DNA from: Phallusia mammillata
Taxonomy: Eukaryota
NCBI GenBank assembly: GCA_965637545.1
Contig: OZ281496.1
Location: 29,202,001-29,266,000, forward strand
Length of the DNA: 64,000 nucleotides
Reading direction: 5' to 3'
A model generated the notes under the pieces. The model did not search any database. It saw only the letters and a list, made by a program, of their open reading frames with translations, and was not told the origin of the DNA. A program made the translations under genes and the position numbers. Shown here in pieces: positions 1 through 64,000 of the stretch (positions within the stretch are counted from its first letter, which is position 1; each line of letters opens with the position of its first letter).

Positions 1-109
1 TTTTCTAAGTAATTGATAAGAACCAAGCATTTGACAAAATGTTTTAAACAAACAAACTTTTTTTTTTACTTAAATCCACTGCTTTTTAGTCCTTATAATA
101 AAATTTTAC

Positions 110-3100
110 CTGAACAACACACAGTTTGACGACATCTTTGCTTGGTATTTCTTGATCAATTGCGTTTGTGATTAGATTCAACTCAAATCTACGTTCTTCG
201 GTGTCTTTGAGAAGTTGATTATCCTCTCCGTGGCTTAAGATGACACAAATAAAACACAGGTCGCTGTCCAGGACGTTTTGACATTCTGCAAACATGTTTT
301 TATTAACCGTTAATATTTGACGATGTTTGAGACAAGGCCGCATTTGCAAACAAAATGGAGGACATATTACAAAGCGTTTTGTATATAAGAGTCGTCCTGA
401 CGAAATCTTTCGAAGGACATGCCCACATGATCTCTTCCAATTGTATTTGAAAATATTTCATATTACTGAAAGTGAACCCAACTCTATTGCGAAAAAACTT
501 GTTGCGACATGCGTTTTGTACATAGAGTCCCCCTGGCGAATTCTTTCGAAGGACATGCCCACATGATCTGTTCTAATTATGTATTTTAAAAGATTCCGTG
601 TAAGTAAAAGTGAACCCAACTATATTGCGAAAAACTTGTTGCGAAATACATTTAACTAATCCCCACCTTTTCACAAACGCACTCTATCATCAAATCAGCG
701 CACGTAAACTTTGGTCGGAAGGTTATAAACGAGCATAGTTGTGTTTTGTTCACCTGATCTTAAGCTTTTTATCATTTTGTCATAAGCTTGATTTTCAATC
801 ACATGACATTGCATGTTGAGATTTTCTGCAAGCTCCTGTAAACGTTCTACGTCTTTTTGGCTTCCATGCCGATCTTTAGAAACCAGGTATTTCTAAACAG
901 ATGTTAGTCACTTTGGGAGAAAAGCATGTGGCTTTGTGAACCTTTTTTGCAATAAAGTAGTCTATATTGCAGTGACTCTCTTTGATATTGTTTTCAAATC
1001 CGACCCAACAAATAATACTCAATCGTATAACAAATCACACCTTTGGCTAGTCTTTAACAGATAAGGGAACTTTTGTACATTTAGTGTTGTCTTTTAAATA
1101 TCAAGCTGTCTTAAAACTCTAAGACATGGACACGTTTTTTCCCAATGTACTACACATAAGTAACATACAGTATGAGGCTTCGCAATTCGTTTTTATTACT
1201 TTAGTACCCTCATAAAACCGTTTTAACGCAATTGGATAATCGAATGCCGGCCAAGCGAAGTACGGATTAGCAAGAAAGTATGCAATGTCAGTTACCAGTT
1301 CACACCCCACTTTATTTGTATCGAAAATTGCAAAAAAATGCAACGACTTTTAGTACCTCATTGTTAATAATAACCATCCTTCCCATTCCATCTCTTAACC
1401 ACCAGCTCTTCAAAATGCTGAAACAAACAGCTTAGTAAATTGTTTTGGTATTATCTTGATGTGTTGGGCACCTTTTGGATGGGAACTTCGACCAGATAGT
1501 TTCGGCAACGCAGCAAGGCAACTTTTGGTTTGAATTCGACCGTCCCGAAATCCACTTTAGAAAATTGTGACGAGCAATACGGCGATAGTCACTAAAATTG
1601 CAGAAAGGAAATGGTTTATTAAATATTTATCGCAACGCTGCGCGAAGCAGACGATTGCAACTAACTCGTTTGAGAGTTCTCATGGTAGCTTTATAGTGGA
1701 TTGTATGGTATGTCCTTAGAATTACTACTTTTTACCGTATTCATATCAATGGTTAGCCAAAAGTTATGCTATACTTTTTCATAGTCAAACTCAGTGTTTT
1801 TTTACAATAATCACTGTTTTAGGGCATAATGGTCATCGTGCGTCGCTAAAAACTGTTGTGAATCGTCAAAACATAAAACAGTTTGTATAAGGCATAAACT
1901 TGGCCAAATCGTCCAGGGCATCTCACCCTTATAAGTTACAGACATAAAGAAGGAAAGACGGGCAAAATGCAGACTTAAAATATTTACAACAACTGAGTAA
2001 GCTTCAAACATTCAAACAATAAACAAAATGTCTTACTCCTTGGTCAGCTCTGTTTTCCGCTGCTCATTGTCACTGTCTGATACAAACAGATAAACTTCAT
2101 TGAGACATAGATTCTGGAAGATTTGATGCTGCGTAATGCAAGTTATCTCCTGTTCAGCACCAAGTTGCTGCGAAATTTCTTCTACACTTTTGCAACACAA
2201 CTTGTGTTCATCAAACTGATCGCAATTACCACACAAACACCTGTAACACACAGCAAATAAATGCACAGAAAATATGTACTAAAAAGTTTAAATATAATGT
2301 TGACAATAGAGCAACCATTATATCATTTGAGACTTAAATTTGTTAAAGCAAATCAGCATGAAAATTATAATCAGAAATATCGTTGTTGTCCGTGATTGAT
2401 TAAAGTCTACAAGGGTATACAGCTCATTATACACGGGACCAACCTAGTTGCCATTGGATCAATTTAAATTCAAATCTATAATGAGACAATTTAGCACAAA
2501 AATCCAACCTGAAATTTAGTTGTAGTAATCCCATACTGGAGTCTAATCTGTACATGGTTATACAGTTAAAAACCAATTTTCTATGTATATGAAGCAGGAT
2601 CCCATAGCGATTTTACTATTAATCAGTGGTGGCATAGTGATATTAGCTTTGTTCTATGTCTTCCATAGAGCTATAGTGAGTACTTGGTGCAATGTTATGT
2701 GGTCAGTATAGATTTCTAATCAAGCCGTTGCTTGACTGTGCCTTGTGTTTATGGCCCTCGTAAAAGTGTTTGCGTAAACAATCTTTGTCACGTGTGTGGT
2801 CTACTGTACACTATTCAAACCTTTCAGGTGGAAACTCAGTTTCTATGCGTTCCTCGACACAGCAGGGCAAGCTTTTGTCGAGATTTCGTTTCCAAATCCA
2901 TTTCACGAAATTGCTGTGGGCAATGCGGCGATAATCACTAAAATAAAGAAGAGGGATGAAAAAAATCGAGAAGCGAACACAGCGTTTTATTATGTATTTT
3001 ATTACAGATGTTTTCAATGTATACATCAATGTAACAAATAAATATAATCAACATAGTATCTTAATCTGAGGTTGTAACGCCCTGGGCCTGTCAATCAGAC

Positions 3101-4099
3101 TTTCGGGCCTAAACGGGCTTTTCAAAAACGATTCGGGTTCGGGCCTGGCTCGGGCTCCAATTTCAGACCCGTTTACAACTCTGGTCCATTTATTCTGCAT
3201 AAAGGATGTAATGCTGAAATCGTTTTTATCATTTTATATCTTGATTTACTTCCTCTTATTCATGATTATTCTATGTTCTTAATAGCGAAATCGATATAAA
3301 CAAGAGTTTACAACAGTATATATACAGACTGATTCAAGTGAGCTGTTACAGCTGTGATACGTTCATTCATTAGGATTGAAAAGTAGCAGTTTCAGAAATG
3401 GCATTGGGCCACTTCATGTGAGAAGTGGTTATTGATTTCAAATGCGGGCCAACAACAAAAGGTCTAGAATTACTTGATCGAAAACAAGCTATTGTTAAAG
3501 ACTACCTCTAGACTTACTCGTTTGTAATCTCACACTCATTTTGATTATTGTTGCAGCAACTGGCAACAGACACGGCAAGAACAGCCCTTTTGAGGCACAC
3601 ATATTCGAAGTCAGCGTGGTGTGTTATGCAATCAAGGTTTGTTTTTGTTGCGATTTCTTCGGAGCTTTTGCAACAGAACTTGTTTGCTTCCAAATGGCTG
3701 CACTGTCCACAGATACACCTGCTAAAATCGTGCAAATCGTAACCTATGTCCCGAGAGTTTTGTGCATGGTTAAACCAAGTTATCAGGTCAGTAGAACAGA
3801 TACGTTAAATCCATACTTTGAAACTTTACAAGGTTTGGCTAGATTTGGAAACAACAGATAAACATAGTACATGCAAACAGGTTAAAGCTCAAAGAGGTTT
3901 GCTTAGATTTGGAAACAACACATAAACATGGGACATGGCCACAGCAAACAGCTTAAAGAATAGCAAATACATTCAGCCGCCTTATAAAATAGGGGCAATA
4001 TAATTACCTTTTAGCTTGGTCGTTAGCTACTTCATCCGAAACTTGGGCACTCCCTGTATGAGCTACGTTCAAATTCGATTCTTCTTCACTGTCACTCAT
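110..4099 (-). CDS. Gene A: double-ballast caspase family member, 5' part (continues off the left edge)
   Basis: Exons 4099-4008, 3721-3518, 2937-2821, 2240-2037, 1591-1472, 1417-1357, 892-754, 285-110 have GT-AG ends and compatible phases with no stop. Translation: MSDSEEESNL..., ballast 1 (CICGQC..FCC..CITHH..CL / YRRIAHSNFVKWI..LPCCV..IETEFP), ballast 2 (CLCGNC..LCC..CITQH / LPCCVAETIWSKFP), then caspase p20 (GRMVIINNE, DRHGSQKD, CVILSHG, KLCVVQ|). The ACRG exon would lie left of base 1. Confidence 0.87.
402..645. repeat. Imperfect direct duplication (~107 bp x2) in gene A intron
   Basis: TCTTTCGAAGGACATGCCCACATGATCT...AAAGTGAACCCAACT.TATTGCGAAAAA.CTTGTTGCGA occurs at ~402-508 and ~538-645. 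Confidence 0.85.
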
Positions 4100-5197
4100 A
4101 TTTATCATAGTCCAACTTAGCCTAAGGCTTGATAGCATAAAGTGCAAACTTATTCAGCTGCGATAACATAGTATAAGTACTACACAGTCAACAAATTTTA
4201 TAACCTGCCAAGCCTATAAAGCAAAAAAGGCCTATAAAGCAAAGTTTATGCACTACATCACGAAATACCAGTTCATTTTGCAATCACTGTTAAGCTTGTC
4301 TAGCATTAGGACTTACAACAACCGGTTTTATTTCCATCATACCGTTCGCGTTAGGTAAACTTTGTGAGGTTGGGTTTGTGCAAACACGATGGACGTGGTT
4401 CGCTCGATTGTTTCCCTCAACTCTGCTACTAAGGTTTCACTCGCTACACCAAACACTGCTACATGAAACAACAGGCTGGTTTCATGTTACAAAACTGCAC
4501 TGCGAAGTCAGTTCAGCCTTCAAAGCTACCTCATGTTGTAAGCTATCAACACTTTTACTTTTGCAGAAACACTTACGCCCCACATTCAAGTATATGGGTT
4601 TTTCGGTTTTCTATGCATTTACATACAAGTTCTGTGCAATCATTTACATGCAATTTTATTTGCCTAAGTGGTTGTTCATGTCATAAACCTTGATACTAGA
4701 TGCTCAAGTGTTGAAGGGTTTTAATACAAAGCAATTACTTTCATCTGTAAACCTGATCATTTGTCGACGAAAAGGTCAATAAACTTGTGTTGCGTACCAA
4801 CAACACCGTCATATAACCAAATATTTGTCGAAAACGTTTGACTACATTTCGCCGAACTAACGAGTAAAGTGTTTTAGAAACATGTATATGACAGTAAAGT
4901 CCTGTTAAAAACCCTGAAAAACTTCAAAAACACGCTTAAGACAACATAAAATGTTTGGTGTTTAGTGCACTCAATAGTAAGGCAATTTCGCTTTGGTTGA
5001 GCTGTTGTAGAAATCTAGATGTTGCGTTCTTCAATTCGAGTATTGACAGAATAAACATACGTCGTACCAAACCTGGCTAAATTAAACTTCGGAACATCAC
5101 TAACATGCATAGCGTCACGTAGGTGAACAGGTCCGTATCTGGTTTGCACGCAATGTTTTATGCTTCGATAGAACCAACTTAGCCGCATTATCGGTGC

Positions 5198-5252
5198 CAA
5201 GTCAGGTGTAACTGACCACAAGTCAGGTGTAACTGCCAAGTCAGGTGTAACT
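5198..5252. repeat. Three near-tandem copies of CAAGTCAGGTGTAACT
   Basis: Exact 16-mer at 5198-5213, 5219-5234 and 5237-5252. Confidence 0.9.
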
Positions 5253-5491
5253 AAATGCCTTTCTCCCTCTTTTCTCAAACATTGCTGAATGATCTCCGGT
5301 ATATACAAAGTGTAAGAGTTAAAGATTTACACACTTTACTGAGCATTTCTCGTTTATGATGTAGATGGCTGTATTCCATGTCTTTATGCGTATGCTCAAT
5401 GCTTTAACTAGCATTTGCTAAATAAACTTCCAACCATTTAAATGCGACGAGAAAACAGCCACTGAAATCGAAACCAAAAAATCCATTCCTT

Positions 5492-5873
5492 CGTAGGTGG
5501 GCAACGTGCGGCCCGCGGGCCCAGTATTTTCATTTATTGTGCGACCCTTCATCTTCTTCCAGCTATTGTTTTCCCAAATAAGGCTATTTGAGTGTTGATC
5601 ATGTTGGGGCTTTTGCTCTTTCAGTATCCTGTTTAAAGTGCGATGTAACCCATAGGCTACACAGCTACACCAATGCAGTTGAACTCGAAAGGGAAGCATC
5701 TACTGCAAAACAATCTTCATTCATAAAGTTTACTTGTGTCACGTTGTTATGGTGAAGAATTGTTTTGCAGTATCTGGCAACTTCTCTTTCAACATTTACA
5801 TGTGTATCTGCGGCCTCCTGCAGCATTACATTTTCCTAACTGGCCCTTGTGTTAAAAAGGTTGCCCACCCCTG
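5492..5873. mobile_element. Probable hAT-type MITE
   Basis: Left end GGTGGGCAACGTGCGGCCCGCGGGCC and right end AAAAAGGTTGCCCACCCCTG are inverted-repeat-like and resemble hAT (Charlie/Buster) MITE ends. Left terminus degraded; TSD not seen. Confidence 0.5.
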
Positions 5874-7924
5874 TATTTCGTGGTCTAGTCTAGAGCTGAC
5901 CATGACTTTACAGACAGAGCCACATGCAATGCTACTGATGGCTGTGTTGTTGTTTACCCGGAAATACTTACCTGCATGAAACCCGTGGTGGTGTTTCATC
6001 TGTCATGTGTCACTTATCAGTTTTCTGATATGATTAACCAACATGATTAATTCTGCGTGTCACTATTAGCCATTGCCTCGGGTTATATCAGAGCGAAGAA
6101 GGAGTATTTCACTGAGTAGAAGTTTTGCATCGTCACACGTCCTTAAGCAACGCAAAATATTTTATGGTCACTTAAAAACATTCTGATATTAGTAAAAACT
6201 ACGAAATATTTAAGTTGTTCTTCTGAGATGTTTGAATAAAGATTGTATTTATCTATTGCGACATCAACGTTAAATTACAAACTGTAGGTTTGTAACTGAA
6301 GCATTTGCACTGGAAACGTCGTTCACACTTCGCATTTGCCTTGCATGGAAATCAGCAAAAAAACGTTTACAAAACAATACTCAAAAATAGATTTTGCAAA
6401 TTTTAGTCACCATAGACTATTTCTGGTCATGTTTGTGTGTTTTGAAATATTATAAAAAATAGATATTCATCTTGTTTTCGAACGCATCCATCGTTCCCAC
6501 GCACTAAAACAACGTTTGTTTTTACTCCAGGAGAAGTCCACGTGCTTGTAGTAGGTAATTGTTGACGGTTTTTGAACACACATTGATTAAAGCTAGTTGT
6601 AAACATTGGTTGTCAGTTGCCAGTTGTGTCATACATAATATTGACCAATGAACACGTTTGTGCGGCTTTTGTTAGCGGTTAGTATACAGCATGATTCCTA
6701 ACAGACAAGCTAATATTGGTATGGGATTTGGAAGTGAGTCAAGCATATTGTTTAGGATGTAAAACGTCTTGGTTTATTTGCTGCAAGCAACATTGTACTG
6801 ATCGCAGGATGAAATCGTGTTGTTGTTGTTTTTTGAGAATTTCAGAAGCACGTTTAGCGAAGCTTTGTTTGAATATATTTTTAGGCATTTTAAATAACAC
6901 AGTGGTTTGAACATTATCAACTTTATACCTTTGGTTACAGAACTTGTGACAATGTCATAACACTACAAGTTTTACCCTGTGTGTGTGTTGATGTCTCTGC
7001 AACAGCGAAAAACGAACACACTCGTCTGGAGTAACACAAAACGGATTAATACAAGGACATCAACGCAGAATAAACTTTACCCGAAAGGAAATGCAAAGTA
7101 CAACTTCAACTATACATAACAGGTAAACATCTGCTAAAAATCAAAATCTTATTTTTAGGATCGAAACTTACACAAGTCGAATTGGCTTTATCTTCACCCC
7201 TTAAAAGTAAGCGTATCAATTAATTTTTTTTATAGTTTCCGGCCCTAATAACTTGGAATCACGTCTCGTTAAAAGTTGTTTTAGGATCATCAATGATCAA
7301 AAACTTTATAACAGTCGGTTTTCGATTGCTATCAAGTGGTCGGGTTGTTAGCAACCGCCTTATGCTCGCATGACGGTGCTCCAATCGTGTATCGAACTTT
7401 TCATGGAATGCATGTGTATAAGCATGTACACGCAACTTGAACGGTCTTGCCCCAACCTTCTTGTGTTTATTTGAAATAAAGTTACTAAACCCAAACTGGA
7501 AATAATTAACAGAGCTATAAAAAGCAAAAGCCTCATGATGTAAACAACGCATCCCTCAACTGTTGAACAAACAACAATCCAAATAAACACTCTTGCTCGT
7601 CCGAAGGCAATTGTGCAATGTAATTATATGCTGAACAAACCTGAATATTCACATAAAACATAATGCAACAACACAAAAACTTTCCTCATAAAAGTCATCC
7701 GGCATGCAAAAGCAAAAATCAGTTATTTACATGATATAAAAAACATTTTTAAATCAAGGTTACATTTACATTCATAATGTTAAACGATGTAACTGCTTTT
7801 ATAGCACCATTTGCATAATTTTATATACTTGGAGCGATTATATACTTGAAATTATTTAGTAATTCATGTCTATAAAAGAAATTATTCTTGTTTGGTCCAA
7901 TTTAAGCAAACTTTTTTGCTGCTT

Positions 7925-10900
7925 CTATTTTCCATCCTTGGAAAACAAGACTTCACTTCTCAGCTGGGTTTGGGTCCATGGGACAGGATGTTTTTGATCT
8001 GTCATTTTTCGTCTCACCTTGGTCAGTATCTGATCGTAATGAATATTTACGAAAAAAAACGACAAAAATGGATATTTTTGGCGTTTAATTGAAAATGAAA
8101 ACATCGTTTACATCATTTATTGCTTTCAATACATTTTAATGTAATTCTACTAAAATGTCAAAAAGGTCAGTTTTACGCTGCCACAGTAAACAAACCTTGA
8201 ATAGATCGTAATGATCTTGGTCTTGGTCGTTGGTCACACAATGAAGCAGAGCATCGTAAAACGCAGAAATTCCCTTCTGTTTCTTGTTGTCCCTGAAATC
8301 TATACAAAAAAATCTTTAATGTTAACAAAGTTAACTTAAATTTACGAATAACATTAATGGCCGAATGCGAAAACAGGAATTGTCATTCGTCGTTAAGATT
8401 TTGAAATATAAATATATTTCACATTACCAGCTTTATGTGAAGACTTACGTCAGTCACTGCTGCGCCCTTTTTTATCTATCGTTTTTACGCAAAAGTGGAT
8501 ATAAATGAGTAACTGATGATGAGCATTTGCCGAAACGCTTAAGCAAAACAGCACTTTGTACGTCTACTTGGGCCGTTATTATTATCATTGAAGTCATGAA
8601 CGGATGCGTATGTAGTGTTCCAAATGATTCAAAGTTTTTTTTAAAAAAAAAACAACAACAACAACAACATATCAATAGCTACAAGATTCATTATAGTCTT
8701 TATCCACAAGGCAAGTAGTTGGGTGATTGTATTTTTAAGTTTGAAGTACAAGTGTTGTTAACTTATCTAAACAAGTAACAGAAGAATTATTTACATATTT
8801 TTTGCTGGTTCTGAAATTACGGCAAAAACGTTTAATGAATAAAAATAAATGAAAACCGTAGATACCTTCTTCAGAGAAGGTGATCATCACATCAGCGTCT
8901 GGGTGTTGAGGTAAATACCTATCTCCGTTTGATCCAATCGCGTCAGTTTCCACCACCGGAGGCTTCTATTGAAAAAGTATTTGTCAGCTCAATTGTCTGA
9001 AATAAAGTCCAACCTTTCATGGGTGTATCGCTGATAACATGTGCACCCTTTTTTGTAACAACATACCTTTTTCCAATGAAATAAATTTCTTATTTTATGT
9101 ATTAAACTTTTTTGCCATGAGAAAAAGAAGTTTGCCGCTTTTTAGCAAATAGGTAATCTTCTCTTTAAAAATTTTTACCTGTACGAAAAACAGTTTTGGC
9201 TGCCCTTTCAATGCGTCAGCAGGGCTTCTGCCATCGACCGAATCTTCACGAAACAGAGTTGTAATCTCTTTTAAGTTAAAACTGTCGTTGACATAGTTCA
9301 GATCGAATTTGTCCTTCGACTTTGTTTCAGATCTAATGGCGCACACGAAGCATGATATTGCGGTGAAGCCTCTCACATCTGCGAAATATATTTCCTTACA
9401 ATTTGTATGTAAACCTGTTCTTCGACAAGTAGGAAATAATTTATGCCGGTCTAATTTGTGTCATAGACTGCGAATAAATGTGATAAAGTGATTAAGACAT
9501 ACAAAGTAAAAATGTGTTGTCGTAATGAAATAAATCATTTTTATAAATACCAATTAAACATTTGCTCATGCAAAGGATGTTTTCAAAACTTATTTTGATA
9601 GTTTAGAATAATACGTATATCACCGACTTCGACCAGGTTGAAAAGTCTAGAATTAAAAAAAATACTTACAGCTCTCAATCTTGTTTAGTAAATCCACTTT
9701 ATTAAACTTAAATGTTTTAGTTTCTTGTCTGAGTTCAGAACATGGAGTTTTGATGTTGCTTTCTTTAAACCCCCACAACTTGGCCACGAGTCGGAGGGCG
9801 TTGATGTCTTCTTGAAATTTTCCCTTAACAATACAAACACAGTAACTGTTGAAAAACGTTTGGTAATGTAAAGTCAGATGGTTGGAATTAGTATACCTTG
9901 TGGCACAAATATTAAAACACCAGCATTAAATTACCTGATCCGCTACAATTACGAAAAGGCCACCCCTTTTCATATCTGTACTGTAAGTGGAAGGCCTGTT
10001 TAAGAAAAACAGTTAAAAGGTGCTGCTATTATTAGTACATTCAAGAAAACGCACGGAACAGTTTCAATTGTTGTTTTTAACTTGAGATGCAGTTCTTTTG
10101 TCAAGCGAGTTGTGCTGGAAGCTAACAATCTGTGCGGTTCGTTTTCGCGTTGTTCCATGTTGCGTTTCATGGCGGTTAGAGCCTATTCACCAGAAATATC
10201 ACGTACAAAAGACAATTTAAAACCAAAAGAAAGGAAATAACCTGCATGATTTCCAAGCCGTGTGATTGATTGAAACTTTTGCACAACTCATCAATAAATG
10301 GTGTACCCTTTGTTCGGTTACGAGTTCCTGCGTGACCTTAAAAATGTTTTGTACGTTTTAAACTCGGTTCTGTGTGACAAACTTACTTTTGACTTCTTTG
10401 TCGTATTTTGGTAATTGTTGTAATTACTACGCAATGGTAAAAAATCTCACTTAATAAAGCTCACCATAAACTGAGCAGTATGTGATCAAAAAGTTTTCAT
10501 CTCCCGGATCTTCGACATGTGACACATCCTCGTTTCTTACTGTAAAATTGTCTCCTCTACACGCCTAGGACATACACAACTTGGTTGTTAAATTATTTTC
10601 AAAAATTACTCGCATGGAACTGTTATTTGTTTGGACAAAGCTGATTTGCCACTATTTTAAGTTGGGTATCAATGCAAAACTTTTGTTTTACCGCATTTAT
10701 GTTTCAAAGCATTATTAAACCAAAGTAAATTAGGTTAAGCCTTTTTCATTGCAAACCATATCTGTTTTTTTCAATTTTGAATGCCCTCATTACTTGTTCA
10801 TGAAACATTTTAAACGAAATAAGGGATTTTTTTGATCAACCCATCCTTCGAATACTTACGTAACCAACATGTCAAAATTTACCTGCACAAAACACAGTTT

Positions 10901-13170
10901 TACCACATCTTTATGTACTATTTCTTTGTTTATTGTCGCTGTAATCCAGTTTAACTTGAATTTGTCTCCCTTGACATCTTCAAGAGTATGATTTTTTGCC
11001 CCATGGCTCAAAATGACACAGATAAAGCAAAGATCGCTGTGAATGACGTTTCTACACTCTGCAAATAGCAGATTATTAAGTTATTTATAAGAACCAAGCA
11101 TAAAAAAATAGACTGTTCTGCGTAAAAAATATTAAATAAGTCACGTTAAACCTGATCGCAGACGTGTAATGATGTCATCATAACCCTTGTTTTCAATCAC
11201 ACGACATTGGATGTTGAGATTGTCTGCAAGCTCCTTCAAACGTTCCACGTCTTTTTCACTCCCATGCCTATCATTTGATGCCAGGTATCTCTAATATACA
11301 TGGGAATCTTTGATTGATATGCGTTTTTAAATCTCTGCCAGCATTTCACGTTGTTTCTACTTATAACTAAAAAGTGTAAAATAGTTTTTTTTGTTAAATC
11401 TATACCTCGTTGTTAATGATAACCATAGTCCCAATTCCATCTCTCAACCAGTCGCTTTTTGAAATGCTAAAAAAACACCGCTTGGTAAAATTCTGAGTAA
11501 TTGACTTATTGTCACTCCAAACCTTTCAGATGGAAACTCTGACCAAATTTTTTCGAGTACACAGCAGGGCAACTTTTCGTTTGAATCGGTTTGTCCCCAA
11601 ATCCATCTCACAAAATTACGACGGGCAATACGGAGATAGTCACTAAATTGTAAAAAAATACGAGGTGCTTCGCTACTCTGCAAACTAAGTGTAAATTAAT
11701 GTAACTATAAATTTAGATGAGAATAAAAGAACTATTTTGAATCATTGATATCAACTACTTGGGTTCAGGCCCTTGAGATTACAGAAGTCGATAAAAGAGT
11801 AGCGGAACAAAATCGTTTGTACTGTCTTATTTGGCAATCTCGTGCATATGCAAGTTTTCTGTTGACATACTCATTTGTTAACTCTGTTTTGCGCTTTTCA
11901 TTGCCACTGCCACATGTAAAGAGATACACTTTTTTGAGGCAAAGATTCTTGAAGACGTCGTGCTGCGTAATGCATTCAAACTTCTCAAGTTGTTGTGAAA
12001 TTGCATCGACGTCATTGCAACATACAATTCGCTCGTATACGATGCACTGTCCACAAAGACATCTTCAATTTGCAATAAAATAGTTTAAGTGAACATAAAT
12101 CAATTAACAACTAATATGAAAGTTTAAGATGTTGTGACACCGACTGGCTGAGACAATAAAGAAACGCAGAAATTTAAAAAAAAATATAATTATAAAACCA
12201 TCACATGGTTCATTGTTTATTCCGGCCTCTGTGATTTACTCGTTAATCCTATAGGAACATCTGTAGTGTTGACACAATCGTGTATACCCAGTTTTCTGAT
12301 CCTTAAAAAGACCCGGGAATTACTTGTCTTTGTACAAGTTAGTATTTGATTCAAATTAAGTTCGTATATTTTCACAAACCTTCCAGGAAACGTTGAACCA
12401 ATGCTTTTTGTAACACAGGAAGGCAAATATCTGCGTTTCCCAATCCATTTTTGAAAATTGCTGTAAGCAATACGGCGATACTCGCTAAAAATGAGGATGG
12501 GTTAAAAAAGTTCAACGATAAATGACCAAACTTTTCTACTGTAGGCAGTCCCCATATATGAGTTTATTTTTGACGGAAATGTTTTAATGTCAAACTTACA
12601 TTGCTAAAGTAAACAGGATAAATGTATTTTGTTTGACTAACATTAAAAATCTTGTACCATCAACTTGAATTAGTTATATGTTTACTTACTCGTTCCCTAT
12701 CTCTTTGCTCTGACCATCGTTGTTTGTAACCTCCCTTGTCACGCTAAGAACATCTTTATTGAGACATACAGCTTTGAAATTAGTATGTTGTGTTATGCAC
12801 TCCGACCCCGATTTTGTTGAAATTTCCTCATCGTGTTTGCAGCACAACTTGTTTTTGTCATCAGTATTGCATTGCCCGCATGAGCACCTGTACAGATAAG
12901 TAATCCAATTTAACTAAATTTCCTCGCATAGTGGGAAAAAATGAGCTAATGGCAAGCTTCTTAACGAAAGCACCCATGGGCTACGGGTGTTTCAATACCA
13001 GAGCAATAATATGAATAATGACATCGAAAGAAACACAGGAAAGCTTATTACAAGGCATATACAAGTTATACTTACCAACTGGTTTGATCAAAAGTGGTTT
13101 CATCTAAAACCTGAACACATGTTGTTTGCTCGACATGCAAAGTGGATTCTACTTCCATGGAGTCACTCAT
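7925..13170 (-). CDS. Gene B: complete 17-exon ballast-ballast-caspase-pseudocaspase protein, 705 aa
   Basis: Exons 13170-13076, 12887-12690, 12484-12380, 12062-11871, 11642-11523, 11466-11406, 11290-11152, 11058-10883, 10564-10465, 10336-10242, 10182-10055, 9980-9935, 9823-9670, 9378-9179, 8965-8866, 8299-8196, 8029-7925. All GT-AG; total 2118 nt, open to TAG. Motifs: WCSCGQC..KLCC..CITQH..LPSCV; GTMVIINNE, DRHGSEKD, CVILSHG, FVQ|ACRG, GTRNRTKGTPFIDELC; second domain GLFVIVADQ, CAIRSE (no His), GQPKLFFVQ|KPP (no Cys), PWTQTQLR. Confidence 0.92.
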
Positions 13171-15500
13171 AATTAATTTAGTCTACTTAGGTGCATCACG
13201 TTCTGCAGTTTACTTACATATGTTAGCATCATAAATTAAAAATATAATACTAAACCGTGCGGCGACTTAACTTTCTTGAAATTTGAGTTGGGCCCTAATT
13301 TAGTTTTATCAATTTCGAACATGACTCTGCAAAGAAGTGAAACATTTCGTTGTAAACGCTTTGTCACTGTTGCAAATAATGTTAGGCGTTTGTAATAATC
13401 GGTACTATTTATACTTTAATCATCACGTAGGCCTTTTCTTAAGTACACCTGGTCGTGTTGCATATTTGACAATTCGAAATGGACGTTGAAGCCTTTATTT
13501 ATATGTACCAATCCACTTATAAAGGTTTCGCTTGTTTCAGCAAACACTTTGTGTTGTTACAAAGTCATGGGACTTTATTTTCTTGCGAAATTTCACCTGG
13601 TAGTGACCTTTCGAACTAAACTAGGTAACATTAACGCTGCTTCAGTCTGGAACACACCATTCACCTAGTCAGATTTTTGTTTCGGGTCATTTACATACAT
13701 GTTTTTAACAGCTCTGTCATCGGCGATAATGTTTGCATTTCGTGTGCAGGGTTTTGCTGAAGTGATTGCCGGGGCAATGCACATCGCCTACATGGCTATT
13801 TTAAGACCATTGGTCTGAAAGCTGTACTTTGCCCAAGTTTGAAAACAAGTTGGTACGTTGGTGCACTATTCACAGTTTTGAATAATCTGAGCAAAAAATA
13901 TAAGCCAGTATTTAATAACAATAGTACGTGTCGAAACGTAGTCATGTTTTACACGCTAATACTGGCTTCCAAATTTTTGGTCAAATCGGTACATGTCTAT
14001 AAGATGCAAATTTTACTATGGTACACTTTGGATTGGCAGTTTTTGGAACAAAGATATGATGGGTGTAGGAATTTTGTTTAAACAAGACAACGCAGTTAAC
14101 CTGGTTTAAACAGGTAATGGCACTTTCATACGAAAAAAAAACAGGGTCCTAGACTTGATTCGTTTGCTGCACAATGACGAAATAAACTTCGGTTGTTCTT
14201 CAATAAACTTCGGTGGTTCTTGCAACATAAAGAAACTTTCGTTGTTTGCCAATGTGTTGCAATGTCAGCATGCAGGCGGCCTTATGAACTTTGGGGTGAT
14301 GTTTGTTTCTTGTTGTTGTTGTTTTACATTTACATGCAGGTTTTTATTACCTTGGTCGACATCAGTGACATGTGACTTTCGTAATCAATGATTTAACGAA
14401 GTGTTTGCAAAGTTCGGCCGTAATGCGGGTTGCACAAAAGAAACGTATGTCAATTAATTAGAATTCTTGCAAAAATTAGAATTCTTTTAGAATTCTATGA
14501 AATTTGCGATCTCTTTTTTCAAGACTGCCGATTTTGATGCAGCTTTTCTATCGCCCTAAATTTTAGATTAGGTTTATTCATGGTTTGCGCGTAAAAATAA
14601 TACTCACTTGTTTACAGAAAAAGATTTGTGATTGCCTTCTCGGAATATGGTCTCAAGCAAGTATTCACTTACAGCTAAAGGTAAGCGCTATAATTAATAT
14701 TATTCACTAGAAAAAAAGTCGTTTCTCTAATAGGAAAAATCATGACCCATAAACTTTATAACAGCGGACTTTAGGTGCTTTTTAGTCGCTAAAACGGCCG
14801 TTCGACCAGCAACCGCTTTATGATCGTTTTTGCGTAACTTGATCGGTGTTGATCCAATTGTATGCGATGGGTCACATCAAATTAAAGTTAACAAACTGTA
14901 GTAGGAAATTGTTGACAGAGCTATATAAAGCTGGCAGCCAAAACGACGCTGTGGCGCTCAAGCCGATGAATATTATTTCAAAACTACGCGTATTGTTAAC
15001 TGTTTTTAGTTTGTGCGGTAAATCCGTGATTAGCGTTGAGCATTATGTCAATATCTGACTATCGTATCTATTTTGATTTTTAAATATTGGTATTGTTGAA
15101 TGGTTTTTCCCTGGTGCTCGGTGCAGTAGTTCATGCAAACCAAATTTGTATCAACAAGAAACAAGAAAATGCTCTTGCTTGTGCCAAGACGATTACCTTA
15201 TGTAGTTCTGTATTGAACGAATCAAAAAATACACACATTTTATAAAACAAAATCAAACCACATTTACACATTCGTTGAAAATATTTTTGTTCTTCTGACC
15301 TGCTGCAGGTAACAACGAACATTCACAAATCAAATTGACATTTACAATCATTTTGTTAAACGCTTTAAGTAGTTGCTTTATAACGCGATTTACAAAATTC
15401 TAAGGAATATAAATGTATATATTGAATTTTGGTAGTAATTCATGTCTATGAGAGAAATTATTCTTGTTTAGTTCAAATTAAGCGATCTTTTTTGTTGCAT

Positions 15501-18500
15501 CTATTCTCTATACTTGGAAAACAAGACCTCACCCCTCAGTTGGGTTTGGGTCCATGGAACGGAATGGTTTCGATCTGTCATTTCTCTTCTCACTTTTGTC
15601 AGAATCTAATTATACAGAGTCAGTTAATTTTAACAATAGCGAAGCAAGATACATATTCTTCTGCAAGATAAATGTTGCATTTTAACAAAATGTCAAAGGT
15701 TGAAGTGAAATGATCACAAACCTTGAATAGATCATATTGTTCTAGGTGTTGGTCGTTCCTCACACATTGAAGCAGAGCGTCGTAAAACGCAGATATACCA
15801 GTTGCTTTCTTTTTGTCTTTAAAACCTAAACGATACAACAAACACAATCTTATAAAAGAAAACAATGTCGTTGCTGTGTATATTTGCAAAATTATTTCGT
15901 GGCTGAAAGTTTTAATTTTTGACGAACTAGCAGATTTACAAATAAGTTTTCAAACCTGCTTTCGAAAACGTAATCATTACATCGGCGTCTGGGTGTGGCA
16001 AAAAATCATCTGCGTTTGTTCCAATCGCGTCTGTCTCTACCCACGATGATTGTTTCTAAGAGAACAAACAAATTTCGTTACTATTGTTTGAATTCAATTA
16101 CAGTAGAACTAATAACCCTACCTGTACAAAGAACAACTTCGGTTGCCCTCGCAAGGCTTTTGCTGGGCTCATATTCTCGTCGCAGGCGGAATCGCTGCCG
16201 CGAAACAAAGTTGTAAGTTCCTTCAGGTCAAAAGTGTCGTTTCCACAATTCAGTTTGAACTTCCCGCTGGCGTTTTCGTCTGATATAATGGCGCAAACGA
16301 AACATGATATTGCCCCAAATTCTCTCACGTCTGGAAAATGTGCCGAAAATCCCGAAAATTAGGACCTATTTCAAACTTTTTCTGTTTTATCTATTTTCTT
16401 GGAATTAAAGTTAACATTTTGTTTTCCGTTAATTATAAATTAAACAAAAAGTTGAAAGATCAGAAGCCAAAAGTGAAGTGCACTCACAATCAACAATCTT
16501 GTTAAGCAAATGCACTTTACTCAGAGCTTCCGAGCATGGAGTTTTAATGTTGTTTTTGTCAAATCCCCACAACTTAGCCACTTGTTGAAGTGAGCGGATG
16601 TCTTCTTCAAATTTGTCCTTGAAACACATATGCGGCATGCTTTGAAAAATGCACACTGTCTATTGTGAAATTGTGTTTTCAAAACAATTACCGTGGCTGT
16701 TGTTGGCCGTAGAATACGAAGAATAGAAACAAAATATACAACAACTAACGTTATGTTACCTGCTGACCAACAATCACGAAAAGACCACCCTTTTTCATAT
16801 GTTGCCCGTAAAGCGCGGGTCTAAACAAAAAACAAACAAACAATTAACTGCTTATTTTATTTTTATGTACAACTATACGAACGGTATTGTCACATTGCTT
16901 GTTTTCAAAACGAGAGGTAGTTCTCTGGTCAAACGTGTTGTACTGGAAGCTAACATTCTGTATTCGTGCATGTTGTACTTCACGGCCGTTACAGCCTAAA
17001 GGAAAAGACCAGAAAAGATTTTTTTCCGAATTGAAACCAACGGACGGAAAGCCATAATACCTGCATGATTTCCAAACCGTGTGATTGATTAAACCTCTCG
17101 CACAACTCGGTAATAAATGGTGATCCTTTCTCAATATCACGATATCCCACGTGACCTTACAAACATACAACCGCTATTAAAGAGTATTGAACTTTTTATA
17201 CACATTTATTTAAACGAATAATATTACGATGTAATGTGGATAAAAAAGCAGAAATGTGCATACATTAAAACTAACCGTAAACTGAGCAATATGTGATCAA
17301 AAAGTTTTCTTTTGCAGGATCTTTAACATGAAATATGTCCTTGTTTTCCACCACATGCCTGTTTCCTCTACATGCCTAATAACAAGATGGCATTGGTAAC
17401 GGGTAACAGATAACGGTAACAGATAATCCCTAGAAATTCACCTGTACAAAACACAACTTCATTACGTCTTTGTATCTTATTTCTTTATGCATTGCTTTAA
17501 TGATCAAGTTTAACTTGAATTTTTTCCCTTTGATATCTAAAAGCGTATGATTTTTTCCTCCGTGGCTTAAGATGACGCATATAAAGCACAAGTCGCTCTT
17601 GATGACGTTTTTACATTCTGCGAACCACAAAATAGATTAATCATTAACAAACTCTAATTTTCTAATTTCAAAGCAAGGTCTGATGCAAATTGGAACAGCA
17701 GTTAAACACCTACATCTCAATATTTTCAGGGTAATATTTATCAAAATTAAATAGAAAACTTAGTTTGTATACCAAAACTTAAACTTGTCATGATGTCATC
17801 GTAACATTTATCCTTAATTACACGACATTGCAGATTGAGATTGTCCGCGAGTTGTTGCAAACGTTCCACATCTCTTTGACTTCCTTTTCGTTCGTCCATA
17901 TTTTCGTATGCCTAAAATAATGGGTACTTTGTACAAACACTTGATACGTGAGTTTTGCCATGTGATTTGTTGTACCAAAGTGTTTTATTGTCTTAAACCT
18001 ATTCATAACTTCCCGACTCTTAACTAAACAAATTTTGAAAGAGTTTTTATGCTTCTATTGCGTTTACCTCATTGTTAATGATAACCATGGTTCCGATTCC
18101 ATCTCTTAACCACCCACTCATCGAAATGCTATGACGAGATTATTGATAAAATAATTTGGTATTCACAAAACATCATTCACAAACCTTTCAGACTTGAACT
18201 CTAACCAAATAGCATCGAGTACACAGCAGGGCAGCTTATGGTTTGAATCAGTTCGTTCCCAAATCCACTTTACGAAATTGCGACGGGCAATACGTAGATA
18301 GTCACTAAATCATTCAAAAGTGATTAAATATGTGTCCATGTGTGGTACACACGGCTAACTGTTACATCGCCATCTTCTATTTAACTAGGTATGGGTGCAA
18401 CGCCATTTATTGGGCCGTTGGCAGAAGCTTGACTATATCGTCTACCGAGTTTTTTCTTATACTTACTCATTTTTTAGATCTGTTTTTCGTTGGTGATTGG

Positions 18501-19869
18501 TGTTGTCAGATACAAAAATAAATTCCTTATCCAGACAAAGATCTCGAAACCTATGATGCTGCGTAATACAGCTAACCTCCGAGTTGGCAAGATGACTTGA
18601 AATTGCAGTCACCGCTTTGCAACACAGCTTACGTAAGTCAAACTGGTTGCAATGACCGCAAGAGCAACTGTAATGTGCAGAAAGTAAATCAAGTAAAAAA
18701 TAAGTGAGCAATAAATGCTGGCCCTGATGCTGTGTTAAAGTTTTAACGTATATGCTACGAATGTAGACCTTGGTTTTAATGTAATTTTACAAATTTAGTG
18801 CGTATAATTTATCTCAGCTTAACAGACTAATTGGTTGTCTACACGATGTATTCTGTATACACCACTACCTTGGCACTAATGTTTATGATTAAACTAATTG
18901 GTTGTAGACACATAACTATTTTGCCACACAAGCGACATACAGCGTGTTAAATCAAACCTTTCAGGAAACTTTGACTCAATACGTTTTTCGACACAGCAAG
19001 GCAACGCTTTGTTCACATTTGTTTGTTTCCAAATCCATTTTGCGAATTGGCTGTGAGCTATGCGACGATATTCACTGCAATTTAAAAAAGGCATGAAAAT
19101 CCAGTGACATAAAATATATTAAAATTTTCCAGTTTGTTTCGTTTAATGGTATCAATCATCTTCCAAAAGCTATATATTTTGAATAAAAAGATTCGTTTTA
19201 ATTCTATATGTGGAAAATAAGTTTGCCATCATATTTTAGAAGTGATCTCCAAACATACTCATTCGTTCTCTCCGTTTTGTGTTGGTTATTGCTGCTACTC
19301 ATGCCAGATATGAAAAGAACTGCTTTGTTGAGGCACACAGGTTCGAAGTCTGCATGGTGGGTTATGCACTGAAGTCCCGATGTTGCTTTAATCTCGTTCA
19401 CGCTTTTGCAACACACCATATTTTTCTCAGAATGAACGCATGCCCCACACAAACACCTCCTGCAAGAGTAGTATTAAATTCAACTAATTAAATAAACAAG
19501 GATAATTTAGTAAATCACTACTAGAAACTTATCTAAAGCGTTATTCTCGTTTATTCAAGAAACAATTTGCAAATGAGTCCCTATTTCGGATCATGGTTAT
19601 AAGGGATCACATGGATACATAATTTGCAACAGTTTTTAGGTTTCATTTTTGTATATTACATGCCTATAAAACGATAACGCCTCACTTTGCACAGCGTAAT
19701 TTTTTTTAAATAACATCTAGAAATCTTCTTGTGTATGTTGCGAAGCCTAACAAAAAGAAACTACAAAATACCACCCAGCCCGATCGTCAGTGCTGTCATC
19801 CGAAACTTGGGCACTTCCTGTCTGTGCGACGTTCATATAAGACTCTTCTTCTTCTTCGCTGTCAGACAT
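15501..19869 (-). CDS. Gene C: complete 17-exon ballast-ballast-caspase-pseudocaspase protein, ~709 aa
   Basis: Exons 19869-19772 (or -19775), 19459-19259, 19074-18958, 18667-18467, 18304-18185, 18128-18068, 17911-17773, 17617-17442, 17375-17276, 17155-17061, 16995-16883, 16820-16760, 16617-16488, 16330-16122, 16055-15956, 15825-15722, 15605-15501. Phases match gene B; open to TAG. ERKGSQRD, CVILSHG, FVQ|ACRG, GYRDIEKGSPFI; dead domain CAIISD, FFVQ|KQS, VETDA, PWTQTQLR. Confidence 0.92.
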
Positions 19870-22800
19870 ACTCATTATAACCTACCTTTTATGCACATAA
19901 GATTGAAACTTTGCGGATCGTCCTAGAATAAATACGAGTTTAGCAAACAGGTAAAGCCGTTTTAAAATCTTTCAGTCTTCCTAACAAACTTTAGCGTACC
20001 AAAAAATCTCATTGGAATCTTGCTGGCATGTATACTCCAGTTAAAGTTTGATGTTGCGATCTTGACAGCAAAGCGAATGTCGTTTGGCGTACTTGTTTGT
20101 TGTACTGCTGCTACCTTAACTTTCTGTAAGCTACATTAAACATTGCCTTTTGTGACAACATCACGGGACATTCTCTGTCTGAAGCCTTTGTGTGAGAAGG
20201 TCGTGTATTTGGTAATGATCTTTTATGCTTTGTTTGGAATTACACCCCCTCAACCAAACGTGTTTGTTTTTAGTTCATTTACATTCACATTTCAATTGCC
20301 TCGCTCTCGGCTTATGACTTTTTGGCCTTTTGTACTTCATGCCTTTGTTTGCAGACATTACCAACAATCCACAGGTGTTTGCTTTGGAAAGTCCTCTGTG
20401 TTTTGCAAAGTGCAATGGCCTAAAAAATTAGCTAGTGCGCAAAACCCAAAAGTATCTTAATTAATTTTAAATGCTATCTTTGGGTATGAAGACTTTAGAT
20501 TTGCACACCAATTACAGTAGGTCATGCACAGGTTAATTTGAAAAGCAAATGGTTTCGTGCAGGGTTGTGCGTGATCTGTGACTTTAAGTTGGGTAATTCT
20601 TTCCGTAAATTTTGATTACTGTACCAAGTGCGTATAGGCTGTTATTCCGTTTGACTCTCTATGTCACGGACACTATTTGACAGTAAAATTTTACTCTAAA
20701 TAAGATTGCACTCTTGCTACACCCACAAAAGTACTTCGAGTACCACAGTTTTTGAACGGCGCTGCGTTGGGGTTAGTAAGCTGTATGGCCTTGCGTAGTT
20801 TGTTGACCCCTGCTCTGTTTCGCCTCAAAGGGTCGCATGCGCTGTGTGTGTTACGCACAATGATTATTTGTCGTCAACACGCTTCTACAAATATGATTTT
20901 TTATTTTCTGTTTTTGTTTTGACACGTTGCTTAGGTTTAGATGCAAGATAAACAAATTGATGGCAAAATAAACAGGAGACTTTCTGTGATATCCATTACA
21001 AATTGAAAAAAATGCACTTTACTCAGTGTTAAAAACGGCTACACGTCTACTTGTTAAATCGTAACTAAATAAAGCATAACTGACACATTTGCAATAAGCA
21101 TGGACGCCAAGAGGGGGGAAGATTTGACAAATTACATGGATAAATTACGATATTATGTAATTGTGTACATTTATAAAATTATACAGCGCACTGGCGTTGC
21201 CTAAAACTAAATAACTCGACAATGTAAAAAACACGTTATCACGAGTAGCTCTTTTGTCTGTCCGATGCCCTCTATTGCCCTAACGTGCTAGCGCCCATGA
21301 AACCTTTGGAGACTATGTATCCGAAGTTAACAAACACAACAACAGAAGTTTTCCACACAGATTATGTATATTTACAAACAATACATTAACATTTTTTTTA
21401 CTTGAAGAAATATATAGATGAAAACACAAATCACGGACCAGTTTGTAAAATAGCAAAGACACATGTCTAAAACGTTTTCTTCTTATATGATAACTAAATC
21501 AAAGCAAAACTAACATGTTTGCAAAGCACATGAACCTGTAGAGATTAAAGAGTATTTTACAAATTACGGGCATACCAACCGACTTTTTATACAGATTAGA
21601 ATTTTACAAGCCTTACAAACATCAACAAATTTTACTTGTGGATAAAAACTTATATCAAGGCAAAATAGCGAAGACTACATGTCTACAAAAACTGTTCAAT
21701 GTCAGTACAATGCATAAAATCTATCGGTTTTGGTTTTGGCCGTAGTTGATTTTTGCCTATTGTTACACCTTGTAGCAATTTAGACAGCCTTAGGCTTGTC
21801 AAAACAAACTTCTTTCCTCAGCTGGGTTTGGGTCCACGGAACCGGTTGTTCTTGATCTGCCATTCTCTTTCTCACTTGTGTTAGTATCTGTTCATGAGGA
21901 CCACAAAGACGGCGTAAAAATAGTGCAGTCGTGAAAACAGAATTTATCTTAGTTTCGTTTGTTGGAAAAGCTTTCATTATGTTTAGGAAGCGTCAAGATT
22001 ATTATGAAAGATTTTTAGATAATCAAAATTTGTACGCAAACCTTGAATAGATTGTAATAATCCGGGTGTTGGTCGTTGGTCACACAATGAAGAAGAGCGT
22101 CATAAAAAGCAGTTATCTTTTTTCCTGTCTGTTTGTCAACCAAACCTAAACGATACATAAACAAAATAGTAAAACAGTTACACAATTTTAGTCGGACAGG
22201 ACTAGGGTGCGCTAAAAACCACGGAGCAAATCGGCAAACTTATTAAAACTTTTGTTTTGCGGTTTTTTTTTACTTTACACTAAATCGCACTTTCGATTCG
22301 CATAATTGTATGAACAAACGTAACACACCTCCTTGGGAGAGGGTGATCATAACATCAGCGTCTGGGTGATGAGGTAAATAATCGTTTGCGTCTGATCCAG
22401 ACGCATCAGCCTCCACGAAAAATGGTAGTTTCTGAAGATATTTTAATTCGGTTATTTGCTTTTGTGAAGGTTATTCTGTCCCCCGCTGATATGGTTCCAA
22501 TTTTGAATTTCAGGTTAATTTGCCTTAAATATAGAAATCTTTTTGTTCAGCATTTGCGCGTATAATACTTTTGTTACAAGCTTTTTGTTGTTTTACAAGC
22601 TTTAAATGTTGTCTGGTAATATATTAGATAACAATTTTACAGCTAAGATCACCAAGACAGTTTAACCAGATGATAGATGTTTTATTATCAGACAACCAGT
22701 TATGTTATAACTACACAAAAAGACGATTATAAAATTAAGTGACATAGCTTCATACCGAATGCAGAAAAAAAACATAATCAGCTTTGACCGAGACCAGCAC

Positions 22801-23096
22801 TCGAGATTATTGCCACGGAAATAGTGTAATTTAAAAAAGATGGACTAATATACTTTTTATTGGAGTATTTTATTACCTGTACAAAGAACAACTTTGGTTT
22901 CCCTCTCAATACATCCGCTGGGCTTCCAACGTCAATAGAACCTTGCGAGTACTTGCCACGAAACAGAGTTGTAAGCTCTTTCAAGTCGAAGGTGTCGGTT
23001 TCATATTTGAGTTTAAATTGTCCCTCCGTGTTGGTCCGTTTGTGAGTGTCAGATAGAATGGCGCACACGAAACATGAAATAGCTTGAAAGTTCCTT

Positions 23097-25616
23097 TATT
23101 ATTATTATAGTTTCCCACGCTCTTGGGCGCATTGGGCAGCAAGATTGTTCCACTTTTTTCTGTCTTTTGCAATTTCCTCTATCTCCTTTATGTTTAACCC
23201 TCTCATTTCTAGATCTTTGCGGAAAGTCTCCCTCCAGGTAAGCTTTGGTCTACCTCTTTTTCTTTTCCCTTGCGGTGTCCAGCTCATAGCGATTTTTGGA
23301 GCCCGTTCGTCTGACATGCGTAACACATGCCCTGCAAGTCTAAATCTCCGCGTCGACATGATGGCGCATAAAGGCTTGGTACCACTAATTTGGTACACCT
23401 CATCATTTGTAATGTGGTCCTTGTATGTGATATTTAGGATCCTTCGAAGACAACGCTGATGGAAAGCGTTTATGTGCTTTTTCAGCTTGACTGTCATTTT
23501 CCAGGTTTCACTGGCATATAGAACGGTGGGCATTACAATTGACTGGTACAGTTTGATCTTTACCAGTTTCGAAACCTTCGAGCTTGACCAAACTGTTTTG
23601 AGCCTTCTGAAGGCCGAAGCAGCTTTTCCGATGCGGGCATTTATGTCGGCCTCCACATCAGCATCTGTTGTGAACACACTGCCAAGATAGGTAAAGCTTG
23701 TGATGTTGTTAATAGGCTCAATTCCATTGATGGTTAAATGTACGTTGGACTGAGTTTCCCCTCCAACTCGAAGTAACTTAGTCTTGTCGCTGTTGATCGT
23801 CAGACCGGCTGTTGCTGCATTTTTGGCCAATGAGTTGGTCATTTCTTGAAGATCTGTCATCGACTCTGCGAGCAAGGCGATGTCATCTGCAAAGTCGAGA
23901 TCTGTAAGACGCTTGTGGTTTGTCCATGAGATGCCGAACTTTGGATAATTCATTGCCTTTCTCATCACATAGTCGATAGTGGTAATGAATAGTAGGGGTG
24001 ATAAGACACAGCCTTGGCGCACACCTGTGTTGATTCTAAAGAACTCTGTGTTTCCTGACTGAACTTTTACGCAGCAGCTCGATCCTTCGTAGATGTTTTT
24101 GAAGGTATCTATAAACCTGAGTGGAACACCGTATTTTTGTAACACCTGCCATACAGTGTTGCGATGTACACTATCAAATGCCTTCCTGAAGTCAATGAAG
24201 TTGACAAACAGGGGTTTCTGAAATGCAAGGCACTGCTCCACAATGTTTCTGAGAACAAAGATCTGGTCACAGCACGACATGTTGTATCGAAAGCCTGCCT
24301 GTTCTTCTCTCAACTTCTCATCTAAGGATGTCTTTAATCTGTGCAGAAGCACGCAGCAGAACACTTTCCCTGGAACAGATAGCAGTGTGATTCCTCGCCA
24401 ATTACCACAAATGCCTAGATTTCCCTTTTTTGGAAGTTTCACAATTACTCCTTTTTTCCAATCAGATGGTACAGTCTGCATTTTCCAACATAAGTTGCAT
24501 AGCTTTGTCAACTGTGCAATCAGTGCATTCCCTCCATTTTTTAGCATCTCAGCAGAAATTTGGTCGAGACCTGCAGCTTTGTTGTTTTTGAGTTTTTTCA
24601 GTGCACTGGAAATTTCTTCTGTTGTGATGTCACCCATATCTACTTCCATCGTTGGTCCATCTTCATCTTCAAAAGTAGGCAGTTCGTAAGGTTCTGGTTG
24701 GTTCAGAATTTCCTTAAAGTGTTCGTACCATCGCATGTTTTGTTCTTCCTCGGTTAGAAGAGTTTTTCCAGTTTTGTCCTTAATTGGTACACTGGAGCTT
24801 TTTCCTGTCTTTGTCAGATGCCTAATTATTCCAAATAGCGCTCTAGTGTCATTTCTGTTCATTGCTTTCTGTGCGTCCGCACATAGCGTTTCAGTCCAAA
24901 ACTTTTTGTCGTCTCTACAACTCTTTTTAACAACTTTGTGTGCTTGTTCGTACTGTTTTTCTATCTTCCAGTATTCATCAGAAGATTTGGCGCTTTCCAT
25001 TTGATGTTTAATCTTTCTTCTCTGATCAATCAGTGCCCATGTTTGTGGTCGAATCCAGCTTTCCCTTCTCGTCCCGCGCCTTCTGCCGAGGGTTTGATCT
25101 GCAGCTGTTGTCACTATTTTTTGAAATTGTTTCCATTGCTCTTCAATATTATCTTTTACTTGTACAGCCTGGAATCTTGTGCTCAAATTTTTGTGAAATA
25201 TTTTTACTATTTTTTGATCTTTTAGTTTTATAAGGTCGTATGGTTTTGTTCCACTGTGTTTGATAATTTTTTTCAGTTTTAGTTTCAGTGACCCTTTGAC
25301 GAGGTAGTGATCGGAGGCTACGTCTGCACCTCTGCAGCTACGTACATCCTGCAGTGCGCTGCGCCATCTTCTGCATATGCAAATGTAGTCAATTTCACTT
25401 GTTGTTTTGCCGTTTGGGGATTTCCAGGTTTGCTTGTGTATTCGTTTGTGATTAAAAAAAGTGTTCCCTATACATAACTCGTTTGTACTGCAGATGGTAA
25501 GAAGTCTGTGCCCGTTGTTGTTAGTTTTGCTTGCTACACCGAATGGTCCTAAGATGTCACTCCAACCAGCTCTGTTTCCATCAATCTGTGCGTTAAAATC
25601 GCCCATTAATAATTGT
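23097..25616 (-). mobile_element. 5'-truncated RTE-clade non-LTR retrotransposon with 9-bp TSD
   Basis: Flanked by AAGTTCCTT at 23088-23096 and 25617-25625. Short (TAA)n tail directly after the stop. Removing the element and one TSD copy restores the exon sequence VRNFQAISCFVCA seen in paralogs. Confidence 0.95.
23105..25606 (-). CDS. RTE ORF: C-terminal part of AP endonuclease plus reverse transcriptase, 833 aa, uninterrupted
   Basis: APE motifs MGDFNA, TWKSP..EIDY, SDHYLV; RT motifs WRGITLLS, EEQAGFR, FIDFRKAFDS, GVRQGCVLSP, LDFADD; RTE-type C-terminus GKRKRGRPKLTW. Confidence 0.92.
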   Translation of the reverse strand: MGDFNAQIDGNRAGWSDILGPFGVASKTNNNGHRLLTICSTNELCIGNTFFNHKRIHKQTWKSPNGKTTSEIDYICICRRWRSALQDVRSCRGADVASDHYLVKGSLKLKLKKIIKHSGTKPYDLIKLKDQKIVKIFHKNLSTRFQAVQVKDNIEEQWKQFQKIVTTAADQTLGRRRGTRRESWIRPQTWALIDQRRKIKHQMESAKSSDEYWKIEKQYEQAHKVVKKSCRDDKKFWTETLCADAQKAMNRNDTRALFGIIRHLTKTGKSSSVPIKDKTGKTLLTEEEQNMRWYEHFKEILNQPEPYELPTFEDEDGPTMEVDMGDITTEEISSALKKLKNNKAAGLDQISAEMLKNGGNALIAQLTKLCNLCWKMQTVPSDWKKGVIVKLPKKGNLGICGNWRGITLLSVPGKVFCCVLLHRLKTSLDEKLREEQAGFRYNMSCCDQIFVLRNIVEQCLAFQKPLFVNFIDFRKAFDSVHRNTVWQVLQKYGVPLRFIDTFKNIYEGSSCCVKVQSGNTEFFRINTGVRQGCVLSPLLFITTIDYVMRKAMNYPKFGISWTNHKRLTDLDFADDIALLAESMTDLQEMTNSLAKNAATAGLTINSDKTKLLRVGGETQSNVHLTINGIEPINNITSFTYLGSVFTTDADVEADINARIGKAASAFRRLKTVWSSSKVSKLVKIKLYQSIVMPTVLYASETWKMTVKLKKHINAFHQRCLRRILNITYKDHITNDEVYQISGTKPLCAIMSTRRFRLAGHVLRMSDERAPKIAMSWTPQGKRKRGRPKLTWRETFRKDLEMRGLNIKEIEEIAKDRKKWNNLAAQCAQERGKL

Positions 25617-25659
25617 AAGTTCCTTACGTCTGTAAATATATCGTAAAAGTAAGCTAAAT

Positions 25660-25857
25660 CAGTGGCTGCGACCCGGTACCGGTCCGAAAGGAGATAGTTA
25701 CCGGCCCGTATAAAATAAGCTTAAGGTTGTCACAAGCTGTAATAACTTATGAGTTGTAATAATTTAAGTTCCATTGCTGAACATGTTTTTTTCAAACCTG
25801 TTCGCCGTGCTGTTTTTTCAAACCTGTTCGCCGTGCAAAAAAGGTTGCCGACCCCTG
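25660..25857. mobile_element. Probable hAT-type MITE in gene D intron
   Basis: Ends in GCAAAAAAGGTTGCCGACCCCTG; related sequence at ~63236-63410 in gene F intron (GCAAAAAAGGTTGCCG). Left terminus degenerate. Confidence 0.45.
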
Positions 25858-28800
25858 TACAAAGTAACTACTTTTTGAGAAAAAAAACTTTGTTTTAGCA
25901 AGATCTTGGTTAAGAAACCTTGCCGTATGTACTTTTGTTCAGGTGCTCAAATTGACTCTAAAAGTGCCTTACCCATGCTAATGCGTAACGCACAAATGTT
26001 TCGCTATTTTGTTTTCTTCTTTCCAAATTAGGATTCTTGTATTTTGTTTTTTTATGGTGTTTTATTATCCACATGGCAAAAAAATGTATGTGAATTAATT
26101 TGATAAAATACTTACAATCGACAATCTTGTTCATTAAACTTGTTTTCGTCAACTTAAAATTCCCACGATGCGCTTCTTCTCTCAGTTCCAAGCAGGGTGT
26201 TTTAATGTTGTTTTCCTCGAAGCCCCACAATTTAGCAATTTGTTGAAGGGCAACAATGTCTTCACTAAATTTGTTCTATAGTGTAATTACGAGTTTTTGA
26301 TATTATTTTTCATTATCTTTTGAAGTGTAAACATAAAGCTGACACGAACTTATGGCCTAACAGCTTTTATTAATATTAAACCATCTAAAAATACCCCAAA
26401 ACTAATGTTAACTTGCCTGGTCACCAACAATCAAAAAAAGACCTCCTAGTCTCGTGGAACCATCGTAAACTTCAGGTCTGTTTTTTAATGACAATAATTT
26501 ATTTAGTGCTATTATCTGTGGAACACATAACTTACGGAATAAACGTTTCATTCGCGTTTGAAAGCAAGTGCACTTCGTTGGTTAATCGTGTTGTGGTGGA
26601 AGCCAAATATCCGTATTCGTCGCGGCGTTGCTCTATTTTGAGTTTCATTGCTGTTACAACCTTAAAAAAAACAGTTTTCAACATTTTCATTAACTCACAT
26701 TTGAACAATGAATGTGGGTGGTGGAAGTGCACCGGCATTTTGTCTTTGGCAATTGCTCCATTACCTGCATAAGTTCCAGGCCTTGTGTTGTATAAAAACA
26801 ATGGCACAAATCAATAATGAACGGCGTTCCTTCCTCAGGATAGCGATACCCATAGTGACCTTGCAAACATAGTGCACGTTTATAAAGTTCGTTCTTTGTT
26901 ACAAATTATACACGTTTAACTGCTTCATTTATGCTATGTATTGACACTCGACAAAGCTATTTTAACCGATTAATCTCACCATATACTGAACAGAATGTAA
27001 TCAAAAAGTTTTGGTATCTTCGATGTGAAACACATCCTCGTTTTCTAAAGTGTGATTTTCTCCCCTGCATGCCTTTAAAACAGGTTTATTCGTAAAAATG
27101 CTTGACTTTGCCCAAGGCTTGCACGCTTGTCAAAAATATCCTTACCTGTACAAAGAGCAATTTGGTGATATCTTTGTTTGGTATTTTCTCGTTTATAGCA
27201 TTAGTGATCCAATTTAACTTAAAAAAATTATTGTACTTATCGACAACAATATGATTTTCCTTTCCATGGCTCAAGATGACACAAACAAAGTACTGGTCGC
27301 TGCCAATAACTTTTTCGCATTCTGTACACAACAAACGAATAATAACGGTAAATGTGAGCATAAATACGCTGATTTACAAAATTATTCTGCAGGCCAGAGT
27401 TTTAAGTCGAACCTCTAATACAGACAGGATTCAAAGATGTTTAAAAATACGACTCAGTGACCTCGGCAAATGTCGCCAGGCGCCAGGTTATTTGAATTAT
27501 TGGCTGTCATATAACCTGATCTCAAGCTTTTCATGATATTCTCATAGGGCTCATTTTCGATGACACAGCAATGCAAGTTGAGATTGTCCGCAAGCTTTTG
27601 TAAACGTTTTACGTCTTTTTGACTTCCGGTTCTGTCTGTGTATGGTGCCAAGTATTTCTAAAAGCAAATTTATATTTTGAACCAGTGCTAAAATCAATGA
27701 ACGTGTTGTTGAATATTCTATATTTTACTTAAACCAAATAGATATAATCATTTGTATTTGTAAATACATACCTCGTTGCTGATGATGACCATCGTTCCAT
27801 TTTTCTCTCCCAACCACCAACTCCATGACAAACTAAAAGCATTATTCGGAAATTTTCAAGCCGTTGGTAGTTTTTAGCGAAAATATAGGATAATTTTAAA
27901 TCAATATTATTCATGGTTTGCTTTTGACTATTCGCGCTGTGTATCAAAAAGCAAGTTTTCTTCGATAGATCTTATACTGAATGCGATTTTAGTTTTTTCC
28001 ACCTTATGGTTTGATGATATTCACAAACCTTTCATAGGAGAACTGTAATTGAATAGTTTTGGCAACACAGCAGGGCAAGTTTTTTTTTGCATCTGTTTGT
28101 CCCGCAATCCATTTCACAAACCAGCGACGGGAAATGCGGCAAAGGTCACTGAAACCATAATGAAAGTCAGTAGGCGTGTCACATAGTCTTGCAGCAATGC
28201 CAAACTCAGCAAAAAATGTCAAGGATGGTGTTCCACACATGAAACCGGTAATGTTCATTTATTTTGTATTTAAACTTGAAAACTGTTTTTTTTAACTCAT
28301 GCTGCATTTACTGGATTTTGGTTTCAAAATATATATATATAAACTCTTGAAGCCAGACTTACGCATTTGTCGTCTCAGTTTTTTCCTGGTCAGTTTTTTT
28401 TTTCAGTTCCAGTAATACTCAGTACATCTTTATTAAGGCACATAGCCCTGAAAACTTGGTGCTCCGTTATGCAGTCCACATCCACATCCTCTAGCTGTAT
28501 TAAAATATCCCTGTCGTGTTTGCAGCATCTCTTACATTCTTCAATTCCGATGCACTGTTGGCACGAACACCTGCATTTAGGTGGTCAAAAAATAACCTTT
28601 TCTCATTTTCAGAGCAACAAATTGCAAATATAAGCACTAATTTTGAGTGTAAATATATAAATCTCAACCGCAGTGTTATCGTAAAACAGCCACGATAAGG
28701 AAATACGTGTTGCTATAATATTAACGATAAATGTTTATTGTCTTCATAAAACAGTTTTTGCAACGTTTTTCGCACACTACAAGTCTGCAAAATTATATCG

Positions 28801-30683
28801 CTATTGTAAAGGTTACATAAAAATGTAATATTGTATAACAACGTTATAGCTACAAAAAGGAATTAGATTTTTAGAAATCAGATTATTGTCGTTGATTTTT
28901 TCGTTTATAATAACGAAAAAATGGTTTTGTTAATTAGACTATCATCTTATGGTTGAACCACACTGGGTCAAAATATGTCGTAGCCTTATTTAGAGTTTAA
29001 AATTGGGTCTCAAAGCTTGAAAGTACAAACCCGAAGCCAAAATTTTGCAAAAGTAAAGCCTTTGATTTACCTAAGTGAAATTAAGACAGATTCTAGGGTT
29101 CTGTAATGCGGTTTTCATGAATTAAAAAAATCTTATTTTTCCAGCGTGTAGACTTAGGTTCGGTTCTGACACGAAAAGATTAAAAACCAAACTATCCACA
29201 CAACATACAATACTATACCGTTATCTCACTTTTAACACACTTTTCGGACACCAACGTACCAGATAGGCAGTTCATCGGAGACTTCATCTGACACCGCGAT
29301 ACCTGCTTTACTTACAGCAGCTAAACTGGATTCCCCTTTCTGGTCCTGACTTTCACTCATAGTTGATCAAATATGAATTTATTCTGTAGTATAGTTTTCT
29401 TAGTAAACACCTATAAAGGTCACAATTTAGGACTTTAAAATTTAGGAGGCAAACAATTTGAACGATTTTCATCTACTAAAAAGAGGATGTTTGTACACGG
29501 CGTTGTACAGACAAAAATGGCATGCGTATGGCTAAATATGCATGACAGCTCCTGTAATCTAGTCAAGCGATTATTCTTCTTACGCTCATTGCCTTTTTTT
29601 TTGAATCAGAACAAAAACAAGCAACAGCTCGCTAGTTCGAGAAAAACCTCACACAAATAATTTGATGGTTTACTAAAGCAAAGCCGTTTGGTAATGGTAC
29701 AAGTATTCGAGAACATATCTACACCATTCTTACAATCTTGTTATTGTGCACAGCTTTAACTTAATTTACAATTAAAAAGAGATCAAGCCTTACGATACTT
29801 CTGTAACATCTTTTGCGGAACCTGGCTACTTTACACAGCCCTGTCATTTTGTATTTGTTGCAACTAAACCAGTTTCATTACCTCAACAGCAATGAAGGGC
29901 AAACAAAGGCCCGCCAGTTACCATCGGCATTCGAGGTTGACTATTCATTAACAATGTGCACCTGATAAGAACACACCTTCCAAGCTAGAAATCATGTTTT
30001 TTTGTTTGTTTTGAGATCGGTGTTCATAAGCGCGGGGTAACTCGAGAACACTTTTCAACTAGTCATACAAATCACTGAATTTCTCCTAACATTTGTTGTC
30101 AAACTGACAGAGCGTGTTTGGGGCATAGCCCTTGTCAAATAACGTTTGTTTGGACAGAAACTACTGTTTGGAAACTTGGAAACACTTTCTTAATTTTATT
30201 TCGTACGAACGAAAGGCACCTAAAAGACATTACATTTTTATCTAGTAACTGATAAAAGCATTAGGAGTATCCTTTGCCATGATTTGCTGGGACACATTAT
30301 GTAATACAAGCTTATTATATTGTGTTGTATATACCTAACAAACCTTCCGCGATAGTAAGAATATCAACCACGTTAATATTTTTTAAAATCGACAGTTTAT
30401 TGAAAGTAATCAACATTCAGTTAAAAGAAAATCAATGCAGAATAATTGTGTTTTCACAAACCATCACACACATTGAAAAGCTGAACCAAATCTATTATTA
30501 TATTTGTTAAACTATACAAAAATTTAAGCTGCTCACAAACTCCAAAAAAAAACATAATCTTGGAAAAAACAAACAAAATATTGGAACATCACTTTTTTTA
30601 TGTCAACGAATATAGTAAAAACTTCCGTTTATATTTTGCTTGATGAATTTAGTACCGCATTTGTTGTTGTCAAAAAGTACTTT

Positions 30684-30794
30684 TCAAACTGGATAAGGTT
30701 TGTCAAAACAAACTTGTTTCCTCAACTGGGTGTGGGTCCATGGAGCGAGGTGTTTTTCTTCGGTCATTTTGTTTCGAAGTTTTGAATTTAGTAT
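30684..30794 (-). pseudogene. Fragment H: orphan terminal exon of the caspase family
   Basis: Translates to ..LRNKMTEEKHLAPWTHTQLRKQVCFDKPYPV*, homologous to the last exon of D/G (PWTQTQLRKEVCFDKPKAV*). No upstream caspase exons nearby. Confidence 0.78.
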
Positions 30795-30854
30795 TTAGTA
30801 CCGCATTTGTTGTTGTCAAAAAGTACTCGAAGTTCTCGGTCATTTTGTTTCGAA

Positions 30855-33050
30855 TTGTAAAGAAGCGAACTAAGGTTACCGCAATCGGTAGTGGTGTTTT
30901 CCATTATCTTTTATGACAGGTCATATTTTGTGTCGTTGTAAAAATCCAATAGGGCACAAAAAGAACCCTCAAACTCAACACACAACGCGTAACGTTACAC
31001 CGCGTTGCGCCAGATGCAACACACAACTGGAATCTGACTCTTACACGTTCAAACGAACCTTTGTACATGGAAGACCATACACTGAATAAATTTAAACAAA
31101 AGTGTCTTAACTACATAAGGCTTGGGAAACACTGTATCAGATGAAAATATTAAACCATGCACATAACAACGCCTCACTTTCCACTTACTAAAAAGTAAAA
31201 ACCAAAACAAACGACGCAAAATCTTGCTTTGCTTTCTGAAGCAAATAAAATCTGAAAAATACTCGCCAGCCTGGCCGTTAGATCCTTCATCCGAAACTTG
31301 GGCACTTCCCGTATACGCTTCGTTCAAATTTGATTCTTCTTCACAGTCACTCATGTTTATCACAGTCCAACTTACCATAAAGTTCGGGAGCATAAAGTAC
31401 AACGTTATTCAGCGGTTGTAATAACGATGTCCGCCCCACAGTCATTCATGATAATATTTACTGCGCAATGTACGTGAACTTGATTTGCTTTTGACACATT
31501 TTATCATACCTAAGCACCATGCGCTGAATGTCTGTGGGTAATTTCATTTGTTTCATTGCCTGCAACATAACTTTCCGCCAAAACGCTTAGACAAATATCG
31601 TTTTCGGTTTCACACTTCTGACCTGTTAAAAACATTCATCTTCTGGAAAGGTTTTTTTTGTACATGGGTTAATGCAGACTTCATAATTTGTGAAGGGGTT
31701 GGTTACTATAAAGCGATTGAAAACCACTTTTTTGAGTGACTTTACCATCTTCATGAAATAAAATCTTGAATCTATTGTAAAGAAGCGAACTAAGGTAACC
31801 GCAATCGGTATTATGGTTTTTTCCATTATTTTTTATGACAGGTCATATTTCACACCAACTATGTATGTTACACCGTCACTAATCATAATGAGGAAAACAA
31901 CACACTATCGTTTTCCAACCACGATGAGGATAATCGTACTTCTATGTCAACCTGCTTGCATACTGAGTAAATAATTAGAACAATGCACCTTACATTACAA
32001 TCAGATTATATCTTTAAATTTGGTATTAATGTATTTCTCTCATAAAATAGTCAACTTACAAACCATGTTTGCCCGTGCGATTTTATTAACCACACCCCCA
32101 GACAACAAATTTTTAAACCGCTGCCATCATGTTCTATAGGAAGTTATGTAGCCATAAACAGCACATTTGTGCTCAAAAACTAACGTCCGCACCTCAGTCG
32201 TAATGAACAAACCGTTGCGTATGAAAGGCATGACCATGGCTCAATTTCCGTGACAACGTTTGGAATCCAATCAAAAGATTGTTCGCCACCACCGAGAGGA
32301 CGATGTTTCGACACACTCATTGCTTTTGTTGTTACACTTTTTTGAATCAAAATGAAAACAAACGACGGCTCGCTAGTTCGACAAACGCTCCAGTCTTGCA
32401 AATTATTTGGTGGCTCTCAAGCCCCAGGCCGTTGGACAATGGTTTAGGATTTCCTACACCTAAACTATGTTTTCGTAAAAGGTAAAATAATAATCTATAT
32501 CAGCACAAAGAGTAATTTACAGCCGAATGCTGGGTTTAAAGCATCCACGTTCAACCCCTGAGAGCGCTAATCAAAGCACCCAGAAAACACTGCTCACTCA
32601 CACAATTCCTCTTCGTGCACACAAAGCAAATTGAGCTGACTTGTCGGGTTGTTAGGAACCGTGTTGTGAAAATCCAATAGGGCACAAAAGAACCTCAACA
32701 CACCCCGCGTTACGTTACACCACGGAACGCCAGTTGCAACAGTTGCAACACACAACTGGAATCTGCCTCTTAAACCTCCAAACGAACCTTTGTACATGGA
32801 AGACCACACACTGAATAAATTCAAACAAAAAGTGTCGTAACTACATAAGGCTTGGGAAACACTGTATCAGATGAACACTTTATCAGATGAAAATATTAAA
32901 TCATGCACATAACAACGCCTCATTTTCCATTACTAAAAGGTTAAAACCAAAACAAACGTCGCAAAATCTTGCTGTGTATTTTTTAAGCAAGTGGTAGCTA
33001 AAAAATATTATCCAGCCTGACCGTTGGTGGCTTCATCAGAAACCTGAGCG
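30855..33050. repeat. Diverged copy of the promoter/exon-1 cassette block also found at 44378-49743
   Basis: Shares AATCCAATAGGGCACAAA...GGCTTGGGAAACACTGTATCAGATGAAAATATTAAA..., the exon-1 sequence, and CCGCACCTCAGTCGTAATGAAC...GACGGCTCGCTAGTTC segments with the 44-50 kb block. Confidence 0.85.
31263..31354 (-). other. Orphan first exon of the family (MSDCEEESNLNEAYTGSAQVSDEGSNGQAG) with intact ATG and phase-2 GT donor
   Basis: Close homolog of gene A exon 1 (MSDSEEESNLNVAHTGSAQVSDEVANDQAK). 92 nt, ends GA|GTATTT. No ballast exon follows before gene D. Confidence 0.75.
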
Positions 33051-33656
33051 CATTTGGGGCTTCCAATGTTAAAACCAAACAAACACCCTAACTAATATTC
33101 AGAAGAATGGTCTTACGCCCAGGGCTAATCGTGACACAACAGTTAGGGACAGGCTTTATTAATTCAAAATTTCAAGGTTGAAGCAACAACTACGGGAGTA
33201 TAGTTCCTAAGCTTGATATTAGGTCCTCTTCATGTTGTGAGAATGTTTGTTTCTACTGTTATAAAATCATTGATTGTCCAGTTTGCTAAGTAATGTCAAA
33301 AAAATGTTATGGTAGTTACAGGCGTATTTGTGCTTATTTAAACAAAAACGCGACAAATTAGAAACATATCACGCTTTTGACCAGGTATGATGTTGGCACG
33401 ATTAGAACCAGTTGTTGGCTAAGGTGAGTTTTGCATCGCAGTGGACAAACTTGTTTGCTAACAACCATCACTTGTATGATGTTATCACTTGTCTGCTATT
33501 AGAGAAAATTCCTAAATTCTAAATATTTTTGCGCAATTCGAGCAAACTGAATGACTGGGTTTCGCGGATGGTTTGCTTTCTGACAGGCCAGAACGATGAC
33601 ACATCACATCGCGACTTAGAGGTCACCTTACCACGCGGAACTCTAAATGTGAAACA

Positions 33657-34000
33657 CCCACGACAGGAGTCTTTCCAGATCTGGCGACCCCTACTAGGAA
33701 GCTGACATGTGCAGCATACGAGGCAGGCAACGGTGCTTGTGATTCGACTTTCGGCAGATTCTCCACTGTGCCTGCGTAGCTCAGTTGGAAGAACGTGAGT
33801 CCCGGAAAGACTCCTGTCGTGGGTTCGAATCCCAGCGCAGGCTAGATTTTTGTAGCCGGCGCCTTGACATATGGTGGTGAATGTTTGGTGATCGGCTGAT
33901 TTGGTATGGCGCCTTCCATGGGCCTGGCGTAATGTGATTTACTGTACATTAGGTTGAATTTACCAGGTGGTTTAAATCTTGACGATCAGCATACAATTAT
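33657..34000 (+). mobile_element. tRNA-derived SINE (head 33770-33843) with upstream inverted fragment
   Basis: GCCTGCG TAGCTCAGTTGG (A box)...GGGTTCGAATCCC (B box) AGCGCAGGC folds as a degenerate cloverleaf and is followed by a non-tRNA body. The homologous locus at ~59130 lacks it after TGTGAAACA. 3' end approximate. Confidence 0.7.
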
Positions 34001-34589
34001 TGCCTACTGTTTTTGCAATTTCCCACTGAAGTTAGTTTATGTGGGCGCTTTTTAGATGGCTTAACACAAGAAAGGCTTCAATGTTTTTCCGACAGTCATT
34101 TATTTAAAGCAAACGTTTGTTTATGCACATCTACTGCAAAGCGAAAAAACTACAAGCATCTACATTTTTGCACTTTTGGTTTTAAAAATGTTTTACAGCT
34201 TTTGTAGTCTGTACTTCAAACACAAACAACCAACTAAGCCGTTGACCAAGCAGTTTTAAATTTGCATTTAAAAAAAAATTAGTCATGTTTAAGTGTTTCT
34301 AATGTTTAAATTTTTAGTAACATTGACCTAACTGCAAATGTGTTTAACTTAAATAGCCAAAACCTAAATACAATCTGCTTGTGCTTATCAGTGCTTACCA
34401 AAAACTGAAATGTGAATGTTTATGAAGTAGCCAATGATCATTTTAATACTTAAAACCAGGTTTGGTTTGCATGATCGTATATGTAATGCAATTAATTGTT
34501 ACTTCAATTTTATTATGTAGCCTATGTGCATTTTATAAAATAAAGGGTTATATATGTAATATACAAATATAAAATACAAATTGCTTTTA

Positions 34590-37500
34590 TCATTCTTCAG
34601 TGACTGGGCCCGACTTTGGAAAACGAACTTCTTTTCTCAGCTGCGTTTGTGTCCAGGGAATCTCCTTTTCATTATCCTTCATACGTTTTCTAACTTTGGT
34701 GAGTATCTAAACCATGAAACAAATTCTTTTTGATTGACACATTGCAATGTGTTTCAAAAAGGCATGTTTTGTAATTTGACGCTTGACATAAACTTTTTTA
34801 CGGAAGAACAAGACAGATAATCCACTTCCTTGGGATCCCAAAATAACACTTTAATGTTTACGTGGCCTACATTATGTGGTTTACATTATCTGTACTGTTA
34901 GGTTGGACAGTATCAGCTACCGAATTTGTATGTAGTAAAGCACATACATTTACCTTGAACAAGTCGTAATATTCTTGATGCTCATCATATTCCACAGAAT
35001 GAAGCAACGCATCATAAAATGCAGATATGCCTATTCTATTTGGGTTGTTTGCCCTCCCTGAACAAACAAAGTGTTTAATAAAAAGTACAGTAGTCTGTTA
35101 ATAATTATTTGAAAGCCAAAAATCCAAATCACATAATTTTTTGCGCCTAGATGTTTTACCATCGCAAGTTGAGACTTACCTGATGATGAAAATGTAATAA
35201 GAACATCTGCCTCCGGATGAATGTAAGTTTGGTTAGCTTCCGGCCCTTCTTTGATAGGATCCCTTGACCAGTCTACCTCTGATTTCTATGCCAACAAGAA
35301 ACATAATTATCTTTAAAGAACCTAGAATCAATCCATTAGGCAGTATCTGGCCCACTGACATGGAGCATGCTTGTTGACGGTTACTGTATCTTTTTTAAGT
35401 GTATATATAAATATGGAAATAGGTGCACATTAAAACAGAATCAGTCGATAAAATTTGAATAAGGATATGACGATGCCATAGCCAAAAAATAAGTTTATCG
35501 ATTGATTCTGTTTCCTTGGGATTCCATATTTACCTGTTTCCATATTTAGATATACACTTGAAAAAGATAAATAGAATAGAATTTACAAAGTATAAACGCA
35601 CTTAAATAAAAGTTATAAGTCGTGATCACAAGCGAAAAAACAAACAACAAGACAAAATTATCCTATATCGAAACTTTAGTGTCAAACAACGCATTTCACT
35701 ACAGTCTAATCAACCATTATTAATCAAATTTTATTTTATCCAATTACTGTTTAATAAGCTGAATAGTAAGAATTTTGTTTTCCAACTACATTTTGTTTAA
35801 TTTTTGAAATATTTTGAGACGCATAGAATCGTTTTACTTGGTCCTTGGCTCTTAGAGTAACTTGTGGAACTATTCGAATCAATAATTCCTTACTTGTACA
35901 AAAAACAGCTTTGGTTTTTCGATCCATTCTTTGCTTCCTTGCACCAGTGACGTCACTTCGCTAAGGTTATAAGACTCATCTTGGTGTTTAAGGACAAATT
36001 TGTCCCCTTTATCGCGTTCTGATATAATAGCACACACCAAACTGTCTCCGCTATATCCTTGTACGTCTAAAATAGTAACAAAAAGCTTAACACAAGCAAA
36101 TCAGAGTAATTACGCGATGCGGACGCAGATGGGCAATTCTGCTAAACTTCATTCGTTTTCACTTAACCACAATCGTTCTTTTTGTAACAAGTTTGTGTAA
36201 ATGTAACTGCCCGTTTATAGTAATAAAAGTAATTGCACTTACAATCCGTAAGTTTGTGCAACAAAGCTTCTTTTCCACTTTCAATGATTTTCATGTTGCG
36301 TTCGTCGTTTTGCAGTTCTTGGCAGACAATTTTTACATTACTTTCATAAAACCCCCAATACTTTGCGACTTCACGAAGTGCAGCTATATCAGTAGGAAAC
36401 TTGGTCTAAACAAGTTGCAGCAGGTATAAACTATTTTCATACATTTGAAATTCTTCTTATCAAACTATTACCAATAAGATGAAGCTATTTTCAAAACAAA
36501 ATCGTATGCATACATACATTTTCAAAAAAAGTTTTTTTACCGTATCACCAACAATAAGAAAAAGTCCTCGGCTTCTTAGGGATGTTTCGTAGACCCTTTT
36601 AAAAAATTATTTTATTCTGTTGTCCCAAGTTGGTACTATTGTTGTCATTGTTTTATTTATAGACCGTTACTTTTGACGAACTTTATATTTTTTAAGTGGC
36701 ATATTTTTGGACAGCACATACCTAGTACTCGGTTGGTGGCTGGTAGTAGGTTCCAAAAAAAATGTTCTGGTCAATTTTGTTGTGCTTGACGCCATTATTT
36801 TTGATGGAGCGTCTTCATGTTTTTCCAAGTTATGCTTCATTATTGTCATAACCTTTGTAAATCAACAAAGATTCCTTTGTCAAAGAGATAAGTTATATGT
36901 AATTCTACAACCATCAATAACAAAATTATTGATTTAAATTGTAACAAGCGTGTTGTTTTATTCAAAATTATAAAACTCAACCTGCATAATTTCCAAATTT
37001 TTCCACTGGTTTAGACTTTTGCACATTTCCTTAATAAACGGTGATCCTTTCGTACGATGACGGAAGGCCTTTTCACCTATGTTAACGTTTTTAGAATCTT
37101 ATTACAGCGGTTATAACCATTAAAGACTTTATTTCAAAACAAAACGTGTTTTTTCAGATACATGCAAAATGTTGCATGTTTGTTACATCAAAACTCACCG
37201 TAAACGGTAGCAAAAGTGATCAATACATTTTCGTCGCAAAAAACTTCAATGTGGTGTTTGATTTCCTTCTCATCAGATGCACCACTACCTCTGCATGCCT
37301 GGTAAAAGTTTTTAGCATAGTAACGAACTTGATGTGAAATAGGTTGCCATTTACGAGGTTTTTACTTTGTTAGTAAGTACATTTTGTAGGTACATAAGAG
37401 CAAAAACAAATTTGTTTTAATGAGCTACAACGACTTTGCAAACGAATCCCTTAACTTAAAGAACTCCAAAGATTTTGGTGCTTAAATCAAGTACTATAAG

Positions 37501-40500
37501 AACTCCAAAGATTTTGGTGCTTAAATCAAGCTGATGTTGGGTACAATCGTTTTGCCTAAACTTAAAATTACCTGGATACAGAAATGTCCAACAACGTTTT
37601 TGTCTTTACTTTTTCTTCGAAACTCTGCAACGAAGCTGCTCAATCTGAACTTTTTTCCTTTGACACTAGTAAACCGGTTTTCCCGACCATGGCTCAAAAT
37701 CGCGCAAACAAAATAACGATCATGTATATTTAGGTCTCTGCATGCTGTAAACAAAATACGGTTATTTGTAAATGATTTTCGTCAAAAACTTGCAGATTAT
37801 TTAGCGTTTTTTCCCGGCAATTATGGGTCCCCTTCCCTGAAGGGGACACATATTGATTTTACTCGAATTTGATTGTTTTTGTTCGTATTTGTTCTTGTTT
37901 GTTATTTCCCAAAGTTTGTCCGACCCGTTTGTCCATCACACGTTTGATGGATTTGGACGAAATTTACACAGATAGTAGATATAGTTATGTAGATGTGCAT
38001 ACCACTTTGTTTGTCCTGATAACCCCAGTATTTACCCCGCTAGCCACCTAAAATGACTGGGTTTGTAAACAGTGTCGGAATTGGCTGGAATTTGAACAGC
38101 TTGTGGAGTTGTTGCTCAAAACACCTCTCGGCCGGGTTGTTGCTCAAAACACCTCTAGTATTCGAAATTTTAAACAAGGAAGAAAAATTTAAATATTGGC
38201 AGATTGGGAACTTGGCCGAATGGCCCGGCGCGCCTGACCCATATACAGACATAGAAAACCCTGATCGGGATTCGTCCCCGGGAGAGTCCTGGATTCGGAC
38301 TCCGTGAATAAAAAATTTATGCACTGGCAGATTGGGCTGAAATTTTGCATTTTTTAGTTTAGTGTCAAACCCCATTAGTTACACTACTAGCCCCCCCCAA
38401 AAATGGCTAAGTTTATAAAACAGTGTCGGAATCGTGTGGGGACTATGGTTATCTCTTGAAATACACTATTTTTAACTTTACATGTGTGGGAACCCATGAG
38501 TTTGTGCCTGCAGAAACAACTAAGGTTATAAAAGACGATGGCTAATATGGGACCCAATACAAAATAATCAAAGGAAATATGTTTATGTTTTAAAATAGGT
38601 TATAGTGTATGTGCAAGGGCAATATGTGCTAAGCCACCCTTCGAGTTAGCTTTCGTCTTGACTTTTTTTGTCTGTATTGTCTCGTTTTTTTTCCGGTAAT
38701 TAGCTTTTGATTACTACACGTTACCTTACCATTCTCAAATTGAGTTTCAATTTCTTCCACATTTTCGTCATTAATCACTGAACTTTCCATTTGAAGATTT
38801 TGAGCCAAATCTATTAACTTTTTAACATCTTCTTGGGTTCCATGGCGTTCCTTTCCTTTTTTGTCGTAAATCTGTACAAATCTCAAAATATAACTTTAAG
38901 AAACTTGTTATCAACTAAACATTTAAAAGCGTTTGATTTAAGTATAATCGGTAGGTAAATACAACAACAAAGGGTGATCGACGGTTTAAGTTAAATTGAC
39001 GTAAACACGACGTCTACCTTTGTACATTTGTAAACATACCTCGTTGTTGATGATGACCATGATTCCCAACCTCCCAGTCAACCACGGATCACAGTTCCGA
39101 CTAAAAGATATTGAATCAAAACCTTTCCAAAAGTCTACTTAGAATTAATAGCTTCTAACCACTATTTAAATCCTTAATCTATTTATGTCATACATTTACT
39201 ACTATTTATGTCATACAAAGTGGAACACTAAACAAACCAAATACCACACTTTGTTTGATATGATTGTTTTGCCACTATGCCGTCTACATTCTATAACAAC
39301 TATGCTAAGCTTCACCGCGACAATTTGTCTTTTGGATTTTATGTCCAACAACAAATTATTGAATGAGTCACGCAGACTTTTGCCAAGTAAACGATTTGAT
39401 AAGGTCTTAAGCAAGTGGTTGTAATTTAAAGGAAGAATCCAGATTTATTATCAACAAATTTTGTCAGGTTACGGATCGGATCAAGAACCAAAGCTTTTAG
39501 GGATAGAAAGCGGAGATATTTAACATTTAGCGACAGAACGTTATCGCACTTATCCAGTGGAAACTTGTTTATGATCGAGTCAACAGCACAACAAGGCAAA
39601 ATTTTGTTCTCCCCAGGGAAACCGCTTTTTTCCCATATCCATTTCATGAAGTTTATCCGAGCTGTTCGACGATACTTTCTGGATGAAAGAAACGAATAAG
39701 TTATGCACCTTGTATCACAAAGTAACAATTAATCTGTTCGCGTCGCGAAGTAATGTAAGCATATACCTTTTAAATCTTATGCATTCGACAAGCTCAGTTG
39801 TTAGAGCCAATCAAATAACGGCAATTATGCCGTTAAAAAGGTTTTGGCAAAACTTACAAGGGAGGACTGTTGAAATTCCTACCTCTTTCTTTTTTCTGTT
39901 AGACATTCGTCTTTATAATTGCCAAATACGAAAAAAGAAGTTGCGTCAAGGCAGAGGTTTTCAAATGTTTTATGATTGGTAATACATTCGTTTTTTTGAC
40001 GCAATTTCTCTTTGACTTCTGGGTACGATTGGCAACATTTTGTTGGATAGTTGACAAATTCAGTGCATTCTCCACACGAACACCTGTAAAAATGTTACCA
40101 TCGGGTTATTACTGAATTCTATGCGTGTCCCGTCCGGTTTGCCAAAATGTCCCGGAGTTTGGTCTCCCACCAAAACTATATTATTAACGTGTATGTCTCT
40201 GTTTATTGCTTAGTTTGCTATTTTAAAATAAGCAGTATTGTTAGTATAAATGTAAGTTGATTAAATATTGGCAATATTTTCGAAATTCTACATTTCACAA
40301 ATGTTTGCTCTTCCCAGCGGAAGAGGCTATAATTGCATTATATACAGCTTTTCGGGGACGAAGTCTGAAAGTTATAACTGTATCTAAAACTTTTCGGTCT
40401 TACTTTTTTTCTTCTCCAAACAGCTGAGCTATACGAAAAATTAGACTCATTTGGTGGCTGTTATAAACGTGCTTGTCCTGGTTGTGTGGTTGTTTGAATG

Positions 40501-41125
40501 TTGTTATTAATTAAAGTTGGGTGTTAGCAGTTCAAGAACCACAGTAGCGTATTGTATTATAGTACTTGGTACGGAACATGTTGCATTGAGCTCACCTCGT
40601 TGCAACAAATGTACACACACTACGTTTTTACGTATCGTACCTTCAAAATAAACAAATCGAGTGCTATCTAAACAGCCGGCGCCACGAAGAGCCGATTCAA
40701 ATTTTTGTGCACAAAAATCACTGGTTATTACAACAAACGCTTTTCTTCGCTTCAATAACTATTGTCTAAAAATATTAATAAAGTACCTGCGCGGGCCGAA
40801 CTAAAAGTGAATGGTAAATTATGGCATTACTATAATTTCGCTTATTTAAAAGCGCCGAAGCACTTTTTAAATCGTGCTTTGTAAATCAATGTCGTTGTTC
40901 CAGAATTAAGAAGTTGTTGCGGACTCCCTGCAAACGCTTTGCGGACCCCGGGTTGAGAACTATTGCTTTAAAACATTTAAAAATTCAACGCCAACGTTTT
41001 TTTAATCACAATTTCGCTTTTTTACAGAGAACTTGCCATGGCAAACTTTTTTTCTTGGTGTCTTCATCCGAATCCTGCACAGCAATTGGATTGGAGCAGG
41101 AAACCGTTGCCTCGCTTTCACTCAT
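34590..41125 (-). CDS. Gene E: complete 15-exon single-ballast caspase-pseudocaspase protein, 612 aa
   Basis: Exons 41125-41037 (GC donor), 40083-39883, 39678-39550, 39100-39040, 38871-38730, 37744-37572, 37298-37199, 37076-36982, 36852-36722, 36595-36541, 36405-36243, 36066-35894, 35285-35180, 35057-34954, 34706-34590; 1839 nt open to TGA. WCSCGEC..KCC..CITNH..LPCCA; GIMVIINNE, ERHGTQED, CAILSHG, CIQ|ACRG, AFRHRTKGSPFI; dead domain CAIISE, KPKLFFVQ|KSE, PWTQTQLR. Confidence 0.9.
37459..37530. repeat. 33-bp direct repeat x2 in gene E intron
   Basis: AAGAACTCCAAAGATTTTGGTGCTTAAATCAAG at 37459-37491 and 37498-37530. Confidence 0.9.
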
Positions 41126-41492
41126 AACGGCAGGTAAACAACAAATTCAAACTTGGGAGGTCGTTTTCGATTAGGAATTTTATTCTTTGTAAGCCTGATG
41201 TCAATGCTAAATCAACCCCTGTTGCAATGACAACCCGAGCAGCTCACAATGTACATACACTTCACACATAAATTGTCATGTGAAATGGTACGAATTTACT
41301 GTGGCGTTAAATAAATAGTCTTTTCCGCAACGCTTCACCTGTCACCGTGATAAGCTAGTTAATCCGGAAGCGCACAAACCTTCATCTAACGCTTTGTTTT
41401 ATGCGTCATTTAATATTTTCCATAAGGACTAACTGATATAGATAGGACATAAAGCTCCTATTTGATCCCACACAACTGAGTATGCTCTAGAG

Positions 41493-41600
41493 CAGGGGTG
41501 TGCAACCTTTTTCGTCGGTGGGCCATATAACCAATTTCGGACATCAAGCGAGGGCCACACAATTTTTTTCATGTGCCGTATTTACACGTTTTTTTATCCT
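41493..41600. mobile_element. Left end of a hAT-type MITE
   Basis: CAGGGGTGTGCAACCTTTTT...GGGCCA follows CTCTAGAG (8-mer with central TA). The homologous site at ~60070 lacks it. Right end not located. Confidence 0.5.
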
Positions 41601-43270
41601 TCTGTTGGTGCGACTTGCATTATAATATCATGTTCCACACCCCTGCGTTTTGTTTTATTTTGCTTTTAAAATCAACTTTAACATGTTAGGTGCAAGTAAG
41701 TTTCACCGCAACACTGCCTATAACAACAAAGTAATTGTTTACTAGACAAAGAGGTATATTACGTCACATTTGGTATAGAAACGCAACAAGCATCCAGTGC
41801 GAAGAGAAGACCATAGGTCTGGGTGAATTAAGTTCCATACGCTGGTTTAGCTTATTCTTGTTACGAAAAGCAACTTAGGAAATTCCGAAAACTAGCGCGG
41901 ATTTTTTGTCAAAATGTGCTTTTTTAACGACTAGAAATGACGACTAGAAATGTTGGACGCGTCGTTTTTTGTCTGTCATGAGTAACAAAGCTTTCCACGC
42001 TGATAAACAACGATCAATGCTCTGAGTTAATGTCAGGCCCACGCTTTAGCAACAGTCTAAGTCAGGCCTAACCAGTTTGAAACCGGATTATCAGGTTCGA
42101 AACTTTGTTACGCTATTTTTCAATCAACAATCTATTTGTATGTTTGATAACCTGCAAACCTGTGATAAACACATGGTTGTATTTAGTTTATCATATGTCA
42201 CACTACATTCTTGCAGTTGATTAAAACATTAAAAATATTAAGTTTCTTTTTAACCGACGCTGTTTGTGTTTGCTCAAACAATATGAACAACAGCTGATTA
42301 AACTGGAATGCTGTTTCACCTCGTGAATTGTATTTGTATCTTTTAGGGCCACTTTTCCTGTTCATTAAAGTTAGCATAAAATTCGACAAACACCAAATCG
42401 TTTTTCGACTAAATCTAGTTTTCGATTGTAACTATTTAAGTTTAAAACCAACATTTGCACGCAAAATATATTTTAACCAATGCCAAGGTGCAAATTGTTG
42501 CCACTTGTCAAGCACTGTAGATTAATGTTTCAGCAAATGATGCACCATCAGCTAAATTTATGGTTCTTAACTGGTGGGTGAGTTTGCTTCAGATGGTCTT
42601 TGGTATGTCAGCAGTGACAAACTTGAGAAAATTGAATAATACGCATGGGAAAATGGTTAACGTGTTGACTGCCAATCCGTTACGTCAACACTTTACCATT
42701 CGCTTTTAAAGAAGCATATTTCAAACAACAAATGTAGAACGGTGGCATTAAATGAAACGTCATTTCCTCAACGCAACACCTATCACCATGATATGCTTGT
42801 TAATTCAGAACAGCAAATCTTCATCCAACGTATATTTTCCTTGCTGAGTAAATGATATAAATAGAACACGCAGTTCCTGTCTAATCCCACACAAGTGACT
42901 ATGCTTTAGTACGTTGTAGTGAACAACAAATCATTCAACAGGCCACAACTAATTTTCGCCTCGTTACTTATCTACAAGGCTCAATTACACCACTTATCTC
43001 ACTGCATCCTAATGCGACTTAGCAGCGATAAAAGTGAGGTATAGTTGATGACTCTATTTGATCTGGATGATTTCCGACTTTTAATGATGACACTTAAACT
43101 GCAATTTGTTTTTAGCCTAATGTTTTTTGACTTGTAGCTCTAACCGTGCTGCACATCAAAATAAAACCGCTAAGGCCAAATTGTAAAGGTCAAAAATTGT
43201 GCCACTTCGTATGACGACGGTTTGGTTCGGTAATGACCGTATCATTAAGATGAATACAGTGGTTGCCTGA

Positions 43271-43449
43271 CAGTGGTGGGATTCAGCCTGTTCGCATCGG
43301 TTCCATAGAACCGTCCCACGAAATGTTATAAGATCAGCGAACCGGTTAGCATTACTGGTTACTGTCAATGGACTTTTTGTAACAGAACCGGCTGAAAAAT
43401 GTCTTTTGTGGTAGAACCGGCTGACAAAAAAGTTTGAATCCCACCACTG
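43271..43449. mobile_element. 179-bp MITE (hAT-like) with perfect 15-bp TIRs
   Basis: CAGTGGTGGGATTCA...TGAATCCCACCACTG; 8-bp flanks TTGCCTGA / TCGCCTGA; empty site in the paralogous segment at ~60465. Confidence 0.88.
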
Positions 43450-44377
43450 TCGCCTGACCATTTTAAGTTACATCACCTGTAACGACAATACCATGACGTA
43501 TTTGCCTTACATAAAAATTATAGTCATGACTGCACAATTAAACAAAACAAACGTTAAAATACTGAAAATAGCATATTGCAGTATTGGCAAGTATGTTAGC
43601 ATAAAAATAAACAAAAAAATAATGTTTGTTTTTGTGTTTTCGAACGCATCCAGTGTGTTTCGGCGCCTAAACAACGTTTGTTTCTACTGCGCGCTAGAAT
43701 AGGATTTCGTAGTGGACCATGTGCTTGTAATGCTTTAGTTAATTGTTTATTACTCACTTACTCTGGAGAGCATACGTAAAGTAGTAGTCAGCAATTACAG
43801 ATCAGCTGTTGGTTTGTGTTTTACCAACTTACGTTTAGTTGATTACTGCATAGCAATCGGTTAAGATCAGGTTGCAAAGTAGGAAACCTAGCATTTGCAT
43901 CAGGATCTCGAGGTCATTACAAACCTGGTGTTGTGAAGGTGAACAAAGTTTTTTGCTGCTAGCAATAAAGCTGAAATTGCAGACACTGTTCAAAGTTTAC
44001 TTGTTTGAACAAAAATGTTTTCGTTGCAAACTAAAACACTGACATTGTTTTCTCATGAATGTTAAACAAAGTGGCAAAGTTTCTGCTTGTATAGTTCTTG
44101 AAACAAGAAAAGTGTAGAAAGTGTTGCTTAACAGACTTTGTACTTTTGGTTTCAGAATTGGCGATAAGATAGGAACACTTGTTAAGCATATCCAGTGGAG
44201 TCTCACGTTTGATTCCTTAACAAAAACAGGTGGATAGACCAATATTTCGTAGAACGCTTCAGTAAATGTTGCCGTCTGCTTTGCCAGCGGAAGATTCTTT
44301 ACATACACAATTTTGAGATAGACCATTGTCTTCATTTGCCTATGGCGTGCTCACCCACGCAGTTTCCATTCTTGCAC

Positions 44378-47300
44378 AGAAAGCAAAATCAAGCCGGTTT
44401 GTCGGATTGTAAAGGAACTACATTGTGAAAATCCAATAGGGCACAAACAGAACCTTCAAACTCAAAACACCGCGAAACGTTACACCGCGTTGCGCCAGAT
44501 GCAACACACAACTGGAATCTGACTTTTACACCTCCAAACGAACCTTTGTACATGAAAGACCACACACTGAACAAATTTAAACAAAAGTTTCGTAACTACA
44601 TAAGGCTTGGGAAACACTGTATCAGATGAAAATATTAAACCATGCACATAACAACGCCTCACTTTCCACTTACTGAAAAGTTAAAACCAAAACAAACGAC
44701 GCAAAATCTTGCTTTGCTTTTTGAAGCTAATAAAATCAAAAAATTCTGTCCAGCCTGGTCGTTAGTGGCTTTATCCGAAACTTGAGCACTTCCCGTATGC
44801 GCTACGTTCAAATTTGATTCTTCTTCACAGTCACTCATGTTTATCACAGTCCAACTTAGCATAAAGTTCAGGAGCATAAAGTGCAACGTTATTCAGCGGT
44901 TGTAATAACGATGTCCGCCCCACAGTCATTCATGATAATATTTACTGCGCAATGTACGTAAACTTGATTTGCTTTTGACACATTTTATCATACCTAAGCG
45001 CCATGCGCTGAATGCCTGTGGGTGTTTTAATTTGTTTCATTGCCTGCAACATAACTTTCCGCCAAAACGCTTAGACAAATATCATTTTCGGTTTCACACT
45101 TCTGACCTGTTAAAAACATTCAATCTTCTGGAAAGGTTTTTTTGTACATGGGATAATGCAGACTTCATAAATTGTAAATGGGGTTGGTTACTATAAAGCG
45201 TTTGAAAACCACTTTTTTGAGTGACAATACCATCTTAATGAAATAAATTCTTGAATTTTTTGTAAAGAAGCGATCTAAGGTTACCGCAATCGGTAGTGGT
45301 GATTTCCATTATCTTTTATGACAGGTCATATTTCACACCAACTATGTATGTTACACCGTCACTAATCATAACAAAGAAAACAGCACACTATCGTTTTCCA
45401 ACCACGATGAGGATCATCGTACTTTTATGTCAACCTGCTTGCATACTGAGTAACTAATAAGAACAATGCACCTTACATTACAATCAGATTATATCTTTAA
45501 ATTTGGGGTTAATGTATTTCTCTCATAAATAGTCAACTTATAGGCCATGTTTACCAGTGCGATTTTATTAACCACACCCCCAGACAACAAATTCTTGAAA
45601 CCGCTGCCATCATGTTCTATAGGAAGTTATGTAGCCATAAACAGCACATTTGTGCTCAAAAACTATCGTCCGCACCTCAGTCGTAATGAACAAACCGTTG
45701 CGTATGAAAGGCATGGCCACGGCTCAATTTCCGTAACAACGTTTGGAATCCGGTCAAAAGATTGTTCGCCATCACCGGGAGGACGATGTTTCGACACACT
45801 CATTGCATTGTTGTTAAACTTTTTTGAATTTAAATAAAAAACAAACGACGGCTCGCTAGTTCCACAAACGCCCCATTCTTACAAATTATTTGGTGGCTCT
45901 CAAGCTCAATGCCGCTGGACAATGGTTTAGCTTTCCAACAATTAAACTACGATTTCGTAAAAGGTAAAATAATAATCTATATCAGCACAAAGAATAATTT
46001 ACAGCCGAATGCTGGGTTTAGAGCAACCACGTTCAACCCCTGTTAAAGAGCGCTAATCAAAGCACCCAGAAAACACTGCTCACACACACAATTGCTCTTC
46101 GTGCACACAAAGCAAATTGAGCTGACTTGTCGGGTTGTGAGGAACCGTGTTGTGAAAATCCAATAGGGCACAAAAAGGACCTTCAAACTCAACACACCCC
46201 GCGTAACCTTACACCGCGGAACGCCAGATGCAACACACAACTGGAATCTGCCTCTTACACGTTCAAACGAACCTTTGTACATGGAAGACCACACACTGAA
46301 TAAATTTAAAATAAAAGTGTCGTAACCACATAGGGCTTGGGAAACACTGTATCAGATGAAAATATTAAACCATGTACTTCCCACCTGTGGAAGAGTTAAA
46401 ACCGAAACAAACGTCGCAAAATCTTATTGTGCTTTTGGAAGCAAATAAAAGTTAAAAATACCCTCCAGCCTGGCCGTTAGATGCTTCATCCGAAACCTGG
46501 GCACTTCCTGTGTGCGTAACGTTTGAATGCTATAACTTCCGCACCTCAGTCGTAATGAACGAACCGTTCTGTATGAAGGCATGGCCATGGCCCACGCAAT
46601 TTCCTTGACAACGATTGTCTTAGCCAAGCGTTTATTCGGCGTCATCCGACAGGACTATGTTTTTTTAGCTTTTGTTGTCACACTTTTTGAATCAAAATGA
46701 AAACAAACGACGGCTCGCTAGTTCGACAAAGACTCGTCTTTTGCAAATTATTTGGTGGCTCTCAAGCTCAAGGCCGTTGGACAATGGTTTGGGACCTAAA
46801 TTGTATAATCCTAAAAGTTAAAATAATATTCTATACAAACACAAAGAGTAATATACAGCCGAATGAGGAACCACATTGTGAAAAATTCAAAAGGGAAAAA
46901 ACTATGCGGACCACGCGTAACGTTACACCGCCTAACGCCAGATACAACATACAACTGAAATCTGATTCCTACACGTTGAGCGCTCATTGTATTTGTTGTT
47001 AAACTTTTTTTTGAACCAGGGCGAAAACAAAGAACGGTTCGCTAGACCAGTGGTTCCCAACCAGAAAGCAAAATCAAGCCGGTTTGTCGGATTGTAAAGG
47101 AACTACATTGTGAAAATCCAATAGGGCACAAACAGAACCTTCAAACTCAAAACACCGCGGAACGTTACACCGCGTTGCGCCAGATGCAACACACAACTGG
47201 AATCTGACTTTTACACCTCCAAACGAACCTTTGTACATGAAAGACCACACACTGAACAAATTTAAACAAAAGTTTCGTAACTACATAAGGCTTGGGAAAC

Positions 47301-49743
47301 ACTGTATCAGATGAAAATATTAAACCATGCACATAACAACGCCTCACTTTCCACTTACTGAAAAGTTAAAACCAAAACAAACGACGCAAAATCTTGCTTT
47401 GCTTTTTGAAGCTAATAAAATCAAAAAATTCTGTCCAGCCTGGTCGTTAGTGGCTTCATCCGAAACTTGAGCACTTCCCGTATGCGCTACGTTCAAATTT
47501 GATTCTTCTTCACAGTCACTCATGTTTATCACAGTCCAACTTAGCATAAAGTTCAGGAGCATAAAGTGCAACGTTATTCAGCGGTTGTAATAACGATGTC
47601 CGCCCCACAGTCATTCATGATAATATTTACTGCGCAATGTACGTAAACTTGATTTGCTTTTGACACATTTTATCATACCTAAGCGCCATGCGCTGAATGC
47701 CTGTGGGTGTTTTAATTTGTTTCATTGCCTGCAACATAACTTTCCGCCAAAACGCTTAGACAAATATCATTTTCGGTTTCACACTTCTGACCTGTTAAAA
47801 ACATTCATCTTCTGGAAAGGTTTTTTTGTACATGGGTTAATGCAGACTTCATAAATTGTAAATGGGGTTGGTTACTATAAAGCGTTTGAAAACCACTTTT
47901 TTGAGTGACAATACCATCTTTATGAAATAAATTCTTGAATTTTTTGTAAAGAAGCGATCTAAGGTTACCGCAATCGGTAGTGGTGATTTCCATTATCTTT
48001 TATGACAGGTCATATTTCACACCAACTATGTATGTTACACCGTCACTAATCATAACAAAGAAAACAGCACACTATCGTTTTCCAACCACGATGAGGATCA
48101 TCGTACTTTTATGTCAACCTGCTTGCATACTGAGTAACTAATAAGAACAATGCACCTTACATTACAATCAGATTATATCTTTAAATTTGGGGTTAATGTA
48201 TTTCTCTCATAAATAGTCAACTTATAGGCCATGTTTACCAGTGCGATTTTATTAACCACACCCCCAGACAACAAATTCTTGAAATCGCTGCCATCATGTT
48301 CTACAAAGTTATGTAGCCATAAACAGCACATTTGTGCTCAAAAACTATCGTCCGCACCTCAGTCGTAATGAACAAACCGTTGCGTATGAAAGGCATGGCC
48401 ACGGCTCAATTTCCGTAACAACGTTTGGAATCCGGTCAAAAGATTGTTCGCCATCACCGGGAGGACGATGTTTCGACACACTCATTGCATTGTTGTTAAA
48501 CTTTTTTGAATTTAAATAAAAAACAAACGACGGCTCGCTAGTTCCACAAACGCCCCATTCTTACAAATTATTTGGTGGCTCTCAAGCTCAATGCCGCTGG
48601 ACAATGGTTTAGCTTTCCAACAATTAAACTACGTTTTCGTAAAAGGTAAAATAATAATCTATATCAGCACAAAGAATAATTTACAGCCGAATGCTGGGTT
48701 TAGAGCAACCACGTTCAACCCCTGTTAAAGAGCGCTAATCAAAGCACCCAGAAAACACTGCTCACACACACAATTGCTCTTCGTGCACACAAAGCAAATT
48801 GAGCTGACTTGTCGGGTTGTGAGGAACCGTGTTGTGAAAATCCAATAGGGCACAAAAAGGACCTTCAAACTCAACACACCCCGCGTAACCTTACACCGCG
48901 GAACGCCAGATGCAACACACAACTGGAATCTGCCTCTTACACCTCCAAATGAACCTTTGTACATGGAAGACCACACACTGAATAAATTTAAAATAAAAGT
49001 GTCGTAACCACATAGGGCTTGGGAAACACTGTATCAGATGAAAATATTAAACCATGTACTTCCCACCTGTGGAAGAGTTAAAACCGAAACAAACGTCGCA
49101 AAATCTTATTGTGCTTTTGGAAGCAAATAAAAGTTAAAAATACCCTCCAGCCTGGCCGTTAGATGCTTCATCCGAAACCTGGGCACTTCCTGTGTGCGTA
49201 ACGTTTGAATGCTATAACTTCCGCACCTCAGTCGTAATGAACGAACCGTTCTGTATGAAGGCATGGCCATGGCCCACGCAATTTCCTTGACAACGATTGT
49301 CTTAGCCAAGCGTTTATTCGGCGTCATCCGACAGGACTATGTTTTTTTAGCTTTTGTTGTCACACTTTTTGAATCAAAATGAAAACAAACGACGGCTCGC
49401 TAGTTCGACAAAGACTCGTCTTTTGCAAATTATTTGGTGGCTCTCAAGCTCAAGGCCGTTGGACAATGGTTTGGGACCTAAATTGTATAATCCTAAAAGT
49501 TAAAATAATATTCTATACAAACACAAAGAGTAATATACAGCCGAATGAGGAACCACATTGTGAAAAATTCAAAAGGGAAAAAACTATGCGGACCACGCGT
49601 AACGTTACACCGCCTAACGCCAGATGCAACACACGACTGGAATCTGATTCCTACACGTTGAGCGCTCATTGTATTTTTTGTTAAACTTTTTTTGAACCAG
49701 GGCGAAAACAAAGAACGGTTCGCTAGACCAGTGGTTCCCAACC
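44378..49743. repeat. Near-identical tandem duplication, unit ~2.68 kb (44378-47062 and 47063-49743), each unit a mosaic of orphan exon-1/upstream cassettes
   Basis: Matching ORF-track pairs are offset by 2682-2685 (44659/47344, 46424/49106). Both units start AGAAAGCAAAATCAAGCCGG and end CAGTGGTTCCCAACC. Confidence 0.95.
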
Positions 49744-50490
49744 TTTTTTTACCTTGCGGCACCCAATCAAAGAGATAAATAGTTTGCTGCACCCTGGCAA
49801 AACTGGATCAATTTTATTAGGTTTCTATATTTCAAATAACTGTTTGAAACAACACAGAATGAGTTGTACATTATACTAGCACGCGTAAATAAATGTATTT
49901 ATTCAAAAGTCAGTGTGAAATTAGGCCTTGACTTCCTGCACAAAGTCCCTTAATATGTGAAGGCACATTCGATAAAGCCACCCGCATTTCTTCCTCGACT
50001 ATGAGTAGTCGTTCTCGTTTCTTTGTTTTTGTATTCGTTAATGTGGAAAATCCACTCTCACATAGGTATGGCGTGGAAATCTGCAACAAAAGCACAATGG
50101 CTTTCTTTCCAAGCCAATGATATCCAGAACGCGCCGAGAGGCATCTGCTTGTGCATAAGCCTAAAAAACTCTTTTTATGGAAAGAAGCGAAACGAGTCGA
50201 AATTTCTTTCACTTTGTTTTTTCCTGGGTGAGAATCCAAAGGCTTACCGCGGATTATCTACTTACCGCCTGCGACTTCCCCACGAAGCGACTCTCCAGAA
50301 TGGAGCCGGGGATAGATGCGAAACTTAATACACACTAAAACTCGGTTAGAAATAAATAAATTCCACGGTTAATGTGTTAAAGTTAAAATAAAAAAATGGT
50401 CGCAGAATTGCAATATCAATATCTCGCGGCACCATTGAGCATTGCAATTGGCACCCCAGGGTGTCGCGGCACCCCGGTAGGGTACTACTG
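49729..50490 (-). mobile_element. Non-autonomous hAT (Buster/Charlie-type) element with transposase C-terminal remnant
   Basis: TIRs CAGTGGTTCCCAACC / GGTAGGGTACTACTG (12/15 match); perfect 8-bp TSD CGCTAGAC (49721-49728, 50491-50498) with central TA. ORF 49910-50239 encodes STPYLCESGFS..KTKKRERL..EMRVALS..SH, the hAT dimerisation tail. Confidence 0.9.
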
Positions 50491-51083
50491 CGCTAGACAA
50501 AAGCTGCTGTCATACAAATTATTTGGTGGCGGACTAGAGCAAGGTCGTTTGGTGCAGGCTTTGGTACACCTAAATTACACCACCTACTCCTACACTATTG
50601 TTTTGATTATATTAAGGCCCGGTAGCATTTATTTTTAAAATTGTGGTCCTTAATTATAAAATATCGCTGTATAATATTCGAACTGGACTCGAAAGAAAGA
50701 TTTGGCTTAGTGGACAGAGCGACACCTACCGATAAGCTATCAATATCAAATTTAACACTAGGTTATGTTTTGATGGTACCAGTCAAAAACCTCGAAATAA
50801 GAACTCGTGCATGCCTGTTGCACATTATAAATGCGTTTCACAGGATCTGCCTTTTTTTATTGTTAGCAAGTTCATGCCTTTCAGGATCACTAAGTCAAAC
50901 TGTTTCAGTACGTAATAATAAAAGAGCTCATTCTCTTGTTGTCGCCGTGCTGGACGGACGTGTTTTTGGAGCTGCTGTTGTCGCTATAAAGTTCTGTTTT
51001 AAACTGTCTACTTCGATGAGTTTTTAGCTGTTATAACAAGTCAGATCTCCTGTAGCGATCAATTCAATATCTTTCACGCAAAT

Positions 51084-51818
51084 ATGGAGAATATTACTGT
51101 CAGAGGCAGCCACAGAATGACTAATACTGAAACAAGTGATGCAGGTGAACCAACATTACGAGACGTTTTCAACCTCATGCAATGAATGGACAGGCGCTTG
51201 ACCTCAATCGAAAACGACCTGAAGGAACGCGTCGGTGAGGCAGAAACAAGCCTCGAGGTTGCACACCATCGAATTGACGAGCTCGAGAGCAAAGTAGCTT
51301 CGCTTGAAACTGACCTAAAGGAAACTAAGGTTAAATTGAATCAAAAGCGCATTGTGGACGAAATGCGTTCCAAAGAATTTAACCTGCTGATTCATGGCAT
51401 ACCTCAACTGCTATCTACTGAGTCACCTGGCCAAACCGAACACGTCTTAAGAACGTTCATAACGGAAAAACTGCAGTATTCTTCCTCTGAACTTGCTAAT
51501 ATACAGTTTAGCAATATTCACCGCCTGCCGCGGCGTACGTCAACAATCAGTGGAGACAAAGATTTATCTAAACCAGCCCCAATAGTTATCAAGTTTGTCA
51601 AGATGTCGGACAAAAGAAAGATTTTTTCTTGTTCCGGTCGCGCTCGGTCCTTTAATGCAAACATAACAAGGCATCTACCTGCTTCTATGCAGGCTCAAAG
51701 AAAGGAATTAATTCGCCATGCTAACAAATTCTACAATCAGGGAAAAACTGTCAAATGGCAAATTATTGAAGCTGATTATTGTCTTTTTGTTAATGGTAAA
51801 AAGTTTACAGATTTTTAG
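51084..51818 (+). pseudogene. LINE ORF1 (coiled coil + L1-like RRM) with one premature stop
   Basis: Heptad-like LTSIENDLKERVGEAETSLE...; RSKEFNLLIHGIP, IHRL, PIVIKF motifs. In-frame TGA at 51183-51185 between ATG 51084 and the listed ORF at 51186. Confidence 0.8.
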
Positions 51819-51835
51819 TTATTTATGTTGTTTAA

Positions 51836-54800
51836 ATGGATCGACCTGGTGATGGTCTAGCGCTTTTTCACATCAATGCTCGAAGCATTTTCGCTCATAA
51901 CAGTTCTTCCAAACTAGATGAACTGCATTTTATAGCATTAAATCGTGGTTTCGACATTGTCTGCGTGACTGAAACATGGCTTGATTCAAGTGTTTCTAAC
52001 GAACGTCTGATCATTGACGGTTTTCAGTTTCCTTTAAGAAAGGACAGAAATAGGCACGGTGGCGGGGTGTTGGCGTATGTACGCAATGATATTCGCTGCG
52101 TACGCTTGTATGATCACGAGTCTGCCGATTGCGAGTTGATGTGGCTGGAAATTACCATGGTTCCCGATTGTCGACCAATAATAATTTGCGTTGGATACCA
52201 ACCTCCTAATTATAACAAAACCTCCAAAGATATTTTTTCCGCAAAATTATGTTCTAAAACTTACAATTGATTCGTTACAGCAAACCACCAAATGCGTTAT
52301 TATTGTAGGCGATTTTAATGAGCCCCACGCAACTATCTTTACGCAACTAATAGACCAACCAACCGCAACTAATAGACCAACCAACCAGATTTAGTAACAT
52401 TCTAGACACGATTTTAGTAAACGCACCCGAGTGTGTATTGTCATCTGGGGTACTACCACCACTTGCAAATCTGGATCACTGTGCTATTTATGTTACACTT
52501 AATTTATCTCGTGGCGCTCTCCCCAATCACGTGTTTTACAAATGGATTTTCGCCAAAGGTGATTTTGAATCTTTAAACAATATTTTCATCGCGTATCCAT
52601 GGGATGATTTGGTTGCAAGCTCATCCTCTGTTGACATGGCCCTAAACAACATTACAGATGTTGTTAACCAGACGTGCAAAACGTATATTCCACTCCGTTC
52701 TTTTAGGCTAACAGCGAAATGTAAGCCATGGATGAATCGCGAAATTAAACACCTGTTTCGAAAGCGACATCGCTGGTTTACCAGATGGAGAAATTCTGGT
52801 GATTTACAGCACAAATTACAATACAACAAACTTAGAAACGAAATCCAACGCAAAATTAAGAACGCAAAAGCTAAATATCATGCGCATATTGTTAACGAAG
52901 CCTGCTTATCTAAACCTTCTTCTAAGAGGTTTTGGTCGCTCACACGTAAAATCCTGAATACCAACGAAGATACCTACAACAGCAAAAGTACGCCAAGCCT
53001 TGTTTATAACGGAGTAACGTATGTTAATGACTTCGAGAAAGCAAATCTCCTAAATCAACATTTCGCCTCCATTTCCACACTCCCTTCAAATCTGCTTTCA
53101 CTGTCTTTTCCTCCTTCTTCCTTCCAGCTTAGCCTATCCACACCTTCTCTTGACATTACCCCGTGGGATGTTTACCGCGTATTACGTAAACTTGACCCTA
53201 GTAAATCTTCTGATCCGCTAAATCTTCCTAATCACATTCTAAAACAATGTGCAGAGTCCATTCAGCTATTTATTTAATTATATTATATCCGTGGGTATCT
53301 TTCCGTCAGAGTGGAAAAAGCTACAATAATCCCACTGCACAAATCTGGACCAAAACATGATGTAAAAAATTATCGACCAGTTTCGCTCCTACCCTCCCTA
53401 TCAAAGGTTTTTGAAAAAATTCTCCACAAACACATGATTACTTATTTAGAATCGAATAAACTTCTGAACCCCAACAATTCCGGATTTCGCCAAAATCATT
53501 CAACCATCACCAATCTGCTTCACACAACCCACAATATTTACGCTTGTCGTGACCAACGCATTGATTGTCGAATAGTTTTTCTTGATATCTCCAAAGCTTT
53601 TGATCGTGTTTTGCACCACGGTTTGCTTCATAAGTTACAACAAATTGGGATAAATGGCAGTTTGCTTCCTCTACTAAAATCGTACTTAACTGGTCGTGTA
53701 CAACAAGTTCGCCTGAACAACAATCTTTCAACCTTACAGCCTACTAATGCCGGGGTCCCACAAGGTTCAATTTTAGGTCCCTTGCTTTTCTTGATTTATG
53801 TTAATGACATCTTCAATAACTTAACCTCTAACATTTCACTTTTTGCTGACGACACTGCCCTTTATTATTCGGATAAATCTCCAAATCAACTTCAAAAAAT
53901 TTTACAGCGAGATCTCAACCACCTCGACAAATGGGCTTCCACTTGGGCAATTAACTTTAATTCCTCCAAATCTAAAGTACTATCGCTTTGTAAAAGTTCA
54001 AATTTTCCTCAAATTTTATTCAAAGGTGTAGCTCTTCCTGAAACCCGTGCACATACGTATTTAGGCCTTGTATTTACACCAACACTTTCCTGGCACGACC
54101 CCATTCGGTACATATGCCATAAAGCACAAATCAAAGTTAACCGATTGCGCAAAGTATCTAACATAGTCTCCCGGCATATCATCCTGACCCTTTATAGGTC
54201 CTGCGTTCTTCCTACACTTGAATATGGCGATATTGTATTTGATAACTGCAACCTCTCTGACTGTGAATTACTAGAAAATGTGCAACACCAATCGGCTAAA
54301 CTAATTTTAGGGTGTATGAGGACAACCTCGTATAATAAAATATTACAGGACCTTGGTTTGACACCCCTCCGTGTTCGTCGCAACGTTCACTCTCTCGTTC
54401 AATTTCACAAAATTCTCAATCGCATAGGACCATCATATTTACAAAACTGCATTCCTGAATACATCAAAAATTCAGTTAAACATGACTTGCGTAACCCCCT
54501 AAAAATCCATCCCATTGCGTGCCGCAGAAATACCAAATTCAACTCATTTTTTCCCAAAACTATCCGATTATGCAATGATCTCCCAAAAGAAATTCGATCG
54601 ATAAAATCTGTTTCAGTTTTCAAAAATAAGGTTAAAAACTTTTCTTTACGAATCGGGTCAGAACCTTGCATCTGTATGGCTCTTGTCCTAGGACGACTGC
54701 CCTTCATTGCATGCTTCGACTTAACCATAGCCCACTCAATATCAATCCTAGGCACTTTCGTCCTTGTGCTTGTCAGGCCGTAGAAGCCACGCAACATTTG

Positions 54801-55025
54801 TTTCTCCGTTGTCCACTATTGGTTCATCATCGCACAATTTTGTTCTCTACTGTTTCGAATATTCTGACAGAAAACGCCAAGTTTAACGCATTATTTCTTT
54901 CCAATCTTTCTCCTGGGGCATTTATTCGTTTCATGCTATTTGGTCATCCTGATTTAACGGACGCTCACACACTGTCATTATCCCATGCTGTTCATAAATA
55001 TTTGCGTGCATGTAATAGATTTTGA
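51836..55025 (+). pseudogene. LINE ORF2 (AP endonuclease + reverse transcriptase), frameshifted into several pieces
   Basis: HINARSI, VTETWL, DRNRHGGGV, VGDFN, DHCAI (APE); YRPVSLLP, FLDISKAFD, GVPQGSILGP, LFADDT (RT). Pieces at 51836-52270, 52191-52394, 52438-53277, 53311-54783, 54666-55025. Confidence 0.9.
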
Positions 55026-55393
55026 TTTCTGCTGCCGTTTTATTGACATTTAGCCTCTTTCGTTCGCTTTTCTTCTTTTGTTTCCTATTATTCTCGTCTA
55101 TCCTTTATCTGAAAATACGTTTATTTCTCGTATGGTGACACGACAAAGGACAGTTTTCAGTTTTTTTCAGTTTTCCGGACTGTCGTCTAATTGTCGTAAA
55201 ATAATAATAATAAAAAAAGAGCAAATGCTTCTGCCTCAAAATTTGCCTTTGTTGTTTGCAGTTTAGAGACTGACGATGCCTGCATTGGCAAAATATCTCT
55301 CTTAATATTTAACAACTTTGTGTGAGCTGATTTGGAGTCAGAAGTATTTGCTTCTTTATTATCAAAGACTGTTGTACATGACTATACAATTAC

Positions 55394-55482
55394 CTTAAAC
55401 TAGTCGTAATATTCTTGATGCCTATCAGATGCAACACATTGAAGCAACGCTTCATAAAATGCAGATATACCTTCTCTGGATG
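55394..55482 (-). pseudogene. Fragment F': partial penultimate exon of an F-type copy with nonsense codon
   Basis: GISAFYEALLQCVASDRHQEYYD*FK|GT versus gene F GISAFYDALLQCVASDGHQEYYDLFK. Confidence 0.8.
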
Positions 55483-56513
55483 GTCCTCGCGTATTTTTTA
55501 ATGTTGTACGTCCGGCCATGAAAATGGTTTGGTGACCCCAGCTCTGTTTCGCCTCAAAGCGTCATGCGCCGCGTGTGTGTTACGCACAATGATAATTTGT
55601 CGCCAACACACTTCTACAAATATGATCTTTTATTTCCTGTTTTTTGACACGATGCTTAGGATTAGATGCAAGATAAACAAATTGATTACAAAATAACAGA
55701 GGACTTTCTGTGTTATCCATTACAAATTGAAAAAAAACTACACTTTACTCATGGTTAAAAACGACTACACGTCTACTTGTTAAATCGTCACTAAATTAAA
55801 CATAACTAACACATTTGCAATAAGCATGAACGCCAAGAGGGGAGAAGATTTGACAAATTACATGGATAAATTACGATTATGCAATTGTATACATGTATAA
55901 AATTATACAGCGCATTGGCGTTGCCTAAAACCTAAATAACTCTACAATGTAAAAAACACGTTATCACGAGTAGCTCTTTTGTCTGTCCGATGCCCTCTAT
56001 TGCCCTAACGTGCTAGCGCCCATGAACCTTTGCAGACTATGTATCCGAAGTTAACAAACACAACAACAGAAGTTTTCCACACAGATTATGTATATTTACA
56101 AATTTACAAACAATACATTAACAATTTTTTTACTTGAAGAAATATATAGATGAAAACACATATCACGGACCAGTTTGTAAAATAGCAAAGACACATGTCT
56201 AAAACGTTTTCTTCTGATATGATAACTAAATCAAAGCAAAACTAACATATTTGCAAAGCACATGAACCTGTAGAGATTAAAGAGTATTTTACAAATTACG
56301 GGCATACCAACTGACTTTTTATACAGATTAGAATTTTTTACAAGCCTTACAAACATCAACAAATTTTACTTGTGGATAAAAACTTATATCAAGGCAAAAT
56401 AGCTAAGACTACATGTCTACAAAAACTGTTCAATGTCAGTACAATGCATAAAATCTATCGGTTTTGGTTTTGCCCGTAGTTGATTTTTGCCTATTGTTAC
56501 ACCTTGTAGCAAT

Positions 56514-58103
56514 TTAGACAGCCTTAGGCTTGTCAAAACAAACTTCTTTCCTCAACTGGGTTTGGGTCCAGGGAACCGGTTGCTCTTGATCTGCCATTCT
56601 CTTTCTCACTTGTGTCAGTATCTGTTCATGAAGACCACAAAGACGGTGTAAAAATAATACAGTCGTGAAAACAGAATTAATCTCAGTTTCGTTTTTTTGA
56701 AAAAGATTATTATGAACGACTTTTAGATTATCATGGTTTGTACACAAACCTTAAATACATCGTAATATTCCGGGTGTTGGTCGTTGGTAACACAATGAAG
56801 AAGAGCGTCATAGAAAGCTGTTATTCGTTTTCCGTCTTGCCTGTCAACCAAACCTAAACGATACAGAAACAAAATAGTAACACTCAACATACTTTTAAGG
56901 ACTAGGGAGCGCTAAAAACCTCTTTCTCTTTTGTTCTTTTACTTTACACTAAATCACACCTTCAGTTCGTATAATTTTATGAACAAAAGTAACAAACCTC
57001 CTTTGGAGAAAGTGATCATAACATCAGCGTCTGGGTGATGAGGCAAATACTCGTTCGCGTCTGATCCAGTAACGTCAGCCACCACCAACGATTGTTGTTT
57101 CTAATCATTTTCATTGGGTAATTATACGATAATGAGTTTATGTGACAGCTACAGTATTAAAAGTTTAAACGTGTCAAGTACAAAAAAAGTTTTCAACATT
57201 TATTTCCTTTCGACTCATTTGAAGCATGTTGCTTTTCACAACTGGTTTGGCAAGAACAGCGGGTGTCAAACTGGAGTCTGTGGTCCCTGCAGAATGTTTG
57301 AATATAGCAGCAAGATTGGTTTTCAAGGAGTAGCTTAGAACTCGAAAGCTTGAGTTTTTTTGAAAAAGTTAGAAACCAAAGGCTAGTATTTATCTTTTGT
57401 AAGTCGTTTCTGTTCTTACTTGTACAAAGAACAACTTTGGTTGCCCTCTCAATGCATGTGCTGGGCTTCCAACCTTATCTAAACCAGGGGAGTATTTACC
57501 GCGAAACAGAGTTGTAATCTCCTTCAAGTCGAAAGTGTCGTTTTCATAGTTTAGTTTAAATTGTTTATCTCCGTTTGTGTCAGATATAATAACGCACACC
57601 AAGCATGAAATGGCTTGGAAGTTCTTTACGTCTGTGAAATATATGAAACCAGGATATATATTTTAACCATAAGTAATCCCTTACAATAAGTTGCCAAACA
57701 TTTTTGCAGGCCTGGTTTTTGTTGCTAACAGCTCTTCTGAAAAATACCTCAATGCTCATTTTGGTTTGCAAGTTCACAAACCCAGTTTTTGCCGCAAAAA
57801 CAAAAACAAATTGAGGAACTATTCAATATACCTATTTTTCTTTTTTGTTGCGTTTGTTTAAAATAAGGTCTTTTCCGGATTTAGTGCTAGAGTAAGTATT
57901 TTGTCATGTTCATGTTTGGAAATATATGGAAACAAATACTTACAACTGGCAATCTTGTTCACTAAATCTGTTTTCGTCAACTTAAAATTCCCAGGATGCG
58001 CATCTTCTCTCAGTTCCAAGCATGGTGTTTTAATGTTGTTTTCATCAAACCCCCACAATTTAGCAATTTGTCGAAGGGCAAGAACGTCCTCATTAAATTT
58101 GTT
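56514..58103 (-). pseudogene. Fragment G: last five exons only (pseudocaspase domain), D-like, reading frame open
   Basis: Exons 58103-57944, 57631-57420, 57100-56998, 56853-56750, 56621-56514; GT-AG, in phase, no stops. Upstream 58104-61500 contains no ballast or active-caspase exons. 3' flank 55535-56514 closely matches D's flank 20800-21780. Confidence 0.82.
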
Positions 58104-61100
58104 CTAAAGTGTATTGATGAGTTTCTGCTTTTTGGGGATTTGATTGGGTGCAAATGCCTAGGTATTTTAATCCAGGGGTTGACAGCCTCTTGAACGCACC
58201 GTGCCAAAATACTAGTTATTATAAAATGATAATAACTTAGCGTGCCAACTTGTTTGTTGGTAATGTTAGTTCACCTAATATTAGGAGATAAGTCGAACCA
58301 AAGCATAACACAATGCGACAGTTAGTGACAGGCTTTGTTACTAACAAGTCGAGTGTTGATTCAATCGCGCCTCAGATTGTTCTGGGTGTGTCTGTTTCTG
58401 TTCGGAAAATATTAAGTTAATGTTTTATTGTCACTGCAACTGTATTGTCACAACCAACCAATCTACAAACTATGACACTGTTACATAAATCCCATTGAGA
58501 AAATCAAATAACCTCGTAACTAAGAAGCATTTCGGGCTACCAACGCTCAAAGCAAACTATAGCACCCCAATCTAATACTAGGAGAAAATTCCTGAACCTG
58601 AGCGTGACGCAATACAACAGTCAGTGACAGGCTTTGTTACATACAAGTCGAGCGTTAATTCGATCGCGCCTCCGGTTTTAAGATTTTAAGGTTAAAAAAC
58701 AGTCTCGAACTTAAAATGATCTTCCTGTCAAGTCTGTTATTCTGGGTGTGTCTGTTTCTGTAGTTATAAAATCATTGGTTGAAACGCAACAAGTTAGAAA
58801 CCTAGAACAAACCGCTGCGGCTATACCCTGGGAGGAATAGTAGGGCTTATTTGCTAAAGTGTGAAACTCGGGTTTCGCCCAGCAGTAAACCAAAGTGTTT
58901 GCTAACGACCACCTGTCTGTGTGATTTGGGGAAATTCTTAATTTCTATCTCCACTGAATAACTTCAAGCTATAGCCAATACACTTTCTATCTAAACAACT
59001 TTCTTTGCGCAATCTGAGCTAACTGAATGACTGGATTTCGCGGATGGTTGGCTTTCGAACAGGCCAGAACTATGGCGCATCACGTCGCGACTTTATATGG
59101 TCACCTTACTACGCGGAACTCCAAATGTGAAACATTGGCAGAACTGAAATTTGATTCCCACCAAACACGTTCAACCCGAACACTCTTCATTGTAACCTTT
59201 TTAATTGACAGTGCATTTTGATCCGACTTGGCGAAGCGAGCAGGTTTTATTTACGTTTGGCAAAATTTAACCTCACTTTAAACGTTGTTGCGGGTTTGAT
59301 AAGTTTGCTTTATTTAACAGTCGGCTCTTGGTACTGTTGAGCTTTTTGCATGACTTATCTGTGTCTTATATGTCACCTATAAACCTTGGTATTTGACAAG
59401 GTGTTCATTAATTGGATGCTAAGTTTTCTTTTTATATTATTTCATTCCTTCTGTGCCGCTTTACTGAAATTTTAATCAGATGATAATACAGTGATCGACA
59501 TTAAATGCAGTTTAATATGTCTATTGGACGAGTGTTCAAATTTGATATCTCAGTTTATTTAAACATTGGGTTCATTCTATATCCTTTCGTAAACCCTTCG
59601 CTGTAAGAACACAAATTTCTGAACTAAATTGACAAACCTTAGCTTACACCTAAAGATAAGCATGCTAATTATTTGTTATTGATGTAATGGGCAGTTTAGT
59701 AACTAAGCAATGCAACAAAAACTTCCGCACCAGGTCAAATACGCATTGTTCGCGACATGGCCTTGGCACCATATTTTATTTTTGCTACTTGTCAAGCGCA
59801 GAAGCTTAAGGTATGTTGCTAACGTTACACCGTCAGCCAACATTTAGAACAAACAAACATATGGTTTCAGCGAAAAACTGTTTCGTCTCTATGTTGATTT
59901 GACTGTGACGTTAGATGAAACGTCAGTTCCGCAACGCTGCACCATTTACTGTAATATGCTTCTTAAACCGGAACCACAAATCTGCATAGTTTTATGCGTC
60001 ACCTCATATTTTCCATGCTGAGTAAATGATAAATATAGAACATGGAATTCCTGTTTAATCCCAAACAACTGGCTATGCTCTGGTGCGTTGGATTAAATAA
60101 CCAATAATTTAACAAGCCACAGCGAATGTTTTGCCTTTTTACCTATCTACAAGGTTTCATTACCCTGTATATTATTGCACTGCACTTAATGCGACTTAGC
60201 AATGAGTTTTATTTTATTCCACACAACTGACTGTTCTTTTGCTTGTTAGAGTGAATAACAGATAATTTACCGGTTCACATTATAAAATCACACTGCATCT
60301 TGTTACGTTACACAGTGGTAGTAGCCTATAGAATTAAGTAAACGATTATTGAGAATGCTGTCCAATCTGGCTTATTGATCACATCTATCACGCTGACAAA
60401 AATTGTACCACTTTGTATGACGACTGTTTGGTTCGGTAATGACCGTATCATTAAGATGCATGCAGTGGTCGCGTGAACAGATTAAAAATAACATACAGTA
60501 TCTGTAGCGACAATACCATTACGTATTTGCGTTCCTTAAAAATCATACTACACGACTGCACACTTAAACAAACTAAATATAAAAATACTGAAAATAGCAT
60601 ATTGCAGTAATGGCAAATATGTTGGCATAAAAGTTTATAAAATAATGTTTGGTTTTGTGTTTTCGAATGCATCCAGTGTATTTCGGCGCCTAAACAACGT
60701 TTGTTTCTACTGCTCGTTGGCTTGGGATTTCGTAGTGGACCATGTGCTACAATGCTTTAGTTAATGGTGTATTATTTACTTACTCTGGAGAGTATACGTA
60801 AAGTAATAATCGTCAGCTATCACAGATCAGCTGTTAGTTTGTATTTTACGAACTTTTAGTTGATTACTGCATAGTAGTTGGTTAAGATCGGGTTGTAAAT
60901 GAGGCAACCTAGCGTTCGCATTAGAAATTCGACGGCAATGGGTTGTTTTGAAGATAAACAAAGTTTTTTTGCTGCTAGCAACAAAGCTGAAATTGCTTGC
61001 CAGTTTGAACACAAATGTTTTCGTTGCATACCAAAACACTGACATTGTTTTCTCGTGAATGTTAAACAAAGTGGCAAAGTTTCTGCTTGTATTGTTTTTT

Positions 61101-61515
61101 AAACAAGAAAAGTGTAGAAAGTGTTACTTAACAGACTTTGTACTTTTGATTTCAGAATTGGCGATAAGATAGGGACACTTGTTAAGCATATTCAGTGGAG
61201 TCTCACGTTTGGTACCTCAACAAAAACAGGTGGATAGACTAATATTTTGTAAAACGCTTCAGTAAATGTTGACGTCTGTTTTGCCAGCGAAAAGATTCTT
61301 TACATAAAAAATTTTGAGATAGACCATTGTCGTCATTTGCATATGGTAAGGCTAATACAAAACTAAATTGATGTGCTTTTTGACGGAAAATATATGCAAC
61401 TGTCTTTGAAAACTTATATTAATTTATTTGGAGTCGACATTGTGGTAAAAAACGAACAGATTGATTGAAGAAAAACAATTTATATGCACATGTTAAATGT
61501 ATTAAAACGTTTTCA

Positions 61516-63714
61516 TCATTCTTCAGTTATTGGTCCAGATTTTGGAAATCGAATTTCTTTTCTCAGCTGCGTCTGTGTCCAGGGAACGTCCTTATTATCT
61601 TCCTTCATTAGTTTTCTAACTTTGGTGAGTATCTAAACAATTAAATCTAAATGTTCAATCACCAGAATAAAATTTAGCCTAAATTATGTTGCATCATTGA
61701 ACACTTATCAAAAGACGTCTTTACCCATCCCTTTATTTCCCACATGTAGTTTTCTTTCAGTTCTACTCAAAATAGTTTATATCTACACGTTCCCTTCGAA
61801 ATACCTTATTGTTTTCCTTAATAGTTTTGCCCTTCTCGAAAATCACTGTATAATTTTCGAACTAGACTGGAAAGAAAAAGTTTGGCTTAGTGGGCAGAGC
61901 GACACCTATCGATAAGCGTTCAATATCAAATTCAACACTAGGTTATGTTTTGATGGCACAAGCCTTGCCTAAAACCTTGAAATGAGCACGCCTGTTCTAC
62001 AATATTAATGCTTTACGGGATCTGTCTCTTTTATAGTAGGTAAGTTGATGTCTTCCACGATCACTGAAGCATACTGTTTACAGTTTTTAGAGACTGACGA
62101 TGCCTGCATAGGAATAAATCCGCTTAAACGGGTGTGTGGGGACCTATTCGTTTTTGCTTGCAAAAAAATCATATGTGTAGTTTAAATGATGTGTATAGTA
62201 AATATCTAACAATGATTGTGCCCTATTTTTACTGTTACCAAATCGCATATGCATATGTGTGGGGACCCATTAGATTATGCTTGCAGAAACAATTATGTTA
62301 TAAAATGCCAGGAAAAAGATAGGGACCCAATGAAATGTAGGTGCCAAATATATATCCATTATAAATATAGTAAATTGTATATGTGATACATCGTTAAATA
62401 TGATGTAGTATATATAAACTGGCAATATATAGGAAAACAACTATTCTAGTTTTTAACAACTTCTTGTGTGCTGATTTTAAATGAGAAGCATTTGCATCTT
62501 TATTGTTACTTACTGTTGTACATTACTGTACAGTACAATTACCTTAAACAAGTCGTAATATTCTTGATGCCCATCAGATGCAACACATTGAAGCAACGCG
62601 TCATAAAATGCAGATATGCCCTCTCTGGTTGGATTGTTTCCCAATCCTGAAACAATACAAGACTCTTTCAGTGATTAAAACTTTCAGTGACCTGTTAATG
62701 TTTACTTGCAACGAAATGCCAAATTATATCTTTCGTTTTTAGCAACGAAAATGGAACAGTCTTTTCTCTGTCACTTATTGACGTTTACCTGCTGACGAAA
62801 ACGTGATTAAAACATCTGCATCCGGATGGTGGTAAGTTTCATTAGATTCCAGGTTATCTTTAATAGGATCGGTTGTCCATTGCACATTTGATTTCTAGTG
62901 AAGCAAAAACACTCTTTGGCGTTATATTTTCTATGATATATGTTAAAATATAATTACATGTTTAGCAAAACTAAAAGGATGATTTAGGGGATATCGCCAG
63001 TTTAAATTAACGTACACCAAGCCTATTAGAGGCGTTATAACGAATCAAGCAGTCACCCAAGCATACCTAAGCTTAAATGGCAAGGCATTGTCTCAACTAA
63101 ACAAATCCAGCGTTGGGATCGGAAACCACGCTAGGCCTGGTCAGTTACCAACGCTACTTCGATTGTAAGCCCTCCTGATTGTCACAAGTACCATTGCTAG
63201 TCGTATGTGCAGCACATTTTAGCGATCTTTAATGCAGCGGTCGGCAACTGTCGGTCCGGGAGGAGTTCGTTACCCGGCTGTGTTCGTAACTTATTTATGT
63301 GTTTTCATTGATAAATATTTATAGTTCATTTTTTTGGAGGCCGGTCCTCGATAAAACTTTGGTTAAAAAAACGGTCCACAGTGCAAAAAAGGTTGCCGCC
63401 GGTCCGACCATTCCCCTATAACTACGAATGATGATTCATTATTTAACGTGGCTGTAGGTGTATTTTACGAATTACCAGTTGTTTCGTTCCTACACTTTCT
63501 TTTTATTACACGTTTGCGTTTACATGTTTTCTTACCTGAACAAAAAACAACTTTGGTTTCCCGCACCATTGTGCGCTTCCTCGCACCAATGAAGTCACTT
63601 CGCTAAGGTTGTAAGTTTCCTTTTCGTGTTCAAGAACAAACTTGTCGTGTTTATTGTCGTCCGATATAATGGCACACACAAAACAGGATTTGTCTTCACA
63701 ATTATCCTGCACAT
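61516..63714 (-). CDS. Gene F: 3' part (pseudocaspase exons) of an E-like family member; 5' part beyond the right edge
   Basis: Exons 63714-63536, 62894-62789, 62646-62543, 61632-61516, open. CFVCAIISDD, GKPKLFFVQ|KSN, HPDADVLITFS, GISAFYDALL, PWTQTQLRKEIRFPKSGPITEE*. Upstream domains are inferred from paralogs only. Confidence 0.85.
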
Positions 63715-63791
63715 CTAAAAACGTAATAAGTTAAGGTTTGCATTCAGAAAAAAGTTTTGCATTCGTTTTAAAGGCACGTGTTTTATAAATA

Positions 63792-63860
63792 AGCGGTTCT
63801 CAAACTGTAGTACGCGTACCACTAGCGGCACTCCGGTGCTTTTTGACTGGTACGCGAGTA
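63792..63860. mobile_element. Left end of a hAT-type MITE in gene F intron
   Basis: AGCGGTTCTCAAACTGTAGTACGCGTACCAC...TGGTACGCG resembles hAT MITE termini; the other end was not identified. Confidence 0.4.
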
Positions 63861-64000
63861 CCTTTATGCCATACCCAATAAGTCAAATCAATAATTACAA
63901 CAACTCAACAGACCCAAATGATCAGCCCTGGTTTACAGCGAAACTAGCGTCTTTGTTTTGGAATTGCCAACCTTGCTGGTGTCATTAAAAACAGGTCAAC

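Follow-up and report, generated by a model that had tools for sequence, protein, structure and literature searches.

Of the described systems that come close to the locus reported here, one resembles its enzyme part and another its prodomain. The first is caspase-X of the coral Acropora, in which a live and a dead caspase domain are carried by one chain; its genes have been expanded in tandem and the protein has been tested in cells, where the killing of HeLa cells rose when the dead domain was removed (PMC4715348, PMC7783167). A pairing of the dead domain with the live one, comparable to that of c-FLIP with caspase-8, has been proposed. The second is the ZCD of the P2X7 ballast and of nanor-like proteins (PF20478; PTHR36981; PMC7016195), with the consensus PxWCxCx2C; LCCRx3GxCITT; (L/I/V)PSC(C/S)x3IRx2(F/Y)Px5Y(S/T)G. 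The ZCD proteins that have been surveyed are short, the ZCD is always C-terminal and it is almost never joined to another domain (PMC7016195).

We have analyzed a stretch of 64,000 nt of the ascidian Phallusia mammillata (contig OZ281496.1 of assembly GCA_965637545.1, without any N), which we refer to as the window. Recurring exon families in a fixed order were found by an all-against-all comparison of the open segments of the minus strand, and splice-aware gene models were then built with junctions picked by a phase-guided choice. The introns of the paralogues also resemble each other, and for this reason a BLAST-core splice search missed many junctions. An earlier note on this DNA had claimed at least nine copies or fragments on the minus strand sharing one exon plan, and the models, with nine copies or fragments, agree with both the count and the plan: an acidic leader is followed by one or two Cys-rich modules, a caspase with the His/Cys dyad, and a caspase-like domain with neither residue. 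We think that they probably represent a real, old and lineage-restricted family of composite caspases in this ascidian. The open genes and their parts, taken from the splice-aware models, are the following.

110-4099, minus strand: gene A, 8 exons; leader, ZCD-like modules 1 and 2 and the first three caspase-1 exons, to '...CVVQ'
7925-13170, minus strand: gene B, 17 exons, 710 aa; canonical splice sites, no internal stop
13170-13076, minus strand: gene B, leader
12887-12380 and 12062-11523, minus strand: gene B, the two ZCD-like modules
11466-10055, minus strand: gene B, active caspase
9995-9935, minus strand: gene B, exon X2
9823-7925, minus strand: gene B, dead caspase
15501-19875, minus strand: gene C, 17 exons, 711 aa; every intron GT-AG, no stop
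19875-19772, minus strand: gene C, leader
19459-18958, minus strand: gene C, ZCD-like module 1
18667-18185, minus strand: gene C, ZCD-like module 2
18128-16883, minus strand: gene C, active caspase (SHG, QACRG)
16820-15501, minus strand: gene C, dead caspase
34590-40083, minus strand: gene E, 14 exons, 583 aa open, one ZCD-like module
41125-41010, minus strand: gene E, candidate first exon (leader), with a weak donor
40083-39550, minus strand: gene E, ZCD-like module
39100-36722, minus strand: gene E, active caspase
36595-36541, minus strand: gene E, exon X2
36405-34590, minus strand: gene E, dead caspase
61516-63714, minus strand: gene G1, last four dead-caspase exons, 168 aa open, its 5' part lying beyond the end of the window

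The three genes that had been described as complete and open (B, C and E, the last with an uncertain leader) are so in our models, but their lengths change from 705, ~709 and 612 aa to 710, 711 and 583 aa plus leader, and an extra exon, X2, has to be added. This exon ('GGLFVIVxDQ') sits between the two caspase domains and was detected via a protein of Phallusia (P0001). Genes A and G1 are open genes cut by the ends of the window; A runs past the window start and is open over 370 aa with no stop. All the introns of the rebuilt open genes are GT-AG. Gene G1 is the closest match in the window to A0A6F9DG42 of Phallusia mammillata (80-90% identity in three of its four exons and 60% in the second).

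Automatic annotation sometimes fuses tandem caspase genes, and the composite chain might be an artefact of this kind, with a separate small ZCD gene, or two neighboring caspase genes, only seeming to be joined. Databases do hold predictions with multiple caspase domains that may be fused models (P0004 from a snail and P0005 from a goby). However, the introns at both domain joints of A, B and C, i.e., between the last Cys-rich exon and the first caspase exon and between caspase 1 and exon X2, measure only 54-62 nt, which leaves no room for separate transcription units. Across five paralogues separated by a dS of about 1, compatible splice phases have been maintained, and the exons that open a caspase start at an acceptor in a continuing frame, with no stop ending the preceding exon. 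One reading frame in five paralogues runs from the Cys-rich module(s) through the active caspase to the dead one, as had been proposed. The junctions flanking the Cys-rich modules are all in phase 2, so that modules could be gained or lost in frame.

Relatives of these genes occur as transcript-derived entries of Phallusia mammillata, and one of them bears directly on the artefact explanation. P0001 unites the two caspase domains, from the QACRG exon through the last dead-domain exon, in one ORF joined exactly at the predicted junctions, and gene E is colinear with its residues 249-601 (419 bits). P0001 is itself a chimeric model, in which an inositol-phosphate-kinase N-terminus has been joined at the QACRG exon boundary, and because of this 5' end it gives imperfect support for the transcript structure. 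A protein search with its residues 250-602 added no member to the family, the matches being ordinary caspases 28-35% identical to it, and there is no contig on record encoding the second relative, P0002. RNA-labelled runs gave no support to any exon: they contained hardly any of the words of 10301-20300, and in the comparison of four such runs with 34500-40400 (gene E) only an intronic repeat (37820-38650) was covered, although these runs are small and in contig form and a lack of matches in them does not show silence. Taking both sides together, we regard a gene-model artefact as distinctly unlikely.

The first caspase domain of the family carries 'ILSHG' and 'Q|ACRG' in B, C and E, the latter motif being split by a phase-0 intron. 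Gene A carries the SHG exon, while gene D (see below) has both motifs with the QACRG-bearing exon frameshifted. When the profile of the SHG exon was compared with solved structures, 125 caspase sequences were matched at the catalytic His, the best at 4.8e-5 (caspase-6), and residues ~246-459 of the spliced gene B model matched the caspase-3-like protein of Ciona and other caspases at 1e-17 to 1e-19. The alignment with the Ciona caspase-3-like protein and P0005 indicates an intact S1 pocket, formed by the R in '(D/E)R(H/K)G', the Q of QACRG and the R in 'TRN/YRD/FRH'. Domain 1 is a caspase domain with all catalytic and S1-pocket positions in place.

The second domain lacks the dyad. In B, C, E, G1 and P0001 there is a D/E at the His position, a 'FFVQK...' without Cys takes the place of QACRG, and the first pocket Arg is missing as well. 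The profile of a dead-domain exon matched 129 caspase sequences among solved structures (best 3.5e-8). Against 1.84 billion proteins the dead-domain profile retrieved two clear relatives, both from Phallusia mammillata; the weaker matches that followed were short caspase fragments and proteins with several caspase domains from other animals, and no coral sequence was among the matches. Pfam Peptidase_C14 matches both relatives, over residues 422-589 in P0001 and with 25.9 bits in P0002. When residues 360-602 of P0001 were folded with AlphaFold (pLDDT 79.7, pTM 0.81), the model resembled caspase-7, -3, -8 and -6 with TM values of 0.64-0.76 and a best E of 5.6e-12 (caspase-7), values to be read knowing that the folding alignment contained true caspases and so favours a caspase fold. 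Sequence family and fold both place domain 2 among the caspases, as a domain that has lost the His, the Cys and the first pocket Arg. An Asp site (VETD/A) is kept in the dead domain of B and C at the place of the intersubunit linker.

The nature of the Cys-rich modules is less straightforward. The earlier note had taken them for a ballast-like prodomain, and P2RX7_C (PF20478) was indeed the only Pfam family matched by the trimmed Cys-rich exons, in collinear order, but every exon, scored one by one, stayed below the cut-off of 23.5 bits. Five of the eight first exons matched profile positions 82-125 and two of the eight second exons positions 145-184, with best single-exon scores of 14.5 bits (positions 82-125) and 16.3 bits (148-184). 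The two exons of module 1 of gene C matched positions 82-123 and 145-183 with 10.7 and 15.8 bits, which sum to 26.5. Untrimmed, the open segments of single exons yielded nothing of use against Pfam. CxC(G/Q)xC, CC and CIT are invariant in the eight first exons and LP(C/S)C...I...F is found in all eight second exons; the motifs CxCxxC, CC...CIT and LPCCVx3Ix3FP, together with an R..A...F..W stretch, fit the published ZCD consensus (PMC7016195). The departures from it are a longer CC-to-CIT spacer, the absence of the 'IR' Arg and the absence of the Y(S/T)G tail.

The same CxC...CC pattern might have arisen convergently in some other small zinc finger, for example a SWIM-like one. Besides the sub-threshold scores and the missing terminal Y(S/T)G, the modules have no Arg at the position of R578, and no P2X7 chain was matched among solved structures by the profiles of either Cys-rich exon at E up to 10. 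With a Cys-rich exon profile, a word-indexed search of proteins found two short unnamed ones with no Pfam label, and the AlphaFold model of one Cys-rich exon (pLDDT 52.7) was too poor for a fold search. SWIM fingers did appear in a language-model atlas search with one Cys-rich exon, as weak clusters at 0.90-0.92, but they shared only 139-148 of 256 protein features, fewer than true members of a family typically do, and were treated as unreliable. Against convergence stand the seven exon matches, which all go to a single family and lie at collinear positions of its profile, the summed score of the two pieces of one module, and the fit of the three Cys clusters and the R..A...F..W stretch to the consensus. 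Another type of finger seems unlikely to us, and as far as their motifs and profile matches can tell, the Cys-rich modules most likely belong to the P2RX7_C family, as ZCD/'ballast' domains in a truncated form.

The remaining copies are broken or partial and, with the retroelement and repeats associated with them, occupy the following positions.

21783-31354, minus strand: gene D, pseudogene with one ZCD-like module, from DNA alignments with B, C and E
23108-25720, minus strand: retroelement ORF inside gene D, 871 aa open; RVT_1, E 4.5e-34
30687-30794, minus strand: isolated fragment like the last exon ('ILxxKxR...PWTxTQLRK')
44377-49743, minus strand: two tandem 2.7-kb units, 99.3% alike, each with an orphan acidic leader exon
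55403-55561, minus strand: isolated fragment like the dead-caspase 'GISAFY(D/E)ALL' exon
56517-58103, minus strand: copy G2, five dead-caspase exons (C2a-C2e) only, each open

Gene D is broken in several places: the QACRG-bearing exon has lost 7 bp near 27016, the frame of the first Cys-rich exon changes at the A-run 28395-28405, and exon X2 has a GC donor. The reverse-transcriptase element abuts the start of the exon with the dead-caspase His position, its ORF lying directly upstream of exon 23092-22877. Upstream of G2 we found no X2, active-caspase or Cys-rich exons, and over 1.7 kb its 3' part is a duplicate (87.7%) of the 3' part of gene D. At 44-50 kb the orphan leader exons, in the open segments 44662-44892 and 47347-47577, lack a GT at the usual donor place; the units containing them are ~90% like the unit around the leader of gene D (30936-33049). 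The mixture of intact, diverged and dead copies described previously is thus borne out, with A, B, C, E and G1 open, D a pseudogene, and G2 and the two fragments partial.

Such debris, and the lack of support in the RNA-labelled runs, could mean that the array is mostly decaying and that one or two ancestral genes have left behind unexpressed remnants. However, A, B, C, E and G1 are without stop or frameshift over 168-711 codons, and the dN/dS values between B and C were 0.40 and 0.26 for the two Cys-rich modules, 0.16 for the live domain and 0.21 for the dead one. At a dS of about 1 such values are not expected of neutral decay: all the domains, the dead one included, are under purifying selection. 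The transcript-derived relatives in Phallusia mammillata also count against decay, which we consider very improbable. At the level of domains, the comparison of B and C gave no sign of diversifying selection.

With a family of composite caspases as the preferred reading, we can compare it with the known systems. Like Acropora caspase-X, each chain has one competent and one dead domain (His and Cys lost) and the genes have expanded via tandem duplication. Unlike it, the order is live then dead, the reverse of the coral one, the host is a chordate and not a cnidarian, and a Cys-rich ZCD-like prodomain is absent from the description of the coral protein in its source paper. The resemblance is likely to be due to convergence. 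With vertebrate caspase-8/c-FLIP(L) the family would share, by analogy, the partnering of a live caspase by a pseudo-caspase without dyad, and the Asp site of the B and C dead domains is in the corresponding linker; the vertebrate partners, however, are two polypeptides recruited through tandem DEDs, whereas the ascidian protein is a single chain without DED or CARD. Caspases-3, -6 and -7 and the Ciona caspase-3-like protein are the best sequence and fold matches for both domains, but they have one caspase domain and a short prodomain, and identity is only ~20-30%. The modules share with the P2X7 ballast and nanor-like ZCD the three Cys clusters (CxCxxC; CC...CIT; LP(S/C)C...I...FP), but they are N-terminal, single or double, and fused to an enzyme, being followed by ~460 aa of caspase domains; they end right after 'FP', and the position of the GDP-contacting R578 is E/W/G/Q/I. 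The architecture had been put forward as an unrecognized one. Two C14 domains, one of them dead, were already known in a single chain from the coral; our literature search found no published ballast/ZCD module fused to a caspase, and what is new is a prodomain of zinc modules, the placing of the live domain before the dead one, and the occurrence in a chordate.

The proteins may work as follows. Each gene, arisen via tandem duplication, would encode one cytosolic chain made of an acidic leader, one or two Cys-rich modules, a live caspase and a dead caspase. Coral caspase-X and caspase-8/c-FLIP(L) suggest, by analogy, that the dead domain could dimerize with the live domain as its built-in partner and so set its activity or hold it back. 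The Cys-rich modules would replace CARD or DED as regulatory or recruiting prodomain. We infer that the genes are expressed, that the two domains pair within the molecule, that the modules bind zinc and that there is some role in cell death or immunity. The one indication of immunity is the pattern of the cluster. Immune families often combine tandem expansion with gene death, as does coral caspase-X, which has been linked to stress (PMC7783167), but the proteins might instead serve developmental or homeostatic cell removal (metamorphosis, tunic, blood-cell turnover). Apoptosis is a well-known part of metamorphosis and regeneration in ascidians, and the absence of diversifying selection at the domain level would also fit; we see this developmental role as a serious possibility, a little short of an even chance. 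A bolder reading, which we hold to be rather unlikely, is that the ballast/ZCD is an ancient death-signalling or sensing domain and the ZCD-caspase-pseudocaspase of ascidians a new self-contained class of initiator caspase, in which ZCD clustering or the sensing of a ligand or zinc activates a pre-paired live/dead caspase. Taken as a 'Rosetta stone', the fusion would then also hint at what the poorly understood ballast of the vertebrate P2X7 connects to.

Urochordates have been reported to lack caspase-9 and Apaf-1 (PMC10959488), which raises the question of how their caspases are switched on. The present family, with its prodomain that is neither CARD nor DED and its built-in dead partner, offers a concrete candidate. 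With a live/dead design in a single chain, it would have arrived at the caspase-8/c-FLIP logic for a second time after coral caspase-X, and probably independently. The probable fusion of a ZCD to an enzyme of known activity provides a handle on the function of the ballast module, that of P2X7 included.

In this array of Phallusia mammillata, the genome sequence gives good support to an architecture in which ZCD-like modules (the ZCD being the ballast domain of the P2X7 C-terminus, Pfam P2RX7_C) precede a live and then a dead caspase domain. The window is AT-rich (35–41% GC) and has zero N. Its minus strand was translated into stop-free segments, and their comparison, all against all, revealed recurring segment families in a constant order throughout. 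Splice models were built with the conserved intron phases as guide, and they (those listed here and gene D, discussed later) give nine copies or fragments, in agreement with the at least nine claimed in an earlier note.

19875-15501, minus strand: gene C, 17 exons, introns GT-AG only, 711-aa open frame
13170-7925, minus strand: gene B, 17 exons, 710 aa
40083-34590, minus strand: gene E, 14 exons, 583 aa plus an unsettled first exon
4099-110, minus strand: gene A, 370 aa open, continuing past the window start
63714-61516, minus strand: gene G1, 168 aa open, 5' part outside the window end
58103-56517, minus strand: G2, second caspase domain only (its five exons, C2a-C2e)
55403-55561 and 30687-30794, minus strand: single-exon fragments

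A leader-like candidate for the first exon of gene E (41125-41010) has an in-phase donor that is only weak. The exon plan of the earlier note was right as to the recurring order, but one exon had been overlooked: X2 ('GGLFVIVxDQ'), a short exon between both caspase domains that opens the second one, was revealed by the Phallusia mammillata protein P0001 and is found in B, C, D and E.

The first caspase domain has 'ILSHG' and a 'Q|ACRG' interrupted by a phase-0 intron, and when aligned with a Ciona caspase-3-like protein and a second true caspase it shows all three pocket residues (Arg, Gln, Arg). A profile of the His-bearing exon, built directly on window sequence, matched 125 solved caspase sequences at the catalytic His (best 4.8e-5, caspase-6), and the spliced models aligned with caspases at 1e-17 to 1e-19. 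The second domain is a pseudo-caspase: in the alignment D or E stands at the His position, 'FFVQ' is not followed by Cys, and the first pocket Arg is missing. The profile of its largest exon matched 129 solved caspase sequences with the whole exon covered (best 3.5e-8). Against 1.84 billion representative proteins the second-domain exon profile gave 12 matches, the two clear ones being the Phallusia entries A0A6F9DG42 (P0001) and A0A6F9D7S5 (P0002), and the weaker ones multi-caspase-domain proteins of hagfish, snail and goby, then short caspase fragments. The third-best match, behind both Phallusia entries, is a protein of Myxine glutinosa (P0003, UniRef UPI00358E3A6E) with two repeated caspase-like domains, both without His and Cys ('LLCEF', 'FIQEKEP'). 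Pfam Peptidase_C14 spans the second domain in P0001 (residues 422-589) and is above the cut-off in P0002. The AlphaFold model of P0001 residues 360-602 (pLDDT 79.7, pTM 0.81) matched caspase-7, -3, -8 and -6 with E ~1e-11 and TM 0.64-0.76, the model being biased towards the caspase fold since its input alignment contained true caspases. At the caspase intersubunit cleavage-site position, 'VETD/A' is kept in B and C and absent in E and G1.

Evidence for one chain comes from the short introns at the domain joints: in A, B and C the final Cys-rich exon is separated from the first caspase exon by 54-56 nt, and in B, C and D 58-62 nt lie between the live caspase's last exon and X2. Intron phases also agree at each joint across five paralogues whose divergence has reached dS ~1. 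In P0001 a single reading frame covers the QACRG exon and all that follows up to the end of the dead domain, and it aligns colinearly with gene E (419 bits). A public entry annotated as inositol hexakisphosphate kinase, P0001 is chimeric: residues 1-240 belong to an inositol-phosphate kinase, and the switch, which falls precisely on the QACRG exon boundary, leads into the back half of a live caspase followed by a complete dead one. Being chimeric at the 5' end, it is useful but imperfect evidence for the joined caspase domains. Next to none of the words of 10301-20300 were found in RNA-labelled runs, and four such runs over 34500-40400 covered only the intronic repeat 37820-38650; since these are small data sets in contig form, silence of the genes is not implied. 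This repeat, located in an intron of gene E, is present as hundreds of contigs, 90-99% alike and with many loose ends, in all four RNA-labelled runs, which suggests a dispersed element that is abundant and possibly transcribed.

Each Cys-rich module is made of two exons, with two modules in A, B and C and one in D and E. All flanking junctions are phase 2, so that modules could be gained or lost in frame. P2RX7_C was the sole Pfam family matched by these exons in an exon-by-exon scan. Five of the eight first exons aligned at its positions 82-125 (best 14.5 bits) and two of the eight second exons at positions 145-184 (best 16.3 bits), below the 23.5-bit cut-off in both cases; the scores of both exons of module 1 of gene C total 26.5 bits, a rough sum and no test. 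The invariant residues match the published ZCD consensus (CxCxxC, CC...CIT, R..A...F..W and LP(S/C)C...I...FP), and judged from sequence the modules are likely to be ballast/ZCD domains. However, they end directly after 'FP', without the Y(S/T)G tail of the ZCD, and carry E, W, G, Q or I at the position of the GDP-contacting R578 of P2X7. The profiles of either exon did not find P2X7 among solved structures. These three points count against full ZCD membership.

Between B and C (dS ~1), the two Cys-rich modules have dN/dS values of 0.40 and 0.26, and the live and dead caspases 0.16 and 0.21; comparisons of A with B or C and of E with G1 gave similar values. The low dN/dS of the dead domain indicates that it is held by selection and is not decaying; no domain-wide diversifying selection was seen from dN/dS between paralogues. 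The nearest database proteins are P0001 and P0002, with 60-90% identity per exon to the window genes, as would fit paralogues of those genes or their counterparts in a close relative. There are two subtypes, A/B/C/D/G2 and E/G1, each with a Phallusia counterpart, and therefore the family is older than the split from those counterparts.

Gene D is a pseudogene. Its QACRG-bearing exon has lost 7 bp near 27016, the frame changes at the A-run 28395-28405, exon X2 has GC as its donor, and a reverse-transcriptase ORF of 871 aa (23108-25720) adjoins the next exon. Recent turnover in the array is visible in the likeness of the 3' part of D to that of G2 (87.7%) and in a 2.7-kb tandem duplication at 44377-49743, with 99.3% identity between units. 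Each unit has an orphan acidic leader exon without GT at the usual donor place, and the unit recurs (~90% alike) around the leader of D, at 30936-33049. An 880-bp non-coding stretch occurs twice with 85% identity, at 43469-44345 and 60494-61346, once directly 3' of the leader-exon repeats and once directly 3' of the last exon of G1, and may be the trace of an earlier unit of duplication. Between G2 and these repeats lies a LINE-like retroelement (51186-54780, plus strand) in four consecutive open pieces, of which that of 501 aa contains RVT_1 (E 5.2e-39), that of 144 aa is similar to the Exo_endo_phos endonuclease (24.0 bits, slightly short of the 24.5-bit cut-off), and those of 210 and 307 aa have no Pfam match.

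The earlier note proposed the architecture as a candidate for an undescribed system, which is only partly borne out. In a literature search that left much subscription literature outside its scope, no paper was found on a ZCD-caspase fusion, nor on double-domain caspases in tunicates, but chains that combine a live with a dead caspase domain are already known as a class, the caspase-X of Acropora, modelled as an internal c-FLIP/caspase-8-like pair, in which removal of the dead domain led to stronger killing of HeLa cells (PMC4715348) and which expanded by tandem duplication (PMC7783167). The domain order there is dead then live (PMC4715348), whereas in the window genes it is live then dead. 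The ZCD/ballast module has been described as ancient; the proteins reported to carry it are short, and in them it always sits at the C-terminus and hardly ever accompanies another domain (PMC7016195). Caspase-9 and Apaf-1 have been reported absent from urochordates (PMC10959488). By analogy, we suggest that the dead domain would be a built-in partner of the live domain, which may either activate or restrain the protease in a function that may be immune, stress-related or developmental, and that the Cys-rich modules may be a regulatory or recruiting prodomain, replacing CARD/DED.

What the first reader, a model, noticed from the sequence alone, without database searches (positions are those of the whole stretch)
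7925..11466. Active and dead caspase domains covalently linked: a single-chain caspase-8/cFLIP-like pair
Seen: domain 1 has R(H/K/T)G(S/T)..D, LSHG, QACRG and the p10 arginine (GTR/GYR/AFR). Domain 2 replaces SHG with SE/SD and QAC with QK(P/Q/L/S) in B, C, D, E, F and G, and lacks the first arginine. Only about 15-25 residues separate the domains. Established: caspases work as dimers, and cFLIP-L is a dead paralog that heterodimerises with caspase-8 and can activate or restrain it. Inference: domain 2 is a built-in dimer partner that either removes the need for induced dimerisation or holds the enzyme off until cleaved.
Basis: partly seen in the sequence, partly recalled or inferred. Interest (0 to 1): 0.85.

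Follow-up and report, generated by a model that had tools for sequence, protein, structure and literature searches.

The report
Fused live-and-dead caspase in a sea squirt
One sea-squirt gene most likely encodes a working caspase joined by a short linker to a second, conserved but catalytically dead caspase domain, an arrangement already described in the opposite order in corals (caspase-X), so it is a new variant rather than a new principle.

Summary
On the minus strand, 12 GT-AG exons (11466 to 7925) give one open frame of 473 residues.

- **Domain 1** has RHGSxxD, SHG, QACRG and GTR.
- **Domain 2** follows about 20 residues later. It has SE for SHG and QKPPV for QACRG, and lacks the first arginine.

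Domain 2 is a real caspase fold: profile comparison with domain 1 gives 94% probability (E 1e-7). Its only database relative, a Phallusia mammillata "caspase-7" fragment, passes the Pfam caspase threshold.

The two domains share all five intron positions and phases, so domain 2 arose by duplication of the six-exon module. It is kept by selection: dN/dS is 0.21, against 0.17 for domain 1. Its most conserved part is the C-terminal region that I assign to helix alpha5 and strand beta6, the caspase dimer interface.

The link between the domains is inferred, not seen in RNA. A short junction intron of the same phase is kept in paralogues B, C, D and E, and D and E have no ATG from which domain 2 could start alone. 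One spliced RNA contig joins domain-2 exons 3 to 5 but does not reach the junction.

The built-in dimer partner reading is plausible but untested, because the two-domain chain could not be folded. Coral caspase-X (2016) is a published precedent with the order reversed.

The parts
11406..11466 (-). Domain 1 exon 1 (..DWLRDGIGTMVIINNE; strand beta1). It starts in phase 1, so it is spliced to an upstream prodomain exon.
11152..11290 (-). Domain 1 exon 2, holding the first S1-pocket arginine (DRHGSEKD)
   Evidence: (weak Peptidase_C14 match)
10883..11058 (-). Domain 1 exon 3, holding the catalytic His (ILSHG) and ending ..KLCFVQ
   Evidence: profile matches caspase-6/7/8/3 at the His site, E 5e-5
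10465..10564 (-). Domain 1 exon 4: ACRG (catalytic Cys) and a short intersubunit linker (..VRNEDVSHVEDPGD..)
10242..10336 (-). Domain 1 exon 5: start of the small subunit with the second arginine (HAGTRNRTKGTPFIDELC)
10055..10182 (-). Domain 1 exon 6: the last helix and strand (..LLASSTTRLTKELHL) plus the first half of the linker (KLKTTIETVP). It ends in phase 2 at the donor CC|GTGCGT.
9996..10054 (-). The 59-nt junction intron between the two domains. If it is retained, the frame stops after 17 further codons (TAA at about 10003).
   Evidence: The same phase-2/phase-1 junction is seen in C, D and E. Its splicing was not seen in RNA.
9935..9995 (-). Domain 2 exon 1 (PSTYSTDMKRGGLFVIVADQ): second half of the linker and strand beta1
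9670..9823 (-). Domain 2 exon 2 (GKFQEDINALRLVAKLWGF..). The loop holding the first arginine is deleted.
9179..9378 (-). Domain 2 exon 3: AIRSE in place of ILSHG, ending ..GQPKLFFVQ
   Evidence: (aligns with caspase-3 residues 112-161). The splice to the next exon is seen in RNA.
8866..8965 (-). Domain 2 exon 4: KPPVV in place of ACRG, then VETD|A with an Asp that is invariant across the copies, then ..HPDADVMITFSEE
   Evidence: Both of its splice junctions are seen in an RNA contig.
8196..8299 (-). Domain 2 exon 5 (DFRDNKKQKGISAFYDALL..DLFK)
7925..8029 (-). Domain 2 exon 6 (ILTKVRRKM..VPWTQTQLRSEVLFSKDGK, stop). It aligns to the alpha5/beta6 region and is the most conserved exon of domain 2.
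11523..12887 (-). Upstream prodomain exons of the same gene (context only): two cysteine-rich repeats resembling the P2X7 intracellular domain
   Evidence: (P2RX7_C, E 0.009 and 0.018, below the Pfam cut-off)

Best explanation
Gene B most likely encodes one chain, one of a tandem family in an ascidian genome (a Phallusia-like sea squirt). The chain has a cysteine-rich prodomain, a catalytically competent caspase domain (D1), a spacer of about 20 residues, and a catalytically dead caspase domain (D2).

[quoted passage not shown] It then lost the His, the Cys and the first S1 arginine, but it has been kept by selection as strongly as D1.

My inferred mechanism is that D2 supplies the second half of the obligatory caspase dimer through its conserved last helix and strand (alpha5/beta6). 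This would give a single-chain pseudo-heterodimer with one active site. Control would then shift from induced dimerisation to proteolysis, with the invariant Asp in D2's own intersubunit linker (VETD|A in B and C) as one candidate site, and to whatever the prodomain senses.

**Shown:** the exon model, the motifs, D2's homology to caspases, the module duplication, purifying selection, and splicing of D2 exons 3-5.

**Inferred:** splicing across the D1-D2 junction, D1-D2 pairing, and whether D2 activates or restrains D1.
For: - **One frame:** one open 473-aa frame over 12 GT-AG exons. The same 12-exon structure and phases are intact in paralogues C and E.
- **Junction:** a phase-2 donor and a phase-1 acceptor are kept in B, C, D and E, with introns of 58-126 nt (59 nt in B). 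Another 59-nt intron lies in the same gene. D2 exon 1 of D and E has no ATG, and a Tyr upstream of the Met of B and C is conserved in all four copies.
- **Duplication:** D1 and D2 have the same phase series (1,0,2,0,2,0), and their introns fall at aligned positions.
- **D2 is a caspase fold:** hhalign of D1 against D2 profiles gives 94% probability, E 1.2e-7, over 182 columns. The Phallusia fragment P0001, 76% identical to B-D2, scores 25.9 bits against Peptidase_C14, above the 21.4 cut-off. Atlas structure matches are caspase-7-like, TM 0.74.
- **Selection:** dN/dS for B against C is 0.17 for D1 and 0.21 for D2.
- **Interface conservation:** D2 exons 5-6 have 50-53% invariant columns, against 30-35% for its other exons. 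PWTQTQLR is invariant in seven copies.
- **RNA:** a spliced contig joins 9179|8965 and 8866|8299.
- **Precedent:** coral caspase-X has two caspase domains in one cDNA-verified chain. It was modelled as a beta6-beta6 pair on the cFLIP/caspase-8 structure 3H11, and removing the dead domain increased killing (PMC4715348).
Against: - No RNA read or contig crosses the D1-D2 junction. Three of the four runs laid gave nothing on this gene.
- Tunicates have trans-spliced operons, and the junction intron holds in-frame stops and AATAAA-like strings in C and D. D1-only products are therefore possible.
- No full-length protein of this architecture was found in the protein collections. The tools' length limits and the 66-aa query make that a weak negative.
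- Part of the 20-residue spacer looks like the canonical lead-in to beta1, so the free linker may be only about 10-13 residues. Whether that can reach an intramolecular beta6-beta6 arrangement was not computed.
- The assignment of the conserved C-terminal segments to alpha5/beta6 rests on alignment with caspase-3 recalled from memory and on Pfam profile positions, not on a structure.
Confidence: 0.55

Rival explanations
1. The chain is fused as described, but D2 does not pair with its own D1. Either D1 of one chain pairs with D2 of another, giving head-to-tail dimers or filaments seeded by the prodomain, or D2 acts as a scaffold or decoy that binds other proteins.
For: The free linker may be as short as 10-13 residues. 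The prodomain repeats suggest oligomerisation or sensing. D2 carries an invariant Asp in its linker, which could serve as a decoy or substrate site.
Against: The strongest conservation in D2 lies in the segments aligned to the dimer-interface helix and strand. That fits pairing with a caspase domain, but it does not separate cis pairing from trans pairing. The coral precedent was modelled in cis.
Confidence: 0.25
2. D1 and D2 are mostly made as separate products from one locus. Possible routes are a D1-only messenger ending in the retained junction intron, a D2 messenger trans-spliced at the acceptor at 9995, or an isoform that skips the six D1 exons, which is in frame because both modules start in phase 1. 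The products would then pair in trans, like caspase-8 and cFLIP.
For: B and C have an ATG 13 codons into D2 exon 1. The junction introns contain in-frame stops, and those of C and D contain AATAAA. The organism appears to be a tunicate. Other first-stage notes on this genome suspect trans-spliced operons, but these are unchecked. P0001 is a D2-only fragment in the Phallusia transcript set.
Against: D2 exon 1 of E and D has no ATG, and the first Met of E's D2 lies after beta1 and alpha1. The donor position and phase are conserved even in the distant copy E, which separate cistrons would not require. P0001 starts inside exon 3 and looks 5'-truncated.
Confidence: 0.15
3. D2 is a decaying relic of a duplication with no function.
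For: The catalytic residues are lost. D1 and D2 are only 21% identical. Truncated or broken copies exist in D, F and loose exon relics.
Against: D2 has intact frames in B, C, E, F and G. Its dN/dS of 0.21 is close to D1's 0.17. Long invariant motifs are shared with the Phallusia protein.
Confidence: 0.03

Closest known systems
Coral caspase-X (Acropora millepora AmCaspase Xa-Xd; Moya et al. 2016, PMC4715348)
   Same: It has two Peptidase_C14 domains in one chain, one lacking His and Cys. It was interpreted and modelled as an intramolecular cFLIP/caspase-8-like beta6-beta6 pair, and it belongs to a lineage-specific multigene family.
   Different: The domain order is reversed: in the coral the dead domain is N-terminal, here it is C-terminal. 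The coral inter-domain region is long and predicted to be disordered, whereas here it is about 20 residues. This protein has a P2X7-C-like cysteine-rich prodomain, and the host is a chordate (tunicate). Common descent was not tested; an independent origin by duplication of the local six-exon module is likely.
Vertebrate cFLIP-L / caspase-8 heterodimer (PDB 3H11, as cited in PMC4715348)
   Same: An active caspase is paired with a dead paralogue that arose by tandem duplication. The dead partner keeps an Asp cleavage site in its own intersubunit linker. cFLIP-L cleavage at Asp376 is stated from established knowledge and was not tested here.
   Different: cFLIP-L and caspase-8 are two separate polypeptides recruited by death-effector domains. 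Here there are no such domains, the link is covalent, and the weak matches to solved structures are to caspases-6/7/3.
Separase pseudo-protease domain plus active protease domain
   Same: A dead caspase-like domain sits next to the active one in the same chain and supports it. This is from general knowledge and was not tested here.
   Different: It belongs to a different clan CD family (C50), has the pseudo domain first, and shows no detectable sequence relationship.

Membership tests
Caspases (Peptidase C14A), domain 1 | Catalytic His in an SHG motif and catalytic Cys in a QACxG motif | tested here: met
   ILSHG and QACRG are present in B, C and E. The exon profile matches caspase-6/7/8/3 at the His site, E 5e-5.
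Caspases (Peptidase C14A), domain 1 | S1-pocket arginines (RxGxxxD in the large subunit; xxR at the start of the small subunit) | tested here: met
   RHGSEKD and GTR in B, with equivalents in A-E.
Caspases (Peptidase C14A), domain 1 | Score above the Pfam Peptidase_C14 gathering threshold | tested here: inconclusive
   Only single exons could be submitted. They scored 15.3 and 12.9 bits against a cut-off of 21.4.
Caspase fold, domain 2 (pseudo-caspase) | Homology to Peptidase_C14 across the whole domain | tested here: met
   hhalign against D1: 94% probability, E 1.2e-7, 182 columns. P0001 scores 25.9 bits against PF00656, above 21.4. Intron positions are identical to those of D1.
Caspase fold, domain 2 (pseudo-caspase) | Catalytic dyad | tested here: not met
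   His is replaced by Glu or Asp, and Cys by Pro, Gln, Leu, Ser or Asp, in all six window copies.
cFLIP (CFLAR) | Tandem death-effector domains ahead of the pseudo-caspase domain, on a separate polypeptide from the active caspase | tested here: not met
   The upstream exons are P2RX7_C-like cysteine-rich repeats. D2 follows D1 in the same frame.
Coral caspase-X | Two caspase domains in one chain | tested here: inconclusive
   Met by the gene model and paralogue comparison. The junction was not seen in RNA.
Coral caspase-X | Order: inactive domain first, active domain second | tested here: not met
   Here the active domain comes first. In the coral the inactive domain comes first.
Coral caspase-X | Common descent with the Acropora proteins | not tested
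   No coral sequence could be fetched with the tools available.

The most novel reading that the evidence does not exclude
A chordate lineage independently built a single-chain caspase heterodimer from a symmetric six-exon module. Because both modules start in phase 1 and the junction intron carries stops, one gene could produce three in-frame products: prodomain-D1-D2, prodomain-D1 (junction intron retained) and prodomain-D2 (D1 exons skipped). The last would be a cFLIP-like protein. Splicing would then set the active-to-dead ratio in a ballast-domain-triggered death or immune pathway.
Probability: 0.25. Interest if true: 0.7.

Novelty: new variant of a known kind. Interest (0 to 1): 0.5.

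Why it matters
Caspase activation depends on dimerisation, and dead paralogues such as cFLIP tune it. A second, probably independent covalent fusion of an active and a dead caspase domain, with the opposite order to coral caspase-X, would suggest that evolution reaches this solution repeatedly. It occurs in the sister group of vertebrates and has a very short linker.

It also offers a compact natural construct for asking whether a tethered dead partner activates or restrains the live domain. The family is expanded in tandem and carries an unusual cysteine-rich prodomain, which points to a lineage-specific death or immune function that has not been described in the ascidian caspase literature I could search.

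Tried and rejected
- **Pfam on single exons**: the pieces were too short, giving only sub-threshold Peptidase_C14 matches.
- **Search of 1.84 billion representative proteins with D2 exon 3**: it found only P0001 and one chance bacterial repeat protein, P0002.
- **Exact look-up of P0001's contig**: not on record.
- **The search for homologous proteins with P0001**: it found only itself. The length window of 86-273 aa excludes full-length relatives, so this says little.
- **PDB search with P0001 or with D1 exon 3 alone**: no hits. A five-copy exon profile did work.
- **RNA**: no run on record as RNA holds the stretch. Four candidate runs were laid and only one 187-nt contig matched. The junction is not covered.
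- **Search for D1 exons upstream of copy F**: none found, and F is a truncated duplicate.
- **Literature** on tandem or pseudo-caspases in ascidians, and on P2RX7_C with caspases: nothing beyond coral caspase-X.
- **Not run:** structure prediction of the two-domain chain. The spliced protein has no reference, long sequences may not be typed, and no database protein with both domains was available.
- **Rejected:** D2 as a decaying relic.
- **Rejected:** a recent internal duplication. D1 and D2 are only 21% identical, while D2 copies are 44-66% identical to each other, so the duplication predates the family's expansion.
Full report
**What is there.** The window is AT-rich eukaryotic DNA (GC about 0.36) with no long bacterial-type ORFs in the region. 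Reading the minus strand, I built a 12-exon model running from 11466 to 7925. Every exon has an AG acceptor, every exon but the last has a GT donor, and the introns are 59-566 nt. The model translates into a single open frame of 473 residues ending at TAG, whose last base is 7925. The first base of the first exon completes a codon, so the gene continues upstream. There, conserved exons encode two cysteine-rich repeats with weak P2RX7_C similarity, as another first-stage note says (s1-399080).

**The observation.** Domain 1 (D1, six exons) carries DRHGSEKD, ILSHG, QACRG and GTR. Domain 2 (D2, six exons) has AIRSE where D1 has ILSHG and QKPPV where D1 has QACRG.
- The profile alignment shows an 8-residue deletion in D2 where the first arginine should be.
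- The same pattern holds in the other copies on this strand. These are C (18128-15501), D (27832-21780), E (39100-34590), F (58103-56514, D2 only) and G (from 63693, D2 only because the window ends). Copy A has only D1 in the window.
The one exception is E, which has QVD rather than QK-.
- The spacer between the KELHL-like end of D1 and the GGLF start of D2 is 20 residues in all four complete copies.

**Is D2 really a caspase domain?** Pairwise BLAST between D1 and D2 is barely significant (E 0.003). Other evidence is stronger.
- A profile-profile comparison of the D1 and D2 alignments gives 94% probability and E 1.2e-7 over 182 columns. It places SE under SHG and QKPPV under QACRG.
- D2 exon 3 alone aligns with caspase-3 residues 112-161, ending at KPKLFIIQ (weak, E 0.07-1).
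- The only database relative is P0001, a 156-aa Phallusia mammillata entry named caspase-7 (CAB3227933.1). It is 76% identical to B's D2.
- P0001 passes the Pfam Peptidase_C14 threshold at 25.9 bits against 21.4. In the ESM Atlas it looks like caspase-7 and caspase-8, with feature score 0.95 and TM 0.74.
- D1's exon-3 profile matches caspases-6, -7, -8 and -3 at the catalytic His.

**Origin.** D1 and D2 have the same number of exons, similar exon lengths (61/61, 139/154, 176/200, 100/100, 95/104, 128/105) and the same phase series (1,0,2,0,2,0). In the profile alignment all five internal introns fall at corresponding positions. D2 is therefore a duplicate of the whole six-exon module. Because the module starts and ends in the same phase, it can be duplicated in frame. 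D2 copies are 44-66% identical to each other but only about 21% identical to D1, so the duplication predates the expansion of the family.

**Is D2 maintained?** Yes.
- Between B and C, dN/dS is 0.17 for D1 and 0.21 for D2. Comparisons with E are saturated at synonymous sites but show the same low non-synonymous divergence.
- D2's last two exons have 50-53% invariant columns among B, C and E, against 30-35% for its other exons.
- AFYDALL, FKILT.VR and PWTQTQLR are invariant in seven sequences, including the Phallusia protein.
- By alignment with caspase-3 (sequence recalled from memory) and by Pfam profile positions 113-231, these segments are the last helices and strand beta6. PMC4715348 names alpha5 and beta6 as the cFLIP/caspase-8 interface.
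- An Asp in D2's would-be intersubunit linker is invariant: VETD|A in B and C, VEAD|A in D, VVAD|V in F and VQSD|A in P0001. In E and G it is followed by Pro. This fits note s1-399246.

**Are the two domains one chain?** This is the weak point.

*Evidence for one chain:*
- The donor after the codon fragment CC (AG in E) and the acceptor before a single completing base are at the same place and phase in B, C, D and E. The junction introns are 59, 62, 58 and 126 nt.
- Gene B has another 59-nt intron, so the size is normal for this gene.
- D2 exon 1 has no ATG in D or E. In E the first Met lies well inside the domain.
- A Tyr about 10 residues before GGLF is conserved in all four copies, upstream of the Met seen in B and C. 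That region therefore looks coding.

*Evidence against, or missing:*
- The organism is evidently a tunicate, a group with spliced-leader operons. This is general knowledge; other first-stage notes on this genome suspect such operons but are unchecked.
- Retaining the junction intron stops the frame within 0-19 codons, and the introns of C and D contain AATAAA.
- The only RNA evidence obtained is one 187-nt spliced contig from run X4. It joins 9179|8965 and 8866|8299, with GT..AG on the minus strand. This shows that D2 exons 3-5 are in processed RNA, but it does not reach the junction.

I put the fused product at about 0.85. D1-only or D2-only isoforms remain possible additions.

**Mechanism.** Shown: an intact caspase domain is followed by a conserved dead caspase domain. 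The rest is inferred from caspase biology and from the coral precedent.
- D2 would occupy the partner position of the caspase dimer, giving a one-active-site pseudo-heterodimer.
- Regulation would then rest on cleavage, with the invariant Asp in D2's linker as a candidate site, and on the prodomain.
- In coral caspase-X, deleting the dead domain increased cell killing, which favours a restraining role there. cFLIP-L can do either.
- I could not fold the two-domain chain. There is no reference for a spliced protein and no database protein with both domains.
- Part of the 20-residue spacer (Y..D....GL.I.I) resembles the canonical lead-in to beta1 of caspase-3 (recalled from memory, a lead only). 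The free linker may therefore be about 10-13 residues. Whether that allows cis pairing is open, and head-to-tail pairing between chains is the main rival.

**Comparison and novelty.** The closest known case is coral caspase-X (PMC4715348). It has the same idea and the same published interpretation, but the opposite order, a long linker, a different prodomain and a cnidarian host. Its authors noted that multi-caspase-domain predictions in databases were unverified. I found no report of such an architecture in ascidians. The protein is not a member of the cFLIP family, because it has no death-effector domains and is not a separate chain. I rate it a new variant of a known kind, of moderate interest.

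**Limits.**
D's frameshift is only described.

Noticed in passing
window 26980-27078 (copy D, QACRG exon): Copy D reads ACRGENHTLENEDVFHIED in one frame and NFLITFCSVYG in another. This is a 1-nt frameshift at an A run, so D is either a pseudogene or a homopolymer assembly error. D also has a GC donor after D2 exon 1 (about 26417) and a 3-kb intron (26116 to 23082).
   Followed up: partly
window 55527-58127 (copy F): F holds only D2 exons 2-6 with open frames. No D1 exons or D2 exon 1 lie upstream as far as 61500. F is about 88% identical in nucleotides, introns and 3' flank included, to the 3' half of D (20798-22456, 26106-26299). It is a truncated segmental duplicate, possibly a D2-only gene or a relic.
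   Followed up: partly
window 30699-30785 and 55385-55477: These are isolated relics resembling D2 exon 6 (..APWTHTQLRKQVCFDK) and D2 exon 5 (with an in-frame stop). No neighbouring exons were detected.
   Followed up: no
P0001 residues 1-5 (Phallusia mammillata CAB3227933.1): The database fragment starts MSHSN at the place where the window copies have (I/R/L)S(E/D). That paralogue's dead domain may therefore still carry the His while lacking the Cys (QKLPS). The entry looks 5'-truncated.
   Followed up: no
window 11523-12913; also 18178-19458, 1438-3720, 28031-28572, 39558-40094: The prodomain exons are cysteine-rich (RCxCGxC..CC..CITxH..F..CL, then F(S)(D/E)YRRIA..F.KWI..LPCCV) and match P2RX7_C only weakly. 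Copies A, B and C have two such repeats, while D and E show one.
   Followed up: partly
window 8866-8965 and the equivalent exon in C, D, E, F, G: An Asp in the would-be intersubunit linker of the dead domain is invariant in all seven sequences (VETD|A, VEAD|A, VVAD|V, VQSD|A; followed by Pro in E and G). The Asp residues in D1's own linker are not conserved in E.
   Followed up: partly

What the first reader, a model, noticed from the sequence alone, without database searches (positions are those of the whole stretch)
11523..12887. P2X7-ballast/nanor/KolX-like zinc domain used as a caspase prodomain
Seen: W-C-x-C-G-x-C..L-C-C..C-I-T-x-H..F..CL..L, then YRRIA(Y/H/R)..F..W(I)..LP(C/S)CV..I...FP. 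This order matches the P2X7 tail (WCQCG.C..LCC..CITT..F..L / RHCAYR.Y..W..LPSCC..IR.EFP). The seven Cys positions are kept in almost all of the eight copies (D has WCSCQQC). Established: the P2X7 ballast binds two Zn ions and GDP/GTP; related domains are reported in nanor and in the KolX accessory protein of Kolobok transposons. The basic residues after LPxC are largely not kept here, so nucleotide binding is uncertain. Inference: the domain may oligomerise the caspase, sense a metabolite, or act as an integrated decoy that triggers death on meeting transposon- or virus-encoded KolX-like proteins. It is also a fusion-based hint linking ballast domains to caspase activation.
Basis: partly seen in the sequence, partly recalled or inferred. 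Interest (0 to 1): 0.85.

Follow-up and report, generated by a model that had tools for sequence, protein, structure and literature searches.

The report
Ballast-like zinc domains heading caspases
A tandem family of animal caspase genes carries one or two copies of the zinc-binding core of the P2X7 "ballast"/transposon KolX domain in front of the protease, a domain combination not found in the databases or papers searched, which gives this poorly understood domain a testable partner in cell death.

Summary
On the minus strand, 11523-12887 holds four exons that splice (GT-AG, all phase 2) into two ~100-residue modules. Six further modules lie in four neighbouring genes. All seven zinc-ligand cysteines of the P2X7 ballast are kept in 8 of 8 copies.

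Homology to the P2RX7_C/ZCD/KolX family is well supported:
- A profile of the first-half exons finds 454 proteins, and 69 of the 91 scanned are PF20478.
- An HMM of database homologues matches all eight copies end to end (42-71 bits).
- A profile holding one module and 29 homologues hits rat P2X7 residues 469-600 (E 1.7e-22).

Gene models for g1-g3 give unbroken reading frames: an acidic first exon, two modules, a linker with a conserved WLRD/G, a caspase with SHG and QACRG, then a second, dead caspase-like domain.

The modules are under purifying selection (dN/dS 0.2-0.4, dS about 1 or more) and form one clade. They share an intron position with the genome's own Kolobok KolX gene.

Not shown: transcripts (none in four runs), the fold (only a half-domain could be folded, inconclusive) and any function. 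GDP-binding residues are largely lost. No such fusion appeared among the listed database hits or in the papers.

The parts
13076..13170 (-). g2 exon 1: start codon and a 31-residue acidic N-terminus. It ends TG|gtaagt, which supplies the W before the first Cys.
12690..12887 (-). g2 module A, first-half exon (CxCGxC, CC, CITxH, F, CL; six of the seven zinc cysteines)
   Evidence: Pfam PF20478 positions 82-125, E 0.009 on the exon alone
12380..12484 (-). g2 module A, second-half exon (EYRRIAY..F..WI..LPSC..I...FP; seventh zinc cysteine)
11871..12062 (-). g2 module B, first-half exon
11523..11642 (-). g2 module B, second-half exon (DYLRIARR..F..WIW..LPCC..I...FPSE)
   Evidence: Pfam PF20478 positions 147-184, E 0.018
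   Evidence: conserved in g1, g3, g4, g5
10055..11290 (-). g2 active caspase domain, five exons (11290-11152, 11058-10883 with SHG, 10564-10465 with QACRG, 10336-10242, 10182-10055)
9935..9995 (-). g2 first exon of a second, catalytically dead caspase-like domain. It is joined in phase through a CC|GT donor kept at the same place in g2, g3 and g4.
1472..4099 (-). g1: exon 1, modules A (3718-3518, 2937-2821) and B (2240-2037, 1591-1472). Its caspase exons run to the window start.
18185..19869 (-). g3: exon 1, modules A (19456-19259, 19074-18958) and B (18667-18467, 18304-18185). The reading frame is intact through 12 exons to 16760.
28029..28570 (-). g4: single module (B type) in a broken gene. 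It has a frameshift in an A-run of the first-half exon and another in the QACRG exon, and a LINE lies inside the dead domain.
39556..40083 (-). g5: single, more divergent module ahead of a caspase and a dead caspase-like domain

Best explanation
SHOWN OR STRONGLY SUPPORTED. The region encodes two tandem copies of the zinc-binding core of the ballast/ZCD domain (Pfam P2RX7_C, the fold of P2X7 residues ~477-583 and of Kolobok KolX and nanor). They form the N-terminal region of a caspase. The gene reads: acidic exon 1, module A, module B, a short linker, an active caspase domain (SHG, QACRG), and a second, dead caspase-like domain.

At least seven such genes lie in a tandem cluster: five in the window and two just past its end. 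The module was captured once, most likely from a KolX-like gene, since it keeps that gene's phase-2 intron. It was then duplicated inside the gene, and the whole gene was duplicated, all under purifying selection.

INFERRED, about one chance in three. Each module binds two zinc ions through its seven cysteines and acts as a protein-protein interaction or self-association unit. It would take the place that CARD or tandem DED domains hold in initiator caspases, bringing the protease to a partner or to other copies. It would then be cut off at the conserved WLRD/G site in g1-g3. It probably does not bind GDP/GTP as P2X7 does, because the equivalents of R574, R578 and K583 are lost.
For: - Motifs and splice structure.
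- Profile of the first-half exons against 1.84 billion proteins: 454 hits at E<=1e-3.
- 69 of the 91 scanned hits are PF20478, best E 1.7e-29.
- An HMM of 24 database homologues matches all eight copies over positions 2-112 of 113 at 42-71 bits.
- An HMM of only the second halves of those homologues ranks six of the eight second-half exons as the top six of 1635 six-frame segments.
- A profile of module g2A plus 29 homologues hits rat P2X7 6u9v residues 469-600, E 1.7e-22, and only P2X7.
- Unbroken multi-exon reading frames with conserved AG/GT sites and phases in g2 and g3 (12 exons) and, to the window edge, g1.
- The caspase exon profile hits only caspases in the PDB.
- dN/dS is 0.17-0.39 with dS about 1 or saturated between modules.
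- The ten caspase-linked modules form one clade (81/99), with A, B and g5-type subclades.
- The genome's Kolobok KolX gene has the same intron position and phase.
- The isolated human ballast domain is a soluble trimer (PMC9574498).
Against: - No RNA evidence for any exon join. Four runs guessed to be RNA hold none of the locus.
- Pfam on single exons stays under the cut-off: 16.4 and 15.4 bits against 23.5. Narrow profiles of the eight copies alone do not reach P2X7 in the PDB.
- Fold not confirmed. The half-domain model had mean pLDDT 70, its only Foldseek rows were P2X7 at E 3.8 and 9.8, and VIA gave Z<2.
- The donor after each module is the weak GTTTG in most copies, so read-through giving a module-only protein is possible.
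- The module lacks the N-terminal half of the ballast that contributes to the P2X7 trimer, so self-association is an extrapolation.
- A dead caspase domain in the same chain could supply the dimer partner, which makes proximity-driven activation less necessary.
- g5 and its two relatives lack the Asp of WLRD.
Confidence: 0.7

Rival explanations
1. Exon 1 and the modules form their own short KolX-like gene or isoform. It would end by read-through into the intron after the last module. It would sit upstream of a separate caspase gene, or act as a module-only regulator in the way CARD-only or DED-only proteins do.
For: There are no transcripts to decide. The donor after each module is the weak GTTTG, and read-through meets a stop within 3-31 codons. 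Free-standing ZCD proteins are the rule elsewhere (PMC7016195).
Against: The phase-2 donor after the module and a phase-2 acceptor on the next exon are kept in all genes checked. The beta1 exon has no upstream start of its own. The one-to-one pairing of modules and caspase has survived duplications with dS above 1 in seven genes. An isoform of this kind could still coexist with the fusion.
Confidence: 0.12
2. The modules are an integrated decoy or sensor. They pair with KolX made by active Kolobok transposons (or a viral look-alike) and set off the caspase, as a genome-defence suicide switch.
For: The same genome carries a Kolobok element with THAP and Mutator-like transposase and an intact-looking KolX, in copies 94-100% alike. 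The modules derive from a KolX-like gene (shared intron). The family is tandemly expanded with a broken member, as immune families often are.
Against: The caspase-linked modules lie on a long stem (3.4 changes per site) away from the genome's own KolX and from database KolX-like proteins. They have lost family motifs (MPT..E, the IR after LPxC, the Y-x-G-F tail). Only 3-4 copies of that Kolobok family were found. dN/dS is well under 1 and gives no sign of an arms race. No binding test was possible.
Confidence: 0.08
3. The modules sense guanine nucleotides as the P2X7 ballast does and gate the caspase by GDP/GTP level.
For: The P2X7 ballast binds GDP (PMC9574498). The R546 equivalent is kept in 5 of 8 copies and the H547 position is Arg in all eight.
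Against: The equivalents of R574, R578 and K583 are replaced by non-basic residues in most copies (for example L/T/E/A, W/G/E/Q, S/G/P). R578 is kept in most other invertebrate ZCDs (PMC7016195). The C-terminal helix-loop that clamps GDP is absent.
Confidence: 0.05
4. The modules are decaying remains of an old KolX insertion and are not translated.
For: One gene (g4) is broken. No expression was seen.
Against: All seven zinc cysteines are kept in 8 of 8 copies. Frames are intact in g1-g3, g5 and the two neighbours. pN is 0.21-0.38 against pS 0.54-0.78. Splice sites and phases are conserved.
Confidence: 0.03

Closest known systems
KolX accessory protein of Kolobok (Kol0) DNA transposons, and free-standing ZCD/nanor-like proteins (PANTHER PTHR36981)
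   Same: Same zinc-cysteine core with the KolX-type features that P2X7 lacks: CITxH and the Cys in V-C-L. The first-half profile retrieves these proteins directly. The phase-2 intron just before the (K/E/D)YR motif is at the same place as in this genome's own Kolobok KolX gene. The acidic N-terminus is of similar composition.
   Different: The modules are not inside a transposon: no THAP or transposase similarity was found in the window. They are N-terminal and in tandem rather than a C-terminal single copy. They lack the PY.FEP N-terminal part, the MPT..E motif, the Arg of I-R after LPxC, and the Y-x-G-F tail. They sit on a long separate branch.
Cytoplasmic ballast of the P2X7 receptor (PDB 6U9V/6U9W; Pfam PF20478)
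   Same: All seven zinc cysteines, and the collinear R-x-x-A-Y..F/Y..W ... LPxC..I...FP half. The profile hits residues 469-600. Both are a captured KolX-like domain fused to a host protein (PMC9587614).
   Different: Here the domain is fused to a protease, not a channel. It lies at the N-terminus and is doubled. Only the core (~100 of ~200 residues) is present. The GDP-contact residues R574, R578 and K583 are lost. An intron splits the domain, whereas in P2X7 it lies in the last exon (PMC7016195).
Initiator caspases with tandem interaction domains, such as caspase-8 (two DEDs) with its dead-caspase partner cFLIP
   Same: It works alike on paper: one or two small interaction modules ahead of a caspase, a possible cleavage site before the protease, and a catalytically dead caspase-like domain as partner. 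Here that partner is in the same chain.
   Different: There is no death-fold domain. The modules are zinc-cysteine domains of transposon origin. The relation is an analogy of layout, not homology, and is untested.

Membership tests
P2RX7_C / ZCD (Pfam PF20478, PTHR36981) | Seven zinc-coordinating cysteines (rat P2X7 C477, C479, C482, C498, C499, C506, C572) | tested here: met
   Invariant in all eight copies. Positions were mapped through the alignment to 6u9v.
P2RX7_C / ZCD (Pfam PF20478, PTHR36981) | Significant profile similarity over both halves of the core | tested here: met
   454 database hits, and 69 of 91 scanned are PF20478. The homologue HMM matches end to end at 42-71 bits. The independent second-half HMM picks 6 of 8 exons. 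The joint profile hits P2X7 at E 1.7e-22.
P2RX7_C / ZCD (Pfam PF20478, PTHR36981) | Pfam gathering score reached by the protein itself | tested here: inconclusive
   Only single exons could be scanned by reference. They scored 16.4 bits (positions 82-125) and 15.4 bits (147-184) against a cut-off of 23.5. The spliced module was not sent to Pfam.
P2RX7_C / ZCD (Pfam PF20478, PTHR36981) | Ballast fold | tested here: inconclusive
The first-half exon model had pLDDT 70. The only Foldseek rows were human and rat P2X7, at E 3.8 and 9.8, and VIA gave Z<2.
P2RX7_C / ZCD (Pfam PF20478, PTHR36981) | Guanine-nucleotide contacts (rat R546, H547, R574, R578, K583) | tested here: not met
   The R546 equivalent is kept in 5 of 8 copies and H547 is Arg in all. 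The equivalents of R574, R578 and K583 are mostly non-basic. This is a feature of P2X7 rather than of the whole family (PMC7016195).
P2RX7_C / ZCD (Pfam PF20478, PTHR36981) | [quoted passage not shown] | tested here: not met
   Only positions ~82-184 are covered. The modules are N-terminal and tandem. Rump et al. report the ZCD always at the C-terminus.
KolX of Kolobok transposons | Encoded inside a Kolobok element beside a THAP/DDE transposase | tested here: not met
   No transposase-like coding and no DNA similarity to the genome's Kolobok element was found in the window. A true Kolobok with KolX lies elsewhere in the genome.
KolX of Kolobok transposons | Gene structure shared with this genome's KolX (phase-2 intron before the YR motif) | tested here: met
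   One search compared.
Caspases (peptidase family C14A) | Catalytic His (SHG) and Cys (QACRG), P1-binding arginines, and strand order | tested here: met
   Gene models. The exon profile hits only caspases in the PDB, 24 of 24 at E<=0.01. Pfam PF00656 is weak on single exons.
Death-fold prodomains (CARD, DED) | Six-helix death fold ahead of the protease | tested here: not met
   No Pfam death-fold hit on the four module exons. The region is accounted for by the zinc modules.

The most novel reading that the evidence does not exclude
The zinc modules are domesticated KolX baits. They pair with KolX (or with the transposase partner of KolX) made by active Kolobok transposons, and switch on a caspase that is already paired in the same chain with a dead caspase domain. 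The cell then dies when the transposon wakes. That would be an animal counterpart of integrated-decoy immune receptors, aimed at a DNA transposon.
Probability: 0.06. Interest if true: 0.92.

Novelty: new variant of a known kind. Interest (0 to 1): 0.62.

Why it matters
The ballast/ZCD domain is found across animals, yet its biochemical role is unknown outside P2X7. Published surveys describe it as a C-terminal domain of short proteins with almost no partner domains (PMC7016195).

Here it is joined, under selection and in several paralogues, to an enzyme with a clear readout. That makes three questions testable:
- Does the core bind zinc and self-associate on its own?
- Does it recruit partners?
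- What does a KolX-derived domain do for a host?

It would also add a third independent domestication of KolX, after P2X7 and nanor, and a new class of caspase N-terminal domain. The combination with an in-chain dead caspase domain is unusual for cell-death evolution.

Tried and rejected
- Narrow profiles of the eight copies against PDB sequences gave no P2X7 hit. Only the profile widened with database homologues reached it.
- Pfam on single exons stayed under the threshold.
- Transcript evidence: the run search found only two holders of the locus, neither on record as RNA. Four runs guessed to be RNA laid nothing on 9000-13300. This is no proof of silence.
After that I sent it to no other remote tool. 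Pfam on the whole module, a complex prediction and a full-length homologue search were therefore left out.
- Folding the first-half exon alone gave a middling model and no significant structural match.
- The ESM Atlas look-up of the first-half exon gave no usable hit.
- My first gene model joined module B straight to the 'RYLASND' exon. Comparison of paralogues showed a missed 61-base exon, and I corrected the model.
- A small exon read in the wrong frame was rejected as the link to the second caspase-like domain. The frame kept in paralogues gives the beta1 strand of that domain.
- Literature searches for this fusion found nothing. The 'nanor' search was swamped by 'nanorod' papers.

Full report
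SETTING
The window is a piece of a 240-Mb eukaryotic genome (contig C3, 29.20-29.27 Mb). It has about 36% G+C and short open frames broken by introns. Everything described here lies on the minus strand.

THE OBSERVATION
The exons are 12887-12690, 12484-12380, 12062-11871 and 11642-11523. Each has AG and GT at its borders and a length that is a multiple of three, and it starts and ends in phase 2.

Spliced, they give two modules of about 101 and 104 residues. A tblastn of the exon peptides against the window finds eight modules in five genes. Genes g1, g2 and g3 have two each. Genes g4 and g5 have one each.

The splice sites and phases are the same in all eight. The alignments show twelve invariant positions in the first half and nine in the second.

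The residue before the first Cys is a split codon. It is W only where the module follows exon 1, and R or S elsewhere.

WHAT THE MODULE IS
Pfam on single exons gives P2RX7_C below the cut-off but in the right, collinear places: positions 82-125 for a first half and 147-184 for a second half. The evidence then builds in steps:
- A profile of the eight first-half exons, run against 1.84 billion representative proteins, finds 454 proteins at E<=1e-3. Nearly all are short.
- Of the 91 hits scanned, 69 carry PF20478 (best E 1.7e-29). None carries a caspase domain.
- An HMM built only from 24 of these database proteins matches all eight window copies from position 2 to 110-112 of 113, at 42-71 bits.
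- The first half of that test is circular, so I built an HMM from the second halves alone. Among 1635 six-frame segments of the window, its six best hits are six of the eight second-half exons.
- A profile of module g2A with 29 database homologues hits only P2X7 in the PDB, at residues 469-600 of rat 6u9v, E 1.7e-22.

By that alignment the seven zinc cysteines of the ballast are C477, C479, C482, C498, C499, C506 and C572. All are kept in all eight copies.

The modules share with KolX-type proteins the His of CITxH and the Cys of V-C-L, which P2X7 lacks. They have lost the MPT..E motif, the Arg of I-R after LPxC and the Y-x-G-F tail.

Of the GDP contacts listed for rat P2X7 (PMC7016195):
- The R546 equivalent is kept in five copies.
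- The H547 position is Arg in all eight.
- The equivalents of R574, R578 and K583 are mostly non-basic.

Rump et al. describe the ZCD as ancient, mostly in short proteins and always C-terminal. Kojima and Bao show that KolX of Kolobok has this fold and propose it as the source of the P2X7 tail and of nanor.

THE FOLD
A model of the first-half exon with a 72-row alignment reached mean pLDDT 70. Foldseek listed only two chains, human and rat P2X7, at E 3.8 and 9.8. VIA gave no Z of 2 or more. The fold test is therefore inconclusive.

THE GENE
Exon 1 of g2 (13170-13076) starts with ATG, encodes an acidic stretch and ends TG|GT.

After module B, comparison of paralogues revealed a 61-base exon (11466-11406) that I had first missed. 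It encodes a linker with WLRD/G and the first caspase strand.

Five further exons give a caspase with the P1 arginines, SHG and QACRG. A profile of the His-bearing exon hits only caspases in the PDB.

The last of these exons ends at a CC|GT donor that lies at the same place in g2, g3 and g4, where g4 has the perfect GTAAGT. It joins in phase to an exon encoding the first strand of a second caspase-like domain that lacks the catalytic His.

The state of each gene is as follows:
- g2: a 490-codon unbroken frame over 12 exons, up to the start of the second caspase-like domain.
- g3: 493 codons with the same sites and phases.
- g1: intact to the window edge.
- g5: the same layout with one module.
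- g4: broken by two frameshifts and a LINE insertion.

Two more single-module genes lie 1-17 kb past the window end.

EVOLUTION
Between modules, dN/dS is 0.17-0.39, with dS about 1 or saturated. The modules have therefore been kept as coding sequence for a long time.

In a tree with free-standing ZCDs from this genome and from the database, the ten caspase-linked modules form one clade (81/99) on a long stem. It has A, B and g5-type subclades. This points to one capture, then an internal duplication, then gene duplications.

Elsewhere in the genome, a 4.3-kb repeat in copies 93-99% alike encodes a THAP domain, a Mutator-like transposase piece and a strong PF20478 match. About three or four copies of its KolX part were found. 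This is a Kolobok element with KolX. Its KolX gene has a phase-2 intron at the same place as the caspase modules. The window itself has no transposase similarity.

HOW IT MOST LIKELY WORKS
Shown: the identity of the module, its zinc ligands, the in-frame layout, and selection.

Inferred: the module is a zinc-stabilised interaction unit that stands where CARD or DED domains stand in initiator caspases. The isolated human ballast domain is a trimer in solution (PMC9574498). That makes self-association plausible, but that construct includes parts the module lacks.

Two modules ahead of an active and a dead caspase domain recall caspase-8 with cFLIP, as an analogy only. The WLRD/G site kept in g1-g3 fits removal of the modules on activation. 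Nucleotide sensing is unlikely. A decoy role against KolX is not excluded, but the long branch and the lack of any sign of an arms race do not favour it.

NOVELTY
No caspase domain appears among the scanned database hits, and the best listed hit scores far below what an orthologous fusion would give. No paper with this combination was found.

I rate it a new variant of a known kind: a caspase with a new class of N-terminal domain, and the ballast core in a new context. The main gaps are transcripts, structure and any functional test.

Noticed in passing
window 7928-10055 (g2); also 14700-16883 (g3), 24500-26536 (g4), 35880-36860 (g5): Each ballast-caspase gene runs on, through a phase-2 CC|GT donor kept at the same place in g2, g3 and g4, into a second caspase-like domain. 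That domain has its own beta1 exon (GGLFVIV) but no catalytic His (CFVCAIRSE / AIISDE).
   Followed up: partly
window 23105-25720 (minus) and 51186-54783 (plus): Two non-LTR retrotransposons (RVT_1; the second also has an endonuclease and an L1-like ORF1 piece). The first sits inside the dead-caspase part of g4, which also has two frameshifts, so g4 is a pseudogene.
   Followed up: partly
window 30892-33100, 44377-47060, 47062-49745: A segment of about 2.68 kb occurs three times, twice in tandem. Each copy holds two look-alikes of the acidic exon 1 of the caspase genes (MSDCEEESNLNV...) with no zinc module behind them. These may be duplicated 5' ends or spare first exons.
   Followed up: partly
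window 7956-8060, 15504-15605, 21756-21881, 30660-30785: A short conserved open frame (M(A/T)DQ..PVPWTQTQLR.EV) recurs once per repeat unit, downstream of each gene's dead domain. Its role is unknown.
   Followed up: no
window 11523, 12380, 18185, 18958, 2821, 28029: The donor after almost every module is the weak GTTTG, and all module exons are symmetric (phase 2-2, multiples of three). Skipping of a module, or read-through to a module-only protein, would keep or end the frame cleanly.
   Followed up: no
L007 1943-6231 (G000:C3:13.06 Mb); also L008, L009: A Kolobok-type element with THAP and Mutator-like transposase on one strand and an intact-looking KolX (PF20478, E 8e-11 on one exon) on the other. 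About 3-4 copies were found, 94-100% alike in the KolX part.
   Followed up: partly
L004 5098-6110 and L005 4557-5024 (G000:C5:21.88-21.98 Mb): A cluster of four divergent ZCD copies on contig C5. In the two fetched, the ZCD ends the reading frame. Upstream on the same strand lie repeated Gly/Val-rich modules and a conserved 'LQPFQDL.GVIRAWR.GSLVIEVVAEND' exon. This is another multi-domain use of the ZCD in this genome.
   Followed up: no
L001 1164-3325 and L002 600-4849 (just past the window end): Two more single-module ballast-caspase genes of the g5 type. L001 has C-x-C-x3-C in place of C-x-C-x2-C.
   Followed up: partly
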